Positions 1-61,326 of a stretch of DNA of 61,326 bases are shown piece by piece (within the stretch, counting starts at the first letter, position 1; the number at the start of each line of letters is the position of its first letter). Location of the stretch: positions 62,001-123,326 of the forward strand of contig QPGO01000209.1 of NCBI GenBank assembly GCA_008632985.1. The letters are read 5' to 3'. Made by a program: the position numbers and the translations under genes. A model generated the notes under the pieces. The model worked only from the letters and a program-made list of their open reading frames with translations. It was not told where the DNA came from and searched no databases. Source of the stretch: Psammoneis japonica (taxonomy: Eukaryota).

Positions 1-665
1 CATGGAATTATCTCGGCGACCTTTTCTGGCAGCTTCTCATGACGCTGCGTTCGGCGTTTTGTCTTCTGGCATCGATCGCACTTGACGCACGTAGAATGCA
101 CCGTAGACCTCATGCCAGGCCAGCAGAAGTGCTGGGCAACAGATGTTTCCGTGCGTGTCTCACCTGGGTGACACAGTGTCTCGTGGCACCATTCAGCTAG
201 CGGAACCTGCAATGACTGTGGCACTGCGATTTTGTCCTTATGACAGATTAACTGTCGTGATGACCCTCCCCCACGATGCGCGCGAATGGAGCAGTCGGAC
301 AAGTCCTCAGCTCGTGAGAGCAGGCGCTTGTCCTTTTGTTGTTCTTTTTGAATGCGCTTGAAGCCAACAGGCAGAGATGCGTCGTCTTGCGTGTCCGCGT
401 TAAAAGCTTCATGCAAAGGACGACTCGATGGAGTGTCTTTTGCATCCGGATTGGCCTCGGAAGGCAAGCTGGGTGCCAGCCGAAGGCGACTAAGAGCGTC
501 AGCGACCAGGTTGTGGGTGCCCTCAACATGGCGTAATTCGGGACCGCATTCTTCGCATGTCAACCGCCAGCGCATAACGCGCTCAGTGTTGAATGCTTTG
601 TGCGCAAGATTTTTATGATCAGCATGTACAATCACACGATGACCGAGGAGAGTCGTTCGAAATTC

Positions 666-1061
666 GACGTGTTCCAGCTCTGGGTGGGACCTCGCACTGC
701 TGAACTGTGACACAATTGTTTTTTGTCATCCGTCGTATGTTTCGCACGCACATTTCTACGTGTTCTGTTATAAAAAATTGTTCCACACTGCCTGTTTTGC
801 GAAGCCAAAGGCTTTCTGTTGTCTGCACTTGTGTCAACAAAAATGCGCTGGGTGTGTTCTTTAATGTCTAAAGAGCACACCCGGGCACACTGCAAAGAAT
901 GTACTTCAAGTGTGGAGGAGGAGACACGTTCGCAAAATTGCCTCTTTTTCTGTTGGCGATCATTCACATGTCCATTGCTTGGTGATTTTACTGTGGAGCT
1001 CGCACGCAGAATTCTGCGGGCCCAATGTCACAAAAAGTCCCACCTGGGACTGGAACCCGTC
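666..1061. mobile_element. 396-bp MITE, GAC...GTC termini, 4-bp TSD ATTC, TpA-mutated copy
   Basis: Imperfect ~25-bp TIRs gacgtgttccagctctgggtgggac / gtcccacctgggactggaacccgtc; attc at 662-665 and 1062-1065; removing it restores the RNase H frame KE-FRT. Confidence 0.92.
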
Positions 1062-1102
1062 ATTCTTTCAATGTCTCCACAATGGCGAGCAATTCTCTCT
1101 CC

Positions 1103-1498
1103 GACGTGTTCCAGCTCTGGGTGGGACCTCGCACTGCTGAACTGTGACACAATTGTTTTTTTTCATCCGTCGCATGTTTTGCGCGCACATTTCTGACTGT
1201 TCCATCATGAAAAATTGTTCCACACTGCCTGTTTTGCGAAGCCAAAGGCTTTCTGTCATCTGCACTTGTGTCAACAAAAATGCGCTGGGCATGTTCTTTA
1301 ATGTCTGAAGAATGTGCCCGGGCACACTGCAAAGAATGTGCTTCAAGTGTGGAGGAGGAGATGCGTTCGCAAAATTGCCTCTTTTTCTGTTGGCGATCAT
1401 TCACACATCCATTGCTTGACAATTTTACTGCGGAGCTCGCACGCAGAAATCTGCGGGCCTGATGTCACAAAAAGTCCCACCCAGGACTGGAACCCGTC
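1103..1498. mobile_element. Second 396-bp MITE of the same family, 4-bp TSD CTCC
   Basis: Same TIRs; ctcc at 1099-1102 and 1499-1502; removing it restores TTE-RELLAIV. Confidence 0.92.
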
Positions 1499-1688
1499 CT
1501 CCGTTGTTGCACAATTTAATTGCGCACTGTTGAGCTTTCTGCCACAAAAGGCGACAGGTTTGTTGTCTTGGGATGTGACTGCTCCCAATTGACATTTAGA
1601 GGCATCGGTGTGCACCTCAAAGGATTCATTAAAATCAGGATGTGATGATAAAACATCATCTGACATTGCCCGTTTAACGGTTTTGAAT

Positions 1689-1792
1689 GCCTCGTCTTCA
1701 ACGGACGTCCACTCCCACTTGACAGTCTCGCTTGCGAGTCGCCTCGTCTTCAACGGACGTCCACTCCCACTTGACAGTCTCGCTTGCGAGTC
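1689..1792. repeat. Perfect 52-bp tandem duplication in Gypsy pol
   Basis: gcctcgtcttcaacggacgtccactcccacttgacagtctcgcttgcgagtc occurs at 1689-1740 and 1741-1792, shifting the frame. Confidence 0.95.
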
Positions 1793-2974
1793 GTGTCAGC
1801 GGAGCCAAGACTTCAGAACGTCCAATCCACGGGTCACGGCAGCAGTTGACCATGCCAACAAATGACCGCAGGTCGCGTTCATTGGTTGGGGTCGCGATTT
1901 GCTTAATGGCGTCAACTTTATCAGGCATTGGTCGTGTTCCGTCTCTGTTGACCAGGCAACCCAAGCACTCCAATTGGGTTTGACAGAAGTGAGATTTGGC
2001 TGTGTTAACTTTTAGTCCTGCTTTCTGGACCCTCAACAAAACTTCTTCAAGTTTGTTGAGATGATCTTCATGGGTGCCTTTCGTCAAGACGAGAAGGTCA
2101 TCTAAGTGCGTTCAAACAAACGACAGATCTTCAAACAAGCCTGACATGCGTTCTTGGAAAATGTCTGGCGAATTGCATGACCCCATGGGCAATGCCTGCA
2201 TCTCACACTTGCCCCACGGGAAGATGAGCATGCAGAGCTTCTTGCTGTCAGCATCCAATCGGATGTGACAACAGCCCGTGTTTAAATCCAGCGATGCAGC
2301 CCACACAAAGCCTTTGAGCTTGAGCAGCACATCTTGGACATGAGGAATCGGATGAGGCAATCGCTTGATCCATTTGTTCAGCTCTCTGAAATCATTGACA
2401 AAGCGCACCATTGAGTCTTTCTTTGGCACGACAAATGATGGAGCTGCCCATTGGGATCGGCCAACGCATTTGAGAACACCGATGCGCGCCAGGCATTCTA
2501 CTTCTTTACGCAGCGCAGCTTCGCACACACGAGGTGCTTTACACGGACGAGCGTGGTGTGGTTCTGCACCCTCCTTGAGTTGGACATGGCAGGGTTCTCC
2601 CTTCCATTCTCCCAATGTCCCATCAAATGAGGACTCATGGCGTTTCAACAGTGCCAAAAGGTCGTTTTGTTGAACTGCAGAAAGTCCCATTGCTCCTCGC
2701 ATCATGTCTTCGAGGCAGGCCGGCGCGTGCTTGGCGTCTGAAATGCGTGAAATCCAGTTGGTTTCCGAAGACAAGGCTTCTGGATCTTGAAGATAGAAGG
2801 GGGTTTCTGCCGCAGCATCTGGGTGCCTCATTGGCGCTTCTCCATTGACCAATGGCCACTCTGTCATCTGTTTGGAGAAGACAATGTCAATGCCTTGTGT
2901 CTCCAGAATGTCACGTCCAACAATCATGTCGCACTTGCCCAACTTTCCGTTGTGTGCGTGGACGGCATGTTTAA

Positions 2975-3508
2975 GGTAATCGCAGAACGAAGGGGCAAAG
3001 GCACGACAATTTGATTTTTCAGGATTTTCTGCTGCACGAGAAACGCGCAGCGCGCTGCGCGCCTCGTCGCCAACAATCGGCGACGTGACGGTGGTGCGTT
3101 GTCGCAACGACAGAGATGACAGCGACGTGTCCCAGCGTCTTTTGTCGTTGTGGACATTTAGTTTGTCATGTTTAAGAATGCATTCAGTCATGAAAGTCCC
3201 CGCGAGCAACCTCCATTAGAGCGCAAAACGTCATGCCAATGAGGAGCTCTGTTTTTCGACCGTCGTTTTATGCATTCGATTGTCAAACGATTGTGAGTTC
3301 GTCCGGGGGACTTTCTTTGCATGCATGTGTTCTGCATGGTGCAATTGATCAATGTGTTAAGTGCCCATCGCAAATTGTCCTCCATCAGCATCTGAAAATT
3401 GTCATCGTCATCGTCGGTGTCGACGACAATTTGTCGCGCAAATCGCAAAAAATGCACGGCAGTCGTCTGTCTGACATTGCGCTGCTGTGCGCTCGTTGTG
3501 CGCATGCC
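2975..3508. mobile_element. 534-bp non-autonomous TIR element, GG...CC termini, TTAA target (Kolobok-like)
   Basis: Flanks ttaa (2971-2974) and tcaa (3509-3512); removing it restores the protease-region frame ELSKTAEL-KHAVH; inverted homologue at 30884-31417. Confidence 0.85.
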
Positions 3509-3870
3509 TCAAGTTCTGCAGTTTTGGACAATTCTGGCAACCGAATTTTAATGGCACAGTCGTTGGACGTGCTGAACGAGCCTGCCACCGCAGTCCAGTT
3601 TGTCTCAGCCGTTGAACGGCTTTGCAGATGCTTGCAGTGTCAACTGTCGAGCAGAGTGCTGCTGGCGCCACCATCTGGTGGTGCCTCAATGGTTTGAGTC
3701 TTGCCCTTGCCATGTTTGGTGTTCACAGCCACAAACAAGATTGGAGCAAGATGAGTCTTTTTAACTTGTTTGCGGGATTGGCCTGCAACACGTGTACGAT
3801 GGTAATTCAGTTGTTCATTCACACATTCATCTGGTGCATTAAAACTGCCTGCATTGTGTCGGACCCCTTC

Positions 3871-5016
3871 TCAGGTGTCCGAATCTTTGGAATCACTCAA
3901 GTTGAGGTCGCGGAAGTGATTGAGCTCCTCCTTGCGTGCCTTGCGCTTTTTCTGAGCGTTGGCAAAGAACTCCTTGACCTTCGATCCGATGAGAGCATCA
4001 ATGTCTTCCTCATTCCAAGGTTTTGCATCAGGCTTGCTGCCTCCGTCATTGGAATGTCCAGTCTTGACACATTTCACGTGGTGCTTGAGCTGACAGCAAT
4101 CCTCCGCATGATGTCCACAGTCAGTCCCGTGTGGCATGCACGACTTCTGGGTGTTCCGTTGGGTCGTGATCAACGACTCAGGATTGTCCGTTCTACGTCC
4201 CCGCTTGCGTGGAACCTGAGCATGTTGGTCCAGGTTACCTTTGGCAAGCTCGACCTGCTCGATGCGCTCGCAGAACTGTACAAATTCGGCGATGGCATGC
4301 GCCAACAGGTCAAAATTCTGTAACGTCATGAACTTCTGCCATGCGTTTGGCACACCGCACTCGAACATGTCGCACAGTTCGTCATTGGGTGATGGTGCCA
4401 GTGCTTCTCCATCCTCCGTCACGGGTGGAAACTGAGAGACATGGCCGTTAATTTCAACAGCCCTCGCGACGCAGTCACGAGTGGAAACCTCTGCGGGCTT
4501 GCGCATGAAGCACCTCAGATGACGCTTCTGCAACAGCACCGCCCCATGTGGGAAGATGCTTTCCTTTAGCTTCGCGACGCACACTGCGTGCGTGGCATTG
4601 GTTTCAGATGCCTGCATGTCAGCGGCATTGTTGAATGACGTCAGAGCATCGCCCTGCAGCAGGTCACGCACAAGGGCAAATTTCGCTGGCCCGGTCGTCA
4701 TGTTTTGTCCTTCGTGCACGCGATCCACGTTGCGCAGAAAGATCAGGAGTGTCTCGCATGTAGCCGCAGAAAGGTGCGGGATGCCCATCTCATGCGTTGG
4801 ACCATCCGGATCAGTGGGGTTGTTGTGCAGTTTGAACGTCTGGTGCTCGCCCTGCTGTGGCTCTTTCTTCTCCGGCCGTGCGAATGGAATCGGTGGCTTA
4901 ATCCGCTTCTTCATGGTCGTTTTGAGATTTGTCGGTCCTGCCAACATTTCGTAGTTTCGTTTCTGCAGATTTCGTTGCCTCGCACAATGTGCGGGAGTGA
5001 CATTGCTGTGCCCCAT
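3871..5016 (-). pseudogene. Gypsy gag, open but Tyr-depleted
   Basis: 381-aa ORF with PIPF..TFKL..NP, LL.GDAL..F, QKR.LR.FMRKP and a CCHC-like remnant (CMPHG..CGHHAEDC); lies directly upstream of the protease. Confidence 0.85.
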
Positions 5017-5910
5017 GTGTGCACCAGGCGCTGAAAAAGAAGATGTGTTGCGACTTTGTCGTTGTGAAAATTGCGAGCTAGTTTAGAGTAGAGAAAGTGG
5101 GATCATGCGAATGGGGAATCTTGCCAAATCCCCATTCGTTCGCATTTGGATCGCATCAAATCGATCGTGCGTTCGCATTGTGGATCGTGTGAATCAAGCC
5201 ATCACGCACCATGCACGAGTGATGTCATCGTGTGGAATCACGCTGCCATCGTGGGCCAGACGACGGGCCAGTGTGCTTCACACGGATGCTCTCTTGGCAT
5301 CCTTCTGGAATTGCCCAAGACCTAGAGCCACGCCCTCCTGTGGTTGTGCTTCCCAGGTGCGCGTTAACAATGCTGCTTTGCCGCGTACAAGAGGCTCATG
5401 CATGGTCTCGCCGTGTTGTCCAGCAGCAAGGCATGCTGCAATCTCATCCCTTTCATTGAAGACAAACACTTGACCATCATTTTTTGTTTCAAAAACGTGG
5501 CTTCTGGTGTGTGTGACATTCATGGAGCTTTCCTGGGCTCTTCCAAATGACAGCAGTTCTTTGCTGTCTCCAGTGGCGGCAACGGCACAGCTGGAGTGCC
5601 TGGAACTTGAGAGTTGTTTGGAAGATGCTCTCCAGTCTTCAAATCATGCTCTGCATCAGCATGGCATCCTGGAGATTTGAGGAACTCTTGTTTGTTGTTG
5701 CCATGTTGGACATTTTTCTCCAAGGGATGATGGCGAATTGTTGCATGACTGAAAAGAGTGGAGGGACAGACAGACCAACTGATTTTTTGCCGACAACAAG
5801 GAAAATGCATCATGACCGAAACAAGGCACTTTGGCACCATCTACAATGAAATGAACTCCAAAAATGCAGTGTGATTGACACAAAAGAATGAAACAAAAAC
5901 ATGTTTCTAA

Positions 5911-5975
5911 GACCCGTCGCAGTCGTGATGAAGGGGTGCAATTCGGGGTGCAATTTTGGGGTGCAAAAACGCGCG
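5911..5975. mobile_element. Single terminus of the PIF/Harbinger-like family seen at 30017, TpA-mutated
   Basis: taa|gacccgtcgcagtcgtg..ggggtgcaattcggggtgcaattttggggtgcaaaaacgcg matches 30017-30080 with gtgtaa>gtgcaa three times; the other end was not found. Confidence 0.75.
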
Positions 5976-7544
5976 ACACCCCTCAAAAAAAGTTGCACCA
6001 CATCTGATTTTCCACTCCATCTCAACTTGCCAATGGAAAGAGACTTGAGACATCAACAGAGCACTGCTCCATTTTGTGGCTTTTGGCATGTGCACATTGC
6101 TGCTTTGGAAAAGGATCAGTGCAAGGATCTCTTGCTTGCAAATTGAGGGGCACACAAGGTGACCTTTGGCACAACCTCAACTGGGGTGCAGATGTTGGCT
6201 GGGGGCCAGCAATGTTTTTGAGGGGTGCAATGGTGGGCATGGTGGGAGCCTGAGATTGGTCATGCCACAGGCAAAGGAGGACATTGAGACCTTGGAACAC
6301 ATGATGGCTCTTGCTGTGGCTGTCTCCCATGCTGGGCAGTGCGCTCATTGTTGACGCACCAAAAGTTGCTCAGCCAGCCAGCACACACACAAAAATGTCA
6401 AAACAACCAAGTGTGATGTGAGGCCCCTGGAGCACTTGATCTGTGCTGGAGAAGAAGGGGGGGGGCCATGTGGTGGAGTTTCCAGGATGTCCTTGCTTGT
6501 CAGAGCAAGCCACCGCTTTTTTGCTCTCTCTCGGGCCATGGGCAGCAATGTCAGCCTGTGTTTGAGTGAACAAGCAACGTTGCTTGCCAAAAATCCTCCA
6601 GCTTCTGTGGGCATGCCCCACACATGTGAGGCCAGATGTGGTGCTCAGTTGAATGACAAGCTGCCCCATCTTGCCTTTTGTGAGCACAGCACACAAACCA
6701 CCAGCTTGCCGGTTGGAGAGAGCCCAGCTTGCGCGGCACTCGCATCTCATTTTTCAGTGTTTTGTTCACAAACCCTGGGGGCATTGCACAACTCAGCCTT
6801 GAGCACCGTCAGACAACAGCCTGCACTTCTTTGGAGTGTTTGGCAGTTTTTTGCTTTTGAAAATCATCCAAACTTTTGGCGCTTCGAGCCACAATGACAG
6901 TGCCCCAAGATTCCCTCGCCGGCGCATTTCAGCTTTTCTGACTCCAGAGAAAGGGCTGAGATGTGGATTTTGTTGGCTGAGAAAGCAGGTGGCTTCCAGC
7001 CAGAGTTGAGATTTGTGCTGCAGCCACGACTGTGGATCAAGCCTGACGCTGCGCTCAGCCATGAGTTTTTTCCTGGTTGAGAGCGTGGATGACAGAAACA
7101 GCGCTGACAAGCGGCCCCATCGAAGCCCAGAAAGCAGCCGTGTGATGATCTCAGACATCCCAGCACATGACCCACATCAAAAACCACTTTCAACGAAGAA
7201 GCCCACAAACAAAATGGGGGCATCGAGGCGCGCTTGTCTGTTGGGGGAAGGGGAGGGCGCGTTTGCCCCCCAAAGCTGCCACAGCATTTGAACAAGGTTG
7301 TTTGTCAGTGCCTGCACCTGATCACCAATCACAGGCAAAAACAAGAACACCATGCACTGTGATCCAGGCATGACGATGATGACGGTCATCGACGTTTCTC
7401 AAAAAGGCGGCTTGCCGTCTTCAAACTTTTCATGTGCGCAAGATTTTTGGCGCACAAGGAGCACAAAACAAGCGAGAGTTCTTTGAAGATGGACCACCTC
7501 CACCACAGACTTGTGGCTTGCTGTTTTCACATGCCAAAATCCTT

Positions 7545-10203
7545 GTTGCCTGTTGACACGGACCGAGGGATCATGCACCGGGAAACGCTGAGGCAACAAC
7601 ATTCTGCATCATTTGACGGCGGCGCCGCAACAAAAATGACGAAGCATAAGTCATACGAAACATTTATCGAGAAATGGTTAAATGGTTCGAGACACTTTCT
7701 GGATGTAGGACATGAGATGTTTGTGTGAAAACGCATGGGGAGAAAACAAAACATTACTCTGGCGATGCGGATAGAGCCGCAAAAAACTTTACAACCGGAA
7801 GAGCAACGATACCGATTTCAAAAGAATGCGTTTCAAAGCCTCCGTTTTGACCTCTCTTGCCACGGTTGTGTGGGCACAAGGTAAGCTGATGACACTTTGC
7901 TCTGCGTGTCTGTCTCTTCCGAGATGGAGAGACGTTCTGGTTCATTTTGCGGCTGACTTCTGATCATGCGAAGCCCTTTATCAATCATCTTGCTAATGTC
8001 AAATCACTGCCGCCTCATCATCAGGCACAACCAAGGACAAGGATCATGTCTATCCACGCTTCACGGTAAGTCCAAAAAATGAGCAAGGGTTGTTGTGTGG
8101 CCAGCTTGACATCACAGCTCACGCTTTTGATCTTCTGCCGAAGCCCCTTGCAGGTGAAGCTTTGCAGAATGAGAAGCCGTCTACAAGCGATGAGAAGCCC
8201 ACTGAGCGAAAGCTCAGCAGGCCTTCTCGCCCAGTAGAGTTCCCTTATGGCAACCCTTGTGTCAATCTTCGGCGAGATTCTGATCCTCACGATGGCTACA
8301 ACAGTGACGGATGGAAGCTCGTCAACTTTTGTAGTGCGGGTGCCACTGGTCGCTATCCAGCGCAGAGACCAGACTGTCACCACAATGATGACGATTCTGC
8401 CTACCACACGCTCAAGTTTCCCTTTACATTTTATGGAAGGGACTTTAGATATGTCTACATCAACAACAATGGCAATCTGTCATTTGACCGTCATAACAGC
8501 AAACCGAGCTTTACAGTGAATGACACACCCATTATTGCTCCGTTATGGTCTGATGTGTACACGGGAGAAGTCCCTTATTATGGGTGTTCGGGCTGTGGTC
8601 ATGTGTGGATGAAAGAAATGTCAGACAACATGTTAGCAGTAACGTGGGAAAACGTCGCCGATGGCTACCATCCAAACGATGATCGATTGAACTCCTTCCA
8701 GGTGTTGATGTCAGACGGTTCGGACCCTTCGATGGGCTTGGGCAACAACATGTGAGTCTCCAAAATGGTGCGTGTCTCAACTGTTTATATTGTCAATGGT
8801 TTTTGCTGACATGAAACTTTTGATTTCTTTTTCAACATAGCTGCTTCTGCTATGCAGACATGAATTGGTCGATAGGAGGTAAAACTGTGGGAGTTTACAA
8901 GGGAGACGGCAGAACGTCCTTTCAGGTTACAACCCCTCCGTTTCCAACCGTGTTCTTAAGTTCTCTCGAAGGCAAAGGCTTCTGTTTCGATGCTGCTGCG
9001 GAAGAGAACATCCCTCCCATTCCCTTTAACTTTCCATCAGATGATAGGATTGACCTCAAGGGATGTGCCTCGATTGATACAGAGTTTAGCTTTCTCAGTC
9101 CTGAGGTTGGTCAGTGGACCACGGTTGAGGTTTATGATGCTCCTACTGATGTAATGACTGTTACAGTACAGAATGGGAACACTGCTACTGTTCGTCTCCA
9201 AATAACTCCCACCGTGAATGCAGACTGGACGTTGAACTTTTTTGTCAGAGACAGCAAGGGAGCTGTTACAGAAAAGGCTCTCAAGGTTACTGCGTCTGGC
9301 TGCCATGATCCACATGGACCAATAATGCGCTGCTCGGACCGACATTTGCGAGCTTCTAACAATCGGTGCCATGCTTGGACCACGATTGATAATGGGTCCA
9401 GATCCCGCAACGGTGCGGCAGCTCGATTGACACTATGGCCGCTTCCGCCTTACCCATTGGGTGTCACCAAGGTGACTCTATGGGCCGCCGATCAATTTAG
9501 AGATGGTAAGACAAACTCTTGCACAAGGACTGTGACGGTCGATCCACCTCGATATGGTCACTGTCCAATAACTCCAGTCATGTACTGCAAGGACGTGAAT
9601 AGAAAAGCCCGTTTCTACCCACTGTGCGACTATTGGGCGACCGTTGATGATGGTTCTCATGACCCCAGAGGTGGTAATTTGACTCTTGTCCAAAACCCTC
9701 CGCCTCCCTACGGCATTGGATACACAAGAGTGACACTCAAGGGAACGGATAGAAACGGTGTATCCACGACATGCACGGCATCTGTGAACGTTCGAACCTC
9801 TGGTGGCCGTTGCAACATATAGCCGTGGTACGATGTGCGATTAGAGGAAGAACTAGGATTCTGCATATATATTTTTCGGTCCTGAACTGGAATGGCATCT
9901 GCCAAGACAAAGTTTCAATTCGATAGCCAGTGTCGGACCGATACATGTTTGGATATATACGTCGGAAGGGCAGTGAGGTTGATGACGTTGCATGTGGATA
10001 CACATTTTAATCGATTTATTGTGCATCACTTGGACGTAATCGGGGTGTTTTTGCACACCTTACGCGGTGAACCAAGGATGATGACACTCTATAACATCAT
10101 GGCGAGGTTGCAAGCTTGCTTGATCCTTAGTTTTAGAATAATTTATTAGGCAAACCTCGTGAGCAATTCACCAAGTAGCATGGTTCAGCGGTCGTCCATG
10201 CAG
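7545..10203. repeat. Segmental duplication unit containing the NIDO gene; inverted copies at ~27425-29950 and ~51150-53860
   Basis: Upstream sequence, introns and ~380 bp of 3' flank align by eye between copies; copies B and C also share the adjacent SDR pseudogene. Confidence 0.9.
7826..9822 (+). CDS. Secreted nidogen-like (NIDO) domain protein with two C-terminal HYR/Ig-like repeats, paralog A; join(7826..7880,8025..8065,8105..8751,8841..9822), 574 aa
   Basis: Signal peptide MRFKASVLTSLATVVWAQ; three GT-AG introns at the same positions in all three paralogs with frame preserved; NIDO motifs NDDDS..L.FPFTFYG..YINNNGNLSF, IAPLWSDV, VTW..V, NSFQV; repeats ending PPYP.G.T.VTL...D..G...SCT..VTV. 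Confidence 0.88.
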
Positions 10204-10599
10204 CGTTGTGTGAGAACTGCCTGACTGCCCAGGAGGGCACCTGCTGACAAGGCCAGCAACGGACCATTGTCTGCCACTGGAGTGCTGCACGGGACCGTCA
10301 GCCCAAAAAGGGCACGGGGTCCATCAAAGGACCAGCCACAGCTGCATCAGCAAAGCAGTCCAAAGGCTTGGGGGAGCTGGAGGGTTGACGAGAGTCATGC
10401 ACAAATGACTTGGCCAATGGGAAAAATGAAGCACAGGGATGAGGGACATGACCTGGGGCCAATGCAGGCACTGAATCCAACAATGCAGGTGGTGGGACTG
10501 TGTCCCCGGTGGCGGCAATGCTTGGACCAGATGCAGCCGCAAGGGCTGGTTCTGACCAGGTGAGGTGGCAGCGGCAGTGGCTGAGGCTGGCGGGTTGCA

Positions 10600-12400
10600 T
10601 GCCCTTGTGAGTGCCAGCGCACCTCCACTGATCATCGTGGCCCGAGCGGCATCACACTCTGATGGATCATGGAGTTGGGCACCATTGTCAGCAACAATGA
10701 CTTGTGTGGGAAGTGCCACGGTGGTGGTGGTCAGACTCTTGGCAGCGGCAGAGAGGCCAGCGGCCATGGCAACGTCCTTGGAGGCAAGGTCTGGACGCAA
10801 ACCGCCTTGCTGTTTTGACAGTTGCGCTGACCATGTGGGAACAGGAGCCCCCCTGTGATGGGCAGAAACAATCCTTCCAGACAGAAGGCACTGGGGAAAA
10901 GGAGAGCAGGAGCCCACAACCACACTGCTCAGGGAGAGAAGTTGGCGTGACAACTCACGCTAAAGTGCCAGACACCAAAGCAGCATCAGAGCCGCTGGGG
11001 TGTCTGCTTGAGCTGACATGAGCATGCGGAGTGGCTGGTCATCAGCAGTGGGTGGGTGGGTGTTCCATGGGCAATGGCAACTTTGGCAAGGAGCGCAACA
11101 CACCATGGTCAAATTCCTTGAGGCAAAATGTTGTTGCAAATGATCAAGCAGTGCAGGAAAGCACTGGCATCCCACTCAATGGTGTTGGCATGCTGGGTGC
11201 CACCTGCGAGGATCATGATGTGGTTGCTGCCATCAATGTGGTGCATGTGGCCAGTGCTGCAGGGTGCCAGGTTGCTTGAATGGGTGGTCGGCCCTTGTTG
11301 TTTGTGCTCACATCAATTTTTGACATCAGAGGGTGGACCAGCAAGAACGAACATAAACACAAGTGTGGATCTGCCAGAGGTGGACATGGTGGCAGTCACA
11401 TTCATTTGATGGCTTCTTTGCAGAGCTTGGGGCCTGGGATGTGCTTGGCGAGTGTGCCTTGGCAAACTCAGCAGCTGTTCCTGCAGGTGTGCTGGTGGCA
11501 GATGGACTGGCATCCACAGGTGCTGGGGTCTCAGCAGCAATGCTTTGAAGGAGACAGCATTGGCGTGGTCCCAGCTGTTGCATCTGGTTCTGGTTCTGGG
11601 GTGGAAATGGAGGTGGCTGGCACCAACAGCAACAATGATTGTGTCTTCTCCACTGTTGACAGCTGTGGTCATCACTTTCAGAAAAGTGGCGATTGAGTCA
11701 GATGTTGCTTGTGGATTCCCAGGGTGTGGACTTGGCACTGGCTTGATCCATGATGGGTCCAATGCACTCAAGGTCCATGGCAGTGTGTGCCTGTGGCTTG
11801 ATGATCTTGCCAATGAGTTGACAGCATGAAAATTGCATTGACGTCATTGTGGGTTCCGGGTGGTGCAAAATCATCCAGAATGACCAATGGATCTGGGGTG
11901 GCATCAGAGTGCATGTCATTCAGGTGAGTGTGGACATTGCTGTGATGCTCCGAAGAGGGGGTCTGGCATTGCTGGCATTCTTTTTGTGGCTTGGGTTTGT
12001 TGGCCAACAGGGGGCTGCACCACCACATTCAGCGGAAGTGTTGGTGCAACTTTTGAATGCTGTGTCATCTAAACCCTGGAAGTGAGACAAACAACCTGGT
12101 GCACAGCCTGCACCATTTGTGAAAGAGCTGCCTGCAAAGCAGCTGAACAATTGCCCCCTCAAGTTAGATCAGTGTTTGTGGTGACAGGAGCTTGCAGAAT
12201 GTCAGGGTCAAGAGAGGTCATCCCCATGTTCATCCTGGAATTGCAGTGTTTGTTTTTGAATGCAAAAACTGTTTGCATTCTCACCCCTGGTCAAGCACAA
12301 ATGAGAACATCAGACACTGTGGTCAAAGCACAACAATGACAGCACCATCGACATGAGTCCAAAATGCAGTGGTCTGTCTGCAAGCATTTGATGCATGTGT
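10600..12400 (-). mobile_element. Heavily decayed TE block, possibly Copia-derived
   Basis: Near-total TpA and CpG loss; only faint motif echoes such as DVKN and HP.P.T. Confidence 0.3.
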
Positions 12401-13589
12401 GAATTCAGATGCACCATGGACACAAAACAAACAGGAGTTGTCAGACGGCCCACCTCCATCACAGACTTGTGGCTTGATGTTTTCACCATGGTGAAGCACA
12501 GTGAAATTCAGGAAAAATCATGCAAATCATGAGCTGTTCATCCAAATTCGAGCCAAACAAATGGCAAATGACCCCCCTTAAAACATGATCTGGAATGGTC
12601 AAAAAAGGGGTGTGCTGGGGATGAGCAGTTGTCCAAAAGACTGCAGGTCATCTGAACACCACCATCAAAAAATGGTCTTTGTTCTCTGGAAAACGAACAT
12701 TGCCCACAAAATTTCATTTGTAAAGCAACAAGAGGGCTCGTGGTGATTTTGTTGTGTGAGCTTTGCAACCACAAAGGTTTTTGTGCTCAATGACTGGCAC
12801 AAACTGCTCAGCGAAGTTTGTCACAAACTCTGCAACTTTCCGGGTTTTTCAGGTGAAAATGGTGGCTGTCATCACATGCCATCAGGGCTTGTGTGTGTTG
12901 TGCCCTTCCATGACTGTGACAAAATTTGACAATTTTTGGTCATCAAAAACACATCGTGGTGTCAGAACCAATGTCACCCACACAAAATTGAACAGTGTTC
13001 CAACCTTTCTTGCAACTGCAACAGATGCAAATTTGTTCAGGTCACTTTGTTGAGGATGGGTCATTGTTTGGTGGCATTTTTTCAATGGCTTGTGGTGATT
13101 TTTTTTAATTTCCTTGCACTTTGCCCATGTCATTTTGTTGTGCTTCATCACCCCCAAACACTTGTGTGTGTGTGTCCAGCCCCCACCACCAGGGCTGTTG
13201 GAGCCACACATGAGCTGCACCCACCAGCCTTCAGGCACCAATTGCTGCAGCACTTGGCGCAGTTGTCACATTTGACAAACTGCTGTTTTTCACCAAAATT
13301 GGGCTGTTTGTGACAGACAAGCTGCAGCTTTCCAAGAAAGGCCGACAACAACTGGCATTTGACTGGTCACAAACACATTTGCAGTCATCATTCCAGAGAT
13401 CCCAAACCCCCACATTTGTTGTCCATGCACTCTGTGATGTCTCACAAATGGACAAAGAGCAAGTCCAACCCATTGCTGAATTTTTTTGGCAAATGAGCGC
13501 ACTGTTGGTGCAGCAAATCAAGGTGGTCATTTTTTAAATGTCAGCGAGCTCTGAACAAAATTGACTGCTGAATGACGACCCATCCTCAA

Positions 13590-14088
13590 GGTGGTGTGGG
13601 TGCAAAAGTGGACCAGATTCCATGTGCACAGAAAATTGGTGTGTTTTTCACACAAATTGCCAAAGTCACCTTGCCAACTTGAGCCCTCTCCCAGACAATG
13701 GAAACTTGAACATCTCATGTGACTGGTTGTCCAGACTGATCAGCTGCGCTCCCCTTGACTTGGTCCAGCATTGAGACAAACCACATGTTTTCATGCATTT
13801 GTCATTTGCTGCAGCTCTGCAAAAGTTGGACATTGCAATTTTGGCACCTTTCTGATTGGGCTCAGGGTGTGCCTTCAAAAATGCATGAAAACATGTGGTT
13901 TCTCTCCACTGACAAAAGTTGAGGGGGAGGGGTGCAGCCAGCAGGCAGTCTGGACACTTTGTTGTGTGAAATGTTCAAGTTTCCATCACAGAGGGTTCAA
14001 GTTGGTGAGGTGACTTTGGTGATTTGTGTGGAAAATGTGCCAAGTTCTGTGCATGTAGAATCTGGCCCACTTTTGCACCCGCACCACC
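13590..14088. mobile_element. 499-bp foldback MITE, ~210-bp arms, GGTGG...CCACC termini, TCAA flanks (mutated TTAA)
   Basis: 13590-13801 is an imperfect reverse complement of ~13877-14088; tcaa at 13586-13589 and 14089-14092. Confidence 0.82.
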
Positions 14089-14135
14089 TCAACACCACAT
14101 GCGCACGGCACCACACAGTGTGCACCGTGCCTCTA

Positions 14136-15798
14136 CAAGCAAAAAACCGGTCTGTCCTCCACCTTTTGGCACCTCTGTAAAAGTTGATTTTGTTTCCAAA
14201 ATTGATTGGTTTTTCGCTGCACAATGCTTCTCACATCTTCCAACATTGTCAATTGACATGCTCCCATGCCTGCATTTGCCAGGTTCATGGTTCTGAACAC
14301 CACTGCTGCTGTTGCAAGAAGGGCCTTTTCTTGCTCCAAGAGGACAGACCGGTCGTCAGCAGAATTCCATGTGATGGTGCACCGAGAAATTCACACAGTT
14401 TTTTTTTGCATCCGACATCAAATGCTTTGCCATTGTCTCTTGCAACAGCAGCATGGCAAGTCCACAGTGCACACTCTCATCAAATCATGTGGGCCCATGA
14501 GGTCTCATTTGTTGTTGTTTTGTCTTGTTGCTCACATTGTGCATCCAGGTGTTTGTCACCATTCGCACTGACACAGCACAACTTCTAACTTCTTGTTGCC
14601 ATCAGTGGAGAAATCAACAAAAGGCTGCGGCAACACATGTCATGCTGGAATCCAGTGAATGCATGAGCTGGACATCCTGCTGTGCAAGTTGGCGATGCAA
14701 TGATTCTGTGAAAAAGAAAAAGGCAGGAATGCACGACACACAGGCACATTGTTTGAAATGTGTGGTTTGCTGCTTGTGGGGTTGTGGGGGGTGCCAATGC
14801 ATCTAAAAGTGTTTCTTTGACACACAACATGTCCTCCAAATTCTCTGGGCACTGCCGTGTGATCTTTGCATGGGTTTCCTTTGCAGCTGGGCATTTCATC
14901 AATTTTCTTCCAGTGGAAAAGGCGATGGATTTGCTGGCATGCTCAATGCCGCCGTCTTCAAATGACAAGTTCATTTGAAAAGCCTTGCACGCCAGACACA
15001 CCGGTGTCTTTGTCTCACATGTGTCAGGTTGCACTGCTTTTAGGACACGCTCCTGGACAAATGTGAGCTCCCAAAGATGAGGGCTCACCTGGGTCTTGAC
15101 GTCAAAGAAAAATTCGGGTGGGGGTGACACGGACTCCGATCGCGGCAGCATTGATGTCATTGTTTCGCAAGAGACTGGGAAGGGTGGAATTGCACCCAAA
15201 AATTGCATTGACAGCAACATCAAGACCTGCCTCCTGTCTCTCGTTTTGCCTCCACGATGTTGACAACCATCGTTGTGGTTTCTTTCCAAGCTTGCTTGGC
15301 AGCCAGATCACAGGTCGCGCTGCTTCTGTTTTGGTCACAGTCTTTCATTGATGCAATGATCAAAGAGGATGCACCATGGTGGGCTGGATGTGGCAGTTGC
15401 ATTGACACAACAAACAACGAGGACACACCATGCGTGGGGCTTGATGTGCAGTGGTTGCAGCGAGCAAGAGGGTTTGTCGGCTTGTCAGAGGGGCAGCACA
15501 ATTTTGAATTTGAAATGGACAAAGTTAAAAACATGTGACAATGCAGACAATTGATGATCAAAAATCTGTGTGAATTCTCAAACCATGGATTTTTTTTAGA
15601 AAATGACGATGCGCCGTCTTTGGCCCCCAACTGTGCCGTGATGCAATGCTCTTTTATCCCGCTGTTTCCACAAGGATCTCTGTTGACCTTCTGACCGATG
15701 CCAGCAGATGGGGTTTGCATGTGAAACAATGGGAAGCCACTGTTAGAGTGGTTTTGCACAGTTTGCTCTTGCAAGAGGACAGACCGGTTTTTTGCTTG
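14136..15798. mobile_element. 1.66-kb TIR element with TA TSD (Tc1/mariner-like), degenerate interior
   Basis: Perfect 24-bp TIR caagcaaaaaaccggtctgtcctc; ta at 14134-14135 and 15799-15800; internal minus ORF 14585-15289 not recognisable. Confidence 0.75.
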
Positions 15799-16843
15799 TA
15801 CCGGCAGCACGTAGAGAGTCTGCTGCACGACATTCATGCAGCGCACCGAGCGACGACGTACGTGCGCGACGGCAATCAAACGAACTGGCTGCATGCAGTG
15901 CCCAACTGACACACAGACATTGCAACGGACTGCAGCACACAAAACCATTTCGAGTCAACAACACACTCAACACACTAAAATCAGCAGGGAAGCCTGCGGC
16001 AGCTCTGGGGTTTTCGATCGTAGGGAATTCCTTGTTTGACCCTGAATTTCCTTGGATGAGGAAAGACAAGGAAACCAGATGAGGAAAAATTGATTGTCTT
16101 GATTTGCTGCGTAGTGACAACTAAAACATGATCCTTTCATCTGCTGCTAGCGGTCGACAACTTGTCTAGAGCCTGTAGCTACTAACACACTTCAACATGC
16201 TACATTCAACGAGTGAGGTGGACGCCGTTGGGCACCACATTCTTGAGGACAAAGAGACAAGATGCTCCCATGTTCTCTTCCAGCATGTTGTCTCCAATCG
16301 AGTCCACAACTAGCTCAAGTTGGGAGAAGAGACATTGAACAGTTGCACTTGTCAACAAGGAGCTTCTTGAGCTTTCTCTGGCTACCCGTATTGTCCATCG
16401 TCGACAATGGCCATCACGACGAGTTGGGTTCCGTGTCGTGACGTGATGCTGCTGTACGTATGTCGCTGGATGGTCGCGCGCCAAATGCACGCGCAGAGGG
16501 ACAGCTGACGTCATATTCTCCGTAGAACTCTACTTAAATCTTAGTACAAAGATTTTTCCTTATCTTCTTCCTTATCTTGGGCTGACCACTTCCTTACGAT
16601 CGAAAACCCTAGAGGCAGCTCATAAAAAGCACCGCGTCTTCGTCTTGTTTGACCTTGCAGAAGTGTCTTCGAGCGAATGAATCGCGAACCCGAACCGCTT
16701 TTCCACTCTTCTTTTCATGGTGAAATGGCATCTTTTAAGTGAGAAAGAGCGAGAAAGACCGATAAATGACTGAGAGGGTTTCGAAATGTGTCATGAAACC
16801 AATGAGAACAGCGAGAAACGCGTCCAAACATCTGTCTTGATGA

Positions 16844-17071
16844 ACCGACCACCGCCTGTCAATTATTGATGTAGGACAACATTATTTATTGTTGGCACTG
16901 ATAATTGTTCGCGAACATTTATGCTTTGGTGACCGAGATGCCCAAGAACTCAATCGCGGAATTGGTGACCGACCACTGCCTGTCAACAAAATGTTGACCA
17001 ACATTTATTGTTCGCACTGATAATTGTTCGCCAACATTTATGGTTGGGTGACCGAGATACCCAAGAACTCA
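16844..17071. repeat. Imperfect ~120-bp tandem duplication upstream of the LVIVD gene
   Basis: accgaccac.gcctgtcaa...atttattgtt.gcactgataattgttcgc.aacatttatg...ggtgaccgagat.cccaagaactca occurs twice. Confidence 0.85.
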
Positions 17072-17163
17072 TAGTCGATTGGTATCCTATAAATGTTAGG
17101 TTGCGAAAGTCATCCACTGATTCCATAAAAGAAACGAAATGAACAAGCAGCAAAAGTGAAACA

Positions 17164-19346
17164 ATGAAAGTTTGTAAGCAAAACTGGTTTTGCGGCTGGA
17201 TCCTTGCGGTTGCAGTCCTCCCTCGAGCCTGTGATATGGTTGAGGTTCTTGCTGAGACGGGGACATGGAACGATGAGGTAAGTTCCTATAAACACGTCTT
17301 TATCGACCGCATGTTCAATGTACAAGGAACAAAAAGTTTTGGCGTTTAAGCTGATCTTGTCCCGGCTTCTGTAATCTCGTAGGCTACGCCGCAAGAAGAA
17401 ATTGATTCCAATTCACGGCGGCTTCAACCTGCATCAGATGGGGTCCAGGGAGGCGCCGCATTTGGACCAGATGATACCAACGAACCCCAGAAAAGGCTGC
17501 TCGCTACTGGGCACTTCCATCTACGAGCAAGCGGTTCTAATCCAAGGAGCCTTCAACCTGTGTCAGACCGGGTACAAGGAGGCGCGTTTGGAGCAAATGT
17601 AACCAGCGATCCCGAGAAAAAGCCGCTTTTTACTGTAAGTTTTCACCCACGAGCATTGTACAGCAGTCACGTTCAATTCATTATCGACTTACCGGTTGTC
17701 GCTTTGACTGCCAGCATGTAGTTCCGTACGAAGAAGCAGACGCCAAGGAGGAACAGGACCCTTCAATCGTAGCACGACGTACTGCTCCGGAAATTTATCC
17801 TCAGTCCGGGACGCAGTTGCCTAACCTGGTTTGGAGCCCACCCTACAGAGTGAAAATTCATGTGGAAGGAACCTACGCGTATCTCGGCTTGGATCAATCC
17901 AATAAAGTGTTGATCTACGACGTTTTGGATCCGAGAGCGCCCGAATATGTTCAGTCAGTTGACACGTGCTTTGGGCGCGACATTCGTGATCTGTGGGTTT
18001 CTGGCAATCACTTGTGGGCAGCACACCGTTCCGGTGGACTCACAATGATTGACATCTCGGATCCCAGAAAGCCCGTGATCCCACCAAAATGCTTTCCTGA
18101 AACATACTGCCACAAGTGTCTGATCTCGGAGGGAAATTACCTCTTTTACGCTGGACATCACCTCTCAATCTATGAGATAACGGGTGATTCTCTGCGTCTG
18201 ACTTCACGTAGCGCTCGCATTCCCGGGGGCGGTCGGGAGGTGGTTGTTAACGGAAACTATGCATACGTGGTCAGCGACAATGCTGTTAATGCTCCCGTCA
18301 ACATATACGATGTATCAAACAAGAGGACAGCGCCTTCTCTGGTCAGATCTTTCAGACCACCTGCAGGAAAATTTCCCCCATATCAAATGATTGTCTCCCG
18401 TGATCGAAAGAGACTTTATGCAACAGCAAGAAATGCCAGTGGTTTTGGCGAAGGATTCTATATCTTCGACATTGACGGTGCAAAGGCCGTCAATCCTCAA
18501 CTCCTTGGCAGTGTCACGAACCACCCGCGTGCGTTTCATATTGCACTTGATGACGATAACAGTTATCTCTACGTCAAGGAACACTGGGGGGTGGCATCTT
18601 TCTCCGTCTACGACGTGAAAAATGCCACCTCGCCGAGAGTGAGGGATCGCGTACACCCGAACCCCTACAAGCCAGTTGTCTCCCACAAGGGGTTCCAAGA
18701 TGGCGGCTTGTGGTACTCAAACGAACATTTATACACTGTCGAGGGAAATTATCTAATCATTTACAATGCTCACATCCGTTACCGCTTCTGGTGCAAAGGA
18801 CATTTCTTGAATCTTGATCGCGTTACCAAGAAGCCACGGAAAGGGTCTTGTTATGCGTACGACACGCTGTACCAGGATGTGTGCCCGCCAGTCAACACGA
18901 GGGTTGCCAACCCTCAATATTCTCTTCCTGGTGGCAACAGCCCCGACTGTCCTTTGCTTTGCTGCGGAAGTGGGGGCGCGGGTGGGACTTGTCCCTTCTC
19001 GCCGGACAATAGCTGGCGGAAGCCGTTCCCAACAGTGATCGTTCCGGCATGCGACGGCAAGGAAATTCCTGATGAATGTGAGGTTGTGTTAAAGACGAAT
19101 GAAGCTGGCCAGCCTTACAAGACATGTTCTGTTCGGGAAGGCAACTGGATCTTTCCATCTATCTCGTGTTGGACTGGCAACGACTTGACGAGTGAGGTTC
19201 TCCTGGGACGGAATACAAGGGTTACTTTGTGCCGCCATGCTGGCGAATGCGCGTATGGCGGTGAAATTTACTCGCGAGGGAGACTCTCTCCCCCCATGTC
19301 CATTCGATTCCCTGGTCTCTCTGAGCTACGCGTTCAATGTCTATAA
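17164..19346 (+). CDS. Secreted LVIVD-repeat (beta-propeller) protein with Cys-rich C-terminus; join(17164..17277,17383..17634,17715..19346), 665 aa
   Basis: Hydrophobic N-terminus; two phase-0 GT-AG introns join cleanly onto ORF 17817-19346; repeats VEGTYAYL..VLIYDVLDPRAP, VSGNHLWAA..LTMIDISDPRKP, VNGNYAYV..IYDVSN, FYIFDIDG..NPQLLG, VYDVKNATSP. Confidence 0.85.
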
Positions 19347-20059
19347 TGCCGGTACGTAATGCGACTTTATCGGTTTCGGGGGGGCAACAACCGTTTCCTC
19401 CCTAACATATTTTTCGGATCCAATGAAAATATAAATCTAAAATCGCTCAAGAACATTATGTTTTTATGTGCGCAACAAGTCTCCTATTAGTCCGTCTCTT
19501 CAATAACTGTGTCTATGAGCTGTCATGTGCATTGTTGTTGTCTCTTGCCACTCTAGCTAGAGAGCAGCTCCTTATGGAGTCGAACAGATGTTGTTTCTTC
19601 TCTTGAGGATGGATCATCGGGATGAGGACGGACAGTTGCGGACCCACACTTCCACCCCGCGTGAAAGATCTGCGTGAAAGTTGCGCCATCGTTTGGTCTT
19701 GGTGCCATCACAAATGAATGCTGCTGCTGTGACAGCTGAGAATTGGACAACAGACAAACAAAGTGTTGAACAGCATCAACAGGCTATGGAATTGTGTGTC
19801 AGGCATGCTGCTGGGGCCACTGTGTCAGCAACAGTGGACCAATTGCTGACAGCAGACAATTGCTCACCTTTGTGACAGTGTGTCAGCATTCACTCAGTCC
19901 CTTCCAACTGACACCAGCTCTGCTCGGGTCACCAGATCAACAGACAAATGCAACCTGATGCCACCCTGTTCAAGAACAATTTCTAATTTGGGGATGGAAA
20001 AAGCCACATCCAGGCAGCAAACCCATTTGGTGTGTCCCCCATTGGGGCTCTCCATGAGA

Positions 20060-22800
20060 TGTGACCAATGATCTCCCAGAGCTTTGGTCCAGGTGACAAC
20101 TTGGTCAGCACATCTGCCAGATTCATGTGCCTGTTTTCCCAAACAATGTGTGCAATTCCTGCAGCTTGCACTTTGTGGGTCTTGTGATGTGGGGCTGCAT
20201 TGTTCTTCTTTTTAAAACAGACTCCACTCCAGTTGAGTTCTTGAGGACAGCTTCATTGTCACAAAAGACATCAGTGGGCCCATCCAGGGAGATTCCCAGC
20301 ATCCAAAGCATGCAGCAACAAAAGGCCAATCTGCTCCACCGCAGTTTTCATCACCACCAACTCCAACCCAAAAGCACACGACTGTGCATCATTCTGCCAT
20401 TCAGAGCAGCACAAGATGGGTGCTTGCTGGATGAACATCAGGACCCCAGTGTGGAGCCTGCACATCACATGGCATCTGGTGTGATCAGCATTGACAAAGC
20501 AAAGAATTCAGATCTGTGACAGAAAAAGCAATCCTTGTGCTGCAGTGTGATGCCACACTGGAGTGCATCAACTCGGATCAGTCTGAAACCTTGCTTTCTG
20601 TACAACCTGTGGGTCTCAAGCTGTGGTTGTCATCCCAGGCACAGGCCATCTGGTCTCAGTCATTGTGTGGCCATTGTCAGCCTTTGCAGCATGAGCACCA
20701 CCACTTTGATGATCAACTGTCTCTCTCACAATCTGGCGCGCATTGCCTTCAGAACCAATCTGTGCAAAATGATTCTCTGCAATTGTGTTGGCAATGCAGC
20801 AACCCATGGATCCATCTGGAAACTCCACATCATGTGTCCCAGAGCCTGGGGCTGTGTTGTCATTCCTTGTGCAATGACTCTGGCATGAGTCAGCAGCTTG
20901 CCTCCTTGCAGTGACATGACCTGAGCAGCAAGGCACTCATCCAGCCCCTTGGGGCACACTTGTCAGCTTCCTTGCAAGCAGAGTCTGGTTCCACAGGCTC
21001 CAGGTTGTCATCCCAACTGCTGTCCATTTGGTCATCAGGAGCATTGGGAAAGTCAACCTTTGTGTTCCCACTGTGGTCACCCAGTTTTTTTGTCAAAGCC
21101 TGATCAACAGAGACCAAGTCAGCTTCAACAGCCAGAGTCTTGAGGTCATCATCCAGCATTGCCTGTGCATCCTCCCAAGTGGCAGGCCTGCCAGATTTAA
21201 GCAGCATGACAAATGCCATTTCATCCATGCAATTGTTGGCAACTCTGAGCCAACAACTGATGCACTTCCTCTCATGTGGGAACTCATCCACAGGCATGCA
21301 TTGGTGCACAGGTTGGCACCAATCAAAGAGGGAGAGAGATGAGACATCAGGTGTGGAGCCTGAGATCTCCTCCAAGTTGTTCATCAAAGTGGAGTTGGGC
21401 TTACAAGCTGATGTGCAATGGAGCAATGAGCATCTTTTGGGAATTGTCTGGACAAATGTGCAGTGCCAGCAGGTGCAGAGACATTCAACCCCACGCCATT
21501 TGGTGCTGGCAAAACTGTTTGTTCCTCCTTGGAGGGTTTCTCATTGGTGCCATGTCCAAATTGCTTGTCTGCATCAGCAGCAGGCTTTTCACCTGCAACT
21601 CATCAGAGTTTTTGGGTGCATCATCTGCCTTGGGATCAGCGATGGCTGTTTTCTTAACAGAGTGGGCCTCCTGCTCCTTTTCTTCTTCTGAAGAAATGGA
21701 GCTGGCTTTGCGCCAGCATTTGGCCTTGCACCAATGCATCATGAAGCTTGTTGACCTCTTTTTGGCCTTCTTTGCCCAAGGCTTTCCATTCATCAGCAGG
21801 ACAATGGCCAACCCTGATCCTGGGCTTGACCTTCTTTGCACCATGTTTGCCACCCTGCTTTGTGCATTGGCTCTGTTCTTCCACTGACCAACACAGGGCA
21901 ATGGTGTGGGTGTTGGTGCTGTGGTTTTTGGCAATGTCTGCCAGACTTTTGATGTGCTGTTTGCAAAGCTTGAAATCCACGACCTTGTTGGGATCTCCAT
22001 TCAGCACAATGACACTCTTTCCAGTCTCCAATCTTGGGTCAGAGATGCCCTTCAGGAAGTCAGAGACCTTCTTGGTCTTGGCTGTCTGCTTGCTCACAAG
22101 CCTTCTGATGGTGCTGGATGCACTGGCCAACAGTGAAGCAACCCCATCTGGAGGCTTTGCAGCAGCAATCTGTGCACGCATGTGCTTCTTGTGGGTTGTG
22201 ACAGCAGCCAACCCATCTGTCTGCCTCTTCAAGGCAAAGAATGCACTGCAACCATCATTTTTGTGGTTCAAGGGCTTGACAAATGCCCACCCAGGCCCAC
22301 CCATCACAAGTTTCTTGAGCACATCATAGAGCCAGCATTTGCTGACCCACAAATGCTGAGCCCTGGCCAGTTGGGCTGCGGCATTGAGGTCTTTGTTGAT
22401 GATGGCACAGCCTGCACTCAACATTTCCACAGTTGCTGCCTCATGCTCTGTGCTCCCTGGCAAGGTGGGTTGGTGCCCCACACCCCACAATGGGGCACTG
22501 TGATGATGGCGCAGCTTGGTCTCAAGCAGCTCTTGAAAGGCAGGCCAATCACAAAGGTGCTTGCCTCAACAGCAGTGCTTGTGTCATCATCATCCTCATC
22601 TGCCAACTTGAGTTGTTTGGTTTGATGAGGCATGGCTGCCATCCACTTGGTGATGACATCCCCAGTAAAAGTGGCAGGTGCAGGGCTTGATTTCAAGCCT
22701 TCTTGTGGTCCACCCTTGCACACAAAGCCTTTTTTCAGTTTGCAAGATGTAGAAACTGCACCTGAGGGTTGACAGCCAGATCTGCTGCCTTTGTCACACC
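20060..22800 (-). mobile_element. Old Ty1/Copia (CoDi-type) remnant with internal deletions
   Basis: Gag-like GGPGWAFVK..DG..AF.ALK and FLKGISDPRLETGK; DVEFPDGS..ANTIAEN.FAQ; RNase H GPTDVFCDNEAV.KN and NLADVLTK. Confidence 0.8.
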
Positions 22801-23399
22801 CTTCAGCATGTCACTGATCTCCATCAGTGGGGCTGTTCCAGGTCATCCATGGCAGCAAAACCTTGACAAGTGATGTGCTGCCTCATCTGGTTGTTGCATC
22901 CACAGCACGTTAGAGTGGCTGCAAAGGCTGCAGCAGTGGCCATGGTGGTGCATCAAAATGAAGTTTTTGCATTTTGACACATGAGTTTCCACTTGTGCAA
23001 GTGGGAAATTGTGAGGTGTGCAGCTTGCTTCAGCAAACACCACTGGCCAACTGGCAAGCATGCCAGGTCACCATTTGGTGTGATTGTTTGCACACCAATT
23101 GATGCAAAGCTGATGATCAAGTGTCCAGACATGCATCTCTGTGTGATGTGATCATGAATTGATGGCGTTTGTCACTGTGCTGTTCCACAAATGTTCACAT
23201 GCATTGGCTGACACATTCCATTCATGTGATCAAACACTTTGCACTCCAAAGACACATCTGTCTTGTTGGAAGGGGAGCATTCATGACACAAAGAGACCCA
23301 CTTGGTCATGTCTTCTGCTGCTTTCCCATGAGGTTTGGAATGGTTGCACTTGCAGGTGGTGACACAGTGGCCTTTTGTGTGGCATTTGCCAAACAGTTG

Positions 23400-25200
23400 A
23401 ATGCCCAATGCCTTTGAACAGAGGCAGGGCTTTGATGTTCAAGTGGAAAACTTTGTCACAGTCTTTGCCTTGTTTGAGTTTCCAAATGGGGAGCATTTTG
23501 TTGCTGCAAACTGGCTGCCCTGGTTGGTCTTGTGTTCTTCCTTGTGTTTGGCTCCTGACTTGTTGTCATCAGGGGCCATGGCCAGGAAGGCTGGAGTGAC
23601 TCTGGTGAAGTGCTTCAGTGTCATCTCTTGCTGGAGGTGGGAGGAGATGAGGGAGTCATTGACATTGCTGCAGACTGCTGTGTTTGTGAAATCTTGCAAC
23701 AAAAGTTGAGCTCATTGGTCAATGTCAAGGAGGACCTTGGCTGGGAAGGTCAAGTCCTTTTGGCCTGTTGGTCATTGCACGAGATGCAACGTGCTTCTTG
23801 ACATGGTGAATCCAGGTGAGAAGGCAAGCAAGCTTGCAGAGTTCTGGATTTGGAAGGAGAGAGCATTGGCTGCTGTGGGCAGCTCAAGCTTTTGATCTGT
23901 GATCTTCTTGATGTCTTTGTCTGACAAACCCCTTCATTCCTTGACTTGCAGGTGAAGGCACATTGCAGAGGCTGAGACTGTCTTGTCGCCATCACCACCT
24001 GGGGAGATTGGCAGGCATGCTTCAAAGAAGGTGCTGAAGTTGTTTGGGAGGTCTTCCCTGTCCCAAAGGAGTTCTCCAGCTGACATTGCTGCTGTGTTTC
24101 CTTGCTTGAGGACTGGCGGGCATCCAAATTTTTTCTTGAGAGTGTGTGCTTGTGCCCAACACCCAGCTGCTGTGGATGTTGGTTGCTTGAAGAGCAGGGA
24201 GGCAAGGTGGGATGGGCAAGCAGGTGCGGTGTCAACATCTGCAGATGATCCAGATGGAGGTGTTGGAAGTGGGCCACCAGCTTCTCTTGGAGTTGTTTGT
24301 GTCTTGTTCTCCAGGCATTTGTTCTGATCCACTTGTTTAGATTGCAAATGTGTTGTGAGTCAGGCAATGCTCCACATGACACTTTGCATCATTTCACACA
24401 GACGCAACTCCTGGAGGGTTTGTCACAGCATTGTTTGTTGCAATGGAGGACCTGCAGAGATCATCAAAGCATTGTGGGATCACTGTGTTGGTGACTGCAC
24501 TTTGGGTGAAAGTCAGGATCTTGTTGTGGGCAGTGGCCCAGAGAAATGTGGCCAGCCAACGGAGGTCCTTGGATGCGTTGGAGTGGCTCTTGTTGTTGTG
24601 TCGTGAGCTTGGTCACAATCATTGACAGCCAAGAGGGTGGCAATTAACAGGTTGACTGCAGACAAGTCATCTGCATCCATGAAATGGCCCACAATGAACG
24701 TGGCTTCCTTTGTTGGCTGCTGACTTGCTGACCAAGTTGGAGGAGAGATGTTGCCCACTTTGTCAGTTGATTCCAGGTTCTTGACATTGTTCCAGGTCAG
24801 TGCATTTAATTCTGTTGTCTTGAAGAAATCATCTGGGTCCACTTGTGCTGGGCATGCAGGTGAGCCCATTCCACTCCAGTCAATGTTGCTTGGAACATGT
24901 CTGCTGGTTGCAGTCTTGTGCCTCCAATGACAGCACAGCTGTGGAGCAAGACGGGGCTCTCTGTTGCTTGGCATGTGCCAAAGAAAACTGTGTCTCCTTT
25001 CAAATGCATTTGTTGGCTTGACTCTACACGGGTCTCATGCAGAGTCTCTTGCAACAATCCCAACATGCAGTCTGCATTGCCAGCCACTCAATGGCAGGCT
25101 CACAAAGAAGTTCTTCCAGCCATTTGCTGGCAACATGGGGAGAGCAAACTGTTGTCTTTAAAAAAGACAAAGACAACTTGCCAGAGCTTGCAATGCATGA
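23400..25200 (-). mobile_element. Decayed TE block, possibly non-LTR retrotransposon (APE endonuclease-like)
   Basis: Weak motifs only (LGLLQET, IRTNAW); TpA- and CpG-depleted. Confidence 0.3.
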
Positions 25201-25344
25201 CAATGATCGTTGACCTTGGCGCACAAAATTGAGTTCACTGAATGTCACACACGTGGTGGAAAGAATCAGTGCATTGCTCCCAATCATCTGTCCATCCATC
25301 CAAATTTTGCGTGCTGCACACATGAACCACTCTGACTCACGCTC

Positions 25345-26015
25345 AATCAATCAACATCCCTGCTTGTTTTTCTCAAGCTCTAATTTGCACAGAAGCCACA
25401 CGCTGGTTTCTGTGCATTTGCGTGCATTTCATGCCAGTTGCATTGCAGTGGGGTGTTGTTTGCCGGCCCAGATGAACTCTTCCTTTGACGTGAAACATTT
25501 TTCACAACAACCAGCACAGACTGCCGGCTCGGTGGACAAGTTTTGAGTGGTGCAAACACGCAGATCCTACGTTGAATTTACAGTGCTCAGATTTATTTGG
25601 TGCAAATCTATGCAGCATTTTGCGCAGGGTGCACACGGAGCATGAGCAGGGATGTTCCTGCTTGTGCACAGAAATGCGCAGCAAGGTCCTGAACATTTTT
25701 GATGGCACAGAACCTCACCATGGGCTTCTGCCATCTGCAAGAAAGCTGCGTAGATTTGCACCAAAACACATCTGAGCACTGTGCGTCTGCGGCAGGATCT
25801 GCATGAAAAGAACTCGAAACATGTCCGCCGAGCCGGCAGTCATGTGCCGGCTGTCATGAAAAGCATTTCATGTCTGAGAAAGAGTTCGCAGGGCCGGCAA
25901 ACAACACACCTCTATGATGCAAATGGTGCAAAATCTGCGCAAATGCACAGAAACCAGCCCATGGCTTCTGTGCAAATTAGAGCTTGTGAAAAACAAGCAG
26001 GGACATCTGAAATCA
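25345..26015. mobile_element. ~670-bp foldback element with ~290-bp imperfect arms
   Basis: Arm pairs 25355-25445/25915-26005, 25519-25570/25792-25851 and 25581-25616/25746-25781 share a centre near 25680. Confidence 0.8.
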
Positions 26016-26151
26016 ATCTCTCATGTCACAGGACCAACAAAATGGGTCTGCCTGCCGACCCCCCCCCCCCAAAATGAAAAAGTGCAGTGCAACCATGAAC
26101 TTTTTGCTGTTGTTGTTGATTCTTGTGCCAAGATTTCCAATTGGTTCTGTC

Positions 26152-26992
26152 ATGTCCATGTTGTCAAGCGCGCCCATGCTCCAAACATGTCTTGGCAATG
26201 GGAGCCAACAAGGGAATTGGTCGTGCCATTTGCAAGGCCATTTTGGAGCAAACACCCGGGTGTTCCAAGTCAAACTGCAAAGGAACTTTTACAAGAAATT
26301 CCAGAATGCTGTCAAGATTGTGTGACAATTATTTTCATTGATGCAACCAGTGATGAATCCGTAAAATCTGCAGCTGAAAAAATGAGTGGGAGCAAGCTGT
26401 TTGGAATTGTCAGTGACGCGGGAATTGGTTTTGGCCGTGGCGTTGAGGAAACAATCGACACCAATTGTTTTGGTCCACGTGGAGTAAATGGTGCCTTTTT
26501 CAAACATTTGGTGCACCCCGGTTTTCGCATCGTAAACGTGGCGAGTGCCTTGGGTCCAAACTTTTTGAGCCGCTGTGCGGACGAGGACCTGAAAAAGAAA
26601 AATTCACCACGCCCACCCAGGTTGTAAAGGGAGGCCATTTCCGAGCTTCATGAGTTGGCAAACTCGCATTTCTTGAAATCAGATCATGACAATGATGCCT
26701 GCGGAGTGAGCAAGGCGTTGCCAAATGCGTGTGTGCGGCCATGCACGCAAAGGCCGAGCCGGAACTTGTCATCAATTCGTGCTCTCCGGGGTGCATGCTC
26801 ACAGATTTAACAGCGGGCATGGGTGCTGCGAATCCACCCTCCAAAGGTGCGGTTTGTTCAGTGTCGCTTTTGTGTTTAGAAGACCATTTGGGAAACCCAA
26901 CAGATCACTTGTGTGGCAGTGACTGTGTCCGTAGTCCGTTGCACTTTGGCCGAGGTCCCGGAGATGAGCCTCATGAAGGACCGGATGCCCAG
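26152..26992 (+). pseudogene. Short-chain dehydrogenase/reductase (carbonyl-reductase-like) pseudogene, copy 1
   Basis: VLAMGANKGIGRAICK (TGxxxGIG), GIVSDAGIG (NNAG), TNCFGP, RIVNVAS, CGVSK (YxxxK), NSCSPG..TDLT; frameshifts; start approximate. Confidence 0.85.
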
Positions 26993-27807
26993 AGCAAGAG
27001 CCAGCTGCATGGAAGCGACACATTTGCTTTAGAATGTTTTGTGCCAATGCCAGAACGTCGACTCCAAAAGATGGCCCTCTTCATCATCCCGACGAGTTCA
27101 GAAGAAGTGTGGGTAATGGGGCTTTCGCGACACCTGCACCATGCTGCGTGCACGTGCAACTGCGTTGCGTGCTCGCTGCAACGCTGAACAATGTTCTCTT
27201 TTTTTTCAAAAGAACGCCATGTCTTTTCGTGGGGTATGACTCTTAGCGAGTTACATAAAGTCCAATTGTCTCAATAGCTCAACATCAGAATACGACGTGT
27301 GCGGTTATCACTTTCTAAGGAATTCTTAAACTAGTAGCAAGAGGAACTACATTGCAGGTCAAAAGCCGAATTGCAAGCTCAAAAGGATCATTCTACGAGC
27401 GAGCGAAAACACTTGAATTGATCAGATGCATGGACGACCGCTGAACCACACTACTTGGTGAATAGCTCACGAGGTTTGTCTAATAAATTATTCTGAAACT
27501 GAGGATCAAGCTAGCTTGCACCTCGCCATGACGGTATAGAGTGTCATCATCCTCGGTTCACCGCGTATGGGTGTGCAAAAACACCCCGATTACGTCCAAA
27601 TGATGCATACAAATCGAGTAAAATGTGTATCCACATGCAACGTCATCAACCTCACTGCCCTTCCGACGTACCGGTATATCCAATCATGTATCTGTCCGAC
27701 ACTGGCTATCGAATTGAAACTTGTTCTTGATAGATGCCATTCCAGATCAGGACGAATAATATATGCAGAATCCTAGTTCCTTCCTCTAGTCGTACATCGT
27801 ACCACGG

Positions 27808-29825
27808 TTATGTATTGCAACGGCCACCAGAGGTTCGAACGTTCACAGATGCCGTGCATGTTGCGGATACACCCTTTCTATCCGTTCCCCTGAGCGTCAC
27901 TCTTGTGTATCCAATGCCGTAGGGAGGCGGAGGGTTTTGGACAAGAGTCAAATTACCACCTCTGGGGTCATGAGAACCATCATCAACCGTCGCCCAATAG
28001 TTGCACAGTGGGTAGAAACGGGCTTTTCTATTCACGTCCTTGCAGTACATGACTGGAGTTACTTGACAGTGGCCATATCGAGGTGGATCGACCGTCACAG
28101 TCCTTGTGCAAGAGTTTGTTTTACCATCTCTAAATTGATCGGCGGCCCATAGAGTCACCTTGGTGACACCCACTGGGTAAGGCGGAAGCGGCCATAGCGT
28201 CAAGCGTGCTGCCGCACCGTTGCGGGATCTGGACCCATTATCAATCGTGGTCCAAGCATGGCACCGATTGTTAGAAGCTCGCAAATGTCGGTCCGAGCAG
28301 CGCATTATTGGTCCATGTGGATCATGGCAGCCAGACGCAGTAACCTTGAGAGCCTTTTCGGTAACAGCTCCCTTGCTGTCCCTGACAAAAAAGTTCAATG
28401 TCCAGTCTGCATTCACGGTGGGAGTTATTTGGAGACGAACAGTAGCAGCATTCCCATTCTGTACTGTAACAGTCATTATATCAGTAGGAGCATCATAAAC
28501 CTCAACCGTGGTCCACTGACCAACCTCAGGACTGAGAAAGCTAAACTCTGTATCAATCGAGGCACATCCCTTGAGGTCAATCCTATCATCTGATGGAAAG
28601 TTGACGGGAATGGGAGGGATATTCTCTTCCGCTGCAGCATCGAAACAGAAGCCTTTGCCATTCAGATAGTTTATGTCTAAAGCTTCAGTGACATTATATT
28701 GTCCGTCCTGGTTGAATCGGCCAAGCTGAAAGGATGAATTACCATCTCCCTTGTTCACTCCCACCGTACTAGCACGATATCCTGTTTTCGGAATATCTAC
28801 TGTCGACCACTCCATGTCTGCATAACAAAAGCAGCTTTGTGGAAAAAGAAAACGAAAGCTTTTTATGTAGCCAAAAACCGCAGGCAACGAAAACAGCTGA
28901 AGGACGCACAAATTTCGAAGACTCACATGTTGTTGCCCAAACCCATGGCAGGGTTTGAACCGTCCGAGATCAGCACCTGAAAAGAATTTAAGCGATCGCC
29001 CATAGCTTCGTGGTTGTCGTGGTATCCAACTTCTTCCCACGTTACTGCTAATGTGTTGTCTGACGTCTCCTTCATCCACACGTGACCAAGATAAAAGCGC
29101 ACAAAGAACCAGTATCCTGTGTCCACATTGTCCCAGAATGGAGCAATCATGGGTGTGCCGCGCCTTGGAAAGCCTGGGATGCGGCTAAAAGAGAAACTGT
29201 AATTACTGTCAAATGACAGATAGCCATTGTTATAGATGTAGACTCGTTTTGTGTCCCTGCCATAAAATGTAAAGGGAAACTGGAGCGTGTGGACAGCGGC
29301 ATCATTGTCATTGTGGTGACAGTCTATAGGCCGCGCCGGACTGCCGCCTGTGGGACCCTTACAAAAATCGACAAGCTTCCATCCGTCGCTGTTGTAGTCA
29401 TCGTGAGGATCATAATCTCGCCGAAGATTGACGCAAGGGTCACCGTAAGGGAATTCGACCGGGCGAGAAGGCCTCGTGAGCTTTCGTTCAGTGGGCTTCT
29501 CATCTTTTGCAGACGACTTCTCATACAGCAGATCAAGACCGTGATCAGTTATGTCGAGCTAGCTACAAGACAATTCTTGCCCAATTGGACTTACCGTGAA
29601 GCGCAGGTGGACGTGATCCTTGTCCTTGACTGTGCCTAAAGATCGTACGGCAGTAATTTGACATTAGCAAGATAATTGATAAAGGGCTTTGCATGATCAG
29701 AAGGCAGCCACAAAATGAATCAGATCGTCTCTCTGTCTCGCACACGCAGAGCAAAATGTCGTCAGCTTACCTTGTGCCCACACAACCGTGGCAAGATAGG
29801 CCAAAACGGAGGCTTTGAAACGCAT
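27808..29825 (-). CDS. NIDO/HYR-like secreted protein, paralog B; complement(join(27808..28834,28927..29558,29595..29635,29771..29825)), 584 aa
   Basis: Same exon structure as paralog A; open frame across all junctions. Confidence 0.88.
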
Positions 29826-30016
29826 TATTTTTGAAATCGGCAGTTGCTCTTCTTGTTGTCAATGTTTTTTGTGGCTCTATCGTCAAGCAGCAATGTTTTG
29901 TTTCCTCTTGCGTTTTCCCGACATACTTATGCTTTGTTTTCTGTTGCGGCGCCGCGTGAAATTCCTCCTATCGTGTCACAATCACGCCCAACAGAATTGC
30001 GAACTCCAATGATTTA

Positions 30017-30797
30017 GACCCGTCGTACTCGTGGAAATTGGGGTGTAATTCGGGGTGTAATTTGGGGGTGTAAAAACGCGCATCGCGCGAATTTACACCC
30101 CAAAATTACACCCATTTTTCGACGAGTACGAGAGTGTGAAACTTGGCATCTGTAATTCTGCGAGCAATGATATATACGTTGAATATATACTCCTGAAAAA
30201 ATGTTGATACCCAATCAGGAATAATACCATATATCCATTTTTAATCAACTTATCTGTACGCGAGGTTGAACATGCTATTGACTGCATCAAACCACCATGG
30301 CGTTCGGCGGCTCCGCTGCGACCTTACACATATCAAAACACTGTTCTGACAAGCCTAATCAATGTATAATAACGTGATTAATATTATGTGTTACTGCTGT
30401 ATCCATATCTAAGGTATCAGCAACCATATGACGTGTTTTTCTTCTGAAAAGGTATGGAGTTGCCATCATTTTGTTCTCCGTTGACTTCAATCTCATCGTT
30501 TTTCGCCGTTCTTTCTCTCATAAACACATCATAATAGCTCCCCAGCAACGATTTTTCACATCTCTTATTGACTGACGTTCGTTGTTGATTGTTGGTTGCC
30601 ATTGTTGTTCGACAATTCTGATGTTGTCTGCCGTCATGGACGATGATGAGTCTGTTTTCGTACGAAAAATTACAGGCTCGCAGAATTTTTTACAGGGAAA
30701 AAATACATGCCTCTGGCGGCCTATTTGTTGGCTGTAATTTTTTACACCCCAAAATTACACCCCGAATTACACCCCTCCGCCACGAGTACGACGGGTC
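30017..30797. mobile_element. 781-bp PIF/Harbinger-like MITE, TTA TSD, unmutated
   Basis: TIR gacccgtcgtactcgtgg plus subterminal ggggtgtaa x3; tta at 30014-30016 and 30798-30800; the paralogous site near 53985 is empty. Confidence 0.9.
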
Positions 30798-30883
30798 TTA
30801 GGGTGACGACTGCTGTACTCTCTAGCTAGGGCCCTAGACTGTGACTTGACACTTCCACTTTGTTTGGAGATTTCCTCTTTCAA

Positions 30884-31417
30884 GGCATGCGCACAACGAG
30901 CGCACAGCAGCGCAATGTCGGACAGACGACAGTCGTGCATTTGTTGTTGCGATTTGAGCGACAAATTGCCGTCGACTCCGACGATGACATTTTTCTCAAG
31001 CTCTGACAGGACGACTTTGCAATGGGCACTTGTCATGATGATCGACTGCACTGTTCAAAACACGAACGTGTGGACAAAGCTTCGCTCGCGAAGCCTCGGC
31101 AGTTCAACAATGAACGCACAACAGCGACAGGTCGGAAAACAGAGCTCGGCATTGGTGTGATGTTTTGCTTTTGAATGGAGGATGCTCTGGGGGACTTTCA
31201 TGACTGAGTGCATTCTCAAACTTGACAAACTGAGTGTCTGCAATGACAAAAGACTTTTGCACATCGCTGTCATTGCGCTGTCGCCATGACAACGCACCAC
31301 TGTTGTGTCACCGATTTTTGGCAATGATGCACTCACCAGCATGCACAAAGTTTCCAGTGCAAAAACGTTCAGAAAGTCCAATCATCTTGCCATCCATCAG
31401 CTTGTTGTGTGATTGCC
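30884..31417. mobile_element. 534-bp TTAA-target element, inverted homologue of 2975-3508
   Basis: Termini ggcatgcgcacaacga ... ttgttgtgtgattgcc; flanks tcaa (30880-30883) and ttga (31418-31421). Confidence 0.85.
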
Positions 31418-33477
31418 TTGAGGGCGGGTTGTTGTTTTGTGGTCGATTTTGTTTGGAGCTCGCATTTTTCCACAAAAACCCGGATTCCTCACACTGTGAA
31501 CCCTTTCAGTTTTCAGAAAAAGGCCAAACCACTTTGCCGCATTGCAAGTCAAAATCATGTGGTGAAAGCACAGTGAAAAGTTTGAGGGGTGGAGAACGTC
31601 CACATGAGCAATGCAAATGGTTTGACGTCACACCACTGTTGCTCTTGACACATGCAAACTTTGTGTGACTCGAAACTTTTGCTGGTGGAGATGTCAAATC
31701 AAAAATTTTGGACAACCCTTGTCTTGCCATTGCAAAGTTCAGTGAATTGCTTGCCAAAGCCATGCAGGTTGCCAGCAATTGTCAGCTGGAGATCATTGCG
31801 AATTGTCAAGCATGTCTGTTCAATGAGTTTGTGCAGTCAAGATGCGCCCCAGTGTAAAACAGGGCAGGAAATGGGTTGTCTCTTTCCTTTGTGCTTTTGC
31901 TGTGGTTTCCATTTTTTTAACACGGTGAAGTGCATGTGTGATTTTGCACCAAGCGCTGCAGCACGCTGTGGTTTGCTGACTGAAAGGGTTTGTTTGCGTG
32001 CTTGCCAAAAAAACTTTTCAGCAACAGGCCAAACTTTGTCTGATTGCAAGACAACATGGAGTGCACATGTGATGGTTGCAGACATGTGCAATCTGCAGCT
32101 TGATGACAGTGGATGTGGAAAGTCATGACTTGTCTGCTTCAAGGAGTCCAGTGTTGGGCAAAAATGGCGCTTTGTTGAACACAACAACCACACCAAAGTC
32201 AACAATTGGCATTTGAAGGTCAGTGGGTGTAGTTCACACAAAGATCCAACACAGCCCTGATGGGGTCTGGACACACTGTGTGTTTGGGGGTGCTCAGAGG
32301 CATCACAATGTGGCGCGTGGGTGAAGTGCGGGAAAATTTGAAAATCACAAGCCATTGAAAAAAAAACAAGTGTTTCATGTCAAAAGGAGAGTTTGCAATG
32401 TCTGAGATCATGTGGGGATGTTTCCTGGACTTCTGTGAGGTCATTCTTCAGTGCTGTCCCCCCCCCCAAGTGCAATTGGAAAAATCTGTGACCAGGCTCA
32501 GCCAAAACCTCTTGGATGACAAACTCCTCATGATCTTTGCCAAAGCTGTCACCAAAGCTGTGCACCCAAGCTGCTGGCACAGCTGTGCAAAACTTCTAAG
32601 CTGCTCCTCCAGCCCTGGCAAAATTTCCAGCTTTGCTGATGCCATGAGCAGCCAGAGAGCTTGAGCTGGGGCAGCACCAGCATCTTGAAAGCCCCCCACC
32701 CTGTGCAGCAGCACAACACTGCAAACAAAGGCCCAGCAAACAAAAGAGTTGCTGAATGTGCAAAAAACTTGCTCAGCATTGATGTGTTGAGAGGTGCACT
32801 TTGCCAGCTCAAACTGCAGAACCCAACAACACACATGCAGCAAGCTCTTGTTTTTGTGTTTTTCTGATCAGGGCCATTTGGCAATGACCATCACTGTGGC
32901 CCAAACATCAGGTGGCACAGAGCAACCCTGCTGACAATTTCTAGAATCCTGTTGACTGCTGCAACAACACTTTCCTGTCATGTTTTGTCAATTTCTCAGC
33001 AGCTGCAGCATGATTTGTTCACTTCATCAGAGCCACCAATGCTTCTCTTTGTTCTGTGGAGCCTTGAACAGGCAATGGTTCAGTGGCCATTTTCATCAAT
33101 TTTTGTGGCAAGTGTTGTGGATCCATGGTTGCTCACACAACTGTGACATTCACTGTGATCCAATGCAGCTGTGAGTGCAAACATGCTCATGCATTGGACC
33201 CGAGCAGTGCAACAGAAATTTGGTCATTGGAAATGTCTTGTGTGCATGTTCTGCACATGTGTGCCAAGATGTGTGGGGCATGCACAGGTGATGATTTTTA
33301 ATCCTGGTTGCTGTTTGCCATTGTGCATCTCCATTGTTGGCACTCTCACATTGAGCAATTCATGACCACAAAATCACTCATTTTCTCTCACTTTCTTTCT
33401 CACAGCACCACACTTGTGACACCATTGCGTCGCAACTGAAAAACATTCATTTTCACATTGCACGTGGCATTTTTGCC

Positions 33478-33660
33478 AAAAGCGAATAAACACTGATGCA
33501 GCCGCATGGGGTGATGACAGTGCCTTGAGCCTAAGAGCAGCAGTGACAAACCAAAGAGAATCCTGCTCCGATTGGATCGTGTGAGATTGTGGGAAAGAAC
33601 AAACCACCAGATCGTGTGCGTCAGCCCCGGACCAGGGACTGACCACTCCACCCAGATTCA
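33478..33660 (-). repeat. Copia 3' LTR
   Basis: Ungapped match to 39924-40106; starts TGAATCTGGG on the minus strand. Confidence 0.9.
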
Positions 33661-36600
33661 CTCGGTCCCCGCGAAACGGCAGTGACAACGCCGATTCGTC
33701 TAAACCCAGAACATCCTCTCATAGAGAGGCAAACACAAAACCCAAATTCAGACCACCAGCAATGCTGGCTTGGGAGGCCGAAACACGTGGGCGCGAGCCG
33801 CAGGTGTCTGGCCTTGGTGTCAGGACGCTGCCAAAAGACACAAGAGCAAAGTTTCCAACGCCGCTCTCCCGTCGTCACCTTCGTAAAAAAATCCGCCAAA
33901 TTCGTGTCCGTGTCCTCCTTCCCGACGCGAATGATGCCAGCCGCAACCGCTTCACGAACCACATGACAGTTGATGGCATTGTGCTTCTTGTGCAACACAG
34001 ATTCCAGAACACTGACATTCTTCACCACGCCGCGGTTGTCGCAAAACACATTGGCAGGGCCTTCAATCGGTGCTCCAAACATGCGAAGCTTGTAACGCAA
34101 AGCAACAATCAACTCCTTGCAAATGCGCATCGCAACCAATTCGCTGCCAAACGTCGCCGACTCCACTGTGTTCTGCCGCTTGCTAGACCAAGTGATCGGA
34201 GCATTGTTCACGAATGTCAAAATCCCGCCATGCGATCTGCGAGCAACAACGTTTCCCGCATGGTTAGCGTCAACAAATGCAGACACATTTACCGGGTTGC
34301 CACGGGGCTTGGGCATCCGTGGCGGCAACTCCTCCTCAACGTCCCCGTAAAACTCCGTCCAGTCCGCAGTGGAATTGAAAACAGATTCGTCAATCACAGG
34401 CATCTTCGGGTCAAAACCAATGCGACCGACATTCAAATGCTTCTTCACACACGCGAACACATGGTGCAATGCTTCGAGGTGCCCTTTCCTTGGGTTGGCT
34501 TGATGCTGAGAGAGAATGGAAACTTCATGCAAGACATCAACATGGCCCAACTCGATCGCCCAACGACAAATGCCAATCAACTGCAAATGCCTGTCTGCCA
34601 AATCAGGTCCCAACTCGTCCGTTACGTCTAATTCCGGCTTGCACTTGGAAGGCAGTGGGTCCCTCACATTGTTCTTCAAGACTGCTCCGTCACCGTCCTC
34701 TTCCAATGGCCCTTCCACCGTCTTGATCGCCGACTTGATGTGCGACTTCGGTGAGCTTGCCCAAATGGTGCGCCCATCCTCGGTCTGAACCTTCTCAACG
34801 TCGGCTCCAAGGCATGACGATGGCTCTCCTTCACTCCCAGGTTTGACAGTGGATGATTCACCCATGCTCTCGACAACAGATTTTCCTTGATGAGAAATGA
34901 TTAGAATGTCGTCAACATAAACCAAAAGCATTTCACAATGCTCATGCCCATCGTCGCGAGTCGCCGCACGAACACAAACGTCGGGATCCGCCTTTGTTGA
35001 TTCAAAACCCATGTTCCGTAAAACCGATGCCAATGCGGACCTCCAAGAGCATCCAGAGCTCTTCAAACCGTGCAGCGCTCGAGCCACAATTAGAACCTTG
35101 CCTTGGTGCTCTCCACATTCCCTGCCACCTTTGAACCAGATCTTCTCTGCACACGGGGCATTCAAATGCGCGTTCTCCAGGTCGACAGCCGTGATGTCCA
35201 CTCCATTCAATGCTGCCAGCAGGAATCCTAACCGCACGCTGTCCCTCGAAACAACACTTGAGCATGTGATCGATGACGGTGTTTCCGCAGCATGACCTCC
35301 TGCAACAAATCTGGCCTTCCCAGTGAAATCCATCTTGACGTCGAACACCAAATGACACCTGATCTCCTGACAACCACGCAAAGTTGCACTCTTGCCTTCC
35401 CGGACGACTTGAGGGGTTTCAGCTTCATGTTCGCGCCACGCTGCCTTGACCTTGTTCATCTCCTTGTCAATTGCGCGAGCCCAATGGTCCGTCCCCGTTT
35501 CCTGGTCAATCTTCAAAGCATCTTCTGTAGACTTGGGCAAACGCGTGCCGAACTTGTGGGCAGTGCGCCAATGTTTCTTCTTAACCTTTGAGATGATGCG
35601 ATTCCGCTCACGTAAAACATGCGTGACCCACCAAGCAAACACCGGTTCTTCAGCCAACCTGTTCGCAACAGCATGCTCAGCAACTTCAATTGGGTTAGAC
35701 TCCTTCAGATCCTTGAGTTTCACCCACGACGAGCTGCCGTCCTTCCATGCGACCAACAGGTTCCATCCTTTCGCAGTTGTCTTCTTATGTTCCTTCCCGT
35801 CAGCTGTCTGAACTGTTCCTTCCTGGATCGGCACAGCTTCGCCGGTCTTTTCGTGATCCTGCATCTCCTGCAAAATAGAACACTGGTTGCCTTTGCTGTC
35901 AACTTGAGCAAACATGTTCTCCGCGATCACATTGGCAGCATGCTTGTCTCTGGTGCCGTCTGTGTGTTCAATCTCGTGTTCGCGGGTGTCAAACAATGGA
36001 CTCTGATGCCGGGTTCCAATCGGTCGCCCATCCTGACCTCGTGCCCGCTTGACTGCGACTCCTCGCCGTTCAGCGTTAGTCCCAACATCAAACATAAGTT
36101 CCATTCCAAGACATTGATCAATTGCCTGTTCGTTGTCGTCCTCGGGTCGTTTTCCTGGCAATGACATGTCCCCGCATTCCTCATCGGTTGGTGTCACACC
36201 GCCTTCACATTCCACACTGGGGTTGCCGTCGATCGCCAAATCATCCAGTGCAAATGCTGGCACCGCTTCGTCGCCTTGTAAAACGAAATTGGTGTCATCT
36301 AACCGTGCCTCCAGTTGTTCGTTAAACTTGTCGACTTTCACACGAATGTCCGGCTGCACCATGTCGGCCTGCGTTACATGCTCGACCGAAGTCTTCGAAA
36401 CTGTCTTCCCGGATTCCGTGATGATCCAATGACACATGTCCGATCCGACCTTGTGAGATGTGCCAAGCCATCGTCCAAGCCTCCTCGGGTCATCTGTTGC
36501 ATTCGGCTTGTCGTGTCTGTCCCACCACCAGACCAGATCACAGAAACCGAAGTCCAAACATTCGCCCATTTCGGGTGTCTGACCAGTTACCTCTTCACAC

Positions 36601-38150
36601 CCAGTCCGTTTGTCACGGCCTCTTGCCATGCGAGATGCAAGTTCCGATTCACAAACTAGACCAAAATCCCACAATCGTTTCGGCACCTTCTTCCTCGTCA
36701 TCCGCAGGCGCCAACGCTTGGCCAAGAACCCGATCTCTCTTTCTGCTGCGTGATTCTGATTCTTGCAACCTTGTTCCATTGTCCTGAGTTGGATCCTCAT
36801 TCGACGTGCGTGTTTCACAAACTCGGCACTTCGTCCTGTGAACTCTCCAGCACCATCCGATGTGAGACATTCCGGCACTCCCACATCGTCTGTAAAGTCA
36901 ATGAGAGACAAACCTGCCTCCGACCTTGCGGTCATTGGCACAACCTTTACGAACTTGCCCTGAGCACAAACATTGGCACAAGTGTTGCCGAGCAAAGATT
37001 TCACCTTGGATGTTAATGTGTCCACAAACCATGTCCCTTTTAATCTTTTTCGATGCAGGTCCAAGTGATCCACCCTAACTCTCCTTGACATTGGTTGGGC
37101 CGCCGTCCGCACACCGCATTGTGCAGTTACATTGAGAGTGTCCTTAGCCGTTTCCAAGCCGACGTTCCACTTTCGTGCTAGCTCTTCAGCGTCGATCTTG
37201 GAGTGACGGTCCTCACTGCGCAACTCCTCAACAGATCTTGCTCTTTCGTCTGTGTCTGACCCACACGCGCAAGCTGCGTTGACCAAACTGATGAGCCTGT
37301 CACAAAAGGATTTAAGATGATAGACTGGAGACAATCGAGTGAGTTCAGCTTCAACCTCGCCCCATTGGACTGCTTGAGACTTGGCCCTGTCGCTCTTCAT
37401 TTCTGAAATCTGTTCCTGTCTCATGCCAGATGTCATCAAACGGATGGCACGGATCTCAGATTGCTCCCTTGTGCGCTGTGGTAAACCCATGTCGACTTCT
37501 GTTGGATTCCACACGTCTCCTTTCAGCAGCATCACTGGCAAGTTCTTCTCCTCCCAATCCGTCGGAACACGAGACTTGAAAGATGCAATTGTCCCCGTGG
37601 AATTGAAAGGTATGAAAGCTTCATCAGCTTCGATCCCAAACCCATTTCGAGTGTCGCAAGGGTTGTCGTGTACGGGCACATCACACGCTTGCAACTGATT
37701 GGGGTTCAACAATGAATGCTGCATGTCAGTTCCAAACCACAACATTTGGTCTCCAACCAGTGAGCACTCACGAGTCGTTTCCGGATCCGTCCATGCTGTG
37801 CAACAACGCGCCACAGGAATCTGTTTAACCGGCTCATGCGAATCTAGAAACGGGTGCACTTCACAGACTTCGTTCGTCAATTCCATGAGTTTCCAGTTGG
37901 CGCCAGCACAACAAGTGTCCGCATGAGTGTCACATTCGTTCCTCGCCATGAAGCCGGGTGTCGTTAAGTTCGTCATCGCGGTGGCAGTCGTTGACCTTGT
38001 CACACATTTCGAAGTCACAGCAACGCGCCTTTTTGTTACCTTCTCTTGCAAATGAAACATTGGGTGGGGTTTGGTTAACAACATGATGAGCAACATGAAT
38101 GCAAATGACATGTGCACCAAGTGTGCCAACGCTCCCGTAGTTGAAACCAC
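33621..38150 (-). pseudogene. Copia pol, uninterrupted 1509-aa ORF with pervasive missense change; ancestral stop probably at 33828-33830
   Basis: PR DTHADTCCAG; IN WFVDTL..SDGAGEF..NHAAEREI; RT KARFVAGG, DLENAHL, ALHGLKSSG, YVDD; RH FVDANHAG, ESATFGSE, CDN, NLADFFTK; only 4 Tyr. Confidence 0.92.
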
Positions 38151-38159
38151 CCCGATCAG

Positions 38160-39480
38160 TCAAGCATGACCTTGGTGGGCTCCTCGACCGAAAGCACGCC
38201 CATTTCTGCCACCACGATCACGGTCAGCTCCGCGACCGCAGCCACCGCCTTCACCTTGCGCTTGACCTTGCTGCTCTTGACCTTGACGGTCTTGAACCTG
38301 AGCTTTGGCTACTTGCCCATTGCCTCCGGCGCGTCCGCCTCTTCCTGCAGGGTTTCCTTGGCCACCGCGTCCGCGCATCCTTTCACGAGCCTGAAAAACA
38401 TAATTGAGACCTCCGTTAAAGCGCAACCTGTCCCATTCCTGGTCGGCAAATGTCCTCGCAGGATCCGATGCGTCGACTCCGTCAATCACAGTTGTGCGAT
38501 CACCGCCCCTTCCTTGATGTCCTCCGCATCCTCCACCGCAGCCAAATCCACCACCACGCCCACGACCGCCGTGATGGAAACCTCGGCCACCGCCGCCACC
38601 TCGGCTGACCTGAGAAATCTTGCGCTTCGCACAATGCCGGGCTTCCAACTGAGCACCTGCATGCAAACAAGAGACTTCGGATGAGAAACAAGCACACGCC
38701 CCCGCGAAGTCACGAGGGCACTGGTTGCCAATGACGGCCGCAGCCGCCACAAGACGGGCATCCTCCGATTTGATGCCCTTCTGCAACATTTCAACCTTCT
38801 GCCGAGCAGACATGCTTTCATCTGGAACCTCGTCCAAAGCAGCAAAGGCACTGGTGAGTTTCTCCGTGAATTTCTCAAACGCAAGTGCACCTTCCTTTTT
38901 GTAGAATGACGTTTCGATGTTGGCCTCAGCCAAATGAACTCGCTTGCTCAATTCGCCTTCGCCGTTGCAATGGTTGACCCAGGCCCAGAATGCTTCGCGT
39001 CCATTCTCTGTTGCGTCACATGAAACAAGTTCAAGAAATCGTCTTCACACACGTCAAAATCTTCCGCTTTGAATTTGGTGAGGCTGTCAACCATCGCAGT
39101 GGATTCCGTAAACTCCTTTTCAACACGCCTGCCGTCCCCAGCCGCCGCCATAGCTGCAATGTCAAAATTCGCCATGACCAGTGGCTGGTTCCGTTTCGTT
39201 AAATCTCTCAACCACCAAACCAACGCCTGCAAGTTCTTAATCTGCATCGTCCCCAGCGTCACGCGTCCATTGGCTGCTGTACGACGAGCCGCCCTTTGGG
39301 CTAGATCCTCAACATCGTGGTCTGTTTCCACAACAGCAACATTCTCAAGAGCAGCAAACCCTTCACAGAAAACAAGCCTCGCCCCAGCGTTCTGGTCAAC
39401 AACACCACAAACCTGCAATGCCGCGTCTGCATCAGCCACCGCGGCCAAAGCCGCAAGTGCCGCTGCTGGTGCCGCTGCCA
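38160..39480 (-). pseudogene. Copia gag, frameshifted or internally deleted near 38950-39020
   Basis: RTAANGRVTLG..IKNLQALVWW; FYKKEGALAFEKF; Gly/Arg-rich tail and NGVD-like DGVDASDP.RTF..EW. Confidence 0.85.
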
Positions 39481-39923
39481 TCCTGTGACAAGAGAAATGG
39501 AGGCAACAACCCATGCAATGGGTCGCAATTTGGTGTGAGTGCGCATGGCACAGGAGGCTTCACCGACCGGTGCTGTGACGACGGGTTCACGCAGCCAACC
39601 GACTTCGGGGTGATCAATTCCGTGTCGTTTCCATTGTGAGCACACGCTCGGGCATGCTGCCCAATGCCGCAGTCGCTCCACACCCGTTAACAACATGGAG
39701 ATGGTGACCATTTTGCGAGTGTTTTCCGTTGCAAGCTGTTTCCTTTGGTCGTCATACGCGACACAGAACACACGCTGCACGCGACAACCCCCTTTCGACG
39801 CTGCACGTACAAATCAGTACATTTTCTACAGCTGCTCGTTCCATGCACACAATCACAACAATCAACCGTTTACAACGAGTTGTTTCCTTGTCCGTTTCGT
39901 TCAGCTTTTCATCAATGGCTCTG

Positions 39924-40106
39924 AAAAGCGAACAAATGCCGATGCAGCCGCGTGGGGCAATGACAGCACCTTGAGCCTGAGAGCAGCAGTGATGGGCCAA
40001 AGAGAATCCCATTCCAATTAGATCGTGTGAGATTGTGGGAAAGAACAAACCACCAGATCGTGTGCGTCAGCCCTGGACCAGGGACTGACCGCTCCACCCA
40101 GATTCA
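39924..40106 (-). repeat. Copia 5' LTR
   Basis: Ungapped match to 33478-33660. Confidence 0.9.
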
Positions 40107-40399
40107 CTTGAAAGTTCTGCATTTTAATCCTCATGATGGATGTCAATCATTCCGCCAACTTTCACCTTTTTCTGCTTCCCCTCCAAAGCCCCTCCTTGCC
40201 AGAAAATCACAATGTTTCATTTGCACCATTCACCTGAGCAATCGTGTGTGGGGCATTTGTCCCTTCCACTTGTGATCTTTGGACCCAATCCCCATGTTTT
40301 TGGTGGGTCAGTGCAGAGCTGCAAAAGTGGTGTGACCAGCAGCCGCAGGATTCTGCGTCTGCTGTTCACACTGTGATTGCCCATGGTGGTTTGCCTCTC

Positions 40400-43300
40400 C
40401 CACCATTGCAACAATGCCCCGGCTCAAAGTCATGCCCAAGCAAAAGCAGTGTCTCTCTTCTTGCTCTGATGATTTGTTTGAGGATGACACCATGAAGTGC
40501 CGTGCACACCAAGAACCAGAATGGTTGCTGGAGCTGGCCCAGCTCTGACACTGAGTGGAGTCATCTCTATGATGCACACCCACATCGACCATGTTGACAA
40601 CATCCGAAACATCAGGAACAAGCTCAAATGTTCGTTCATCACACCAGAGACCTTTGCAGAGTGTCAGGCAGCCCTTCGTGCAGCTCAGTCTGAATGCAAG
40701 AGAATTGCGGTGGCAAGCATTGTGCATCAAGAGAACAAGACAGCAGAGAAGATTGCCGCGTTAGTGTTGGAAGGCACCAAGGCTTCCAAGCAGAAAGCTG
40801 CCATCTTACGAAATGTTTGGAAAGCCAAGGAGACCCAGAAGTTGTTTCAGAAGATCCAGTTTTGATCGTGACACAGGTGTCAACAGTGCACAAGTGCCCC
40901 GCAACCCTGAGGTGCATCCCAAAGAGTGTGAAGACTGGACTGTGATCAATGCCCCAGAAGATGTTGCTGCAGTGCTTTGACTTTGCAGTCAAAAACACTT
41001 TGGACAGGCTCACGGTGCTCCTCCTGCCCCCCCCCCCCCCTGTTGGTGGATCTTGGTTACATCGGCAACACAGTTTTTGCTGATCTTGTTCTCAATGGCG
41101 AGCATGACACTTCTCAACTAAATGAGGCAATGTCTTGATTTGTCCAACACCTTTGCCGCCGGTCTCCTGTCTCAGCATCCTCATTCCTTGCAGCGGATGA
41201 CTTAGAAGGCAAGATGAAATCTTGGACCAAGTCTGCATCCACTTCCATCAAGTCAGGACTTCATTTGGGCCGCTGGAAAGCCACGCATGCCACCCACTCT
41301 CAGTCCAACGCAACCACCCCAGAAGGTGATCCTACGGAAGACCGCAAGCCTCTCAATGCCACTCAAAGCACTCTCATTCAAATGAGATTGAACCTCTTGA
41401 ATTGTGCTCTCCATTGGGGGTGCTCTCATGACAGATGGAAAGATGTTGTTGATGTCATGATCTTCAAGGAGGCCAGGAACAACAAGATCCACCACTTGCA
41501 AGTCATTCACATCTACGAGGCAGACTTTCAATTAATCTCAAGTGTGATGTGGCGGTCCCTTGCTCACAATGTGGAACAACATAAACTCTACAATCCTGGG
41601 ACATGCGGAACTTGCTCCTTCCTGAATGCCAATGCCCCTGTGCACCTCAAGGAACTTGTGCTTGAAACAAGTCAAGTCTCCCAAAAAACTGCCATTCACA
41701 GCAATGACGACTGCACCTCCTGCTGTGGTTGCAACATTCTGGTGCCAGCAGCTCTGGAGAGTTGCAGCAACAGCATGCCAAAAGAAGTTGTTCAGACCGC
41801 AAATTGCACTCTTCAACAGGCACGCTGCTGGCTAAAAACTGCCATTGGTCTGTCCCAAGCGTCTCCCTCACATTCCTCTGACTCTCCCATTTACAGCACT
41901 GGTCAGGGCAGTGGCAATTCTCCTTTCCATTGGAACCAAATGTGCAACAGCCTTTTTGAGATTTTGACCAACACGCTCATGGAGCTCATTTTGAATCCCC
42001 AAATCATTTTGGTTTCCAGTGAGACATTTGACCGCGGACATGTCAATGACACCTTGAAGCAAGTTGGCATTTTCACTGCCTCCCCTCAACCCTCTGTGTG
42101 CTGGTCTTGGCTTTCAAAATGCAGGAGGACAGCCAGCTGTGGTGTGATCTTCTTCATGGTGCTGGCCACAAATTGGAACCACCCAAATGTTCACACCATG
42201 TCATCAAATGGCACTTCACTGAGGATGGTGAGCCGCACCTTGCTGCTTACAATGACAATGTCATCATTGATGTTTCCTCTGCCAATCAGTCACACTTGAG
42301 GTCCAGCATTCAGCTGTCTGCCTGCACGTCACACAAGACCCTTGGACACTTCAAGCCTCCAGCTGGAACACAGAAAACCCACTGCAAGGTTCTCAAGAAA
42401 CAGAGCAATGGCATTGCTCTCTTCCTTTGATCCTGCCCCCCTGGACAGAAAGGAAGCTTGGACGCACTGCTTGGCTTGCTGCTCAGTGTGCTTGACGTGC
42501 ACCCTCCTGAATTCCCATTTTGCTCTGAATGAACTTCTTGAGATCCAACAAAAAGCCATGCACACAACATTTGCCAAATGTGGATGCAATCAAAATGCCA
42601 AACAAGATGTCCTTTTTGGTCCTTGTGCACGGCGTTGGCCAAGCAGTGCAGTTCTTGTCTCATTGGTGTGGTGTCCACCAGCCAGCAACGTCATCTCACA
42701 TTGCAGTTTCATGGATGCAATTCCATCTTGGCACAGGCGTCAGCTTCCTGAAAGATGTTCATTCGAAGTTGCTTCACTCTGAGTCCAAATGGTTCATGTC
42801 ACTCCACTCGTTTTTTGTCCAGAGTGGATGCTCATTTTGATTTGGAAGACACATGCATGCTTCCTCTCCAGAGGGACAACAAGCAATGTGTCATGGATGT
42901 GGTTCTCAAATCAGGGACATTTTCTGACCAACAAATGCGCTGGGTGAATTGTTGTTGTCTGTACCTCAACGTCCTCACAATTTCCAATGTTGCCTTGCCA
43001 GATGGCTGGTTCTTGGATTGCCAAATGTCCCCAGCTGCACCCTCTGTTTTAGGCAGCTCATCCACGTTGAACCTGGTGGAACAAGCTCTCCCATCCTCAC
43101 GTGCCTGGAAACAGTGGCAGTGGTTTTGCAGCTTTGCAAGCAGAGGAAAAGACCTCAAGTCATGTGACCCATTGGGCTCCTGGGTTGTCCTGGCTGCTGA
43201 GATGCGGATGACATTCCCAGTGTGTTATGAACCTGATGAAGGCCACTCATGTGTGAGATCTCTGGATGGGTTTCAAGTGTTTCCCGTGATGCGTGGTGTC

Positions 43301-44950
43301 ACTCCTCACATTGATCCCCTCAAGACCATTCCTGCCTTTTCTCCCCTGGCATCACCTGTCATGGTCAACACCATTGAAGATGGTCGATGGTGAATCCAAA
43401 GCACCGGTGCCATGTTTGATCTTTCTCCCCCAACTCCAGTTCCTTCAGACTTTCTTGCATGGCTGCAGCCATTTTTGAACTGGCCGAGACTCTTCAGTTT
43501 CATTGTGCAACAGCAGCAAGCAATGGGTCAGTTGTTGGTTCCAATGCCACCTTTGGATGGACGCTTGCAATTGACGGAAATGTTCTCATTGATTGTGCAG
43601 GTCCAGTTTTTGGCTTTTGCCTGTCATCCCACCAAGCAGAGGCATGTGGGCCACTCTCCATCCTTCGATTCATTCTCAGGGCAATGGAATTCTGTCAAAC
43701 TCTCTTTCCGGGCTTGGACACACATCACAATGACTCTGCTGTTGTCTGCAACATGAGCAATCTCCTTCCTGTCCCCACATCTGCTGAAGACAATTCCACT
43801 GCGCAACATGACTGCTGCCGTTGATTTCACATGGCTGACACCATGTCAACTGATTGGGACGTGGTGAACAAAATTTTTCATTCAGTCCATTCTCTCCTGT
43901 CCAAGCCGTCATGCACCCAGGTCACATTTCATTGGATCAAGGGGCATCAAGATGACGCAGCTCCCTGTGAAACCCTGTCCCTTCTGGCACAGCTGAACAT
44001 TTGAGCGGATTTCATCGCAGGTCAACATCAAGGAAAACATCCTTGGTCTACATTGATTGCTCCCAGGGTGCCACACTGCCCCACCAACCTCATTGTTCAT
44101 GATGCCTTGGTGCACTCCAAGTGCAAACCAGTGCTCTGATGCAAAGCCTCAAGCCCAGCTGTTGTTGCACACATGAAAGAGAAGCATGCTTGGACAGACA
44201 AGGTCTTCCAGCTCATTGATTGGCAGGCACACTCCAAACTCATGTTGCCGAACATTGCCAGGAAAGTGAGCACAGTCAAACTGGTGCAAGATTTGTTGCC
44301 AACTGACAAGATTGTCCACCGTTGCAATCCTGTTTGACCTGATTGTTGCATCCATTGCCAACATCTGATGGAGGACAGAGATCACATTCTACATTGCCCC
44401 CACAATGAAGCATGGCACCACCCTTTCTTCAAGGATTGCAGAAGAAATGTGATGACATGCACACTTCCCCTCCCATGCAAGATGTTCTGATCATTGTGGT
44501 TGAAGCTTGGTTCTGTGAAGACATTGTCTGTGCCAACAAGCTCCACCACAGCATTTTGGAGATGTTCCATGCACAGAAACAAATTGGCTGGCAGCACATT
44601 TTCAATGGGCAATTCTCCACTTGTTGGAACAGAGCACACCTCATGCATTTACAAACAATCAAAAACTTAGACTGCAATGCCTCCAGAGTTGACTGGGCAG
44701 CTGCCATCTGCAGTTTCACATGGTCTCAATGGCAGGCATTGTGGGATCAACACAATGAAGCTGTTCATGGACAAGACGCAGAAACCAGTGAGTTGGCACA
44801 ACAGCATGATGCGGAGGCAGAAGTCAAGGCTGCACACTCCCATTCCAATGACTGCCTGGCCAAAGATTGAGCAACTGTGTGTGACTCTGTCAACAAACAT
44901 CTCACCCATTTGACTCATCACATTTAGATTTGGTTGGCAATTGTCCAACC
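40400..44950 (+). mobile_element. Degenerate non-LTR retrotransposon (RT plus RNase H plus C-terminal CCHC)
   Basis: SGLHLGRWKA, RWKDVVDVMIFKE..KIHHLQVIHIYEAD, GQGSGNSP, KLEPPKC, KTLGH; RNase H ASNGSV..FGW..SSHQAEACG, WIKGHQDD; terminal EDRDHILHC; many stops; ends approximate. Confidence 0.85.
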
Positions 44951-47900
44951 CATGTTTAAATCAGGCATTTGCAAGGCAAAACAACTGGCCTTGCACGGCA
45001 CTTGCACTGTTGCCAATCTTGGCTGATCGCTGTGTGCCCCTGCTGCACTCAAGTGCACTGGGGGTGTGGGCTGGCTTGTTTGCCAGAGTTGCAGGGTGGA
45101 AGTGCAGGAGCATCTTAAAAACAGATGTTTGTTTTTGTTTTTCTTTGAGGATGACACCAAATGTGAAACTGGCGCCATGATCTGCTTTGTCATGTCTCCT
45201 GACCACAATGGTTTGTTGCTTGATGTTTTGTCTCCCTCCAATGTGGCGGCAAGCCCCTCTGCTGACGTCAATCTTAGCTCTGATGACAACTCCGATGGCA
45301 ACAACTTGACCAGCCAAGGCAATTCTCATGCCAGGGCACCGTCTGCATCTGGAGACCTTGACGGCCATGCCAGTGATCTTTCTTTTCCCAATGAAGACAA
45401 CATGGACAACAATTTTTTAGACAGAAGCAATGGCTCTGTGCTGGACAACAAAGCTGAAGTGCACACCAACGGTGTTGGCAGTGCCTGCACAACCAAGGCT
45501 CAATTAAAAAAATCATTGAGATGCAGCGCCGCTGTCAGCACTTTCTTGAGACTTCTGAATGGACTCCCTCCCCTGACCTCATTGCTCTGCCCTTTGTTTG
45601 TTGCAACCACCAGAATCAAGCCTCCCGTTTCTTCATGGAAGTGTTGATGGTCAATGACACAGTTGCTCATTCTCTTGGCTGTGAAGATGGCTTTCATCAT
45701 GCAAAAGTTGTGGCTGGTTGTGTTTCCACCGCAAAGATGGGAGGTGTGTTCTGGAGCACCGCAAGCTGGCTGAAAGCTTTTCCAATCTTTCCCAATTCGG
45801 CAAAAATCTCCATGCAATCATTGACAATTTATGCAAGATGACAGTGCACGATTGACTTGGCAACATCCCTTGCTTCCTGCGGATCACCAGCTTCCATTCC
45901 AAGTTTAATTTTTTTGCGCAATGCCTGAGCATTGCGGCTGCCACAACGGACTGTTGCTTTCCACCTCACATTGACAAAGAGTGCGGCAATTTTTGACACT
46001 GGTCCACCATTGTTTTTTCTGGCTGCAAAAAAGAGAAAACAGTTTGTGCTGTCTTGCAATGATGTTTTGACCCTGATGAACACAGATGAGAAGGTGAAGG
46101 ATGGGAAGGTTGCCAAGACAATCCCAACCAAACATCTGGAATGTGTCAAGGCTTGCATTGACACTTGTGCCTTGGCAAAAGACAAGGCACAAAAACACCA
46201 AGAGTTGGTTGAACGTGAGCTCCACTCCACCTTCAAGCATTCCTGCAAGGACACAAACCATTTCAAGTTGCACAACCTGGCAATTGTGCAATCACGTGTC
46301 TGCAATCTCATGCATCCATGCCTTTCCCCGTGAAGCCAAGGCAAAGTTTGTCTCTTCCACCCAGAGGACAAAGAAAAGGAAGGAGTCCTCCACTGTGTTG
46401 GCTGGTTCTCTGGCACCTCCGCCCACTTCATTTGCCAAAGACATCAACCAGAATCCTGTTGCTCAGCCAACTGGCACCATGGCCGATGCCCCACCTGCCG
46501 CCAAATGCTCCATCAGTGCGCTTGCCTCCCAGTTGCAACCTTTGGCTGATGACATGGTTGAGTTGTTGTTGGATGGAGAGTCGTCATTGGCAGGTGAATT
46601 GTTGAACAATGAAGACCCCATTCAGAATGTCCCCAACACCTGTGTGGATGGTCCATCCACAGCAGTTGCTTCTGCTGCAGCATCAATCACATCAATGAGA
46701 TCCACAACCTCCTTGTCAATTGATGATTGGTTCCCCTGTGGTCATTGTTGCAGCTTTGCATCACCCGCTGATTCCTCAAGATGTGCTCCTTGCATTTGTG
46801 TTTTTTTATGATCTGGACAACGATGACAAGCACAATGAGGCTGTGGACCTGCAGCTGCCAACAACAGCTTTCAGCTCCATCTTGAAGTTTCCTTCTCTGT
46901 CTTGGTCAGTCCAAAGTGTGAGACTTGCGTGACATTCTCTGCACCACCAGCTTCCCAGGAATGCAGGTGATTGTCAAACATTGCTGCAAACACACCCCAT
47001 GGATTGCTGCCAAAGTCAACACCATCAAAGGCGTTTCACAGTGGATGCATTGTGCAAAGATGGGCAAGAAGGGCTGTTGCAAGCTTTTTTTGTCTCTCAA
47101 GACAATCATCCAGTGGACTGCCTGTGCTGACTGCAGCTGCGGAGACAGTGCATCCAAGTGCCAGCTTGTCAAGAGATGGGGCACAATCTCCACATTGGCT
47201 GGCAAGCAGGAAAGGCCCAGTTCATTGGTTGGACAGTTGGTGTTTGCAACATTGTTGGCAGAACACATGCAAAAACGGTGGACCCAACAGGGGTCACCCC
47301 CATTGTTTGCTTTCTGTCTGCAGACAAAGTCTTGTGACTTCCGGTCCCCAAATGTGGGCCCTCATGCAAGGAGGACGCGCATCTGCCGGCAAACACCACC
47401 AAGGCTTGCCATCATGTGGGGGGGTCTGCCTGCAAGGCCTTGAGATCTTCCAACAGAAAAGACAACATGTCATGGTGCGCCTGTGTGTTTGAGGGAGAAG
47501 ACTCCCCCCCGAATGGCCCTCGCTCACATTGTCATTCTCATCCAATGTGCCACTTGCACCCCCCTTGTCCAGGCTGAGGATGAACCCAAGGTGACGCCAA
47601 GCACAATCATGCTCCCGCACATGCCACTTGGCTTGAAGAATGCAAAACAACCAGGGCTTGAGAGGACCCCTTTGACAGGCATCAGCACCTGTCTGATCAG
47701 CGCACAAGCCAACAGGCAAGAGCAAGTCTTTCTCACAGTGAAAGTCCTCAGGGAGGTCATTGCATGTGTCAGAGCACCATTTGTTGGACATGATCTTGCC
47801 AAAATCATGGTCATCAACAGGAACAAACTTGTGGAAACGTGCATGGATGGACTGGCTGCTGTTGAGATTGTGCTCGTTGTCAAACATCGAGTGGGCAAGC

Positions 47901-48178
47901 AAATTTCTCAACATGTCCCGCATGTGGAAGCAAGTGACTTCCCGTCTGCCAATGATGCAAGTGTTGGGCTGGGGCAGGAAAACCTTCTTTCTGAGTTTTT
48001 TTGCCAACAAGTCTCAGCCAAGACACTGGGAACAATCAAACTTCCGCTTCTTGTGGGGTCATCACAAAAGGGAGAGCAGCTGCCTGAAAAATTGACGAGT
48101 GGCACCGGAATTGTCACACAGCGTGATCAGCTCCAGCAAAGCTTCCTCCTTGAGTGAAAAGGTTGGCAAATCATGTGC

Positions 48179-48567
48179 GACGCGTTCCAGGTCTAGGTGG
48201 GACCTCGCACTGCTGAACTGTGACATCGACAGTTTTTTGAATCTCGTCGTATGTCGCGCACGTAGAATTCTACGTGATTTTTTGACATTTTGTGTCATTT
48301 TACGGTACACTTATTGAGCGATCCGTCCAAAAACTTTTGACATTTTTTGTTACAGCGCGATTCTATAATGTCTTAAAAATCGCGTAGGGCAGGTGCATTT
48401 GCAAAAACGTCGAGTGGTAAGAGGCATAATTGTACCACAAACTTGGCCGTTTATTTGATGTTGAAGATAAATGTGTCCATTAATTAAATTCTCGTACTAC
48501 GGAGCTCGCACGTAGAATTCTACGGGCCAAATGTCACACGGAGTCCCACCTAGGGCTGGAACGCGTC
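48179..48567. mobile_element. 389-bp MITE, GACGCG...CGCGTC termini, 4-bp TSD GTGC, unmutated
   Basis: gtgc at 48175-48178 and 48568-48571; termini homologous to the 666 and 1103 copies; 18-bp palindrome cacgtagaattctacgtg at 48259-48276. Confidence 0.95.
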
Positions 48568-48904
48568 GTGCCTCAACATGCATGATCCAGGTGCAGTGTG
48601 GAGGACATGGTGGATCAGGACAGGGTAGATTCTTCAGATGTCTCATCCAGAGGAGAGGACAAAGATGCAGCAAGAGTGCCAGGGAACATTTTGCAACAAG
48701 AGGAGTCACCGTCACAATCTTCCTCCTCCCCCCCCCCCTCCTCCTCCTCCTCTGCTTCCTTGTTGGGTGCAGGAGACAGCTCCGGGTCTTCCGCGTGTGG
48801 GAAACTGGGTGGGTTGCCTGCATCTGCATTGGAGTCAGTGCAGGGATTTGCTGCTTTGTCTTTCTTGGAGGCAGAAACGGACAACTGACGAGCAATGTGC
48901 TGTT

Positions 48905-49294
48905 GACGCGTTCCAGCCCTAGGTGGGACTCCGTGTGACATTGGGCCCGTAGAATTCTACGTGCGAGCTCCGTAGTACGAGAATTTAATTAATGGATATA
49001 TTTATCTTCAACATCAAATAAACGGCCAAGTTTGTGGTACAATTATGCCTCTTACCACTCGACGTTATTGCAAATGCGCCTGCCCTACGCGATTCTTAAG
49101 ACATTATAGAATCGCGCTGTAACAAAAAATGTCAAAAGTTGTTAGACGGATCGCTCAATAAGTGTACCGTAAAATGACACAAAATATCGAAAAAATCACG
49201 TAGAAATCTACGTGCGCGACATACGACGTGATTCAAAAAACTATCGATGTCACAGTTCAGCAGCACGAGGTCCCACCTAGACCTGGAACGCGTC
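48905..49294. mobile_element. 390-bp MITE, inverted near-copy of 48179-48567, 4-bp TSD TGTT, unmutated
   Basis: tgtt at 48901-48904 and 49295-49298. Confidence 0.95.
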
Positions 49295-50104
49295 TGTTCT
49301 TGGAGAACAAAAACAGAGGCTTGCAACAGCTGGCTCACTTGAGTTGTGGCAGACGCACTGGAGTGGGGTGCATTTTGCCGGTGTTGGTGGTGACAGTGGC
49401 AAAAATGCATGCCGAGCTTAAAAAGGAAAGGCAACAGAGGCAGGACGAGATGATTGGATGCTTGCTCACAGCCACCTGTTGGTGTGCAGGTGTTGGGTTG
49501 ATTTTTGAATCAAATTGTTGAGTGAGGACTTGATTGATTTTTGAGTGGGAGTTGCTTGGCATGGTGGCAACAGCAACTGGAGAGTTGGCCACAAAGAGAC
49601 AATGCAGGTGTCCTTCCAAACAACAAGGTGTGTGAAAAAGAGCCCACTCAGGCAAAGAAAACAATGCCGCAGAAGGAAGAAAGACAACCGTCTCACGCAC
49701 ATCATCCGAAAGACTCAACCGCATCCATCACATCACTTCAGCGTGCTTTGGCACACGCCAGAAAAAGAAAACTGAAGCAGCAGCGGAGAACAATGGTCGT
49801 TGTGGAGTGGGACATGAGCTCAACCAATTGGGTGGCGGATCATGCCAAGGTGATGCAGGACACAGTGAAGGTGAGAGAGCATGTCAAGGAAACATTGTTC
49901 CTCAGTGTCACATTCATGTTCGACAACACAAGGAAATGGAGGAAACAGGCATGCTCCACAGGGATTTTGAACAGAATTGCGACCCAAAGATGATGGACGG
50001 GATGCTGCAGGATTTGCCCGAGCCAGAGCAAAAAACATGCCTGCACCACCTGTGGCTTACGATGAAACAAAAAAAGATGCATCAGGAGTGGCATGAAAAA
50101 AAAA

Positions 50105-50721
50105 AGAGTGGGAACAAGCTGTTTGGAATTTTCAACAACCGGCACTGGTTTTGGCAGTGGCTTTGAGGAAACAATCGACACCAATTGTGTCGTCCCACGT
50201 CGAGTCAATGATGCCTTTTCCAAACATTTGTTGCATCCCAGTGGTCGCACCATGAATGTGGCGCGTGCTTCGGGTCCAAACTTTTTGAGCCGCTGTACGG
50301 ACGAGGACCTGAAAAAGAAAAATTCACCACGCCCACCCAGGTTGTAAAGGGAGGTTGTTTCTGAGCTTGATGAATTGGCAAACTCGCATTTCTCGAAATC
50401 AGATTATGACAATGATGCCCGCGGAGTGAGCAAGGCGTTGCTAAATGCGCACACGGCACACACACGGCCATGCACGCCAAGGCCGAGCCGGAACTTTTCA
50501 TCAATTCATGCTCTCCGGGGAACATGCTCACAGATTTAACAGCGGGCATGGGTGCTGCGAATCCACCCTCCAAAGGTGCGGTTTGTTCAGTGTGGCTTTT
50601 GCTTTTAGAAGACCATTTGGGAAACCCGACGGGTCACTTCTGTGGCAGTGACTGTGTCCGTAGTCCGCCACACTTCAACCGAGGTCCCGGAGATGAGGCT
50701 TGTGAAGGACCGGATGCCCAG
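50105..50721 (+). pseudogene. SDR pseudogene copy 2, 5'-truncated
   Basis: Aligns with ~26384-26992; catalytic YxxxK reads RGVSK. Confidence 0.85.
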
Positions 50722-51536
50722 AGCGAGAGCTGGCTGCATGGGAGCGACACATTTGCTTTAGAATGTTTTGTGCCAATGCCAGAACGTCGACTCCAAAGAT
50801 GGCCCTCTTCATCATCCCGACGCGTTCAGAAGAAGTGTGGGCAATGGGGCTTTCGCGACACCTGCTCCATGCTGCGTGCAACTGCGTTGCGTGCTCGCTG
50901 CAACGCTGAACAATGTTCTCTTTTTTTTCCCAAAAGAATGCCATGTCTTTTCGTGGGGCATTACTCTTAGCGAGTTGCATAAAGTCCAATTGTCTCAACA
51001 GCTCAACATCAGAATACGACGTGTGCGGTTGTCACTTTCTAAGGAATTCTTAAACTCTAGTAGCACGAGGAACTACATTGCTGGTCAAAAGCCGAATTGC
51101 AAACTCAAAAGGATCATTCTACGAGCGAGCGAAAACACTTGAATTGATCAGATGCGTGGACGACCGCTGAACCACACTACTTGGTGAATACCTCACGAGG
51201 TTTGTCTAATAAATTATTCTGAAACTGAGGATCAAGCTAGCTTGCACCTCGCCATGACGGTATAGAGTGTCATCATCCTCGGTTCACCGCGTATGGGTGT
51301 GCAAAAACACCCCGATTACGTCCAAATGATGCATACAAATCGAGTAAAATGTGTATCCACATGCAACGTCATCAACCTCACTGCCCTTCCGACGTACCGG
51401 TATATATCCAAACATGTATCTGTCCGACACTGGCTATCGAATTGAAACTTGCTCTTGATAGATGCCATTCCAGGTCAGGACCGAATAATATATGCAGAAT
51501 CTTAGTTCCTTCCTCTAGTCGTATATCGTACCACGG

Positions 51537-53593
51537 TTATATATTGCAACGGCCACCAGAGGTTCGAACGTTCACAGATGCCGTGCATGTTGCGGATACA
51601 CCGTTTCTATCCGTTCCCCTGAGCGTCACTCTTGTGTATCCAATGCCGTAGGGAGGAGGAGGGTTTTGGACAAGAGTCAAATTACCACCTCTGGGGTCAT
51701 GAGAACCATCATCAACCGTCGCCCAATAGTCGCACAGTGGGTAGAAACGGGCTTTTCTATTCACGTCCTTGCAGTACATGACTGGAGTTACTGGACAGTG
51801 GCCATATCGAGGTGGATCGACCGTCACAGTCCTTGTGCAAGAGTTTGTTTTACCATCTTTAAATTGATCGGCGGCCCATAGAGTCACCTTGGTGACACCC
51901 ACTGGGTAAGGCGGAAGCGGCCATAGCGTCAAGCGTGCTGCCGCACCGTTGCGGGATCTGGACCCATTATCAATCGTAGTCCAAGCATGGCACCGATTGT
52001 TAGAAGCTCGCAACTGTCGGTCCGAGCAGCGCATTATTGGTCCATATGGATCATGACAGCCAGACGCAGTAACCTTGAGAGCCTTTTCGGTAACAGCTCC
52101 CTTGCTGTCTCTGACAAAAAAGTTCAATGTCCAGTCTGCATTCACGGTGGGAGTTATTTGGAGACGAACAGTAGCAGTGTTTCCATTCTGTACTGTAACA
52201 GTCATTATATCAGTAGGAGCATCATAAACCTCAACCGTGGTCCACTGACCAACCTCAGGACTGAGAAAGCTAAACTCTGTATCTATCGAGGCACATCCCT
52301 TGAGGTCAATCCTATCATCTGATGGAAAGTTGAAGGGAATGGGAGGGATGTTCGTTTGAGCAGCAGCATCGAAACAGAAGCCTTTGCCATCGAGATAGTT
52401 TACGTCTGGAGGACCAGTGACATATTGTCCTTCCTGGTTGAATCGACCAAGCTGAAAGGATGTTCTACCATCTCCCTTGTTCACTCCCACTGTAGCAGCA
52501 ACTCCTCTAAGACCTTTGTCACCCGACGACGCATCTCCTGTCGTCCACTCCATGTCTGCGTAACAGAAGCAGCTATGTGGAAAAAGAAATCGAAAGCTTC
52601 ATGTGAGCAAAAAACACAGGCAAATTATTTAAAAAAAAAAAACAACTGAGACACGTTCAATTTCGAAGACTCACATGTTGTTGCCCAAGCCCATTGCAGG
52701 GTCTGAACCATCCGAGATCAGTACCTGGAAAGAATTCAAGCGATCATCATTTTTGTTGTAGTATCCAACTTCTTCCCACGTTACTGCTAATTTGTTGTCC
52801 GATATCTCCTTCATCCACACATGACCAAGATATTTTTCCGAAACAGCCCGGCCCGTATCCGTGTCCGCCCAGAACGGAGCAATCATGGGGTAACCGTTCA
52901 CTGGAAAGCCTGTGGAAGTGTATTCGCTATAATGACGGTCAATTGACAGATTGCCATTGTTGTTGATGTAGACTCGTCTAATGTCCCTTCCATAAAATGT
53001 AAAGGGAAACTCGAGCTTGTAGGCGGCAGAATCGTCATCATTGTGGTGACAGTCTGGTGCCTGAGCTGGACGATTGCCAGTGTCAGTCGTACTACAAAAG
53101 TTGACGAGCTTCCATCCGTCGCTGTTGTAGTCATCGTGAGGATCAGAATCTCGCCGAAGATTGACACAAGGGTTGCCATGAGGAAACTCTACTGGACGAG
53201 AAGGCCTCGTGAGCTTTCGTTCAGTGGGCTTCTCATCGCTTGTAGGCGGCTTCTCATTCTGCAAAGCTTCACCTGTAAGGGGCTTTGGCAGCGGATCAAA
53301 ATCGTGAGCTGTTATGTCGAGCTAGCCACACGACAACCCTTTTGCTCATTTGGACTTACCGTGAAGCGTAGATGCATATGATCCTTGTCCTTGGCTGTGC
53401 CTAATGATGATGCGGCAGTGATTCGACATTAGCAAGACAATTGACAGAGGGCTTCGCATGATCAGAACTCAGCCACAAAATGAACTAGATCGTATCTCGG
53501 AAGAGACAGACACGCAGAGCAAATTGACATCGGCTTACCTTGTGCCCACACAACCGTGGCAAGATAGGTCAAAATGGAGGCTTTGAAACGCAT
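51537..53593 (-). CDS. NIDO/HYR-like secreted protein, paralog C; complement(join(51537..52572,52675..53321,53360..53400,53539..53593)), 592 aa
   Basis: Same exon structure, frame preserved; most canonical NIDO motifs (IAPFWADTDT, WTTGDASSG..ATVGVNKGDG). Confidence 0.9.
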
Positions 53594-55999
53594 TCTTTTG
53601 AAATCGGTATTGTTGCTCTTCCTGTTGTCAAAGTTTTTTGTGGCTATCGTCGTCAATCAATGCTTTGTTTCCTCTTGCGTTTTCCCGCCCGATACAAGCA
53701 TCTCATGTCATACATTCCAGAAAGTGTCTCGAACCATTTAAGCATTTCTCGATAAATGTTTCTTATGACTTATGTTTTGATTATTTTATTGCGGCGCCGC
53801 CGTCAATAAATGTTGTTGCGTCTCAGAGTTTCCCGGCACATGACAGTGTCAACAAAAGCATTTGTCGCAGCCGCGATTGGCTGCGAGATGACACCAGCAG
53901 TGCTGTACCGGTAGTGTCGGAGTCAGTGAGGACGCGAACGCTAATTATTTGTCAGCCACGCCCAACAGAATTGCGAACTGCAATGATTAAGAGACGACTG
54001 TGACTTAACATTTCAATTTTATTTAACGCCTGTGTCTTGACAGTTCCATTCTATTAACAGATTTCTTCATAAGTGTTTCGTCTGCACTTAAAGCACAGCC
54101 ACCGTTGCCTTCCCCAAGATGTCATCGTTCACTCCTCGGCAAATTCTGTTTGTTTCGACCAGTCACAATTCACAATCACCTTGTGCTCACGATGAAGTCT
54201 CGGTTGTCAAGAATCCTGAGGCTGCTGCCCCCGAGAACTGGAACTCATCAAGTCACCAAGTTGCCACTTTTGTGGTTCTCTGTCATCTGAAACAACATTG
54301 GACCACACCGAGCCACCCAGAGCGCACCCCTGCTCTCCTGTTTCCCTTTTGCAGCAGAAGCTTTGAGAAATGACACTCGAGCGAGCACCATTGCTGTTGC
54401 CCGACTTGACCTCTGGATTCAATGTGCCCAAAACCTTTTGACATTTGTCCATCAAATGAGAAACCATTGTGCAATGCACTGTTTTGGCCGCCAGCAAAAG
54501 CGCCGACAAACGCCAACAAAGCCGCTCCAAATGAGGGCCCCGCAGACTGAAACAAAGGAAAATCAACCAAAAACAACACCTTGTCACACCAGCCAAACCA
54601 ACAACATGGAAAGAAAAGCAGCAAAGAAATGAAGACATCAACAAAGTGCCCACTCAAGATGATGCAGAGGGTGCCACTCTTGGAAAAAGACACCCCACCC
54701 ACTGGGCTTGCTTCGCTGGGCACACTGGCCACATTTGTTTCCTTGTGCACCACATTGTTGGTGCTGACCAAAGCAAATTCATGCAATTTTTTTTGCTTTC
54801 TGCAACTTCTCTTTTGTTTGGCTGTCAACACTTGGAGACATGTGCTGCAAATGTTCCTCTGGTGTGCCTCCAGGAAACAGCAACAGACTGCCCCACTTGG
54901 CTTGAACTTGGCAGTGGTTCCTTCTGTTTGTGTTTTTGGCACTGAGGGGCCACAAACAAGCTGGTGCCACCCTGCACTTTCTTCTTTGAACATGAAAATT
55001 GAGTTTGATGGAGAATCGCCGGAAATTTTTAGCTCTTCTCTTTGGGCACCCAGGCAATTCTCATGTGTGTTGTTGCCAACAGCCAGAAATTCTGCATTGT
55101 CTGTCTCTTCTCTTTGCGCATCTGCAGGAGACAGTGGTTGTTGGAGGGAATGTTCCAGCAAAATGGGAGGCACTGGAGGTGATGCCATGGCGAAGGCAGC
55201 TTGCGCGGGAATTTTGAGCAGAAACGTCACACTTTCAAAGGCCACTGCAGCACAACCAGAGGTCACTGGAACACAAACAATGTGTGAAAATGCATGTTTC
55301 TGAGTGCAGAGAATTTGCCCACATGGTCATTTGGGGCTTGTTGTTTAGTGTGGGTGTGCAAAACACATGGGTGTCACACCCGGGCGGTTGCAACACAGAT
55401 TCAAAAACAGGTGTTGCACCCCAATTTGTTTGTGGGGTGTGGCACGTGGTGGGTCACACCCACATCATTTGTGCAGGGGTGAAGCCTGGTGTTCATCTGT
55501 GTGCTGCATGCAAGAAAACCCAACCCGGCAACCGCCCATTGTGCGGAGATTTGTGGGTTGACACTTGCACCTCTGTGGCAGTCTCCAGCTGGTGGCAAAA
55601 GCCTGCACCTCCACTGCACAAAAAAAAAAAACACACCACACCATCATCAGAGCACGCATTGCAGTGGTTTCCACTTTCCTTTGTAAATTATTTAATGTGC
55701 ATTGTCAACATTGTCAACAATGAGAATTTACAAAATGCTGGCAAAAGTGCTCAACAAAATGCAGCTGTTTTGTGCATTTCATCTGATGTCTCATTGACTT
55801 TTCTTGCACAAGCTTCAATCAAATGCGCGCAATGTTTAATTTCACAGGGATTGAAATCTGTGTTTTGTGATGCGTGGTTTGGTTTCCTTTTGATTGCAAT
55901 CAATTTGAACTTGGTTTTCACTTTGTCCTCCTCAACCACGCTTCACGCACGCACGTGACCCACCTTCATTTTTCTTCATGTTTCCCAGATTTGTGCAGC

Positions 56000-56223
56000 C
56001 CGTTGGTCTGCAGCATTTTCAGCATTTTTTTACATGTGCAATTTTCTGCACACTTCACAACAGTGCATCCTCCCCCCAAAACTTGAAAAACGAGAGCATG
56101 TGCTGTTGTGACCGTTGGTCTACAGCATTTTCAGCATGTTTTTTACATGTGCAATTTTCTGCACACTTCACAACAGTGCATCCTCCCCCCAAAACTTGAA
56201 AAACAAGAGCATGTGCTGTTGTG
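56000..56223. repeat. 112-bp tandem duplication
   Basis: ccgttggtct(g/a)cagcattttcagcat...gagcatgtgctgttgtga occurs twice with few differences. Confidence 0.92.
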
Positions 56224-56299
56224 ATTCACGTGGATCCTGCGTGTTGTCACAAATCTGCAAATCAACAACTGGCCATGGCAGTGAAAGACTTCACCCCAT

Positions 56300-57050
56300 T
56301 GGCTGATGACAGTGGCTCAACACATGGTGAAACCTGCTGTCCTTCTGGTTGGACAAGATGGATTTTGATTCGGGCGCAGCTTGAGTTTCATGACAGCGAG
56401 TGTGCTGTCACAAATCTGCTGCATCCAGAACACTGAGCTGCTGGCATGTTGTTTTGTGCAAGCACATCACAAACTCACTTTTCTGCAGCGTTGGTGCAAT
56501 CGTGCATGTCAGAGTTTTGCATCCAGAATCATCACAAGTTGCCACAAATGACACTCTTCAAACAAGGCATGTGCAGAAAGAGGTTCATTGGTTTTTAATG
56601 TGTTTGCTGACAATGCATCTCTGTCTTCTCCAATTTCTACATCAATGTCCAGAAATGCTGCAGGCAGTGCTTGTTCCCACAGCTCTCAGAATCACACGCA
56701 TGAAAAGTGCTTTGCTGTGTGTGACACTCTTCAAAAAAGGCATGCACAAAAAGAGCTTCATTTGTTTTTTGTGTGTTCACTTACATTGCATCCGTCTTCT
56801 CCAATTTCTGCTTCCAGATCCAGAAAGACTGCAGAGGTGGAGAGTGGGGAGGCAACCCATTGGAGGTTGCCTGAGTTGTCAGGCTCATTTTTAAAGGCTT
56901 CCCAAGTCTCTCTGCTGTTTCTGGTCCATGCTCTAAACATTTCATTGATGAACCGTCTGCAGCACAGGAGGTGCAAGGTGAACTTGGTCATTGCCGCATG
57001 ACGTGTTACACCATGCACCGGCATCCATGTTGCTCTGGAATCAGCGGTGC
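56300..57050 (-). mobile_element. Penelope-like element RT C-terminal remnant, partly duplicated
   Basis: RRFINEMFRAW..W.AF..GNLQW..SAVFLDLE and KPMNLFLHMP resemble the PLE pattern RRFIDD..W / FLDL / KPMNLYLYIP; ~56560-56670 repeats ~56735-56840. Confidence 0.6.
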
Positions 57051-57084
57051 CGGATGCACCAACACACCGGCAAGTGTGTGTTGC

Positions 57085-57490
57085 AGTTCATGACAGTTCA
57101 TTGGCCTTGTGCTCTCACAATGTGCTCCACACTTTTTGGCAATGAATGAGGTTGACATCAGAGCAACAGCACTTCTGCCGCAAACTCGCCAGCTCCAGAA
57201 TCAGCGGCATTAGATGCACTGGCAAGTCCATGTTGCCATTCCTGTGGGTTGTGTTGGCTCATCTGTGTTGTGCTCTCACAACTTGTTCTGCTCTTTTTGG
57301 CAATGAATGAGGTGGAATGGAGCAACAGCAATTCAAACAATGGAACAGCAGCTCCTGCCACAAACTTGCCTGCTCCAGAATCAGTTGCACTGGATTCACT
57401 GGTGAGTCCATGTTGTTGTTCCTGTTGGCAGTGTCAGTTCATCCACATTGCACTCTCACAACATGTTCTGCACTTTTTTGGCAATGAACA
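57085..57490. repeat. Degenerate tandem repeat, ~160-180-bp unit, ~2.3 copies
   Basis: ctctcacaa...tttttggcaatgaa recurs at ~57112, ~57273 and ~57453; gctccagaatcag and agtccatgttg recur twice. Confidence 0.75.
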
Positions 57491-59699
57491 ATGTGGCTGC
57501 AAGCAGTGGCACTTCAAGAAAGTGAGCTGCAACTGCTGCTGCAAACTCTGGGGTGTTGTCTCTGTCAGCGTCATTTGGCTTAAATGCAAACAACAAAATG
57601 GAATGTTCGTGGCACAGTGCAAATGATTTTAATTTACAAGTTTTGTGGGGATGGAGGGTGGGCACTCTCATGGGGAAAACGTGCCCCTGCTTCACAGTGC
57701 ACAGTGAAACAGGGGGTCCCACAGCACAAAAATGTTTGTCTGTCATGGTTGACATGTGATTGCCAGCTGCACAACTGTCAAGGTTTGAAACAATGGAATT
57801 TTGCACCACAATGGATTAAAAACATTGCTGTGAGAAAGGTGGTCTGGATCACCACAATGCACACTCTGATGATGATGTGTGAACTTTAGAGGCCTGCCAC
57901 TCTGCAACTGCAGTGACTTGACAAGCAATGCCATGTGTCATTGCCAAGCACTGTGCGTCATGTCTAACTGTGTTTTGTCTGTTCAACATGAGTGGTCATG
58001 GAACGAAAAAATGTCTCTCTTCATCATCATCAACATCATCAGCCAATCCCAAGCATCCTTGACCTGGTGTGCCTGTGATGATGGAACCAGAGGATTTGAA
58101 GTGCTCCAAATGCAATGCATGGGGGTGCCAAAGATGCAAGGAATGCATTTCACAATTGGTTGTTTGAGAAAACACAGGATTTGTGTTGAATGCTTTGTGT
58201 GAGCATGCTGGTCTAGGAAAGCAGCACAACAAACTGACATGCTCTCAAAGTGTGGCACCCTTTGCACCAAGTGTCAGAGCCATTCACTCAAATGCACTCT
58301 AAAAGACAGAAAAGTGTGGATGCACAGAAAGACATCTGTCCATGAAATGGCCCAGCCCAGCAAGAAGAAAGACTTTGTTTGAGCATTTGAAACGGAGCTC
58401 AAGAAGCAAACAAATCTTGTTGGTCTTTCCTTGGTGGGGGGGGGGGGAAGACAGTGGGAAGCTAGACCCACAGACTGTTGTTGTTCCAAAAGATCATCCT
58501 TCCACAATGGGAGACAGCAATCAAATTTTTTTTTCAAGCCAGTGAAATGTCTTCATTTGGCTGTGGTCTGCAATGACTCAAACAAGACTCTGTGATGCAA
58601 CCCGATGGCCTGCTGATCATTCACTTGCAGAACTTGCAAAATCAGTCAACGGCTTTCTGTGTGACTTTGTGTTCTGTCTGTCTTGTGGGGAAATCAGAAA
58701 GAAAATGGAGGAAAGGAAGGGCAAAACATTTGACAGCAGCAAATGGAGCCGTTTGTTTGAAATGGTTTTTGTTGGTCAACATCGCGTGGAGTGTGTGATG
58801 CTTGAATGCCATCAGTGGCATTGTGCAGCCCCTGTTTGGCTCACAGTCAGCTGTTCAAGTTGCACCTGAAAACATCCTTCTCCATTTTCTGGATTTGGTC
58901 TGGTGATGACGAGGCACACCAAAAGGTGGAGGAACCAGAAATTCTTGGATAAAAAAAATCTTGAAGGGTTTGACTTCTCCAAAACCTTGATGCACGACTG
59001 CCTGAGCAACCAACAAGACAACTGTGGACACAAAGTTTGAGGTGGAAAAGAACAAGGATTTTGTGCGAGAAGGACGTGTCACCATTTGTTGTTGATTTGT
59101 TGTTGATTCGCGTGTTTGGGTAAACACAGCGCACTGCACGTCATTGTTGTGCAGTTTTTGTAACATGGTTCTTGATTCAGTGATCCGAGGCAAGGTCCAG
59201 ACATTCGCAGCTTACAAATGATGGACCGCAACGCGACGAAACGAAGAAGACGTCCAAGTGTCCAGTCTCAAATCAGACAACAGCCAAGAAAGACTTGTGC
59301 CAAGCAAGATTTTTCAGTCTTTGCAGATCAAACCACATCCAGAGATTAAAATGTCACACTGCACTCCTTGCGCCTTTGCTTCCCTCATCCATGCTGTTCG
59401 ATGTGAAAAGAGATCGTTGGCATGTTGACAGAGGAGCAAGTCCAACCTGTGGAATTTGGCCGTCGCCTTGGCTGCATCGTCCGGCACGGGTTTGTGGGTT
59501 CTCGGCTTGCATGTGAAACCCAGCGACGTGCAGTTGCAGCAGCATGTAAAGCAAAGCAGTTCTGTGCTCTCGGACATGCGCTCAAATGTGGCAAAATGAG
59601 GCATCGCTTCAAGGTGTTGAATGGCTGTCTTGCAGTCTGGCGCATCGACCCCGAGCTTGTTCTATTGCATGGGCTGACTGCCACAACAATGATCATCTC

Positions 59700-60080
59700 C
59701 ACTGTGTTTTGAAGCCTCCACACACACAATGGTTGTTGGGAACAGCCCAAGCTTTGAAACAACAGGTGGACATGTTGATGGCAACACAAGTGCCAGGGAA
59801 AGCAACACCAATGCTGTGATTGCTGCTGAAAAGTGTGCTGGCTGGGGATGGTTCTCTGTTGACCAATGCACTGTGTGCCACATGTGAAGGCTCACAATGA
59901 ACCAGACAAGCTGGGCAAAGCAATGGCTGAGATGAAGAAAGTTTCAGATCTTTGTCTTGAAGCTGGCAAGTCTGCAGTGGGCGGGAATCCCACAAAGCTC
60001 AGAAACTCCCAAACACACCAGCAGCATGTTAAGACTTTGGTTGAAAATGCCGGACACCAAGGCACTCCTCTTGCCAGCCA
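59700..60080 (+). mobile_element. Copia gag remnant related to the 21654-22490 gag
   Basis: KKVSDL.LEAGKSAVGGNPTKL..QQHVKTL versus KKVSDF..LETGKSVI..GDPNKV..KQHIKSL. Confidence 0.5.
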
Positions 60081-60572
60081 CACTTGACAAATCAGCTCTC
60101 TTCACAACTGAGTTTGGCATCATCAAACACCATCACAGATTGCAAATGAGCCTTGAAAGTGGGAATGACATTGCCTTTCTGTCTCCCTTGGGGGTCAACA
60201 CATCTCCTTCTCCTTCTCTGCAACAGAGGCTTGCTGGACTGGGATCACTGGAACAACATCCCTGCATGACCACTTGGCTCCTCTTCACACCTTGAGGGCC
60301 CTTTGCATCATCTAAACCTCAATCTTTCTGTTGCTGATTGCCTTGGCCTGGCAAAGTTGCCATCAATGCAACAGAAATTCACCACTCTTGGTCCCGATTT
60401 CAAGTTGTGCATTGCAGTTTTGCCATTCACCCTGATTCATTCCCATGCACGGTAACACATTAAGTGAGTTTAATCGTCCTCGCAGGACATCCAGAAGAAC
60501 AAAGAAAGTATGTAGGTCTGGCGCTATAGAGTTACACTCGTACGTGAAAAGTTAAAGACTCAATGAAACGGT

Positions 60573-61326
60573 TCAAGCGGTTCTCTCTTGTTGTCCCTCC
60601 GACAGCCCTTCCTTTTTCTCAAGGTCGTGGTTCTCCTCAGGAAAACCCAACACATAAATAGCATCTTCATATAAGGGATGAATAGCTTCATCCAGAATGT
60701 CGTCCTTAAGAGCATCAAGTTTCTGTCGGCGAGCCTCGTCCTTGACCTCGGAAAGATCCATCGCCACAATTCGCTTTGCCTCTTCATATGTCAAGTCGGA
60801 TCGATCCTCAGGGGTGGCATACATGAGTTCCAAAGGATCATGCACAGTATCCCATTCGTCTCGAGTTATTTTGGCATTGTACCAACCACAAAAGGTCAGC
60901 CGTTTGTAACCTTCCGAAGCAGGCAAGACTGGGGTGACCGCATGAGTTGACGTGGCCGTTATGGGGAACAGGAGGAGCGTGTTAAACGAGGCGTGCTGGT
61001 AAGCGTTTTGAAAGAATGCATTGTTCCAATAAAAGGCACCACCCCAAGCTGGATCCCAATCTTTGGATAGCTGCCAAAGAAACGTCACAGTTCTTTTTCC
61101 CAGTCTATCACTGTGTGGATTACTGTGATCTCCCGGCTTATACCAGCTCAACAAAGTAGAAATGTTGCTGGAATGGCAATTTCTGCCTGAAAGAGAAGAC
61201 ATGAACTTCCTCGAGTCCTTGTGCTTGAAGACATCTGAAACTTGTTTAAACACCTCCTCTTTATCTTTCGAGACCGGTCTGTGCTTTAGAAAGTTGTGGC
61301 CATTAGGTTTGATAGACACAAACGGC
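60573..61326 (-). CDS. 2OG-Fe(II) oxygenase (prolyl-hydroxylase/OGFOD1-like), 5' end outside the window
   Basis: Y.PGDHSNPHSD (HxD), L..DWDPAWGG, FNTLLLF, HAVTPV (distal His), RLTFCGWY (2OG-binding Arg); normal TpA and Tyr content. Confidence 0.88.
   Translation of the reverse strand, partial: PFVSIKPNGHNFLKHRPVSKDKEEVFKQVSDVFKHKDSRKFMSSLSGRNCHSSNISTLLSWYKPGDHSNPHSDRLGKRTVTFLWQLSKDWDPAWGGAFYWNNAFFQNAYQHASFNTLLLFPITATSTHAVTPVLPASEGYKRLTFCGWYNAKITRDEWDTVHDPLELMYATPEDRSDLTYEEAKRIVAMDLSEVKDEARRQKLDALKDDILDEAIHPLYEDAIYVLGFPEENHDLEKKEGLSEGQQERTA

Follow-up and report, generated by a model that had tools for sequence, protein, structure and literature searches.

The sole report so far of a TA-specific mutator footprint is a 2026 preprint on the alga Bigelowiella natans, whose main text describes TpA>TpG/CpA changes observed live as they arose in mutation-accumulation lines (Mettrop et al., bioRxiv 10.64898/2026.01.13.699255). 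Two viral insertions gained 231 new mutations, of which 230 were A>G or T>C, every one of these at TpA. According to the same text, the genome holds 124 depleted clusters in 95 Mb, reverse transcriptase and DDE domains are over-represented among TpA-depleted coding sequences, and Rho TpA is 0.45 in a giant-virus region, with a virophage region undepleted. The words “trinucleotide”, “context” and “flanking” have no occurrence in that main text. Other systems share parts of this signature. Fungal RIP also inactivates transposons, through transitions packed densely at a single dinucleotide of both genomic strands and with a strong skew, but it converts C:G to T:A, mostly at CpA, creates TpA and stops, and needs duplicated sequence. 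Decay of methylated CpG, by deamination of 5-methylcytosine, yields TpG and CpA and leaves TpA alone. APOBEC3 and ADAR hyperediting are enzymatic deaminations, with a preferred neighbor base, of mobile or foreign nucleic acid; their substrate is RNA or single-stranded cDNA, before or in the course of integration, and the marks fall on one strand. Amphioxus BjADAT2, a deaminase-fold enzyme and the one ADAT2 shown to edit DNA, causes A:T>G:C in it, the contexts reported being GAA when adenine is edited and TCG when it is cytosine (PMC10354150).

The stretch of Psammoneis japonica DNA analyzed here (61,326 bases, hereafter the window) contained 938 TA, with observed/expected (O/E) ratios of 0.236 for TA, 0.584 for CG, 1.571 for TG and 1.572 for CA. 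Segmentation gave six TA-poor blocks covering 45,957 of the 61,326 bases (75%), in which base composition predicts 2,908 TA and 284 were found (O/E 0.10); 200 shuffles of the blocks gave a mean of 2,907 (sd 38.7, minimum 2,751). The remaining 15,369 bp had O/E ratios of 0.61 for TA, 0.91 for CG, 1.24 for TG and 1.21 for CA, 2-kb windows across the gene islands ranged from 0.42 to 0.69 for TA, and block borders were sharp to within about 150 bp. The excess of TG and CA (58.5 per kb) approximately balanced the deficit of TA and CG (57.7 per kb). Tyr made up 0.23–0.78% of residues in transposon reading frames vs 3.6–6.2% in host genes. An earlier sequence-only reading, which described older transposon blocks as nearly TA-free and TG/CA-rich, and gene islands (TA O/E 0.57–0.67) as normal in TA and Tyr, was borne out on both counts.

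The TA-poor blocks are very probably transposons and adjacent dead DNA that were rewritten after settlement by a TpA-specific mutator, as in B. natans. In both, the spectrum is A>G and T>C only at TpA, foreign regions lie beside normal neighbors, windows are TpA-poor and rich in CpA and TpG, and the process is independent of repeats, the giant-virus (NCLDV) region of B. natans being single copy (10.64898/2026.01.13.699255). The systems differ in that the preprint reports live mutation on two mildly depleted viral insertions, whereas the process is known here from its end state, on LTR retrotransposons, a TIR element and a host-gene fragment, at TA O/E of 0.06–0.16 over 75% of the window. The spectrum in the preprint is the one found here, and the system can no longer be called undescribed, as the sequence-only reading had it; the flank rule, the timing from LTRs, the consequence for open frames and the relation to CpG decay are additions to its main text. 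From the end state, we consider spectrum, polarity, post-integration timing, restriction to silent blocks, independence from duplication and from CpG decay, and the flank rule to be established.

Block 1 (1..8097; TA O/E 0.16, CG 0.79) comprised a Ty3/Gypsy element on the reverse strand (1 to about 5100; integrase 3-725, RNase H 1400-1795, reverse transcriptase 1701-3215, gag-like 3874-5082), interrupted by two tandem copies of a TIR element and followed by unclassified DNA; Tyr accounted for 3 of 1,280 residues. The longest TA-free gap in the window (1,739 bp, 5908-7647) sits in this unclassified DNA, the next longest being 1,427 bp (22911-24338) and 1,387 bp (46807-48194). Blocks 2 (10329..15948; TA O/E 0.06, CG 0.30) and 6 (54147..60333; 0.08 and 0.31) were unclassified repeat-derived DNA. 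Block 3 (19686..27056; 0.07 and 0.21) ended on the right in a carbonyl-reductase-like fragment (26377-27056), a second copy of which (50099-50851) lay in block 5 (49366..50851; TA O/E 0.11). Block 4 (30969..48164; TA O/E 0.10) carried an old Gypsy reverse transcriptase remnant (30883-31330), a Copia element, a reverse-transcriptase-like element (41139 to about 44900) and more unclassified repeats. The gene islands between blocks held an LVIVD-repeat gene (17541-19346, Tyr 6.2%; island 15949..19685, forward strand, TA O/E 0.57) and three NIDO/HYR-domain gene paralogs that served as controls: A (8098..10328, forward strand, 0.61), B (27057..30968, reverse strand, 0.67) and C (50852..54146, reverse strand, 0.61). 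Of the transposon labels proposed from sequence, Ty3/Gypsy, Copia and a TIR-bearing MITE-like family were verified, and LINE, PLE and Plavaka could not be. A Pfam search of the most mutated blocks, block 2 included, gave no match, and identity as transposon is thus shown for part of the TA-poor DNA. One reverse-transcriptase-like family lacking a Pfam model was also verified.

The Copia LTR retrotransposon (33473..40110, reverse strand; pol frame 33621-38159, gag-like frame 38160-39559) contained 0.25% Tyr, compared to 3.81% in 23 homologues (range 2.96–4.85%), and its 67 surviving TA were evenly distributed over 6,638 bp. At the 19 columns with Tyr in at least 70% of the homologues, Tyr was kept in 3 and replaced by Cys in 7, His in 7, Phe in 1 and Met in 1, confirming the replacement of conserved Tyr by His or Cys (14 of 19) noted from sequence. 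The further changes listed there were seen in part: Ile became Val, Met or Thr at 7 of 14 conserved positions, Thr became Ala at 4 of 13 and Ser became Gly at 2 of 14, but Leu>Pro/Ser occurred at 0 of 27 conserved Leu in Copia and 3 of 20 in the second element tested. The remaining conserved residues were kept at 79–100%, with lower retention for Ile (7 of 14) and Thr (8 of 13). A change of TA to TG or CA destroys TAA and TAG and makes no new stop, in which it also differs from RIP; inactivation thus proceeds by missense and long frames stay open, the Copia pol frame over 1,512 codons. The route to inactivation would be Tyr>Cys/His, Ile>Val/Met/Thr and Thr>Ala. That the elements were always TA-poor, because the ancestral consensus had little TA and Tyr or because TA was selected against, agrees with the mild under-representation of TA in the window’s genes (O/E 0.61). 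However, this reading is scarcely credible given the Tyr content of the homologues and the Cys or His at conserved Tyr columns, the TA-rich state of young TIR copies (below), and the TG/CA pairs at homologous sites, which require a TA ancestor; it was refuted for the testable elements.

The two Copia LTRs (33478..33662 and 39924..40108, reverse strand, 185 bp) differed at 21 bases, comprising 5 TG/CA pairs (10 bases), 3 TA-versus-TG/CA differences, 5 CpG transitions and 3 other transitions, with 0 transversions, and had no TA in common. Since they differ by TG/CA pairs, the changes post-date integration and occurred on both DNA strands. The results support an A:T>G:C process that acts on DNA and only at TpA, as the sequence-only reading had claimed. 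ADAR-like A-to-I editing of retroelement RNA before reverse transcription would have the elements arrive edited; the preferred 5′ neighbor of an A edited by ADAR is U, double-stranded RNA derived from repeats is a target of ADAR hyperediting, and the LTRs have certain TG and CA in common that could be inherited. Nevertheless, LTRs are identical at integration and these now stand 5 TG/CA pairs apart, sense and antisense changes are equal (7 Cys vs 7 His), the mutations extend to a TIR DNA element and to a host-gene fragment, and the order of 3′ bases (T > C > G >> A, below) is opposite to the 3′ G of ADAR, which makes RNA editing highly improbable. Resident DNA was changed here, on both strands and after integration, DNA transposons included, unlike the substrates of APOBEC3 and ADAR.

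Differences between copies of one element were mainly sites at which one copy had TG and the other CA. The tandem TA-poor copies of the TIR-bearing MITE-like element within block 1 (665-1061 and 1102-1498, forward strand, 397 bp) showed 10 TG/CA pairs and 6 TA-versus-TG/CA sites vs 2 other transitions and 4 transversions. Two inverted young copies of the same family (48179-48567 and 48905-49294), 96% alike, represent the TA-rich, unmutated state, with 24 shared TA in 389 bp; together with the Tyr content of Copia homologues, they argue against a transposon consensus that was itself TA-poor and Tyr-free. Young-copy TA sites faced TG (14 sites), CA (8) or TA (6) in the old copies, and 16 more young-TA sites faced other dinucleotides (TT 8, GA 3, CC 2, GG 2, AA 1) in non-homologous interior. 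The reverse polarity (old TA facing young TG or CA) was sought among these copies and none was found. At one CTAG of the family, the two old copies read CTGG and CCAG. The reverse-transcriptase-like frame (41139..42299, forward strand) contained 0.78% Tyr vs 4.15% in 9 relatives.

Reads were taken from X1, a public run possibly from the same sample as the assembly and not fully independent of it, in which the TIR family was very abundant. Among copies in X1, the best-supported 40 of 2,245 differences included 10 bases in TG/CA pairs and 7 TA-versus-TG/CA, and one X1 contig joined 33472 to 40111, with Copia absent. The low TA might be an artefact: the true genome would have TA, and silent DNA would carry at TpA a modified base that sequencing or polishing calls wrongly. 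Modified bases give systematic miscalls on some long-read platforms, and the platforms of the assembly and of X1 are off record. Against this, X1 contigs built with 31-letter words at a depth of about 33 matched TA-poor stretches of 546–3,433 bases (the longest cited at 41027-44459) with 0 differences, which needs accurate reads and upholds the substitutions; homologous sites read TG or CA depending on the copy, which a deterministic miscall would not produce, and the gene islands retain TA. The chance that the substitutions are miscalled is very slim.

The three gene paralogs adjoining the blocks showed no TpA excess: A>G per lineage-site was 0.041 after T and 0.020, 0.039 and 0.020 after A, C and G, respectively, and TA counts were equal along the paralogs up to their ends. 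By comparison, the two copies of the carbonyl-reductase-like fragment, which lies inside a segmental duplication with a neighboring gene that is not hypermutated, differed by 8 TG/CA pairs in 678 bp. Because the duplicated NIDO/HYR genes are untouched and the adjoining duplicated fragment is mutated, the process is not repeat-induced, in contrast to RIP; confinement to silent domains, as first read from the sequence, agrees with mutated silent repeat-derived blocks beside spared paralogs. Recruitment may depend on how silent, foreign DNA is packaged in chromatin or transcribed, and not on homology. Slower CpG>TpG/CpA decay is overlaid on the older blocks (CG O/E 0.21–0.31), but the Copia and Gypsy blocks had lost about 85% of TA (O/E 0.16–0.17) with CG O/E still 0.8–1.0, which does not support the CG-methylation trigger suggested earlier. 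The same order of loss bears on Pol-eta-like error-prone patch repair in silent or methylated DNA, analogous to WA motifs in antibody hypermutation, which the sequence-only reading had also raised. Pol eta favors A>G where the base 5′ of the A is T or A, yet AA was undepleted (75.5 vs 75.4 per kb) and A:T transversions were rare between young copies; we regard this candidate as very improbable.

The chance of a hit depended on the base 3′ of the adenine (TAT > TAC > TAG >> TAA), additively over the two strands. With indices normalized to gene-island contexts, themselves under coding constraint, TA survival was 0.61 for TTAA, 0.36 for TTAG, 0.27 for CTAA, 0.19 for GTAA, 0.17 for TTAC and 0.00 for ATAT; reverse-complement contexts were concordant, and the additive two-strand fit had an R2 of 0.93. 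ADAR favors a 3′ G and bacterial TadA UACG, and the natural tRNA target of the ADAT2/TadA family, A34, follows U33. A rule in which 3′ T is best and 3′ A worst is unlike the contexts of ADAR, TadA and ADAT2, and thus the known deaminases do not fit out of the box. The changes would arise as T:A to C:G only at TpA, a palindromic site at which a top-strand hit would give TpG and a bottom-strand hit CpA, with both strands hit about equally and the process running almost to completion. The leading candidate, which we put forward tentatively, is an enzyme, most likely a deaminase-fold protein, that would deaminate adenine to hypoxanthine in DNA at 5′-TA-3′. Such an agent would resemble APOBEC3 and ADAR in acting by deamination, and BjADAT2 in its fold and its A:T>G:C outcome, although the BjADAT2 contexts, GAA and TCG, differ from TA (PMC10354150).

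TpA being palindromic, the spectrum, pairs, polarity and flank results suit a thymine-directed agent equally. A TET/JBP-like dioxygenase could oxidize T at TpA in silent DNA, and the resulting 5-hydroxymethyl- or 5-formyluracil would mispair with G or be misrepaired to give T>C, the flank rule then becoming a 5′ preference (ATA > GTA > CTA >> TTA). 5-Formyluracil promotes A:T>G:C transitions, and bases derived from hydroxymethyluracil occur in silent DNA of some protists. Thymine oxidation is nonetheless an unlikely alternative to adenine deamination, as transversions between young copies were near absent (0 and 4), which is unexpected for glycosylase-initiated error-prone repair, and the window gives it no specific support: its sole 2OG-Fe(II) oxygenase gene (60576-61325) matches Pfam models of the prolyl-hydroxylase type, its only named relative being called Tpa1-like.

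Across the whole window, the observed/expected (O/E) ratios were 0.236 for TA, 0.584 for CG, 1.571 for TG and 1.572 for CA. The 61,326 bases contained 938 TA, and the longest stretch free of TA spanned 1,739 bp (5908-7647). A sliding TA measure along the window delimited six repeat-derived, TA-poor blocks at 1-8097, 10329-15948, 19686-27056, 30969-48164, 49366-50851 and 54147-60333, totaling 45,957 bp, or 75% of the window. Pooled O/E ratios of these blocks were 0.10 for TA, 0.48 for CG, 1.68 for TG and 1.70 for CA, vs. 0.61, 0.91, 1.24 and 1.21 in the six remaining stretches (15,369 bp), the islands; for TA, individual blocks ranged from 0.06 to 0.16 and intervening islands from 0.51 to 0.67. 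The TA-poor part held 284 TA, whereas 200 shuffles of the same bases gave a mean of 2,907 (sd 38.7) and a minimum of 2,751, so the depletion is real and far beyond chance. This confirmed the coupling of TA depletion to TG and CA richness that an earlier, sequence-only reading had described.

Compared to the islands, the TA-poor part had lost 36.4 TA and 21.3 CG per kb (sum 57.7) and gained 29.7 CA and 28.8 TG per kb (sum 58.5), the TA deficit being balanced by the gain of TG and CA. The frequency of AA was unchanged (75.5 vs. 75.4 per kb), and neither AC nor AG was depleted. Repair by a Pol-eta-type polymerase, a candidate in the sequence-only reading, targets adenine after either A or T (the WA motif) and yields some transversions; with AA intact, this explanation is less likely and was not borne out.

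The polarity of the change was determined from copies within the window, where self-comparison revealed the LTR pair of a Copia element (33473-40110, minus strand), a MITE-like family with TIRs, present in two states, and the remnant of an old Gypsy RT. The LTRs of one element are identical at integration. Those of the Copia element differed at 21 of 185 bases, with five sites that read TG in one copy and CA in the other (10 bases), three that read TA in one and TG or CA in the other, five CpG transitions and three other transitions; no TA was common to both. A TG/CA pair points to an ancestral TA hit on opposite strands in the two copies, because otherwise two simultaneous transitions would be needed. 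The old tandem TIR copies (665-1061 and 1102-1498) carried 10 such pairs and six TA-vs.-TG/CA sites in 397 bp, along with two other transitions; one CTAG, for instance, had become CTGG in one copy and CCAG in the other. Over both pairs, 24 of 26 detectable ancestral TA sites had changed, vs. five other non-CpG transitions, and transversions numbered 0 against 21 transition bases in the LTRs and 4 against 31 in the tandem copies.

The young TIR copies (48179-48567 and 48905-49294) were 96% alike and shared 24 TA in 389 bp. At young-TA sites the old copies read TG (14), CA (8) or TA (6), and another 16 young-TA sites, in the non-homologous interior, lay opposite TT (8), GA (3), CC (2), GG (2) or AA (1); no old TA was opposite a young TG or CA. 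The LTR, tandem and young/old comparisons together establish that the direction was from TA to TG/CA, on both strands, in resident DNA, and a DNA transposon was hit as well as retroelements. The A:T>G:C spectrum at TpA and the DNA-level action proposed from the sequence alone therefore hold. RNA editing before integration, of the ADAR type, would also give A>G, on one strand; it is less likely, since the LTRs diverged after integration, a DNA transposon was hit, and sense and antisense changes of conserved tyrosines in the Copia element numbered 7 and 7. Descent from a TA-poor ancestor is likewise less likely given the TA-rich young TIR copies and the Tyr-rich homologues of the Copia element.

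Contigs of the public sequencing run X1, aligned at ≥80% likeness over 30001-50000, differed from the window at 1,675 transition and 561 transversion places. Among the best-supported 40 of 2,245 differences, 10 bases lay in TG/CA pairs, seven were TA-vs.-TG/CA and seven were CpG transitions. At a word depth of ∼33, X1 contigs matched TA-poor stretches of 546-3,433 bases with no differences, which requires accurate reads; the run is perhaps from the same sample as the assembly and its record names no platform, and the match is thus support for the sequence rather than independent proof. A sequencing artifact is made less likely by these matches, and the copy-specific occurrence of TG or CA at homologous sites argues against a systematic miscall.

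Survival of TA depended on both neighboring bases, and reverse-complement contexts agreed. Relative to the coding-rich islands, a normalization that makes the indices approximate, survival was 0.61 for TTAA, 0.36 for TTAG, 0.27 for CTAA, 0.19 for GTAA, 0.17 for TTAC, 0.12 for CTAG, 0.11 for CTAC and GTAG, 0.08 for TTAT, 0.07 for ATAA, GTAC and ATAG, 0.06 for CTAT, 0.03 for ATAC, 0.01 for GTAT and 0.00 for ATAT. An additive two-strand model based on the base 3′ of the adenine fitted these values with an R2 of 0.93 (A 0.26, G 0.81, C 1.36, T 2.44). The 67 TA surviving in the Copia element were mostly of the TAA type and evenly spread, with no sign of patchiness in 300-bp bins (variance/mean 0.77).

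Some blocks had lost CpG besides TA. The Copia and Gypsy blocks had a TA O/E of 0.16-0.17 while CG was still at 0.8-1.0, and in older blocks CG had fallen to 0.21-0.31, indicating that TA erasure is faster than, and independent of, CpG decay. The suggestion that the mutator is triggered in CG-methylated DNA was thus not upheld, nor can decay of methylated CpG alone be responsible, as TA loss per kb exceeded CG loss and these two elements lost TA without CG. In the CG-poor blocks (10329-15948, 19686-25800, 40111-48164 and 54147-60333), TCG (NCGA on the opposite strand) showed roughly double the depletion of other CpG contexts, survival being lowest for TCGA (0.11) and highest for CCGG (0.46). 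Methylation could favor this context, or a mutator requiring a 5′ T could act on it as a secondary target.

Host genes provided a control. Three secreted-looking NIDO/HYR paralogs (7571-10202, 27427-29917 and 51153-53843) were 83-88% alike (85-88% by blastn), and a 3.6-kb segmental duplication held two of them plus a carbonyl-reductase-like fragment. In a three-way alignment with changes polarized by majority, A>G changes per lineage-site were 0.041 after T (15/363), 0.0195 after A, 0.0385 after C and 0.0198 after G, showing no TpA excess in these paralogs. Their TA counts were alike right to the ends of homology, with no sign of mutation spreading into the genes along the three copies. The A>G rates and even TA counts show that these genes are not hypermutated though they are duplicates. 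The two copies of the carbonyl-reductase-like fragment (26377-27056 and 50099-50851; weak match to human CBR1, E 0.0019) differed by eight TG/CA pairs and shared only five TA in 678 bp. Because the fragment was hit while paralogs in the same duplication were spared, duplication is not the trigger. Host-derived dead DNA is hit too, and it is the block, not the family, that decides. Fungal RIP, of which the process had been called a mirror image, changes C:G to T:A at CpA with a gain of TpA, whereas the window loses TpA and gains CpA; nor does its duplication trigger fit, as the three paralogs keep normal TA.

The consequences for proteins were assessed by aligning residues 313-1512 of the 1,512-codon Copia frame with 23 near-full-length homologues out of 150 listed (33-49% identity). 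Tyrosine made up 0.25% of the Copia frame, compared to a homologue mean of 3.81% (range 2.96-4.85). In the 19 columns with Tyr in ≥70% of homologues, the frame had Cys in seven, His in seven, Tyr in three, and Phe and Met in one each; the equal numbers of Cys and His indicate that sense and antisense strands were hit equally, as the sequence-only reading had held. Conserved Ile was kept in 7 of 14 columns (changes to Val 3, Met 2, Thr 2) and conserved Thr in 8 of 13 (Ala 4, Gly 1), whereas conserved Gly, Ala, Asp, Pro, Arg, Glu, Lys, Trp and others were kept at 79-100%. These replacements, most of which that reading had also recognized, are those expected from TA within codons (TAY, ATA) and across codon borders (T-AYN>T-GYN, the dash marking the border). 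Tyr was 0.23-0.78% in all transposon frames examined vs. 3.6-6.2% in host genes, and the claim that gene islands have normal Tyr and TA stands.

Stop codons were affected as well, with 2.95 TAA and 1.38 TAG per kb in the TA-poor part vs. 10.97 and 8.33 in the islands. The loss of TAA and TAG, and the inability of TA>TG/CA to create a new stop, keep transposon frames open. Both strands carried long overlapping frames, many of them 150-400 codons long (e.g., 20890-22625, 46098-48157 and 54283-55958). Long open frames in TA-poor blocks are therefore no evidence for live genes or active elements and would mislead gene finders and ORF-based screens. The systematic rewriting of Tyr, Ile and Thr codons also defeats homology searches on these elements.

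Directed mutation of the resident genome that leaves its mark on mobile DNA is, to our knowledge, the work of very few processes beyond RIP and methyl-CpG decay, and the only one we know of in the A:T to G:C direction is in a single 2026 preprint. A search of full-text literature outside subscription journals found only this preprint, on Bigelowiella natans, for a TpA>TpG/CpA process, so that the kind of process is not undescribed, as had been supposed. In mutation-accumulation lines, one NCLDV and one virophage insertion received 231 of the 302 new point mutations in nuclear DNA, and 230 of the 231 were A>G or T>C, all at TpA; genome-wide, there were 124 depleted clusters, and reverse transcriptase and DDE domains were overrepresented among TpA-depleted coding sequences (Mettrop et al., bioRxiv 10.64898/2026.01.13.699255). 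The window agrees in its almost exclusive A:T>G:C transitions, in changes at TpA only that give TpG/CpA, and in a restriction to foreign or silent regions with normal neighbors. In B. natans, however, mutation was measured in living lines, whereas the window is represented by contigs of one sample; its long intron-poor frames and density of depleted DNA also look unlike the B. natans genome and the 124 clusters, a comparison that is not a test. The window is thus a further case of a kind of process in print as one preprint. It adds that LTR retrotransposons, a TIR element and a pseudogene fragment are hit, near saturation and after integration, and it adds the independence from duplication and CpG loss, the flank rule and the open-frame consequence. 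Such a process can go almost to completion in retrotransposons and DNA transposons of ordinary kinds.

The agent would recognize 5′-TA-3′ in genomic DNA, work on either strand, yield transitions only and be restricted to silent blocks. Deamination of adenine to hypoxanthine, which would pair as G, by a candidate deaminase-fold protein recruited to silent chromatin is the reading we lean toward, with a little less than even confidence. The main rival, oxidation of the paired thymine, would leave an identical footprint, and we consider it unlikely. ADAR has a 3′ G context and TadA a UACG context, and both differ from the flank rule of the window. Deamination was also proposed for B. natans, where an ADAT2 homologue was named as a candidate (Mettrop et al., bioRxiv 10.64898/2026.01.13.699255). 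The DNA-editing amphioxus BjADAT2 has a published adenine context of GAA, as opposed to TA here (PMC10354150). It is conceivable, though we would sooner doubt than accept it, that a dedicated, chromatin-directed system unlike ADAR, TadA or ADAT2, with preference TAT > TAC > TAG >> TAA, saturates a large share of the repeats in an organism other than B. natans. If true, TpA erasure would be a widespread protist genome defense that kills transposons by missense and leaves their frames open; such a system might share its 5′-T requirement with the faster TCG loss. The quantitative flank signature offers a basis for comparison, both to candidate enzymes and to the new mutations listed in the preprint, and a natural enzyme editing TA in double-stranded genomic DNA would be of interest for base editing.

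Pfam identified a Ty3/Gypsy element (1 to ~5100, minus strand; integrase zinc domain, RNase H, RVT_1), the Copia element (RVT_2) and, in the islands, the NIDO/HYR paralogs, an LVIVD-repeat gene and a 2OG-Fe(II) oxygenase gene. Among 149 frames of ≥90 residues, chosen from 254 and scanned separately from the Copia and host-gene frames, only Gypsy parts and the 2OG oxygenase matched, and 18 frames searched at E up to 5 gave only noise. Because the most mutated blocks had no family match in the Pfam scans, the labels LINE, PLE and Plavaka in the sequence-only reading are unverified. The match of a gag-like frame to Toxin_35 (E 0.0016, below the family cut-off) was taken as chance from Cys excess. 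The region 41139-44900 held an unclassified reverse-transcriptase-like element with blocks conserved in nine metagenome relatives (30-41% identity). Its frame at 41139-42299 fitted no Pfam model beyond a chance-level match (E 0.1), and precomputed Pfam domains were found in none of the nine relatives.

A contig of run X1 joined 33472 to 40111 with nine other letters between, lacking the 6,638-bp Copia element. The junction represents a vacant insertion site, on the other allele or in another copy of the older repeat that Copia entered. The young TIR family (48179-49294) had perfect inverted termini and two inverted copies 96% alike, with a summed contig depth of 65,000-92,000 in X1 vs. ∼33 for single-copy contigs; it is very abundant and apparently recent, with TA still normal. 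Relatives of the LVIVD-repeat and 2OG oxygenase genes found in homologue searches were at most 54% identical. The LVIVD-repeat gene (17541-19346) was one long open frame with relatives ≤35% identical, the few named ones being bacterial or archaeal, and may have been horizontally acquired. The 2OG-Fe(II) oxygenase gene lay at the window edge (60576-61325) and was of prolyl-hydroxylase type, with relatives ≤54% identical and a more distant one (40% identity) labeled Tpa1-like; the gene had no tie to the mutational process.

Follow-up and report, generated by a model that had tools for sequence, protein, structure and literature searches.

Mobile elements in the window

The window, by which we mean the whole analysed stretch of 61,326 nucleotides, holds two pairs of short elements with terminal inverted repeats (TIRs), named A1, A2, B1 and B2, together with two retrotransposons and repeat-derived blocks. 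The features needed for the argument are given below, with TpA and CpG contents as ratios of observed to expected counts (obs/exp).

3..5082, minus strand: decayed Ty3/gypsy-type retrotransposon with RVT_1, RNase H and integrase zinc-binding regions; hosts A1 and A2; TpA obs/exp 0.14-0.18, CpG about 1.0
666..1061, plus strand: MITE copy A1, 396 bp; target duplication ATTC at 662-665 and 1062-1065; 8 TA, 17 CG; TpA obs/exp 0.30
1103..1498, plus strand: MITE copy A2, 396 bp; target duplication CTCC at 1099-1102 and 1499-1502; 2 TA, 17 CG; TpA obs/exp 0.08
33478..40108, minus strand: copia-type LTR retrotransposon; LTR parts 33478-33662 and 39924-40108; open frame 33621-38159; TpA obs/exp 0.16-0.23, CpG about 1.0
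40109..48178, no strand assigned: example of a repeat-derived block; TA obs/exp 0.00-0.16, CG 0.13-0.34; repeated in the genome as judged by depth; exact public contigs at 46889-47787
48179..48567, plus strand: MITE copy B1, 389 bp; target duplication GTGC; 24 TA, 28 CG; flanking DNA free of TA
48905..49294, minus strand (inverted): MITE copy B2, 390 bp; target duplication TGTT; 30 TA, 30 CG

All four MITE copies begin with GACG(C/T)GTTCCAG..CT(A/G)GGTGGGAC and carry the inverted counterpart of this sequence at their end. When the 25-nt ends of a copy are compared with each other, there are two mismatches in B1, two in B2, three in A2 and five in A1. The TIR pattern gives eight matches in the window where 0.12 are expected, and at least eight matches were obtained in 0 of 100 shuffles. 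No fifth copy or fragment was found within the window beyond A1, A2, B1 and B2. Exact-pattern scans of metagenome and viral contigs returned no match to the conserved MITE end, and the lone match to a looser TIR pattern, in a GC-rich, bacterial-looking coding stretch without a MITE, was dismissed as a chance match. Note that Tandem Repeats Finder reports A1 and A2 as a repeat with a period of 437 bp.

Each of the four copies is flanked by a 4-bp target duplication of its own, and the elements are short and devoid of a transposase. Together with the TIRs and with a high copy number, which is judged from the depth of the B type, these are the features that define a MITE, and the original prediction was right in taking the elements for DNA transposons; every string that it quoted is present at the position given for it. 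The A and B copies can be aligned only at their ends, over about 97 bp on the left and about 73 bp on the right, with an identity of about 85%, and are very different elsewhere, in agreement with the proposal that the two pairs are subfamilies rather than exact copies. A1, A2, B1 and B2 are thus non-autonomous TIR DNA transposons of one family with two subfamilies.

Public data were available for comparison in the form of contigs produced by another assembler from four public runs of one sample, which may be the window's own, and these were compared with positions 46500-48700. In the public reads, the word depth summed over B1 (a sum of depths, not a copy number) was 9e4-3.5e5, versus 26-30 for single-copy contigs. 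As this exceeds the single-copy depth thousands of times, the B subfamily has very many copies. The depth of the B1 flank is several to dozens of times the single-copy value, and the flank is therefore likewise repeated in the genome.

A stretch of 41 bp separates A1 from A2, and both sit within the RNase H-integrase part of the minus-strand gypsy element. When the two copies were deleted in silico, with one target duplication each, gypsy ORFs of 241 aa and 132 aa merged into a single ORF of 331 aa. That the frame is restored in this way implies two precise, separate insertions and not a tandem duplication.

Direction of change at TA steps

The right TIR reads gtcccaccTAgggctgg at 48543 in B1, gtcccaccTGggactgg at 1037 in A1 and gtcccaccCAggactgg at 1474 in A2, the left TIR reads tcTAggtgggac at 48192 in B1 and tcTGggtgggac at 679 and 1116 in A1 and A2, and a subterminal motif is cacgTAgaattcTAcggg in B1 versus cacgCAgaattcTGcggg in A1. 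With the B copies as an outgroup, changes can be polarised at three sites. In the right TIR, the TA of B has become TG in A1 and CA in A2, exactly as had been claimed; at CGTATG, the TA found in A1 and both B copies is CA in A2; and at CTACGTG, the TA of A1 and both B copies is altered in A2. The further claim that such changes had broken a palindrome did not survive: cgCAgaattcTGcg remains perfect, and CGCAGAATTCTGCG in A1 is identical to its reverse complement, with the left TA changed to CA and the right one to TG so that the symmetry is kept. In A2 the palindrome is disrupted solely by a central T>A transversion. Since each TA goes to either CA or TG, a palindrome is retained with a chance of one half, and its retention is no evidence on selection for the palindrome.

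Where the ends can be aligned, a TA step of B is matched in A by TG in 16, by CA in 12, by TA in eight and by TT in two of 38 B-by-A pair counts (from two B and two A copies), while 8/8 TA steps of A face TA in B. There are thus 28 pair counts for TA in B and TG or CA in A and none for the reverse.

A1 and A2 differ at 35 of their 396 positions, and 31 of these 35 differences are transitions. Ten sites oppose TG in one copy to CA in the other, where permutation gave a mean of 0.44 and a maximum of 6 in 20000 trials; at six further sites TA in A1 faces TG or CA in A2, and the reverse arrangement is absent. CpG steps have fared differently, as 15 are intact in both copies and three sites show CG versus TG/CA, from which CpG decay is predicted to yield 0.07 discordant TG/CA sites versus the ten observed. 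With so small a loss of CpG, the ten discordant sites must derive from an ancestral step that was nearly all lost in both copies, and that step is TA. If concordant double hits were as frequent as discordant ones, the common ancestor of A1 and A2 had about 28 TA steps, similar to B (24 and 30), and about 70% of them were converted in A1 and about 90% in A2, in agreement with the respective TpA obs/exp values of 0.30 and 0.08.

Independent and equal hits would predict about 6.7 sites (by hand arithmetic) at which TA is kept in A2 and lost in A1, and none was seen. The losses of A2 thus include all losses of A1, so that site-specific susceptibility or dose must be assumed; the aversion of the process to TTA/TAA described below would explain this nesting. 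A-type copies were seen only within the window, and the four changes common to A1 and A2 may go back to a source copy that had itself been mutated. Two sites do not conform to a single hit on TA, as CA there stands against TG and no ancestral TA is to be seen. In CCCAATG/CCTGATG, the C of CA is found in A1, in B2 and in 97% of the family depth, with TG in A2, and in CGCACTG/CGTGCTG, CA is found in A1, A2 and B1, with TG in B2.

The B copies had been described as pristine, which is a relative term: 11 variant places were listed in B1, and at five of these a TG/CA of B1 is opposed by TA in other copies (among the 41 of 446 variant rows listed). TA accounts for 8, 14, 37, 43 and 45% of the summed depth at these five places and TG/CA for the majority (55-92%); the family data alone therefore do not polarise them, and a majority rule would make TA the derived state. 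They may mark source copies that were hit earlier. Three of the 11 listed places are private to B1. In the flank of B1, the window has CA at positions 47363-47364, where most other copies have TG, and this is again the discordant signature. A family consensus with CG or TG/CA at the sites cited in the original prediction would have pointed in the opposite direction, and it was not seen: 4/4 B TIRs have TA, and the end of another copy in the public run reads CTAGG (among the 41 of 446 variant rows listed).

Independent witnesses of the direction are found in the two retrotransposons. The copia ORF comprises 1512 aa with no frameshift, yet contains four Tyr (0.3%) versus 3.2% in its 60 best homologues, and Cys and His are raised. 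At the 24 columns in which at least 70% of the 60 homologues have Tyr, the window has His ten times, Cys ten times, Tyr three times and Ser once, while most other conserved residues are kept to 81-100%, with lower values for Ile (22/40), Thr (30/40) and Leu (55/71). On the sense strand, Tyr to His is a T>C and Tyr to Cys an A>G change, and as evidenced by the ten cases of each, both strands were hit equally. His and Cys replacements are interleaved along the protein, and strand-coordinated tracts of one or the other were not found in copia by eye. Between the two LTR parts of the element, 21 of 185 positions differ, every one of them by a transition and many as TG versus CA, which suggests that these changes arose after insertion. 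In the reverse transcriptase ORF of gypsy, 0/5 conserved Tyr are kept (three are Cys, one His and one Met) versus 6/6 F, 6/6 D and 12/12 P, and Tyr makes up 0-0.5% of three gypsy ORFs versus 3-6% in the window's ordinary genes. The loss of Tyr codons in copia and gypsy and the polarisation of the MITEs by the B outgroup thus concur with the earlier claim that TA is ancestral and TG/CA derived. Selection against TA was considered as a cause and rejected, as it fails to explain the loss of conserved Tyr from transposon proteins.

Among 120 public copia homologues, the share of Tyr is lowered in one, P0170 (1.7% versus a median of 3.5%), so that the footprint is no general feature of that copia family. 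The copia element has its nearest named relatives in diatoms (Fragilaria crotonensis, 52-55% identity), and the closest Atlas clusters bear the label Bacillariophyta. Searches with Rfam, for tRNAs and for a spliced-leader motif yielded no clue to the organism, and the idea of a dinoflagellate, considered at first, was abandoned.

Extent, edges and sequence context of the TA loss

Over the whole window, TpA obs/exp is 0.24, CpG is 0.58 and CA/TG is 1.57, and TpA falls below 0.25 in 43 of 62 bins of 1 kb. The loss is confined to mobile or repeat DNA and comes in domains, with TpA at 0.46-0.83 in gene-like sequence versus 0.00-0.23 in repeats. The 15 gene-like bins have a CpG value of about 0.7-1.2; in the 16 bins of recognisable or younger transposons, TpA is 0.09-0.23 and CpG 0.6-1.08; and in the 27 bins of old repeat-derived blocks, TpA is 0.00-0.16 and CpG 0.06-0.6. 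The remaining four bins are intermediate. The edges of the domains are sharp. In steps of 100 bp, TA counts drop from 4-8 to 0 at 10.2k, 19.6k, 30.9k and 54.1k, and rise from 0 to 4 at 7.6k.

B1 and B2 stand out as TA-normal islands within a TA-free block, and the 337-bp spacer between them has one TA. Being TA-normal inside a stripped block, they were inserted after the block had lost its TA. A 3-kb segment that bears an HYR-domain ORF is present three times in the window with 89-98% identity in the well-aligned parts, and it is TA-normal. As a negative control, this triplicate showed no TA-specific excess of substitutions, with T>C at 0.112 per TA versus 0.118 per TG when polarised by majority. 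Given that both the triplicated segment and two copies of a MITE family of very high depth were spared, duplication alone is not the trigger.

A Pfam search with 41 ORFs, mostly from TA-poor blocks, returned no family except for one 2OG oxygenase of the prolyl-hydroxylase type, which sits at the gene-like right end of the window. For this ORF and for one with LVIVD repeats, protein searches returned relatives that are either distant or unnamed. No gene for a deaminase or a base-modifying enzyme was seen within the window.

The TA steps that survive are not a random sample. When depleted bins are compared with gene-like ones, TTAA is 5.9-fold and CTAA/TTAG 2.7-fold overrepresented among surviving TA, while ATAC/GTAT is reduced to 0.14 and ATAT to 0. 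Among the conserved Tyr codons of copia, 3/3 of those retained are preceded by T versus 3/21 of those lost (hypergeometric chance 0.01, calculated by hand), and the only two TA steps common to A1 and A2 are in TTAA and TTAC. The process thus disfavours TA within TTA/TAA.

Candidate processes and comparison with known systems

Several other processes could in principle have produced TG and CA steps. One is ordinary CpG decay, in which these would come from methylated CG, the TA of B being unrelated or doubly decayed. Such decay also yields TG-versus-CA pairs and has left traces in the window, where the oldest blocks are CpG-depleted (obs/exp 0.06-0.3) and the A copies have 17 CG versus 28-30 in B, with GACGCG, for example, reading GACGTG in A. 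Nevertheless we give it very little credence as the source of the TA pattern, because the outgroup has TA and not CG at the cited sites, because the intact CpG steps of A1 and A2 leave next to no room for ten discordant sites, and because copia and gypsy have CpG near 1.0, TpA at 0.14-0.23 and have lost their Tyr codons. Change from CpA to TpA is the signature of repeat-induced point mutation (RIP), and a RIP-like C>T process could be imagined to have made TA the derived state in B1 and B2, which are inverted copies of about 96% identity only 337 bp apart. Its probability is practically negligible in our judgement: the repeats are stripped of TpA (0.00-0.23) and not enriched in it, Tyr codons were lost and not gained, and a pair with TG in A1 and CA in A2 is unreachable in one step from either state. 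Editing of RNA by an ADAR-like enzyme, with A>I changes and a preference for a 5' U, or editing during the reverse transcription of retrotransposons, would be in line with the preference of ADAR for A>G after U, as stated in a preprint (bioRxiv 10.64898/2026.01.13.699255), and with the fact that the clearest affected coding elements are retrotransposons. We find it hardly credible, however, as the affected elements include MITEs, which have TIRs and target duplications, and as T>C on the sense strand (ten Tyr to His) equals A>G (ten Tyr to Cys), where editing of RNA would leave its mark on one strand.

Modified TA and CG steps in silenced repeats might also have been misread as TG or CA during base calling or assembly. 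An artefact of this kind would likewise produce TG or CA at random with respect to strand and would spare unmodified genes, and dinoflagellate transposons carry 5hmU preferentially at TA and TC (PMC11572971). Against it stand two independent k-mer contigs from the public reads, with a depth of 26-30, that match 46889-47269 and 47242-47787 with 0 differences (381 and 546 bases) over a stretch, 46889-47787, that is almost without TA. Identity of independent contigs over TA-free DNA makes misread bases in the assembly unlikely, a longest contig of 315 kb in the public run indicates that the reads are accurate, and the copia frame runs over 1512 aa without a frameshift, so that we hold an artefact to be very unlikely. 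Another chemistry for the same process is unlikely: the thymine of TpA on transposons could be enzymatically modified to 5hmU or a J-like base that mispairs with G, in which case the primary change would be T>C and not A>G. Dinoflagellate transposons do carry 5hmU made by TET/JBP enzymes, and older work places it at TA and TC steps (PMC11572971). A T>C change and an A>G change on the opposite strand look the same in the sequence. TC steps in the window show no comparable loss, however (obs/exp 1.02), and its sole 2OG oxygenase is of the prolyl-hydroxylase type. We also know of no such enzyme or base in diatom-like algae.

With good confidence we therefore favour a transposon-directed hypermutation of TpA to TpG or CpA at the DNA level, which probably hit A1, A2 and their gypsy host, while B1 and B2 arrived later and remained nearly untouched. 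That MITEs are affected implies a process acting on DNA, and A:T to G:C change at TpA is what was found, both in the copia protein (ten Tyr to His, ten Tyr to Cys) and between A1 and A2 (ten TG-versus-CA and six TA-versus-TG/CA sites), with a minority of CpG decay. A1 and A2 would have been inserted separately into the gypsy retrotransposon and then hit together with it by a process that turns TpA into TpG or CpA, each change being an A:T to G:C transition at a TA step, to which both strands are equally liable. In the A copies this would have converted about 70% (A1) and 90% (A2) of some 28 TA steps, with other substitutions near 1%. B1 and B2 would have entered DNA already stripped of TA and stayed almost intact. 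The target would be transposon-derived DNA with sharp edges, gene-like sequence being spared, and we infer that the process has some means of recognising transposons. A slower decay of CpG alongside accounts for the extra changes from CG to TG or CA. Of this picture, the direction of change, the action on both strands, the confinement to repeats and the bias in context are shown by the sequences themselves.

As for the chemistry, a TadA/ADAT-like DNA deaminase that converts adenine to hypoxanthine would be the most likely agent; such an enzyme has been proposed for Bigelowiella natans and is our leading guess for what lies behind the footprint. TadA/ADAT enzymes natively deaminate A34 of tRNA, which follows the invariant U33, and a preference for TpA would thus come naturally to them. 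The window may further represent a programmed defence, an A:T>G:C mirror image of fungal RIP in a probable diatom or other ochrophyte. Such a defence would recognise its targets by something other than copy number, act in bounded domains and in episodes, and convert nearly every TA outside TTA/TAA on either strand, removing Tyr, TAA and TAG before CpG decay had well begun. We consider the arguments for and against this wider proposal to be evenly poised. If it is true, the same system in Rhizaria (Bigelowiella) and stramenopiles would amount to an old and widespread form of eukaryotic immunity by DNA editing.

There are practical consequences as well. As TAA and TAG vanish from the repeats, spurious long ORFs arise in every frame; Tyr is lost from the transposon proteins of such genomes; and the dating of insertions by divergence, be it of LTRs or of copies, is badly inflated.

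Among known systems, fungal RIP is similar in that it acts at the DNA level, causes only transitions at a specific dinucleotide of mobile or repeated DNA and ruins coding capacity. It differs in direction and target, as CpA>TpA raises TpA, and in the window a 3-kb triplicate with 89-98% identity was left untouched. RIP is also mentioned for comparison in the preprint on B. natans discussed below (bioRxiv 10.64898/2026.01.13.699255). Deamination of 5-methylcytosine likewise leaves TG/CA and TG-versus-CA pairs and is also present in the older blocks of the window, but it acts on CG, whereas the copia and gypsy elements keep CpG and have lost TA. Hyper-editing by ADAR or APOBEC shares the clustered, deaminase-driven transitions that disable mobile elements, and ADAR prefers A after U; these systems act on RNA or single-stranded cDNA with a one-strand signature, however, while in the window both strands are hit and DNA transposons are included. 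The 5hmU of dinoflagellates is a TA-preferring mark on transposable elements, but it is a modification and not a mutation, it belongs to another lineage, and the portion of the source used here reports no T>C footprint (PMC11572971).

A full-text literature search on the signature found no work besides a 2026 preprint on B. natans (bioRxiv 10.64898/2026.01.13.699255). In mutation-accumulation lines of this organism, two integrated viral regions acquired 231 new mutations, of which 230 were A>G or T>C, all 230 of them on TpA. The mutation rate of the two regions is about 1000 times that of the remaining genome, with the effect seen in some lines only. Coding sequences poor in TpA and rich in CpA+TpG are enriched for DDE and reverse-transcriptase domains, and a DNA adenine deaminase of the ADAT2-like kind is put forward as the cause (bioRxiv 10.64898/2026.01.13.699255). 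In B. natans and in the window alike, TpA>TpG and TpA>CpA are the only changes, on both strands, in invading DNA, in domains and apparently in episodes, and in both the long-term footprint is a low TpA with a high CpA+TpG and a link to DDE or reverse-transcriptase sequences. With an obs/exp formula that may not be quite identical to that of the preprint, we count 32 of 62 bins beyond its 5% tail thresholds (TpA at most 0.43, CpA+TpG at least 1.52).

There are differences too. In B. natans the mutation rate was measured, whereas the window is known from its footprint alone, and the targets there are giant-virus or virophage insertions, as opposed to LTR retrotransposons, MITEs and unclassifiable repeats here. 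The window is near saturation, with TpA obs/exp of 0.00-0.2 in 43 of 62 kb bins, compared with 124 clusters genome-wide in B. natans (about 85 Mb callable; bioRxiv 10.64898/2026.01.13.699255). The organism of the window is apparently not B. natans, given that the nearest named relatives of its copia element are from diatoms. The window is thus a new and far denser case of TpA>TpG/CpA hypermutation, probably in a diatom-like organism. It provides a second system in which to seek the enzyme and the targeting signal, and a first hint of an extended sequence preference. As far as the literature search shows, targeted hypermutation of TpA had previously been reported once, in one chlorarachniophyte and for integrated viruses, and in the window it is seen in retrotransposons, MITEs and old repeats of what is apparently another lineage.

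Repeated sequences with and without TA loss

A segment of about 3 kb carrying an HYR-domain open reading frame is present in three copies:

7613-10202, HYR-domain ORF segment, inverted copy
26421-29831, HYR-domain ORF segment
50141-53806, HYR-domain ORF segment

These copies are 89-98% identical in their well-aligned parts, and as the segment is TA-normal although repeated, it provides a natural control, according to which duplication by itself is not the trigger of TA loss. The B-type MITE (48179-48567) reached a summed k-mer depth of 9e4-3.5e5 in a public run, against 26-30 for single-copy contigs, and three very small runs from that sample likewise yielded assembled parts of it. The B subfamily is represented by very many near-identical copies in the genome. 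Note that the spacer between the two B-type copies of the window contains a low-complexity tract, C-rich and CT-rich (48720-48760).

TG and CA at corresponding sites

At 47363-47364 in the flanking repeat, the window copy reads CA while TG predominates among the other copies in the genome (216 of 243 in depth), the same discordant signature that distinguishes the A-type MITE copies A1 (666-1061) and A2 (1103-1498). Two further sites, 48207-48208 and 1023-1024 / 1460-1461, also differ as CA and TG between MITE copies, but here the outgroup has CA as well. A single TA hit cannot account for these two; either the ancestor carried TA and the changes to CA were parallel ones, or the step is flipped by a different process. 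Within the gypsy pol region, immediately next to the A2 insertion, a perfect 52-bp tandem duplication was observed (1689-1793, 2.0 copies, 100% match).

Open frames in the TA-stripped blocks

Both TAA and TAG are gone from the blocks 20000-25000, 40000-48000 and 54000-60000, and because these stop codons vanished, long open frames of 150-390 amino acids overlap one another there, on either strand and in several reading frames. No Pfam family was found in any of them, and over-calling by gene finders is to be expected in such blocks.

An oxygenase frame and a copia homologue

One further open frame runs off the window end:

60573-61325, minus strand, ORF with a prolyl-hydroxylase-type 2OG-Fe(II) oxygenase domain (E 3e-11)

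It showed no match to the TET/JBP family, and its nearest Atlas cluster is labelled as mostly giant viruses. Among 120 homologues of the Tyr-poor copia element, P0170, a protein from a public metagenome, was the sole one with a lowered Tyr share (1.7%, median 3.5%); its Cys and His are raised, and it may represent a partly hypermutated copia copy of another organism.

Follow-up and report, generated by a model that had tools for sequence, protein, structure and literature searches.

A dead Gypsy element in DNA that has probably undergone targeted TA hypermutation

RIP of fungi converts CpA to TpA and is recognized by a higher TpA/ApT and by new stop codons. In animals, the substrates of APOBEC3 (G>A) and ADAR (A>G) are cDNA minus strands or RNA; the signature that they leave is confined to one strand and precedes integration. 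To our knowledge there is almost no precedent in nature for an enzyme that mutates A to G in DNA, the known genome defences and antiviral deaminases having cytosine as their target. In the literature that we searched, TpA-specific hypermutation appears in one report only, which concerns two viral inserts. According to the main text of that preprint (Mettrop et al., bioRxiv 10.64898/2026.01.13.699255, 2026), 231 of 302 new mutations in mutation-accumulation lines of Bigelowiella natans fell in these two inserts, of NCLDV and virophage type, where they were without exception located at TpA and nearly always A>G or T>C. The same text gives a Rho_TpA of still 0.45 for the NCLDV region and only 124 clusters of at least three depleted 1-kb windows in the genome, finds RT and DDE domains over-represented in the TpA-depleted CDS, and puts forward an ADAT2-like candidate deaminase (bioRxiv 10.64898/2026.01.13.699255).

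The window analysed here, a stretch of 61,326 bp taken as a whole, begins in a Gypsy element that is very probably a dead copy lying in a domain subject to targeted hypermutation of TA at the DNA level. As delimited by ORFs, Pfam and tblastn, the degenerate Ty3/Gypsy internal region occupies 3..5082 on the minus strand and runs off the window start, beyond which its 3' end lies. On this strand are found a gag-like ORF (3871-5082), the protease (about 3640-3870), a diverged stretch (about 2946-3507), the RT (1698-3215), the RNase H (1499-1741, an interrupted coding region that resumes at 1062-1100) and the N-terminus of the integrase (3-665). Pfam recovers RVT_1, RT_RNaseH_2 and Integrase_H2C2 in this order, and the succession protease, RT, RNase H, integrase is that of Ty3/Gypsy (Metaviridae-type) elements. 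When 120 intact database relatives were aligned to the element by tblastn (435 HSPs, 815 aligned codons), it proved collinear with these full-length sequences at 47-56% identity. Neither intact catalytic motifs nor an open pol frame is present, and judged by its sequence the element is a dead member of the group by descent, not an active one. A Toxin_35 assignment for the gag-like ORF (E = 0.0016, 18.8 bits for a cut-off of 26.8) was rejected as a chance match from a Cys-rich stretch.

The catalytic motifs were compared with those of the 120 relatives. The protease active site reads PPDGGAS (3661..3681, minus strand; CCA CCA GAT GGT GGC GCC AGC), where the columns of the relatives are L (0.99), L (0.88), D, S (0.89), G, A and S. 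Its three departures consist of two T>C before A and one A>G after T, and reversion to TA restores LLDSGAS, the motif of the relatives, as the initial annotation had proposed. The RT catalytic motif is HLDD (2097..2108, minus strand; CAC TTA GAT GAC), for Y (0.99), I (0.88), D and D in the relatives. That annotation had read HLDD and explained its histidine correctly, Y>H being a T>C before A, but the motif of the relatives is YIDD and not YLDD, and I>L is a transversion that breaks the rule. The RNase H motif PVAFCGRKL..NCATTE (relatives KPIAFYSRKL...YTTTE) was also read correctly, although it lies at 1499..1558 on the minus strand, outside the interval 2097-3681 to which it had been assigned; this frame translates as PVAFCGRKLNSAQLNCATTE, and its five departures are all A>G after T. 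The nine named departures (L>P, L>P, S>G, Y>H, I>V, Y>C, S>G, Y>C and T>A) can each be obtained by a single step of one rule, TA>CA or TA>TG, with T>C and A>G mixed on the same strand, which bears out what had been claimed. Active relatives with these same residues had been named as the observation that would speak against it; in the 120 relatives these places are occupied by Y, L and S, with frequencies of 0.88-0.99, and the claim stands. Destruction specifically by TA changes was too strong a statement, however. TA damage is evident, but it is not the sole cause, as the element also carries a CpG-type stop, a 52-bp duplication and two MITE-like insertions. The in-frame TGA (2112..2114, minus strand) replaces an Arg (0.95 of relatives) by a CpG-type C>T step, and place 2114 has the base giving CGA in 15 of 15 contigs of other Gypsy copies. 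The perfect tandem duplication (1689-1740 and 1741-1792, minus strand) puts RNase H in another frame than RT; the repeated peptide SETVKWEWTSVEDEA is present in two frames.

The same rule holds over the whole element. None of 19 conserved tyrosines is kept (11 are now Cys, 7 His and 1 Trp), while 301 of the remaining 384 conserved columns are (Fisher p = 1.2e-12); Phe is retained in 15 of 17 columns, Asn in 10 of 12, Asp in 20 of 21 and His in 8 of 9. Single TA-rule steps account for 44 of the 102 departures at columns conserved in at least 70% of relatives, and for 31 of 49 when the columns are at least 90% conserved. The remaining 58 of the 102 comprise 8 CpG-type, 8 other T>C/A>G and 2 other C>T/G>A changes, 15 transversions and 25 that need at least two steps. 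Of 19 single-step T>C options, A follows in 17 (binomial p = 2e-8), and of 33 A>G options, T precedes in 27 (binomial p = 5e-13). An active element under selection to avoid TA is ruled out, the catalytic residues being gone. The decay of CpG by deamination of 5-methylcytosine likewise ends in TG or CA, and gave the TGA stop mentioned above, but it is a separate and slower clock. Per kb, the Gypsy element has a TA obs/exp of 0.14-0.34 and a CG obs/exp of 0.72-1.09, and TA is mostly gone from both the Gypsy and the Copia element described below, with CpG at 0.72-1.09 in the two. TA loss is much faster than CpG decay, as the young Gypsy and Copia sequences stand at 0.06-0.27 for TA and at about 0.9-1.0 for CpG; in older TA-poor segments of the window CG obs/exp is 0.06-0.35.

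The A:T pairs of 5'-TA-3' have been changed to G:C, the strand that was hit deciding between TG and CA. Such conversion has wiped out the TAY codons for Tyr, many NTA codons and the T/A codon junctions, and the catalytic motifs of protease, RT and RNase H have gone with these sites. In the leading mechanism, drawn by analogy from what was proposed for the identical signature of B. natans, a putative enzyme would deaminate adenine to hypoxanthine in the DNA of silenced or foreign chromatin, and replication would then follow. The same targeted hypermutation might have another chemistry, which we consider unlikely: the thymine of TpA would be modified by an enzyme in silenced DNA, for instance to 5-hydroxymethyl- or 5-formyl-uracil or to a base-J-like base, and would pair with G to give T>C, no adenine being deaminated. 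Since TA is its own complement, T>C and A>G at TpA are one duplex event, so that the counts expected from thymine modification and from adenine deamination are indistinguishable and all those reported here fit both equally. In dinoflagellates, the hydroxymethyluracil of the DNA favours TpA and TpC sites; thymines that have been oxidised are prone to mispair with G. Against this route, our literature search returned nothing that ties hydroxymethyluracil-type bases to TpA loss, and the only study of the TpA signature prefers adenine deamination in its main text, albeit without proof (bioRxiv 10.64898/2026.01.13.699255).

TA loss is no peculiarity of the Gypsy element: 46,493 bp, or 76% of the window, are TA-poor, with an obs/exp of 0.09 for TA, 1.68 for TG and 1.70 for CA, versus 0.63 for TA in the 14,833 bp of TA-normal, gene-bearing DNA. 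In the 50-bp and 1-kb TA maps, the first TA-poor domain (1..7599) covers the Gypsy element and 2.5 kb beyond. The second (10151..15999) is CpG-poor too (CG obs/exp 0.11-0.67), and its ORFs have no Pfam match. The third (19651..27099) reaches 0.00-0.07 for TA and 0.06-0.13 for CG between 20001 and 25000. At the start of the fourth (30851..48149), which contains the Copia element, lies a Gypsy fragment, 30883-31330, with 76% identity to 3061-3509. A short domain follows at 49301..50949 in the 50-bp map, and the last, at 54101..60399 in both maps, is again CpG-poor. None of the 68 ORFs of at least 130 aa in the TA-poor segments other than the Gypsy and Copia elements has a Pfam match, and a mobile origin is only putative there. 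An Rfam gathering scan and a tRNA scan of the window returned nothing, and the window contains neither the enzyme nor a candidate gene for it.

A genome-wide bias against TA is very unlikely to be the explanation. Under such a bias, TA in genes would be kept by purifying selection and the Gypsy element would simply be unselected DNA at equilibrium; all gene-free parts of the window are indeed TA-poor, and between host-gene paralogues a transition affects a TA position about 2.4 times as often as another A/T position (36/206 versus 85/1174 positions). However, the largely synonymous codon phases 2-3 and 3-1 of host ORFs retain a TA obs/exp of 0.58 and 0.55 (0.67 at phase 1-2), versus 0.27 and 0.22 (0.06 at phase 1-2) in TE ORFs, and the 7.2 kb of non-ORF DNA within normal domains stand at 0.64. 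The 500-bp bins (n = 122) are bimodal, with 88 below 0.25, 28 at 0.45 or above and just 6 in between. The edges of the domains are abrupt at 50-bp resolution, TA loss ending within about 50 bp of gene-bearing DNA, and one edge is located at the start of the Gypsy fragment. Finally, TA>CA/TG makes up 17 of 372 changes in a polarised three-way comparison of host paralogues. Phase counts, edges and bimodal bins together show host genes to be spared and indicate a process that keeps to foreign or mobile DNA, an origin which is putative for the segments with the 68 unmatched ORFs; this is in line with targeted hypermutation.

Differences between paired copies bear on when and where the changes occurred. 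MITE-like insertion A (1102..1498; 397 bp, terminal inverted repeats of about 25 bp, CTCC on both sides) lies inside the RNase H coding region, and MITE-like insertion B (665..1061; ATTC on both sides) is located 40 bp from it and is 91% identical to it. TA is found 2 times in A (25.8 expected) and 8 times in B (26.5 expected). The 25 difference events between them include 10 TG-versus-CA discordances and 6 of TA versus TG/CA, although these two copies could have diverged ahead of insertion. An exact 34-base MITE word had 0 matches in metagenome contigs. The Copia element (33478..40108, minus strand; Pfam RVT_2) is bounded by a 185-bp pair (33478-33662 and 39924-40108), which is taken as LTRs by assumption and shows 16 difference events, 8 being TA-derived (5 TG-versus-CA discordances and 3 of TA type) and 0 transversions. 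Host-gene paralogues, by comparison, have 118-127 transversions in about 284-311 events, and only 4-12 discordances. The open frame of Copia (33621-38159, minus strand; 1512 aa) is Tyr-poor, with 0.3% of residues. Three of its 15 conserved tyrosines are kept, 5 being Cys and 6 His, and YVDD is retained. Of its 37 departures, 17 obey the TA rule, with A next in 6 of 6 T>C options and T before in 11 of 13 A>G options. Because the paired copies have settled the same sites differently, TG in one and CA in the other, we infer that the changes affected DNA and are later than the placement of the copies; the differences between copies also suggest an activity that is still ongoing. Retrotransposons, MITEs and unclassified intergenic repeats are all affected alike.

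In another reading, an ADAR-like enzyme would have edited double-stranded RNA of the retrotransposons from A to I, and reverse transcription would have fixed the edits before integration. This could be considered since ADARs prefer U ahead of the edited A, as stated in the main text of the preprint (bioRxiv 10.64898/2026.01.13.699255), and since the elements concerned are retrotransposons. It is nevertheless highly improbable. Editing of genomic RNA predicts A>G on the sense strand only, whereas the steps deduced on the sense strand of Gypsy are 17 T>C and 27 A>G, with TG/CA at 0.86 there and at 1.22 in Copia. The changes are just as extensive in MITE-like DNA elements and in unclassified repeats, the LTR-like pair and the nested MITEs show independent TG-versus-CA outcomes, and ADAR hyper-editing does not resemble a near-total loss limited to TA. 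The locus shares with the targets of APOBEC3 and ADAR a hypermutation of deaminase type, by which dead retroelement copies remain in the genome, but differs from them in that both strands and non-retro elements are touched and that paired copies have diverged in place.

Other copies of the Gypsy element were examined in run X1, which may be the sample of the window's own assembly and then would not be independent; 8179 contig pieces were placed on the element at 80% or above. These copies differ from it at 481 transition places versus 49 transversion places. Among the 40 rows listed, 16 have CA or TG in the window where TA makes up 0-65% of the depth of other copies, the largest TA shares being found in TTAA and TTAG contexts. 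The depth of the other copies goes up past 4957, a rise that does not define an LTR. Public Copia proteins from other assemblies show the same loss of conserved Tyr, with 1 of 7 kept in P0393 (JGI/IMG) and 0 of 12 in P0397 (Logan); when metagenome contigs were searched for relatives of P0393, there were 67 pattern matches but no relative. Systematic miscalling of modified bases in repeats, i.e. an artefact of sequencing or assembly, is hardly credible: the assembly and run X1 have no platform on record and of the 31-letter words sampled from the Gypsy element just 44% occur in X1, but every site of the mosaic is either a clean TG or a clean CA, the amino-acid effects are coherent, the same classes of difference occur in contigs of other copies, Tyr is lost to Cys or His in these two proteins of other assemblies as well, and the B. 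natans mutations came from Illumina data according to the main text of the preprint (bioRxiv 10.64898/2026.01.13.699255).

Targeted TA hypermutation resembles what has been described in B. natans, as far as its main text goes, by A:T>G:C changes at TpA on both strands, by its occurrence in foreign-derived domains and by a gain of CpA and TpG that matches the TpA depletion. Here, nearly all changes of this kind in Gypsy and Copia are at TpA and on both strands, and the gain of TG and CA is seen throughout the 46.5 kb of TA-poor DNA. The two cases also differ. New mutations were measured in B. natans; here there are only differences between copies, and 76% of a 61-kb window stands at 0.09. LTR retrotransposons and MITEs are saturated here, versus two viral inserts there. 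The main text of the preprint is without retrotransposons, a TAY preference or the loss of catalytic Tyr, and its supplement may contain context data. The window seems to come from an organism other than the annotated B. natans reference, host ORF matches being at most 54% identical and none of them from NCBI. This best match, at 54% identity, belongs to the 2OG-oxygenase ORF. The LVIVD host ORF has matches that are only 20-35% identical and mostly of bacterial type, and the LVIVD clusters of the protein atlas are bacterial (below 0.9). With RIP the locus has in common a dinucleotide-specific transition hypermutation at the DNA level that fills transposons with missense changes and spares genes, but the direction is opposite. 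The TpA excess expected of fungal RIP is absent from the TA-poor DNA, which has a TpA/ApT of 0.11 and a (CpA+TpG)/(ApC+GpT) of 1.77, indices on the opposite side of the usual RIP thresholds. Whereas RIP makes stop codons, the TA process removes TAA and TAG. Repetition alone is not the trigger here, as host paralogues (83-88% identity) and a 390-bp inverted repeat (96%) keep normal TA.

The window shows the end state of such a process on transposons, in which all conserved Tyr and the catalytic motifs of Gypsy have been removed. Its TA-poor DNA is a concrete substrate for tracing the enzyme, possibly a natural DNA adenine editor, and a bimodal TA obs/exp combined with Tyr>Cys/His in transposon ORFs provides a signature with which other protists can be surveyed. 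If the RIP-like adenine defence put forward below is true, adenine-based DNA editing would be a widespread eukaryotic defence. As TAA and TAG stops vanish, the mutated DNA is full of long meaningless open frames; under such a defence, dead DNA of this sort would lead gene prediction astray and might give rise to new genes. The 68 ORFs without family match are a warning that TA-poor DNA gives long spurious ORFs.

The context of the lost sites may inform on the target. The ratio of densities between TA-poor and TA-normal DNA is 0.03 for TAT, 0.11 for TAC, 0.16 for TAG and 0.24 for TAA. TTAA makes up 23% of the surviving TAs versus 5% in normal DNA, and ATAT none of the survivors versus 9%. From this we infer 5'-TAY-3' as the target on one strand, in the order TAT > TAC > TAG > TAA, a preference which presupposes that the repeats began with the tetranucleotide make-up of gene-bearing DNA. 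A genome-wide defence that mirrors RIP chemically can be put forward tentatively, with a DNA adenine deaminase that would be guided to silenced or mobile chromatin of a non-chlorarachniophyte lineage and would act on 5'-TAY-3' of both strands up to the saturation of transposons. Both strands are struck about equally, with no consistent strand bias. Along the Gypsy element, the tyrosine changes taken alone show no clustering by eye, nor do the 10 discordances of the MITE pair; the 44 inferred Gypsy events fall in 15 strand runs for 21.9 expected (P = 0.019).

A TA-specific, domain-limited conversion of A:T to G:C on both strands has destroyed the active sites of the degenerate Ty3/Gypsy retrotransposon at the start of the window. 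As delineated by stop-to-stop frames and Pfam, this element occupies positions 3–5082 on the minus strand and extends past the window start. On the same strand it comprises a gag-like ORF without significant family (3871–5082), a protease stretch (3640–3870) and three domains matched by Pfam: a reverse transcriptase (RVT_1) in two pieces split by one TGA (2112–3215 and 1698–2111), an RNase H (RT_RNaseH_2, 1397–1795) and an integrase zinc-binding domain (Integrase_H2C2, 3–725). Frame reading gives PPDGGAS at the protease site (3661–3681) and HLDD at the reverse transcriptase motif (2097–2108), as the initial annotation had claimed. The RNase H sequence that it cited, PVAFCGRKL..NCATTE, is also present, at 1499–1558, outside the range it had assigned. 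It had explained these departures by one rule, the single-step change of TA to CA or TG (the TA rule), and this rule accounts for all nine departures that it named. In the reverse transcriptase motif the Y>H change obeys the rule; the rule does not cover I>L, a transversion from the YIDD of the relatives. Relatives sharing the window's residues would speak against this explanation, but the relatives carry Tyr (0.99), Leu (0.99), Leu (0.88) and Ser (0.89). The observation is confirmed and its interpretation is supported.

For a broader comparison, the reverse transcriptase frame, with X at its stop, was searched among longer proteins. This gave 233 proteins (E <= 0.001) among 7999 scored candidates, and the best 120 of the 233 were used. 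These are full-length pol proteins (895–1497 aa, 47–56% identical) from metagenome-type contigs of about 4–10 kb. Alignment of all 120 onto the element by tblastn yielded 435 HSPs, from which 815 aligned codons with at least 40 relatives each were tallied. The window departs at 102 of the 403 columns where one residue reaches at least 70% in the relatives. None of the 19 conserved Tyr is kept (11 Cys, 7 His, 1 Trp), against 301 of 384 for all other conserved columns (Fisher p = 1.2e-12), including Phe (15/17), Asn (10/12), Asp (20/21), His (8/9) and Gln (10/10). Ile is kept in 10 of 28 columns (11 changed to Val) and Thr in 10 of 21 (7 to Ala), losses that are expected if A following the T of the preceding codon becomes G.

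For each departure, the single-base ancestors encoding the relatives' residue were then enumerated. At 70% conservation, 44 of the 102 departures are explained by TA>CA or TA>TG, 8 by CpG-type changes, 8 by other T>C/A>G, 2 by other C>T/G>A and 15 by transversions, and 25 need two or more steps; at 90% conservation (49 departures) the corresponding numbers are 31, 6, 2, 1, 4 and 5. Wherever T>C is an option, A follows in 17 of 19 cases, and T precedes in 27 of the 33 A>G options. Any other neighbour context explains at most 13 departures, and a count of 13 arises only where these Tyr events are viewed from the other side.

The element also carries damage of other kinds. The TGA at 2112–2114 is a CpG-type change; relatives carry Arg there (0.95), and the base giving CGA was found in 15 of 15 contigs from other copies in X1, a public sequencing run. 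A perfect 52-bp tandem duplication (1689–1792) shifts the frame at the RT/RNase H junction and is recent relative to the other damage, because its two units are identical. Two MITE-like copies, A (1102–1498, flanked by a 4-bp CTCC duplication) and B (665–1061, flanked by ATTC), both lie within the RNase H in the same orientation, 40 bp apart. Each is 397 bp long with terminal inverted repeats of about 25 bp.

TA depletion extends over most of the window. Overall observed/expected ratios are 0.24 for TA, 0.58 for CG and 1.57 for both CA and TG, and 500-bp bins are bimodal, with TA below 0.25 in 88 of 122, at least 0.45 in 28 and between these values in 6. A 50-bp map of TA positions shows sharp edges between the two classes. 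TA-normal DNA is located at 7600–10150, 16000–19650, 27100–30850, 48150–48550, 48900–49300, 50950–54100 and 60400–61326, in total 14,833 bp with TA 0.63 and CG 0.94; the remaining 46,493 bp are TA-poor (TA 0.09, CG 0.48, TG 1.68, CA 1.70). The edge at 30,850 coincides with the point where another Gypsy fragment (30883–31330), 76% identical to 3061–3509, begins. The recognisable host genes, namely three paralogous NIDO/HYR-domain genes, an LVIVD-repeat gene and a 2OG-Fe(II) oxygenase, sit in the TA-normal domains. Their Tyr content is 3.0–5.8%, versus 0–0.8% in long frames of TA-poor DNA. In host ORFs, TA stands at 0.67, 0.58 and 0.55 in codon phases 1-2, 2-3 and 3-1; in transposon ORFs the values are 0.06 (9 seen, 154 expected), 0.27 and 0.22. 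The 7.2 kb of TA-normal domains lying outside long ORFs have TA 0.64, and when the three host paralogues are compared with changes polarised by majority, TA>CA/TG makes up only 17 of 372. A genome-wide TA bias with selection keeping genic TA is rejected, since it predicts TA-poor synonymous and non-coding gene positions, and these are not TA-poor.

The NIDO/HYR-domain gene copies (7571–10202, 27427–29917 and 51153–53843) are 83–88% identical with normal TA, and the arms of a 390-bp inverted repeat (48179–48567 and 48905–49294, 96% identity) are TA-normal around a spacer of about 340 bp nearly without TA. Because these paralogues and this inverted repeat retain TA, repetition alone is no trigger. 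A longer duplicated unit (26377–29920, matching 50099–53687) has an end of about 0.6–0.9 kb (26377–27000, 50099–50950) that is TA-poor in both copies.

A Copia element (33478–40108, minus strand, RVT_2 by Pfam) shows the same pattern of residue loss. Its open frame (33621–38159, minus strand) encodes 1512 aa with 0.3% Tyr. The last 1199 residues were compared with a representative library, and the best 150 of 38,079 matches (E <= 0.001) were tallied. Of 260 columns conserved at 70%, 37 show departures, 17 following the TA rule and 3 of CpG type. Of its 15 conserved Tyr, 3 persist, and the others have become Cys (5), His (6) or Met (1) (p = 4e-9). A follows in 6 of 6 T>C options and T precedes in 11 of 13 A>G options; the YVDD motif is intact. 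Only the erasure of TAA and TAG keeps this frame open; in TA-poor DNA these triplets occur at 0.24 and 0.16 of their normal densities. With TGA left as nearly the sole stop, long open frames arise on both strands of mutated DNA: 68 frames of at least 130 aa occur elsewhere in TA-poor DNA, none of the 68 with a Pfam match. Gene predictors would take such frames for proteins.

No consistent strand bias is seen. The sense-strand TG/CA ratio is 0.86 in Gypsy and 1.22 in Copia, and Gypsy has 27 inferred A>G steps against 17 T>C. These 44 events (1–5100) form 15 same-strand runs versus 21.9 expected (P = 0.019), a deficit absent in smaller subsets, which may hint at patches where one strand took repeated hits. 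Paired copies are informative here, since TG in one copy opposite CA in the other is an adjacent double difference that ordinary mutation rarely produces and independent hits on TA can yield. Between MITE copies A and B, 25 events comprise 10 such discordances, 6 differences of TA versus TG/CA, 3 CpG-type, 2 other transitions and 4 transversions. In Copia, the two members of the 185-bp LTR-like pair (33478–33662, 39924–40108) differ by 16 events: 5 discordances, 3 TA-type differences, 5 of CpG type and 3 further transitions; transversions are absent. Host-gene paralogues have about 284–311 events, with 118–127 transversions, 29–38 TA-type differences and 4–12 discordances. In principle the discordances could descend from CG instead of TA, but each MITE has CpG near expectation (18 seen versus about 23), whereas TA has been lost (2 in A and 8 in B versus about 26). 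The lower TA count of copy A would be consistent with the two copies having arrived at separate times while the process was going on.

Other copies were compared in contigs of X1, possibly the source sample of the window, which contains 44% of the element's sampled words. There are 8179 contig pieces on the element with at least 80% likeness (1372 at 99% or more, 2036 at 95–99%, 3146 at 90–95%, 1625 below 90%), so the Gypsy family is highly repeated, the MITE most of all. The depth of look-alike contigs peaks at the MITE (137,940 at 886–1062), from which this family must be very abundant. Difference places comprise 114 A>G, 102 T>C, 140 C>T and 125 G>A, with 3–9 of each transversion type. Among the 40 of 536 places listed, 16 are CA or TG in the window with TA in 0–65% of the other copies' depth, and 11 are TG or CA in the window and CG in the others, at shares mostly of 0.9–1.0. 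Copies thus vary in their extent of TA loss.

The trinucleotides are unequally affected, with per-strand densities in TA-poor relative to TA-normal DNA of 0.03 for TAT, 0.11 for TAC, 0.16 for TAG and 0.24 for TAA. Surviving TAs are in TTAA (23%) and CTAA/TTAG (22%), versus 5% and 7% in normal DNA; ATAT (0) and ATAC/GTAT (1%) compare with 9% and 11%. The base 3' of the target A in the 44 Gypsy events, a count biased to Tyr codons, is T in 16, C in 15, G in 7 and A in 6. Loss is deepest in phase 1-2, where only TAY occurs within an ORF, and among the X1 places listed TA retention in other copies is highest in TTAA and TTAG contexts (shares 0.46–0.65). These sequence patterns suggest that the process prefers TAY, provided that the repeats originally matched gene-bearing DNA in composition. 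TA loss is far faster than CpG decay, which comes after, because Gypsy and Copia have lost TA yet keep CpG at 0.72–1.09 of expectation in 1-kb steps. Both are lost (CG 0.06–0.39) at 6–7, 11–15, 20–25, 32–33, 40–48 and 54–59 kb. In the stretches 20001–25000, 11001–14000, 32001–33000 and 42001–48000, TA is 0.00–0.09, CpG 0.06–0.34 and CA/TG 1.7–2.1 of expectation. No recognisable protein family was found in these doubly depleted stretches, presumably old repeats past both decay processes.

The cause is probably a targeted TA hypermutation of DNA, which would strike the chromosome once elements have inserted. The natural substrate of tRNA adenosine deaminases is an A following U33. The favoured candidate chemistry is deamination of adenine in DNA, which, given targeted TA hypermutation, has about an even chance of being correct. 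A modified thymine mispairing with G may be the chemistry instead; this route would yield the same result. Fungal RIP leaves the opposite signature, TA-poor DNA here having TpA/ApT 0.11 and (CpA+TpG)/(ApC+GpT) 1.77.

A preprint on Bigelowiella natans mutation-accumulation lines (Mettrop et al., bioRxiv 10.64898/2026.01.13.699255) reports that two integrated viral regions received 231 of the 302 new single-nucleotide mutations found in the nuclear genome; the rate there is about 6e-7 per site and generation. Nearly all changes are A>G or T>C, all are on TpA, and they occur in some lines only. TpA-depleted CDS are enriched in RT, endonuclease-RT and DDE domains, depleted 1-kb windows form 124 clusters, and an ADAT2-like protein is proposed as DNA adenine deaminase. 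The signature of our window is the same, and the degree differs: TA is 0.09 across 46 kb, versus 0.45 in the B. natans NCLDV insert. The window differs further in its LTR retrotransposon and MITE targets, catalytic tyrosine loss and three-base preference; the words 'retrotransposon', 'trinucleotide' and 'flanking' do not occur in the preprint text available. Two host ORFs of the window matched no protein above 54% identity and none from NCBI, which indirectly suggests that the host is probably distinct from the annotated B. natans reference and resembles a microbial eukaryote that has been little sampled. The window is thus a new, extreme and retrotransposon-centred case of a phenomenon otherwise found, in the literature searched, in this single 2026 preprint.

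Two nearly tyrosine-free public proteins are among the best 150 Copia relatives in the library. None of the 12 conserved Tyr remains in P0397 (Logan assemblies, 380 aa), where 5 are Cys, 5 His, 1 Trp and 1 Arg. P0393 (JGI/IMG, 267 aa) keeps 1 of 7 (3 His, 2 Cys, 1 Met), and its reverse transcriptase motif is HVDD. As both come from other assemblies, the signature is present beyond this one.

Follow-up and report, generated by a model that had tools for sequence, protein, structure and literature searches.

The 61,326-bp stretch of Psammoneis japonica DNA analysed here (the window; G000:C210:62001-123326) belongs to a 91.4-Mb assembly of 597 contigs, across which the family and profile searches were run. 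A search for silicon transporters (PF03842) gave 24 matches there, in keeping with a diatom. It contains two copies of a short transposable element (family A), one copy of a second miniature element (family B), and stretches of retrotransposon (Table 1). Family A copy 1 interrupts an element that we take to be of the gypsy type; its upstream ORF (3871-5082), presumably gag, has no Pfam match. Each of the six 4-mers in Table 1 abuts the outer side of a GG...CC element end, and all six were confirmed to read as in the original prediction, which had presented them as three pairs of TTAA-type target-site duplication (TSD) halves. TTAA, TCAA and TTGA together make up 1.5% of the 4-mers in the window, and finding them at six of six positions by chance has a probability of about 1e-11. 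A short-read contig of run X1, whose sample may be the same as the assembly source, covers 13156-13678, including the TCAA at 13586, with 0 substitutions and two 1-base gaps.

Table 1. Features of the window and deaminase loci elsewhere in the assembly. Plain numbers are window positions.
Feature	Position	Strand	Remark
Left TSD half, family A copy 1	2971..2974	+	TTAA, unchanged; TTTAA context resisting change
Family A copy 1, non-autonomous element, putative Kolobok-type derivative	2975..3508	+	534 bp, GG...CC ends
Right TSD half, family A copy 1	3509..3512	+	TCAA, the bottom-strand A of TTAA changed
Host gypsy-type LTR retrotransposon (our assignment), interrupted by copy 1	2112..5082	-	pol fragment with RVT_1 at 2112-3215
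Left TSD half, family B copy	13586..13589	+	TCAA
Family B miniature element	13590..14088	.	499 bp, long inverted repeats, GG...CC ends
Right TSD half, family B copy	14089..14092	+	TCAA; matched pair, alone uninformative
TSD half, family A copy 2	30880..30883	+	TCAA
Family A copy 2, reverse orientation	30884..31417	-	534 bp, zero TA remaining
TSD half, family A copy 2	31418..31421	+	TTGA; opposite-strand pair with 30880
Copia-type pol frame	33621..38159	-	open, 1512 aa, CG largely intact
ADAT2-like	G000:C26:119854
TadA-like	G000:C38:7371
A_deamin locus L164	G000:C40:112674-113392
A_deamin locus L166	G000:C79:344558-345390

TpA steps are scarce in most of the window. The observed/expected ratio (o/e) of TA is below 0.2 in 41 of its 61 kb, and ranges from 0.0 to 0.2 in the transposon blocks versus 0.5 to 0.8 in genes. 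Kilobases with a TA o/e of 0.16 and a CG o/e of about 1.0 exist, and short-read contigs reproduce the TA-free kilobases without substitutions. The edges are sharp: the final surviving TA to the left of family A copy 2 lies at 30835, 45 bp from the TSD half at 30880, and marks the end of TA-normal DNA. In family A copy 1, 28 of 34 reference TA steps have become TG or CA and 5 of 50 CG steps are changed, at a background difference of 2.7% from the nearest TA-rich copy. The family B copy is old, with 31/34 TA and 21/24 CG steps converted. An open frame of 601 aa with LVIVD repeats (17541-19346, forward strand) forms a TA-normal island between two TA-free blocks.

The loss also reaches the coding frames of the retrotransposons. 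Tyr accounts for 0.3% of residues in the copia-type pol frame, versus 3.0-5.8% in four neighbouring gene frames, and for 0.2-0.5% in the gypsy-type host, which is likewise TA-depleted. With CG largely intact in the copia frame, its loss of Tyr independently confirms the direction of change, from TAY to TGY or CAY. By the genetic code table, a change of TA to TG or CA never converts a sense codon to a stop. Hence no stop codons are created, and the mutated frames stay open. The whole copia-type element (33621-39559, reverse strand) has a TA o/e of about 0.16-0.23 and a CG o/e of about 0.9-1.0, that is, TA was lost without loss of CG.

Family A is 534 bp long, with at least 46 matches from 40 scored candidates, while family B is about 490 bp long and has long inverted repeats. 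Both carry a TTAA-specific 4-bp TSD and 5'-RR...YY-3' termini, a likeness to Kolobok; the ends read GG...CC in the window copies and GG...CG in one subfamily reference. PiggyBac ends take the form CC...GG, and a piggyBac identity for the two families was rejected, as their ends are GG...CC and not of the 5'-YY type. The source available to us describes Kolobok as having a TTAA TSD, 5'-RR...YY-3' ends that differ from those of piggyBac, and a DDD/E transposase with C/DxxH, and reports it in a diatom (PMC9587614). A search with the PF20700 profile gave 12 matches from 18 candidates. One element, G000:C108:191144-195188 (L158:5145-9189), is bounded by TTAA followed by GG at one end and by CC followed by TTAA at the other, and over its last 478 bp it matches family A at 80-83%. 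Its product is a PF20700 protein of 885 aa (E 4e-41) that contains a DPSH motif, the catalytic residues being assigned by eye; the names given by the Atlas for this partner transposase are 'Mutator-like transposase' clusters only. Given the TTAA TSD, the RR...YY ends and the C/DxxH of the partner, family A is classified, on its sequence, as a Kolobok-type internal deletion derivative and not as piggyBac. It differs from Kolobok in being a 534-bp internally deleted form, and no accessory protein (KolX, nuclease, helicase) was identified. For family B, no autonomous partner was found among the loci examined; two truncated family B ends adjoin decayed PF20700 frames (L148, L152). It should also be noted that hardly any TA occurs between 5500 and 6000 in L158 (o/e 0.03), while both TA and Tyr (2.9%) are normal in the transposase frame; the stretch is either a domain edge inside one element or a naturally TA-poor part.

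The left flank of the gypsy-type host has at least 40 matches in the assembly, of which 25 were examined; one is the window itself, leaving 24. In all 24 of these insertion-free copies the flanks join across a single 4-mer. Thus, the insertion duplicated the 4-mer, which is not element sequence. The empty form is also seen at 2975, in the loose ends of short-read contigs. At the empty site the 4-mer reads TTAA in 10 copies, TCAA in 7, TTGA in 4 and TTGG in 3; the empty host site decays in the same way as the TSD halves do.

Three pairs of loci were considered as shared insertions that might prove timing, and all were rejected: L041 and L044 have common flanks but opposite element orientation, L050 and L051 belong to different subfamilies, and L038 is a family B element in the host TTAA that carries the family A copy in the window. 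We read them as independent insertions at favoured sites and leave them out of the timing argument. The homologous gypsy-type host TTAA has thus taken a family A insertion at window 2971-2974 and a family B insertion at L038 (G000:C65:329833-330322), and the repeated use of a homologous TTAA in the three cases (window/L038, L041/L044 and L050/L051) suggests a target preference beyond TTAA. Back-to-back family A and family B copies with one common TSD 4-mer, now TCAA or CCAA, were seen at L012 (G000:C16:775396-775401), L026 (C261:62549-62554) and L002 (C90).

Ends were then placed in all family loci examined by means of the terminal 26-mers of real copies, which yielded 149 ends and 53 paired copies. 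The 43 unpaired ends were excluded from the family table and six paired copies were dropped, two as duplicates (C168 and one on C281) and four for damaged or nested junctions (two on C165, and those on C72 and C136), so that 47 remain; L036 and L039, which are 99.9% duplicates, were counted once. The table is a sample, with 40 candidates scored per family search. Copies were divided into TA-rich and TA-poor at 20 internal TA steps, the counts showing a gap between 16 and 25.

All 14 TA-rich copies read TTAA/TTAA, with 0 of 28 halves altered, as had been anticipated for young copies; one of them, L122, is partly hit (6/29). Among the 33 TA-poor copies, 40 of 66 halves are altered (Fisher p=4e-9 versus TA-rich). 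The 66 halves read TTAA in 26 cases, TCAA in 19, TTGA in 15, CCAA in 2, TTGG in 2, TGAA in 1 and TGAG in 1, i.e., 38 of the 40 altered halves are TCAA, TTGA, CCAA or TTGG and carry TA-type changes. Both halves are altered in 14 copies, the left alone in 6, the right alone in 6 and neither in 7 (Fisher p=0.28). The alteration rate of TSD halves (38/64) equals that of internal YTAR sites (56/97, p=0.87) and that of the empty host sites (14/24, p=1.0). Survival of TSD halves did not differ significantly with the outer base (12/24 versus 14/42, p=0.20). TSD halves are a built-in timing control, being host DNA that is copied at insertion and never passes through RNA, and their decay fixes the erasure of TA in place and time: on the chromosome, after insertion and on both strands. 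On this point the original prediction is supported by the family table and the empty sites, and also by the internal spectrum described below.

For the internal spectrum, the reference for each hit copy was the real TA-rich copy nearest to it, and the 18 of 33 hit copies that lie within 5% background divergence were pooled. In these copies the reference TA steps now read CA (237), TG (220), TA (110), CG (3) or something else (19), with TG and CA equal within copies (220:237, p=0.45). Sorted by the preceding base, A>G changes number 455/1165 after T, 61/1621 after A, 48/1009 after C and 11/1191 after G, which leaves 0.9-4.8% after non-T bases; A>C plus A>T after T amount to 20/1165. The flanks predict which strand is changed: YTAY gives TG 91:CA 46, and RTAR gives TG 34:CA 84 (p=2e-9). 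Sorted by the base 3' of the edited A, the hazard is 1.1-1.6 for TAY and 0.4-0.6 for TAR, and the best-surviving sites are YTAR such as TTAA (42%). Furthermore, the TA steps that survive in the 41 TA-poor kb show an excess of TTTA/TAAA (114/240 versus 84/573), the context of the unchanged half at 2971. The same enrichment is seen at the empty host site (10/13 versus 0/11), where host subfamily is a possible confounder.

Neighbouring hits form no strand runs (131 same and 145 different against a null of 134, p=0.73; 74 and 58 against a null of 71, p=0.28), and strand-coordinated, processive editing was rejected on these grounds. Strand imbalance at the level of the copy has p=0.81 in family B and is nominal in family A (p=0.044). 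CG>TG/CA lags behind the loss of TA: in moderately hit copies it reaches about 10% per base, where TA stands at 38-39%, and in the old copies of family B it is 36%. In TAA, the second A is changed in 24/294 cases versus 26/1282 in other AA steps (TGG 13, CAG 10, TAG 1). These second-A changes are nearly always coupled with loss of the TA itself (p=0.004), and the CCAA and TTGG halves are thereby accounted for. The cases are concentrated at few TAATT sites, so they are non-independent; the explanation favoured below does not account for the excess in TAA.

Between a TA-rich copy and its closest TA-rich relative, 0.3-2.1% of background sites differ (11% in one case), and close hit copies are alike in this respect (0.3-5%); background divergence between copies dates their common ancestor and not the insertion. 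In L035, 24 of 34 TA steps are lost while 1 of 353 background sites and 2 of 24 CG steps are changed, an excess of at least 39-fold over background that is a fossil lower bound and not a de novo rate. Flanking TA content is higher around TA-rich copies, 13 of 14 having one 500-bp flank with an o/e of at least 0.44 (p=1.4e-5 versus hit copies); 6 of 33 hit copies have a TA-normal flank (>0.5), and neighbourhood is not the whole rule. The TA-erasing process looks switch-like and follows the neighbouring DNA. Part of the two-state pattern may come from survivor bias, in that copies stay mobile only as long as they are unhit.

No hit pattern common to family B copies was found (same-direction share with a median of 0.61 and a range of 0.35-0.86 over 55 pairs). 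Descent from a mutated master copy was rejected for this reason, and no hit family B copy appears to have spread after being hit. Fourteen repeat copies of families A and B are unhit. A triplicated gene of the window has retained its TA steps (91 shared TA versus 28 TA/TG-CA differences) next to a duplicated flank that is TA-poor. This suggests that repetition alone is not the trigger, although selection may also have preserved TA in the gene.

Taken together, these observations almost certainly reflect post-insertion chromosomal TpA hypermutation. They establish its direction, its action on both strands, its timing after insertion, its 5'-TAY preference, its freedom from strand runs, the near two-state distribution of copies, the link to neighbouring DNA and the loss of TA ahead of CG. 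Very probably, the elements inserted at TTAA and TpA was later converted to TpG or CpA in transposon-rich chromosomal domains. The sequence of events would then be as follows: an element inserts at TTAA and duplicates it; a locally acting process later turns TpA into TpG or CpA (A:T to G:C at an A after T, on either strand); and the TSD halves are changed like any other TA step of the same context. In chemical terms, the A may be deaminated to hypoxanthine by a TadA/ADAT-fold enzyme recruited to silenced chromatin, which would act one site at a time, the hypoxanthine being fixed as G at replication. We infer this chemistry with about even odds. It is favoured because the product is almost purely G, a 5' T is required, and engineered TadA8e, in the report at hand, leaves genome-wide A>G/T>C changes that prefer TA sites (PMC13225742). 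The off-target signature of ABE8e comes from an engineered enzyme without regional targeting, and the resemblance is one of spectrum only (PMC13225742). Against it, a deaminase that works on single-stranded DNA should produce hits that run along one strand, which is not what is seen. It is also somewhat probable that the process serves or acts as a defence, given that terminal repeats, target scars and Tyr codons are all rewritten.

A deaminase profile search gave 5 matches from 6 candidates, among them TadA-like, ADAT2-like and dCMP-deaminase-like proteins and a fusion of deaminase and 2OG-oxygenase; these finer labels are our reading of the translations, and none of the proteins is implicated as the candidate enzyme. 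ADAT2-like and related deaminases are expected in any eukaryote, and each of the deaminases here could be serving in ordinary tRNA or nucleotide metabolism, which counts against an enzyme assignment. Outside animals one A_deamin gene is usual. Here two divergent A_deamin (ADAT1/ADAR-type) genes, L164 and L166, are present, the second of which is a candidate; the Atlas places this second locus in generic A_deamin clusters only. The fusion, a 491-aa frame at L144 (G000:C79:88500 region, reverse strand), joins a zinc deaminase domain to a 2OG-Fe(II) oxygenase and probably belongs to nucleobase metabolism, while being a putative candidate for base modification.

A different chemistry acting at the same stage is conceivable, namely that the palindromic TpA carries an epigenetic mark on one of its bases (thymine oxidised so that it pairs with G, or N6-methyladenine that deaminates), with mutation as a by-product of silencing. 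The symmetric site, the sharp-edged domains, the lack of strand runs and the CG decay that follows in the same domains would all suit such a mark. Nevertheless, we regard it as unlikely: no positive sign of a mark was seen here, conversion proceeds fast and almost to saturation while transversions are very few, and the flank rule fits the TA preference of TadA-type enzymes (PMC13225742), although a marking enzyme with its own preference is still compatible.

Error-prone patch repair of the polymerase eta type, set off by T:G mismatches from the decay of 5-methylcytosine in methylated repeats, is less probable again. Such repair leaves A>G at WA, and A>G after A is here ten times rarer than after T. 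The conversion of CG in the same copies and the existence of TAA>TGG double changes are what such repair might leave, but the loss of TA precedes and exceeds that of CG, both in L035 and in the kilobases where CG is near 1.0, and transversions are rare and strand runs absent. We therefore hold this account to be improbable.

A further reading places the inequality of the TSD halves at insertion: the transposase would capture an already mutated TCAA or TTGA, and mismatch repair would then produce either one TTAA flank or two flanks with the variant. The original prediction took the two halves to be identical at insertion, which does not always hold for TTAA transposons, since a piggyBac insertion may end up with TTAA at one flank and, at the other, the non-canonical site that it captured (PMC8717057). 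The same source, quoting Li et al. 2013, puts non-canonical insertions with asymmetric TSDs at about 2%, and the TTAA-overhang mechanism is treated in PMC7351741. By this route a TCAA target should give TTAA or TCAA on either side, and never TTGA on the same strand. As unequal TSDs of this kind are possible, TTAA/TCAA and TCAA/TCAA pairs alone prove nothing. The pair at 30880/31418 is the only one of the three in the window that proves later mutation by itself, while the pairs at 2971/3509 and 13586/14089 draw their weight from the family table. The TCAA/TTGA pair, for which two hits had been claimed, needs at least one later hit, and by overhang reasoning two only if the target was TTAA.

The 14 of 24 empty host sites that are already non-TTAA would offer targets for such capture, and among the 12 classifiable double-altered pairs 9 are changed in the same direction and 3 on opposite strands (p=0.15). 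However, no half is altered in the TA-rich copies, 7 of which adjoin TA-poor DNA (one flank with o/e <=0.27); the three opposite-strand pairs are impossible by capture alone; TSD halves are altered at the internal YTAR rate; the family A partner is not a piggyBac transposase; and the internal loss of TA would be left unexplained. Insertion-stage capture is thus very improbable as the source of the unequal halves. The claim that the halves mutated independently is compatible with the association of altered halves in the table, although strict independence is unproven: the 9:3 tilt, itself nonsignificant, runs against it and leaves room for some captured non-TTAA targets.

Three further readings, namely RNA editing, pre-insertion editing of a transposition intermediate and an assembly artefact, have together hardly any probability, for while ADAR is stated to prefer a U before the edited A (Mettrop et al., bioRxiv 10.64898/2026.01.13.699255) and two A_deamin loci are present, the TSDs are host DNA and the elements DNA transposons, TG and CA are equal within copies, hit copies have no common hit patterns, short-read contigs reproduce the TA-free kilobases, and the TCAA/TTGA pairs already contradict all of these.

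No prior description of TpA-destroying hypermutation in diatoms was found in the literature searched, with most subscription journals outside its scope, and the only other alga found described with such mutation is Bigelowiella natans. Fungal RIP, whose context is CpA, resembles post-insertion TpA hypermutation as a both-strand, dinucleotide-specific process that follows insertion and is concentrated in mobile DNA, and differs from it in that the process described here cannot create stop codons. Furthermore, RIP acts through C>T and enriches TpA (PMC7296669), whereas here TpA is destroyed through A:T>G:C.

In B. natans, according to the available text of the preprint, viral inserts undergo TpA-only A:T>G:C change at about 1000 times background, ADAT2 is proposed, and the signature arose de novo in mutation-accumulation lines (Mettrop et al., bioRxiv 10.64898/2026.01.13.699255). 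The signature found here matches it, in a second lineage. In both, A:T>G:C occurs only at TpA and gives TpG or CpA, and the process is regional, targets foreign or mobile DNA (there integrated NCLDV and virophage DNA) and spares ordinary genes. Both also act on chromosomal DNA after integration, as concluded here from the TSD table and the empty sites. The process is on in some B. natans lineages and off in others, and an ADAT-type deaminase is proposed there, not shown (bioRxiv 10.64898/2026.01.13.699255). Here the copies are nearly two-state, and an ADAT2-like gene is present, as in any eukaryote it would be. The systems differ in that B. natans is a chlorarachniophyte with viral inserts, whereas this is a diatom with affected non-autonomous DNA transposons, TSDs and LTR retrotransposons. 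TA o/e is below 0.2 over most of the window, near saturation, versus 0.45 for a B. natans NCLDV insert. The TAY preference and the trailing CG decay measured here are not reported for B. natans in the text available, while a de novo rate was measured there and the evidence here is fossil only.

With these results, a signature reported until now in a single preprint, for a single alga, gains a second lineage and DNA transposons among its targets. New here are a count of TSD halves across copies, a control from empty sites, a limit on how far independence can be claimed, the finding that hit and unhit copies have equal background divergence, and the putative Kolobok-type partner. More tentatively, and with considerable doubt, diatoms might carry a dedicated, chromatin-guided DNA adenine deaminase that acts at 5'-TAY, site by site and on both strands, is switched per domain, and retires transposons through their ends and Tyr codons without stops; it might also occur in Rhizaria, and perhaps be an old SAR-wide defence mirroring RIP. 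A natural DNA adenine editor, if true, would matter for genome-defence biology and for base-editing tools, and the context rule, together with hit and unhit copies of near-equal background divergence, provides ready substrates for an enzyme search. It should also be noted that dating of transposons by divergence and the building of repeat consensus sequences are badly biased in the P. japonica genome.

The copies of the triplicated gene lie at 7571-10202 (forward strand), 26377-29920 and 50099-53687 (both reverse strand) and have a weak HYR-domain match; the coding part keeps its TA, and the upstream exon is one that we take to be nidogen-like. A 437-bp tandem duplicate at 665-1498 belongs to the same family as an inverted pair at 48179-49294 (390-bp arms, 96% alike; region 48178-49294), apparently another miniature element family, and similar sequence also occurs within two family A copies, L012 and L028. 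At 25357-26003 lies another TA-depleted element of 650 bp, whose long inverted repeats are 74% alike.

Follow-up and report, generated by a model that had tools for sequence, protein, structure and literature searches.

A Ty1/copia-type retrotransposon hypermutated in place, with TpA dinucleotides as the main source of change

The window, a stretch of 61,326 nucleotides that was analyzed as a whole, contains transposon DNA and host gene islands (Table 1), and the feature under study is a Ty1/copia LTR retrotransposon that has been hypermutated in place. The element is 6.6 kb in size with short LTRs, and a single in-frame TGA (38160–38162) lies between pol and the gag-like ORF, in which no Pfam match was found. 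The reverse transcriptase is of the copia type (Pfam RVT_2, E = 4.2e-15, 56.5 bits vs. a cut-off of 31.6). Integrase families gave no match to E 0.1 in P0001 or P0003; a weak rve_3 match (E = 0.056) occurs upstream of the reverse transcriptase in the relative P0027. The element has 1850 relatives with E ≤ 1e-3, and shares 57–60% identity with two Fragilaria crotonensis proteins and up to 71% with metagenome proteins. The element may belong with the CoDi-type Ty1/copia elements of diatoms, which it resembles in its RVT_2 domain, F. crotonensis relatives, size and short LTRs. This copy differs from them in having lost 24–26 of 29 conserved tyrosines (Tyr accounts for 0.3% of the pol ORF vs. 2.9–3.2% in five relatives); its ORF remains open, but the copy is very probably dead. 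A paralogous empty-site contig joins 33472 to 40111 with nine letters between, and the pentamers bordering the element, which differ by a single A>G at a T|A junction, may represent a target-site duplication; this reading is tentative because the same pentamer also occurs inside the element, adjoining the other LTR.

Table 1. Position and orientation of the features described in the window.
Feature	Coordinates	Strand	Basis
Gypsy-type element extending beyond the left end of the window (domains RVT_1, RNase H and integrase zinc)	1..5000	-	
Tandem pair of ~390-bp units carrying terminal inverted repeats, within the gypsy-type element; hypermutated	665-1061, 1102-1498	+	
Host NIDO/HYR gene segment (internal control)	26377..29920	.	
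TpA-depleted tract holding the copia element	30501..47500	.	composition
Whole Ty1/copia-type LTR retrotransposon	33483..40109	-	ends per target-site-duplication reading; LTR pair, RVT_2 match, relatives, paralogous empty-site contig
LTR similarity span	33478-40110	-	LTR comparison
Putative left target-site duplication copy, AAAAG (tentative)	33478..33482	+	
3' LTR (element orientation); pol ORF extends into it	33478..33664	-	repeat comparison
pol ORF, 1512 aa, still open	33621..38159	-	
gag-like ORF, 294 aa, Arg/Gly-rich C-terminus	38163..39044	-	
5' LTR (element orientation)	39924..40110	-	repeat comparison
Putative right target-site duplication copy, GAAAG	40110..40114	+	
Inverted MITE-like pair, same family as the tandem copies, 96% identical, unmutated	48179-48567, 48905-49294	+, -	

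TpA is scarce over most of the window: 44 of the 61 windows of 1 kb have an observed/expected ratio (o/e) for TA below 0.3, and the gene islands, with values of 0.4–0.8, have edges that are sharp to about 0.5 kb. Along the copia element TA o/e is 0.12–0.23 and CG o/e 0.85–1.03 (overall TA 0.18, CA/TG 1.40) vs. a median TA of 0.68 (all but one 0.53–0.90) and a median CA/TG of 1.10 across 70 related copia loci, each 1.5 kb or longer. The flanks in its tract are older repeats with TA o/e of 0.00–0.16 and CG o/e of 0.07–0.6, and their G+C content is 0.48–0.49 vs. 0.53 in the element; none of the ORFs scanned from the old tracts matched a Pfam family. The gypsy-type element carries the same signature (TA o/e 0.14–0.34, CG 0.7–1.1, 0–0.5% Tyr in its ORFs). 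Duplicates of the host NIDO/HYR segment are found at 50099–53687 (87.7% identity) and 7571–10202 (83–85%), and these three host duplicates (2.4–3.6 kb, 83–88% identity) display an ordinary spectrum, with a transition/transversion ratio of 1.4–1.6, 98 shared TpA retained and 38 TA-vs-CA/TG columns. Hypermutation covers most transposon DNA in the window and spares the gene islands; since these islands, the host duplicates and the MITE-like pair are all spared, the process targets a genomic compartment and is not set off by repetition alone.

The protein outgroups available for establishing the direction of change are distant (47–64% identity), so the polarity is read from conserved columns and from 179 alignable columns of the unmutated MITE-like pair, which serves as the DNA-level outgroup. 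Tyr is shared by at least 70% of 15 relatives at 29 columns, and there the element has His (CAY) 13 times, Cys (TGY) 11 times, Tyr 3 times and another residue twice; none of the 29 shows Tyr>Arg, and four control relatives have no His or Cys at conserved Tyr columns. Tyr>His/Cys also occurs in 13 of 15 columns of L005, an independent metagenome contig. The 132 differences at 842 conserved columns comprise 35 multi-step and 97 single-step replacements, the latter being 47 TpA>TpG/CpA (28 A>G after T and 19 T>C before A), 14 CpG>TpG/CpA, 14 other transitions and 22 transversions. The TpA process acts on both strands equally, as seen in the coding region (His 13 vs. Cys 11).

The tandem copies within the gypsy-type element, which together with the LTRs make up the two repeat pairs examined for hypermutation, differ from each other by 31 transitions (29 of them in YR dinucleotides) and 4 transversions. 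At the 18 copy-sites where both unmutated MITE-like copies have TA, the mutated copies have TG (8), CA (6) or TA (4); of 34 copy-sites with CA or TG in the outgroup, 32 are unchanged and none has become TA. The changes start mainly from TpA and end in CA/TG, a polarity opposite to that of repeat-induced point mutation (RIP). For CpG, changes to TpG/CpA outnumber the reverse by 6 to 1 with the MITE-like outgroup and by 14 events to 1 in the coding region, and thus the direction at CG sites, which the preliminary description had considered ambiguous, can be assigned. TpA as main source and CA/TG as sink do not figure in that description.

The LTRs were recovered by repeat search as a direct repeat of 185 nt (33478–33662 and 39924–40108, spacing 6446) with 21 differing nucleotides in ungapped alignment, transitions throughout; extended to 187 nt (33478–33664 and 39924–40110) they show 22 transitions, no transversion and no gap. 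These differences group into 14 sites, namely the 13 previously listed over 183 bp and a further one at the LTR edge (33663/40109, CG vs. TG). By dinucleotide, the differing columns are TA vs. CA/TG (3), CA vs. TG (5) and CG vs. CA/TG (6, or the 5 first counted in 183 nt), and the identical ones are CA/CA (13), TG/TG (12), CG/CG (5) and TA/TA (0). The reported centering of the transitions on YR dinucleotides holds, since these take in 88 of 187 positions but 19 of the 22 differences, the 99 non-YR positions accounting for the other 3. The off-context transitions, described earlier as three extra adjacent changes, are at 33549, 33550 and 33566, and one member of the terminal column is likewise off-context under either reading. 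The TA>CG double hits that had been said to occur are seen neither as CG/TA columns in the 187-nt comparison (0) nor as Tyr>Arg replacements. Compared with the host duplicates, which have diverged to a similar extent (549 transitions, 296 of them in YR, and 371 transversions), the LTR pair differs both in transition:transversion ratio (Fisher p = 2e-5) and in the YR context of its transitions (Fisher p = 0.0035). TpA loss per LTR copy, inferred from the LTR classes, has a maximum-likelihood value of 0.89 with a wide confidence interval (0.70–0.97), and is similar to the internal loss of Tyr codons (0.83–0.90). This match, together with the plausible 5-bp target duplication around the LTRs of one element, supports the earlier proposal that the differences arose in place after insertion, each LTR being altered independently, which leaves transitions at YR dinucleotides as their only differences. 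The K2P distance between the LTRs reaches 0.134 without a transversion or indel, and LTR-divergence dating, as anticipated, overestimates age and would be badly biased in such genomes.

The TpA sites that remain (67 vs. 298 expected) depend on their flanks (χ2 = 63, 9 df, p = 3.5e-10), and an additive flank model describes this dependence with u(A) = 2.07, u(G) = 0.97, u(C) = 0.40 and u(T) = 0.09 (residual deviance 3.1 on 6 df). How fast TpA is lost depends on which base precedes the T, in the order A>G>C>T; at the extremes, ATAT has been erased and TTAA is almost intact. Among Tyr sites of the form ATAC/GTAT, 13 changes hit the A behind AT and 4 the A behind GT. The same order is found in the gypsy-type element and the old tracts, with a baseline borrowed from the copia relatives, and L005 has A>G highest, yet T (0.12) lies above C (0.00). 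CpG decay is about 10 times slower than TpA loss and follows a different flank rule, with depletion strongest at TCGA and weakest at GCGC. CpG loss affects 6 of 22 copy-sites in the LTRs vs. 5 of 45 internal CGN Arg codons, a difference that is not significant (p = 0.16), and in the old tracts CG o/e has fallen to 0.05–0.3.

It is very likely, on this evidence, that the minus-strand Ty1/copia element was altered in place by two context-specific processes, both ending at CA/TG. A fast process converts TpA to TpG or CpA (A:T>G:C) on both strands and by single events only, a TG or CA site being a target no longer, and has removed about nine tenths of the TpA sites in each LTR and in the coding region; a second, roughly 10-fold slower process converts CpG to TpG/CpA. 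The data show the direction and in-place timing of the changes, their symmetry between strands, the lack of double hits, the flank rule and the regional restriction, whereas the chemistry is inferred. For TpA it is most likely adenine deamination in DNA (A>I, with I read as G); the deaminase may target silenced foreign DNA, a mechanism proposed for Bigelowiella natans, and CpG decay would result from ordinary deamination of 5-methylcytosine.

The same in-place process could act through the thymine, with the T of TpA oxidized or modified (hydroxymethyl- or formyl-uracil type) so as to mispair with G and give T>C, and this is considered rather unlikely. As TpA is palindromic, all the counts can equally be read as T*>C with a preference for T*-A-T, and some protists carry modified pyrimidines at YpR. 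Against this chemistry, the one 2OG-Fe(II) oxygenase ORF of the window (60573–61325) matches only the Pfam families 2OG-FeII_Oxy_3 and 2OG-FeII_Oxy_4, and the sole study of TpA hypermutation proposes adenine deamination (bioRxiv 10.64898/2026.01.13.699255).

That the LTRs were never identical, the element being a recombinant of two family members whose divergence the LTR pair records, is highly improbable. Related copies are numerous (2416 contig pieces align to 30000–48000); however, the flanking pentamers agree save for one T|A>T|G change, and the LTRs lack any transversion or gap in 187 nt vs. 767 transitions and 178 transversions at family-copy sites. Even in a recombinant, the differences would still be TpA/CpG-limited and due to the same process.

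Editing before integration, either ADAR-like A>I change on genomic RNA or APOBEC-like change on cDNA, has only a minute probability. Hypermutation of retroelements by editing enzymes is well known, and ADAR and APOBEC act, in a strand-asymmetric manner, on RNA or pre-integration cDNA. A 5' U is favored by ADAR (bioRxiv 10.64898/2026.01.13.699255), and the deaminase-type transitions with neighbor preference of the present element are similar to the products of these enzymes. Nevertheless, pre-integration editing would leave the LTRs identical instead of differing at 22 positions, and editing of sense RNA predicts TA>TG (Tyr>Cys) alone and not a balance of His and Cys; both observations contradict this explanation. 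The process described here acts on integrated DNA and on both strands equally, and its signature extends to non-retroelement DNA (the MITE copies and old flanks).

A classical RIP-like or methylation-driven C>T process with CG as source and TA as end product is just as remote. In ascomycetes RIP causes C:G>T:A transitions, making TpA from CpA, and is triggered by duplication of repeats over ~0.4 kb and 80% identity. The element resembles RIP targets in that dense transposon transitions in a dinucleotide context, acting as genome defense, degrade coding capacity and inflate divergence; moreover, the LTR differences include each of the four YR states, and CpG decay is real. But the polarity tests contradict a C>T-only reading: TA is the most depleted state (o/e down to 0.00), Tyr codons were lost and no outgroup CA/TG copy-site became TA. 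In contrast to RIP, TpA is destroyed and not created, G+C rises instead of falling, stop codons are erased and not generated, and duplication alone is no trigger, as the host duplicates and the 96% identical MITE-like pair are untouched. Methylated transposons lose CpG through deamination of 5-methylcytosine, and the TCG-biased hypermutation reported in basidiomycetes is one such case. The CpG>TpG/CpA excess of the element, the CG o/e of down to 0.05 in old tracts and the strong depletion at TCGA are like such 5-methylcytosine decay, methylation being putative here, although this slower process with its own flank rule cannot explain TpA loss.

An artefact of sequencing, base-calling or assembly at modified bases is hardly credible, since unique hypermutated stretches of the window are matched exactly by contigs from a DNA run (e.g., 3433 bases with 0 differences), albeit in a run that may be the source of the assembly itself, the changes are coherent at the codon level and differ between the two LTRs, and the unrelated contig L005 has the same pattern.

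The closest known system is that of B. natans, in whose mutation-accumulation lines 230 of 231 mutations in two integrated viral regions were A>G/T>C, the GC-biased changes being all at TpA according to the authors (bioRxiv 10.64898/2026.01.13.699255). An elevated de novo rate, of ~1e-7 to 1e-6 per site per generation, would be expected of a process of this type. In that alga, low-TpA coding sequences are enriched in reverse-transcriptase and DDE domains, giant-virus and virophage inserts still hold 3.3% and 9.2% TpA, and only 5% of 1-kb windows are at or below a Rho of 0.43; the terms LTR, CpG, flanking and trinucleotide are absent from the main text (bioRxiv 10.64898/2026.01.13.699255). As far as that text describes, the two cases share TpA-confined A:T>G:C changes giving TpG or CpA by strand, the restriction to foreign or mobile DNA with normal neighbors, long-term loss of TpA with gain of CpA+TpG, and alteration of chromosomal DNA after integration. 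They differ in that the process was measured de novo there, whereas in the present window the evidence comes from an LTR pair and the process has come close to saturation (TA o/e 0.00–0.2) over 44 of 61 kb. The host is probably an organism other than B. natans, because comparison of two of its ORFs with 5.8 billion proteins gave no relative exceeding 38% identity and the named copia relatives are from a diatom.

The LTR pair shows that the TpA process, previously measured directly only on viral inserts in one other alga, also acts in place on retrotransposons, and provides a natural before/after experiment for genome defense, yielding the rates of TpA and CpG loss relative to each other, along with a flank rule open to immediate comparison with published de novo mutations. 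More tentatively, and with chances a little short of even, a second, unrelated eukaryotic lineage (the host of diatom-type copia elements) could possess a TpA-directed DNA-editing defense that covers its whole transposon compartment near saturation, favors purines at the second position 5' of the edited A (A>G>C>T) and, together with CpG decay, drives mobile DNA free of TA and CG. If so, TpA editing would be a widespread eukaryotic genome defense with a polarity opposite to RIP, the A>G>C>T rule could identify the enzyme, and the enzyme, which would be of interest as a DNA base editor, would be a natural sequence-specific DNA adenine editor.

Transposon annotation is affected as well: with Tyr replaced by His or Cys and shifts at Ile, Val and Thr codons, such elements escape homology searches. 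Erasure of TAA and TAG leaves dead DNA with long open frames on both strands, which gene finders may call; the density of these stop triplets is 1.5–2.2 per kb of strand vs. 16.5–20.3 in genes.

Within the copia-type element the two LTRs differ exclusively by transitions. A repeat search of the 32-42 kb region returned one direct repeat pair only (33478-33662 and 39924-40108; 185 nt, spacing 6446 nt), whose ungapped comparison gave 21 differing nucleotides, every one a transition; widened by two more bases to 187 nt, it shows 22 transitions and neither transversions nor gaps. The preliminary description of 13 sites carrying transitions only was accurate, with one further site at the edge. Pyrimidine-purine (YR) dinucleotides cover 88 of the 187 LTR positions but include 19 of the 22 differences, and the remaining three (33549, 33550, and 33566) all touch a YR change. 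Dinucleotide columns involving TA comprise three of TA versus CA/TG and none of TA/TA or CG/TA; the others include CA versus TG (5), CG versus CA/TG (6) and CG/CG (5).

An internal control is provided by the host NIDO/HYR segment, the three copies of which (see the table) are about as diverged as the LTR pair and display an ordinary mutation spectrum. Among their 920 substitutions, transitions outnumber transversions 549 to 371 (ts/tv 1.4-1.6), and 296 of these transitions lie in YR context (background 47%); the copies share 98 TpA, with 38 columns of TA versus CA/TG. Against these duplicates both the absence of transversions in the LTRs (22:0; Fisher p=2e-5) and the concentration in YR (19 of 22; Fisher p=0.0035) are significant, and the LTR observation is real. 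The same signature occurs in the tandem MITE-like copies inside the gypsy-type element, which differ by 31 transitions (29 in YR) and 4 transversions.

Features of the P. japonica window (positions in the whole stretch)
Feature	Position	Strand	Remarks
Gene islands	7.5-10, 15.5-19.5, 26.5-30.5, 47.5-49, 50.5-53.5, 60+ kb		
Host NIDO/HYR segment, three paralogous copies	7571-10202, 26377-29920, 50099-53687	one inverted	83-88% identical
MITE-like copies, not mutated	48179-48567, 48905-49294	+, -	inverted pair, 96% identical; TA-normal zone
MITE-like copies, hypermutated	665-1061, 1102-1498	+	tandem, inside gypsy element
Copia pol ORF, 1512 aa	33621-38159	-	copia-type RVT_2 domain, E=4.2e-15
Single in-frame TGA	between gag-like and pol ORFs	-	
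Copia gag-like ORF, 294 aa	38163-39044	-	no Pfam match
Gypsy-type element	1-5000	-	RVT_1, RNase H, integrase zinc domain; passes left edge
Gypsy gag-like ORF	3871-5082	-	
Diverged gypsy piece	30883-31330		76% to 3061-3509
Overlapping ORFs, 150-300 aa	20890-22625, 45027-48157	both	several frames
Old-tract tandem duplications	56000-56224		113 nt twice, 97%
	57107-57547		units ~160 nt, 72%
Partial ORF, right edge	60573-61325	-	2OG-FeII_Oxy_3 and 2OG-FeII_Oxy_4 (Pfam)

The direction of change was established at the protein and DNA levels. When aligned with 15 relatives (47-64% identity), the element departs from them at 132 of 842 columns conserved in at least 70%. At the 29 conserved Tyr columns it retains Tyr in 3 and carries His (CAY) in 13, Cys (TGY) in 11 and other residues in 2; four relatives treated identically have no His or Cys at these columns. 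Conserved Arg is kept in 60 of 72 columns. Single-step codon differences (97 of 132) comprise the TpA type (A>G after T, 28; T>C before A, 19), the CpG type (G>A after C, 8; C>T before G, 6), other transitions (14) and transversions (22); the reverse changes are practically absent (CA to CG, 1; TG to CG, 0). In each of the eight Thr>Ala changes ACN has become GCN behind a T. At the DNA level, the MITE-like family (~390 bp, terminal inverted repeats of ~25 nt) offers its non-mutated pair as outgroup over 179 alignable end columns: 18 TA copy-sites became TG (8) or CA (6) or stayed TA (4) in the mutated copies, 34 CA/TG copy-sites were kept in 32 cases and never turned TA, and 36 CG copy-sites gave CG (21), TG (4), CA (2) and other (9). 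Both lines of evidence thus identify TpA as the source, CA/TG as the sink and CpG as a second, slower source. The TA>CG double hits invoked earlier to explain ambiguity at CG sites were not seen (0 LTR columns, 0 of 29 Tyr>Arg) and are not supported; the changes run from TpA to TpG/CpA and, more slowly, from CpG to TpG/CpA. Close DNA relatives were also sought to polarise the LTRs at nucleotide level, but among metagenome loci the best reach only 64-73% identity.

At integration both LTRs are copied from one template, so their differences arose afterward. If p is the probability that an ancestral TpA is lost from an LTR, the two LTRs being independent and TG and CA equally likely, the classes TA/TA, TA-versus-X and CA-versus-TG are expected as (1-p)^2 : 2p(1-p) : p^2/2; the observed 0 : 3 : 5 gives p=0.89 (CI 0.70-0.97). 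This value agrees with the loss of internal Tyr codons (24-26 of 29, 0.83-0.90), so that the in-place origin first proposed holds and mutation before insertion is not needed. CpG loss affects 6 of the 22 copy-sites in the LTRs and, among the CGN Arg codons, 5 of 45 (difference p=0.16), in rate terms about a tenth of the TpA loss. The caution voiced at the outset about LTR dating is likewise justified: K2P is 0.134, yet transversions are absent (95% upper bound 1.6%) and 3 of the 99 positions outside YR differ, and the insertion is much younger than the LTR divergence implies.

Loss of TpA depends on the flanking bases. Relative to the tetranucleotide frequencies of the relatives, 67 TpA sites are left in the element versus 298 expected (flank dependence chi2 63, 9 df, p=3.5e-10), survival being lowest in ATAT (0.00), ATAC/GTAT (0.04), ATAA/TTAT (0.11) and ATAG/CTAT (0.14), intermediate in GTAC (0.18), GTAG/CTAC (0.18) and GTAA/TTAC (0.37), and highest in CTAA/TTAG (0.54), CTAG (0.55) and TTAA (0.86). 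An additive model in which the base 5' of T determines the rate per strand (A 2.07, G 0.97, C 0.40, T 0.09) fits well (deviance 3.1, 6 df). The order A>G>C>T recurs in the gypsy element and the old tracts, with a baseline borrowed from the copia relatives. Outcomes at asymmetric Tyr sites point to the A that is altered: of the changes in ATAC/GTAT, 13 hit the A that follows AT and 4 the A that follows GT. A pyrimidine precedes TA in all five Tyr codons that survive. Both strands are struck alike, as judged by the balance of His (13) and Cys (11). A mutational strand bias was considered as the cause of the GC-skew step at 34-40 kb and rejected in favor of ancestral composition, since the TG/CA asymmetry (0.10) and GC skew (0.17) of the element fall inside the range spanned by 14 unmutated relatives.

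A single flank rule for CpG and TpA loss was also rejected, CpG being lost most in TCGA and least in GCGC; CpG loss is therefore assigned to a process of its own, for which 5mC deamination is the simplest explanation. The chemistry at TpA would most likely be adenine deamination in DNA, with modification of thymine as the rival. A dinoflagellate origin, with 5mC and hydroxymethyluracil, was dropped because the pol relatives indicate a diatom-type copia; the 15-nt part of the spliced leader gave one match with two mismatches, equaled in 38 of 100 shuffles.

The depletion of TpA extends over most of the window, 44 of the 61 1-kb windows having TA o/e below 0.3, and it is interrupted by gene islands (TA o/e 0.4-0.8) with edges sharp to ~0.5 kb. 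Host ORFs contain 3.0-5.8% Tyr and transposon ORFs 0-0.8%. Young elements (copia and the gypsy-type element) show TA o/e of 0.12-0.34 and CG of 0.7-1.1, older tracts TA o/e of 0.00-0.16, CG of 0.05-0.67 and CA/TG of up to 1.9; this age series matches a CpG rate of about a tenth of the TpA rate. The gypsy-type element has lost TpA likewise, with CpG intact. Across the 61 windows TA o/e rises with CG o/e (Spearman 0.81) and falls as CA/TG increases (-0.88). Repetition alone is not the trigger, unlike in RIP, since the gene duplicates keep TpA and the 96% identical MITE-like pair is untouched.

Erasure of TAA and TAG is a direct consequence. The density of these stops drops from 16.5-20.3 per kb of strand in genes to 6.9 (element) and 1.5-2.2 (old tracts), with TGA steady at 20-26, which explains why pol is still one open frame despite the loss of most conserved tyrosines and why old tracts hold numerous overlapping ORFs of at least 150 aa on both strands. 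Gene finders could call such ORFs as genes. Overlapping frames of this kind are listed in the table.

Contigs from the DNA run are identical to the window over unique hypermutated stretches (41027-44459, 32279-33552, 31587-32306, and others), and at sites where related contigs depart from it 767 transitions and 178 transversions were counted. More independent support comes from a metagenome copia locus (L005), as the assembly may itself derive from that DNA run. A search for related loci with the mutated protein by itself was empty, and one with an alignment retrieved 77 metagenome loci, of which 70 reach 1.5 kb or more; their median TA o/e is 0.68 (range 0.53-0.90 except L005). L005 (1590 nt) has a TA o/e of 0.26 and shows Tyr>His/Cys at 13 of 15 columns; its flank order matches for A and G but not for the pyrimidines (T 0.12, C 0.00). 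The other 69 are not mutated. A public metagenome protein of the same copia clade (P0030) carries Tyr>His/Cys in 8 of 29 columns. The TpA process thus occurs elsewhere in nature too.

A literature search for TpA-destroying hypermutation found one report, a 2026 preprint on Bigelowiella natans, and none in diatoms. According to the available text of the preprint (bioRxiv 10.64898/2026.01.13.699255), mutation-accumulation lines yielded 231 mutations in integrated giant-virus and virophage regions, 230 of them A>G or T>C, with GC-biased changes all on TpA at a rate of ~6e-7 per site and generation. The preprint also describes an enrichment of reverse-transcriptase and DDE domains among coding sequences of low TpA, and it proposes an ADAT2-like adenine deaminase. 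Its main text uses none of the terms LTR, CpG, flanking and trinucleotide. In B. natans, as far as that text reports, Rho is at or below 0.43 in only 5% of 1-kb windows, whereas TpA-depleted DNA is the majority of the present window. This contrast, together with the uninterrupted ORFs and the distant relatives of two host ORFs described below, makes B. natans very improbable as the source of the window. The window is a new, near-saturated case, on retrotransposons, of a kind of hypermutation described once, earlier in 2026, to which it adds the flank rule, strand symmetry and relative rates. In its available part, PMC7884421 concerns ordinary RIP indices; that of PMC9998398 states that diatoms carry RID-like DNMT4 genes of unknown function, a lead only because RID is linked to C>T.

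The pol ORF has 1850 relatives at E<=1e-3 (7998 candidates scored; top identity 71%), the named ones being two proteins of the diatom Fragilaria crotonensis (57-60% identity). By Pfam, integrase is not detectable in this copia clade except for a weak rve_3 match in one relative. The tail of the gag-like ORF (38163-38500, minus) is Gly/Arg-rich, with GGRG repeats broken by Cys and His that may be former Tyr codons. A DNA-run contig links 33472 to 40111 with nine letters between; given its depth of 114 versus ~32 for unique sequence (~3.5x) and a 4-nt indel, it represents a paralogous empty copy of an older repeat, the insertion target of copia. Read against the window, this contig suggests a 5-bp target duplication (AAAAG left, GAAAG right), the two differing by A>G behind the last T of the LTR; the duplication is tentative, as an identical pentamer lies next to the other LTR inside the element.

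Host genes in the window have long ORFs without interruption. Relatives of the host ORFs of 601 and 458 aa show 27-38% identity, none exceeding 38% in a 5.8-billion-protein collection including NCBI and JGI, and the three NIDO/HYR segments likewise lack any relative above 38% there. Rfam and tRNA scans of the window were both empty. The gypsy gag-like ORF gave a Pfam match to Toxin_35 (knottin; E=0.0016) below the cut-off (18.8 versus 26.8 bits); it is not a toxin, and the match is probably due to chance, perhaps favored by raised Cys (3.2%), as Tyr>Cys and Arg>Cys would give. Nothing ties the partial 2OG-Fe(II) oxygenase ORF at the right edge to hypermutation; TA o/e there is back to 0.38. 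Short tandem duplications occur at two places in an old tract.

Follow-up and report, generated by a model that had tools for sequence, protein, structure and literature searches.

The element and its open pol frame

The window, i.e., the whole stretch of 61,326 nucleotides that was analysed, contains a decayed LTR retrotransposon of the Ty1/copia group, of a type known from diatoms, located on the minus strand at about 33478-40108 (Table 1). A direct LTR pair flanks gag-pol, and a tblastn search with four gag-pol relatives places the gag matches upstream of pol; neither a target-site duplication nor exact LTR ends are recognisable at the element. The RVT_2 score of Pol (56.5 bits, with a cut-off of 31.6) identifies a copia-type reverse transcriptase (RT), and Pol aligns over its full length and collinearly with 17 relatives of 1357-1924 aa. 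The Pfam search did not detect an integrase in the Pol of the window, and one relative (P0024) gave a sub-threshold rve_3 match. The relatives are at most 70% identical to Pol, and the ancestral letters referred to below are inferred from them together with the LTR pair. Those that carry a name (2 of the 120 listed) belong to the diatom Fragilaria crotonensis and are 57-60% identical.

The RVT_2-type RT, the position of gag upstream of pol, and the short LTRs are shared with the CoDi Ty1/copia elements of diatoms. According to their published description, the CoDi elements taken as active have LTRs that are >95% identical (PMC2806351; Maumus et al. 2009) and one or no stop or frameshift between gag and pol (PMC2806351), whereas the LTRs of the window are 88.6% identical. 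The CoDi label itself comes from the first-pass annotation of this DNA, and the comparison made here took in relatives other than the CoDi reference elements. The two parts of gag lie in different frames, since the tblastn matches in frames -3 and -2 adjoin at 39014/39017, which locates a frameshift near 39014-39017, and about 68 query residues are missing. The TGA that stands in frame between the two genes may be an original feature of the lineage of the element; in the related locus L007, gag and pol also share one frame with stops between them.

Table 1. Features of the retrotransposon and its surroundings, in positions of the window.
Feature	Position	Strand	Basis
5' LTR	39924..40108	minus	bounds approximate, from BLAST pair; 88.6% identical over 185 bases to 33478-33662
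gag N-terminal part, different frame	38951..39559	minus	tblastn; 0 Tyr in 203 residues
gag C-terminal part, in pol frame	38163..39044	minus	tblastn, four gag-pol relatives; 2 Tyr in 294 residues
In-frame TGA between gag and pol	38160..38162	minus	sequence
Open Pol frame (protease, integrase, RT, RNase H)	33624..38159	minus	alignment to relatives; 4 Tyr
His codon CAT at KYW Tyr, residue 863	35571..35573	minus	Tyr in 17/17 relatives
Copia-type RT domain, Pfam RVT_2, residues 937-1094	34878..35351	minus	56.5 bits, E 4.2e-15
His codon CAT at AYLNA Tyr, residue 998	35166..35168	minus	Tyr in 16/17 relatives
His codon CAC at ALYGL Tyr, residue 1030	35070..35072	minus	Tyr in 17/17 relatives
Surviving Tyr codon TAT, YVDD motif, residue 1081	34917..34919	minus	alignment to relatives
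Cys codon TGT at INYH Tyr, residue 1398	33966..33968	minus	Tyr in 16/17 relatives
CAG codon where the stop codon of the family sits	33828..33830	minus	directly after VFW
69-codon extension beyond the former stop, into the LTR	33624..33830	minus	ends at TGA
3' LTR	33478..33662	minus	BLAST pair with 39924-40108; holds the last 42 nt of the Pol frame
348-codon spurious frame antisense to pol, opened by TAA/TAG loss	33585..34628	plus	ORF listing

Pol occupies a single stop-to-stop frame of the ORF listing (33621..38159, minus strand), which comprises 1512 codons (33624-38159) followed by a TGA (33621-33623). The first-pass annotation had described an open Pol of 1509 aa with only four Tyr, and this is correct, the 1509 having been counted from position 38150, three codons inside the frame. 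The four Tyr (residues 280, 1081, 1271, and 1356) represent 0.26% of the 1512 residues, compared with 2.9-3.4% in the 17 relatives, and for a Pol of this length with 3% Tyr the probability of finding four or fewer is 2e-15. Cys (3.24% vs 0.8-1.5% in the 17 relatives) and His (3.64% vs 1.9-3.0%) are in excess. A Pol as poor in Tyr as that of the window is absent among the 150 database relatives examined, the lowest Tyr content there being 1.71%, and a partial replacement of Tyr by Cys or His is present in three full-length public proteins.

The alignment contains 29 columns in which Tyr is conserved among the 17 relatives, and Pol reads His in 13 of them, Cys in 11, Tyr in three, and another residue in two. 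Thus, 24 of the 29 conserved Tyr codons are now CAY or TGY, no other codon being used for these replacements, as expected from the TA>TG/CA change that the first reading of the sequence had proposed. The four replacements given then as examples (ALYGL>ALHGL, AYLNA>AHLNA, KYW>KHW, and INYH>INCH) were all found in the alignment. The catalytic Tyr of the YVDD motif has been kept. In base composition, the Pol frame shows an observed/expected ratio (O/E) of 0.18 for TA, 0.94 for CG, and 1.38-1.44 for TG and CA, the TA O/E being 0.61-0.89 (median 0.70) in all 56 of the 56 related loci.

Pol also runs beyond the end that is usual in its family. The last 42 nt of the extended frame fall within the 3' LTR, whereas the C-terminus of the closest full-length proteins fetched (11 of 11) is the W of VFW or a C at that place, and the six nearest metagenome loci extending to the C-terminus (L001-L005 and L011) all stop there with no extra codon. 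It had been suggested that the stop after VFW is now CAG and that the ORF runs on into the LTR, and the fact that the closest relatives stop exactly at this point bears it out. The ancestral stop was presumably TAG, CAG being one TA>CA step away from it.

Distribution of TpA loss and its coding consequences

The TA O/E is 0.24 over the whole window. It lies below 0.25 in 43 of the 62 one-kb tiles, with TG/CA at 1.37-2.09, and reaches at least 0.45 in the 15 tiles bearing host-like genes. The loss is confined to transposon DNA. The flanking DNA that does not belong to the element is more depleted than the element itself (TA O/E 0.03-0.09 at 32-33 kb and 42-47 kb), the ratio falls to 0 in tiles neighbouring the element, and the deepest islands of TA loss coincide with CpG decay. 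The host-like ORFs have a TA O/E of 0.60-0.67 and contain 3.0-5.8% Tyr, in contrast with 0-0.78% in nine long ORFs of the depleted tiles; these figures come from the comparison of Tyr with Cys+His across proteins that the first-pass annotation had recommended, run here within the window. The matches of one host-like ORF, of 601 aa, are all LVIVD-repeat proteins at 20-35% identity, and those with a named source are bacterial or archaeal.

Three host paralogs with HYR domains, 93.5-97.0% alike over 845-1060 bases, keep a TA O/E of 0.62-0.67, and the 104 differences among them include 45 transversions and 11 changes of the TA type. Duplication alone as the trigger, in the manner of RIP, was considered and rejected, since these paralogs have been left untouched.

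The retention of NTAN sites in depleted relative to normal tiles, calculated from 266 vs 590 sites, extends from 0 for ATAT (no site in the 43 depleted tiles vs 54 in the 15 normal ones) to 0.93 for TTAA. These values fit independent rates on the two strands in the order TAT >> TAC ~ TAG >> TAA, TAA being comparatively little affected owing to the protection that an A on the 3' side gives to the site. Among the Tyr codons (24 converted and 4 surviving, numbers that are too small to judge by), 10 of the 13 His stand after G and three of the four survivors after T.

Exhaustive enumeration of the codons with their flanks gave no stop created from a sense codon by TA>TG/CA, and showed that the same change erases stops (TAA>CAA, TAG>CAG or TGG), exactly as had been argued beforehand. 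CpG decay, unlike TA>TG/CA, can close a frame via CGA>TGA, and the Pol frame contains 14 CGA codons. When a 74% loss of TA was simulated in the intact relative L007, a stop arose in 0 of 1000 runs while Tyr fell from 46 to 12, and in a second relative, L010, the TA-loss model likewise produced no stop in any of 1000 runs. The controls refer to L007 only: with an equal number of substitutions (149) scattered at random, its frame remained free of stops in 3 of 1000 runs at a ts:tv ratio of 2:1 and in 25 of 1000 when all were transitions, and with CpG decay in 6 of 1000.

Frames that do not encode element proteins have been opened as well. The longest ORF in a non-coding frame measures 131-205 codons in four intact relatives, vs 348 codons in the antisense frame of the window, and ORFs of at least 100 codons in non-coding frames show an about two-fold excess. 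The Tyr-poor, Cys/His-rich spurious ORFs that had been reported in the other frames therefore represent a real excess, but one of moderate size.

Origin of the changes and state of the element

We consider it very probable that the cause, as part of the whole explanation, is a post-insertion, DNA-level, and strand-symmetric TpA>TpG/CpA process. After insertion, a local process acting on either strand would have rewritten TpA to TpG or CpA by A:T to G:C transitions, whereby Tyr, always encoded by TAY, would have become Cys (TGY) or His (CAY), and TAA and TAG could only be lost or converted to TGA, the creation of a stop being impossible for such changes. The Pol frame would therefore have stayed open over 1512 codons and would have come to extend past its own stop into the LTR, meanwhile gathering replacements at positions that are invariant in the family. 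Its closure would be expected only later, when a slower CpG decay turned some of the CGA codons into TGA. CpG decay by 5-methylcytosine deamination resembles this process, as it also yields TG/CA and also acts on these repeats, where six of the 17 events that separate the LTRs and eight of the 49 near-invariant changes described below are of its type, but with a CG O/E of 0.94 in the Pol frame it is not the main cause here.

As for the chemistry, our best guess is an enzymatic deamination of adenine in the DNA of silenced repeats, by a deaminase that would require a 5' T and would favour the 3' base in the order T > C ~ G >> A. It is possible, though unlikely, that the modified base is instead the thymine of TpA, altered in silent chromatin (e.g., to 5-hydroxymethyluracil or a derivative) and mispairing with G, or that a repair bias is responsible. 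Dinoflagellate DNA carries 5-hydroxymethyluracil, preferentially at TpA; the symmetric footprint on the Tyr codons (His 13 : Cys 11) leaves either T or A as the damaged base, and the joint occurrence of TA loss and CpG decay in the deepest islands points to chromatin state as the factor shared by the two. Nevertheless, an enzyme reading T-A-N on one strand would most simply account for the influence of the base that follows the A on the strand read, and the authors of the preprint on Bigelowiella favour, as a prediction only, an ADAT2-like adenine deaminase (10.64898/2026.01.13.699255). The coding consequences of thymine modification or repair bias would be identical to those of adenine deamination.

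That the changes postdate insertion can be read from the two LTRs. Their alignment of 187 columns is gap-free and contains 22 differences, all 22 of them transitions, which can be counted as 17 events: three of TA vs TG/CA, five TG-vs-CA doubles, six of the CG type, and three others, those of the TA type covering 13 of the 22 differing letters. The TG-vs-CA doubles are independent hits on one ancestral site. It is very unlikely that the changes preceded integration, through ADAR-like editing of the element RNA or, as happens to retroviruses attacked by APOBEC, through deamination of its cDNA. Retroelements do go through RNA and single-stranded DNA stages, and ADAR prefers a 5' U (10.64898/2026.01.13.699255, Discussion), but editing of this type would affect one strand and appear identically in both LTRs, whereas these LTRs, made from one template, differ at 22 columns, both strands have been hit about equally, and the depletion extends to the flanking non-element DNA.

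Other copies of the family argue against a sequencing artefact, in which modified bases in repeats would be systematically miscalled and TA read as TG or CA. In run X1, 208 of the 1180 contigs placed on the element are at least 99% alike to it, and the remainder differ by the same kind of change, transitions accounting for 343 of the 394 differing places between the window and X1 contigs. The Tyr codon of ALYGL, which is CAC in the window, reads TGC (Cys) in an X1 contig of the family, with both letters changed. Run X2 covered one of the 30 bins of the element, and no RNA data set is among the runs listed as containing it. Moreover, miscalls would not yield TG-vs-CA patterns that differ between LTRs and between copies. 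Although 36% of the sampled 31-letter words of the element are present in the single public run that contains it, so that the sequence is not independently confirmed throughout, such an artefact has a very low probability.

The Pol protein is probably dead, by missense and not by nonsense, because 49 of its 470 near-invariant positions (identity of 90% or higher in no fewer than 15 of the 17 relatives) have changed, 31 by one TA>TG/CA step, eight by one CG>TG/CA step, and 10 in other ways. The element as a whole was not killed by missense alone, gag being frameshifted near 39015. Three intact relatives have RVT_2 scores of 55.6-63.8 bits, and that of Pol falls between these limits. The warning that annotation would take such dead elements for intact ones is correct as regards pol, with its open frame and its domain score in the intact range, but not for the whole element, whose gag is split and whose LTR identity of 88.6% would lead an LTR-identity criterion to flag it as old. 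Least credible of all is a functional, recently active lineage, or a preference of the host for certain codons or amino acids, given that the 1512 open codons, the YVDD Tyr, and a Pfam score equal to that of intact relatives are countered by the altered invariant positions, the frameshift in gag, the divergence of the LTRs, the normal Tyr content of the host-like ORFs, and the failure to find a look-alike stretch in the index of scanned DNA stretches.

Known mutators and the meaning of stop-free mutation

The TpA signature itself has already been described in Bigelowiella natans, where, according to the preprint, integrated viral DNA is hypermutated almost only by A>G/T>C changes at TpA, giving TpG/CpA, and where the signature was measured as de novo mutation (Mettrop et al., 10.64898/2026.01.13.699255). 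The preprint also reports that the TpA-depleted predicted CDS, many of which are unannotated, are enriched in RT and DDE domains, and that unannotated CDS and a zinc-finger motif are enriched among them (10.64898/2026.01.13.699255). Foreign DNA is affected there and transposon DNA here, host genes remain at baseline in both, and TpA-type changes dominate in both, with CpG-type changes mixed in in the element of the window. The systems differ in that the host is a chlorarachniophyte there, whereas the named relatives are those of a diatom here, in that the NCLDV region stands at 0.45 vs a near-saturated TA O/E of 0.18 in an LTR retrotransposon, and in that de novo rates were measured there, while here the process is known from sequence comparison.

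The main text of the preprint contains no occurrence of 'stop codon', 'tyrosine', 'trinucleotide', 'context', or 'diatom', and therefore neither the stop-free consequence nor the 3' flank rule is stated in it. Among the literature matches listed (the best 8-20 of 106-360), this preprint alone dealt with TpA-directed hypermutation, and none did so in diatoms; the terms 'dinucleotide', 'hypermutation', and 'RIP' do not occur in two diatom transposon papers. The new part is the stop-free coding consequence.

RIP runs in the direction CpA>TpA and gives a TpA excess. Like the process in the window, it acts locally, makes transitions at a specific dinucleotide, and destroys genomic copies of transposons, but the window runs the opposite way, with a TA O/E of 0.18-0.24 and CA and TG at 1.4-1.6. 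In Neurospora and other ascomycetes, RIP is described as a C:G>T:A transition mutator (10.64898/2026.01.13.699255, PMC2621366). By enumeration, RIP makes stops (CAA>TAA, CAG>TAG, TGG>TAG) and removes none, whereas TA>TG/CA makes none and removes three kinds. ADAR A-to-I editing has a 5' U/T preference and removes a stop at the amber/W site of hepatitis delta (UAG to UGG). It is similar as an A>G change that is unable to create stops and able to extend a frame, but it acts on RNA, on one strand, and is not inherited, whereas here chromosomal DNA has been altered on both strands after integration.

In genomes with such a mutator, an open frame with a passing domain score does not prove a live transposon gene, and Tyr content or TA O/E provides a cheap filter for frames that are dead but open. 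Since the divergence of the LTRs is dominated by hypermutation (22 of 22 transitions, most at TA or CG), ages calculated with a normal clock would be too old. In its coding effect the process mirrors RIP, as it kills without truncating, and the signature, known from a single preprint on a rhizarian alga, now takes in the transposons of a probably stramenopile genome. A broader idea, which we put forward as improbable, is that diatoms may possess a dedicated, chromatin-directed, stop-free adenine mutator, and that the elements disarmed by missense would leave a stock of long Cys/His-rich frames seeding new genes. If this is true, translatable frames on both strands would persist until CpG decay, inflating the counts of genes and of 'intact' TEs, which may explain the enrichment of unannotated CDS and of a zinc-finger motif that the preprint reports among the TpA-depleted CDS of B. 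natans. Given a whole genome and expression data, the contribution of the process to spurious or new genes becomes directly countable.

The open pol frame and its lost tyrosines

The minus-strand open frame encodes a Ty1/copia Pol (Pfam RVT_2, 56.5 bits). At least 1912 database proteins match it at E ≤ 0.001 (8000 candidates scored), with a top identity of 70%, and among the 120 matches listed there are two organism names, both the diatom Fragilaria crotonensis. The first-pass annotation had described a 1509-aa open Pol with only four Tyr; this holds, and the stop-to-stop frame opens three codons earlier, giving 1512 codons. Tyr makes up 0.26% of these residues (4/1512), Cys 3.24% and His 3.64%, versus 2.86-3.39%, 0.79-1.50% and 1.93-3.02% in 17 full-length relatives; at 3% Tyr, the probability of four or fewer is 2e-15. 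Tyr is the residue of at least 60% of the relatives at 29 alignment columns; there the window carries 13 His, 11 Cys, 3 Tyr, 1 Met and 1 Ser, all His codons being CAT or CAC and all Cys codons TGT or TGC. The proposed replacements ALYGL>ALHGL, AYLNA>AHLNA, KYW>KHW and INYH>INCH are present at residues 1030, 998, 863 and 1398, respectively.

The 11 closest full-length proteins terminate where, in the window, V-F-W is followed by a CAG codon. The six closest metagenome loci reaching this motif (L001-L005 and L011) stop there with no extra codon, three with TGA and three with TAA; more distant loci continue for 2-22 further codons and one for 68. The window frame reads on after CAG for 69 codons until the TGA at 33621-33623, 42 nt within the 3' LTR. 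This supports the earlier reading that CAG stands in place of a likely former stop and extends the ORF into the LTR.

The gag lies upstream of pol, its C-terminal part sharing the frame of pol, from which an in-frame TGA (38160-38162) separates it, and its N-terminal part lying in a different frame; the parts join at 39014/39017, where about 68 residues of the relatives are absent. Since gag is split over two frames, the element is damaged as a whole and pol is its only open part. The TGA between gag and pol may be native to the lineage, given a passage of Maumus et al. (PMC2806351) and the related locus L007.

Features of the window
Feature	Position	Strand	Remarks
Pol open frame	33621..38159	-	single stop-to-stop frame, 1512 codons + TGA
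CAG directly after V-F-W	33828-33830	-	codon reading
LTR pair	33478-33662 + 39924-40108	-	direct repeats, 88.6% alike over 185 bases
Spurious frame antisense to pol	33585-34628	+	348 codons, clearest example of an opened frame
RVT_1 element ORFs	2115-3215 and 3874-5082	-	long open frames, Tyr 0.25-0.54%
HYR-domain host-like ORFs	8824-9819 (+), 27811-29184 (-), 51540-52598 (-)
Other copia pol fragment	20043-20870	-	32-40% identical to the window Pol
LVIVD-repeat ORF	17541-19343	+	601 codons, host-like, Tyr 5.8%
Inverted repeats	30016-30076 / 30739-30798		61 bases, 90% alike, ~660 bases apart; third copy 5907-5974
Repeated stretch	30883-31330 and 3061-3509		459 bases, inverted orientation, 75.8% identical

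Spectrum, flanks and timing of the TA process

The observed/expected ratio (O/E) of TA is 0.24 across the window, 0.18 within the frame (48 TA versus 261 expected by base composition), and it is 0.61-0.89 (median 0.70) in 56 of 56 related loci. The window is a mosaic: among its 62 one-kb tiles, 15 with host-like genes have TA O/E ≥ 0.45 (normal) and 43 lie below 0.25 (depleted). Among the depleted tiles, the Pol element and the 1-6 kb block keep CpG (CG O/E 0.7-1.1), whereas the surrounding older repeats have lost both dinucleotides (TA 0-0.09, CG 0.06-0.3), which indicates that TA loss precedes CpG decay.

Positions 1-6000 hold a second element, with a non-copia reverse transcriptase (Pfam RVT_1), at the same stage as the Pol element (TA O/E 0.14-0.16, CG O/E 0.89-0.96). 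The island around the other copia fragment is at a late stage, both dinucleotides being lost (TA 0.03, CG 0.08). The 61-base inverted repeats, in a tile of normal TA (O/E 0.74), resemble the termini of a small terminal-inverted-repeat element, and the repeated stretch at 30883-31330 sits at the edge where TA O/E falls from 0.74 to 0.03. The LVIVD ORF has relatives at 20-35% identity, those with names coming from bacteria or archaea, and may itself be of bacterial origin.

TA retention relative to normal tiles depends on the flanking bases: ATAT 0, ATAC 0.02, ATAG 0.06, ATAA 0.08, GTAC 0.10, CTAC 0.13, CTAG 0.15, GTAA 0.23, CTAA 0.42 and TTAA 0.93, a ranking nearly unchanged when the 56 related loci serve as reference. 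A model of independent strand hits fits the ten values with approximate rates, governed by the nucleotide on the 3' side of A, of 2.5 (T), 1.15 (C), 0.95 (G) and 0.04 (A), so the order of susceptibility is TAT >> TAC ~ TAG >> TAA. Because of this rule Tyr codons (TAY) are the worst affected, with 4 TA left at codon positions 1-2 of the frame versus 42-53 in relatives; TAA outlasts TAG (30% and 16% of the normal stop density kept in depleted tiles); and a T precedes three of the four Tyr codons that remain.

An ungapped alignment of the two LTRs shows 22 differences over 187 columns, which places the process after insertion. Each of these differences is a transition, and they fall into 3 TA-versus-TG/CA, 5 TG-versus-CA double, 6 CG-versus-TG/CA and 3 other events; each TG-versus-CA double is the trace of two independent opposite-strand hits on a single ancestral TA. 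In the public sequencing run X1, 1180 contigs match the element with identities of 85-100%. Transitions account for 343 of the 394 places that differ from the window, and 28 of the 40 best-supported places set TA or CG against TG/CA. The ALYGL Tyr codon, Tyr in 17/17 relatives, is CAC (His) in the window and TGC (Cys) in an X1 contig. Both strands are struck equally (His 13 : Cys 11), which, together with the LTR differences, disfavours RNA editing before integration.

The HYR-domain genes, a young family interspersed among the hypermutated transposon blocks, are spared by the mutator and served as a within-window control for the ordinary mutation spectrum. They are 93.5-97.0% alike over 845-1060 bases, have TA O/E 0.62-0.67 and Tyr 3.0-3.4%, and of the 104 differences between pairs of them, 45 are transversions and only 11 are TA-type changes. 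Unlike RIP, therefore, the TA mutator is not drawn by duplication alone.

Open, probably dead frames and spurious frames

Enumeration of every codon with its flanks showed that TA>TG/CA turns no sense codon into a stop, while it removes stops (TAA>CAA, TAG>CAG, TAG>TGG; TAA>TGA remains a stop). RIP does the reverse, creating three kinds of stop and removing none, and CpG decay makes a single kind, CGA>TGA. Simulation agreed with this expectation of the first reading: with 74% of TA converted in the intact 1431-codon pol of L007, a stop arose in 0/1000 runs, as also in 0/1000 for locus L010, and in L007 the Tyr count dropped from 46 to 12 and those of Cys and His grew from 18 to 35 and from 32 to 49, a shift resembling that of the window. 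In the controls, run on L007 only, random placement of an equal number of substitutions (149) yielded a mean of 5.3 stops and left the frame open in 3/1000 runs, transitions-only random substitutions in 25/1000, and CpG decay of equal depth in 6/1000. The window pol retains 14 CGA codons, at which the frame can later close.

Six-frame stops fall from 38.5 per 1000 codon positions in normal tiles to 27.5 in depleted ones, and TAA+TAG from 18.3 to 4.4, so that TGA makes up 84% of the remaining stops (23.1 of 27.5). ORFs of at least 100 codons number 160 in 43 kb depleted and 34 in 15 kb normal, with Tyr/Cys/His of 0.21/5.35/4.52% versus 2.76/4.11/2.83%. A matched control on the five non-coding frames across the pol span counted 34 stops per 1000 and 12 such ORFs in the window versus 46-53 and 2-7 in four intact relatives, and simulated 74% TA loss raised the ORFs of three relatives from 2, 4 and 6 to 7.5, 11 and 13. 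The Cys/His-rich spurious ORFs noticed at first are therefore a real gain, but one of about two-fold.

Precedent, the probably dead Pol and public proteins

In Bigelowiella natans, TpA-only A>G/T>C hypermutation has been described in two integrated viral regions; the same preprint finds reverse-transcriptase and DDE domains enriched among TpA-depleted CDS and many unannotated genes in depleted clusters, and its candidate enzyme is, by prediction, ADAT2-like (10.64898/2026.01.13.699255). The signature is the same; host and target differ from those here. Stop codons, tyrosine, diatoms and sequence context outside the dinucleotide go unmentioned in the main text of the preprint, and among the papers listed by our literature search there was no further report of TpA-directed hypermutation. 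The overall observation holds and its reading is supported. What is new lies in the coding arithmetic, which follows from a process that one preprint has described in another host and target: a transposon-killing mutator incapable of making stops leaves dead frames open, lengthens them and about doubles long spurious ones.

At near-invariant columns (at least 90% identical in at least 15 of 17 relatives; n=470), the window differs 49 times, by a single TA-type step in 31 cases (including Tyr>His 9, Tyr>Cys 8 and Thr>Ala 6), a CpG-type step in 8 and other changes in 10. Because these 49 replacements fall where the family does not vary, the protein is probably inactive, judging from its sequence, although the Tyr of YVDD is retained. 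Its RVT_2 score lies within the range of three intact relatives (55.6-63.8) and the frame is open, so pol would pass such criteria, as had been predicted for dead elements annotated as intact. The prediction fails for the element as a whole: in a passage on CoDi elements, those with LTRs more than 95% identical and at most one stop or frameshift separating gag from pol were taken as putatively active (PMC2806351), while here the LTRs are 88.6% identical and gag itself is frameshifted.

Of the 29 Tyr columns, 8, 6 and 9 read Cys or His in three full-length public proteins from ENA assemblies (P0030, P0074 and P0076, respectively; 1385-1405 aa), versus 0, 2 and 2 in P0003, P0051 and P0053. The first three are probably partly hypermutated copies from other organisms, called as whole genes, suggesting that such Pol copies have already been predicted as whole proteins elsewhere.
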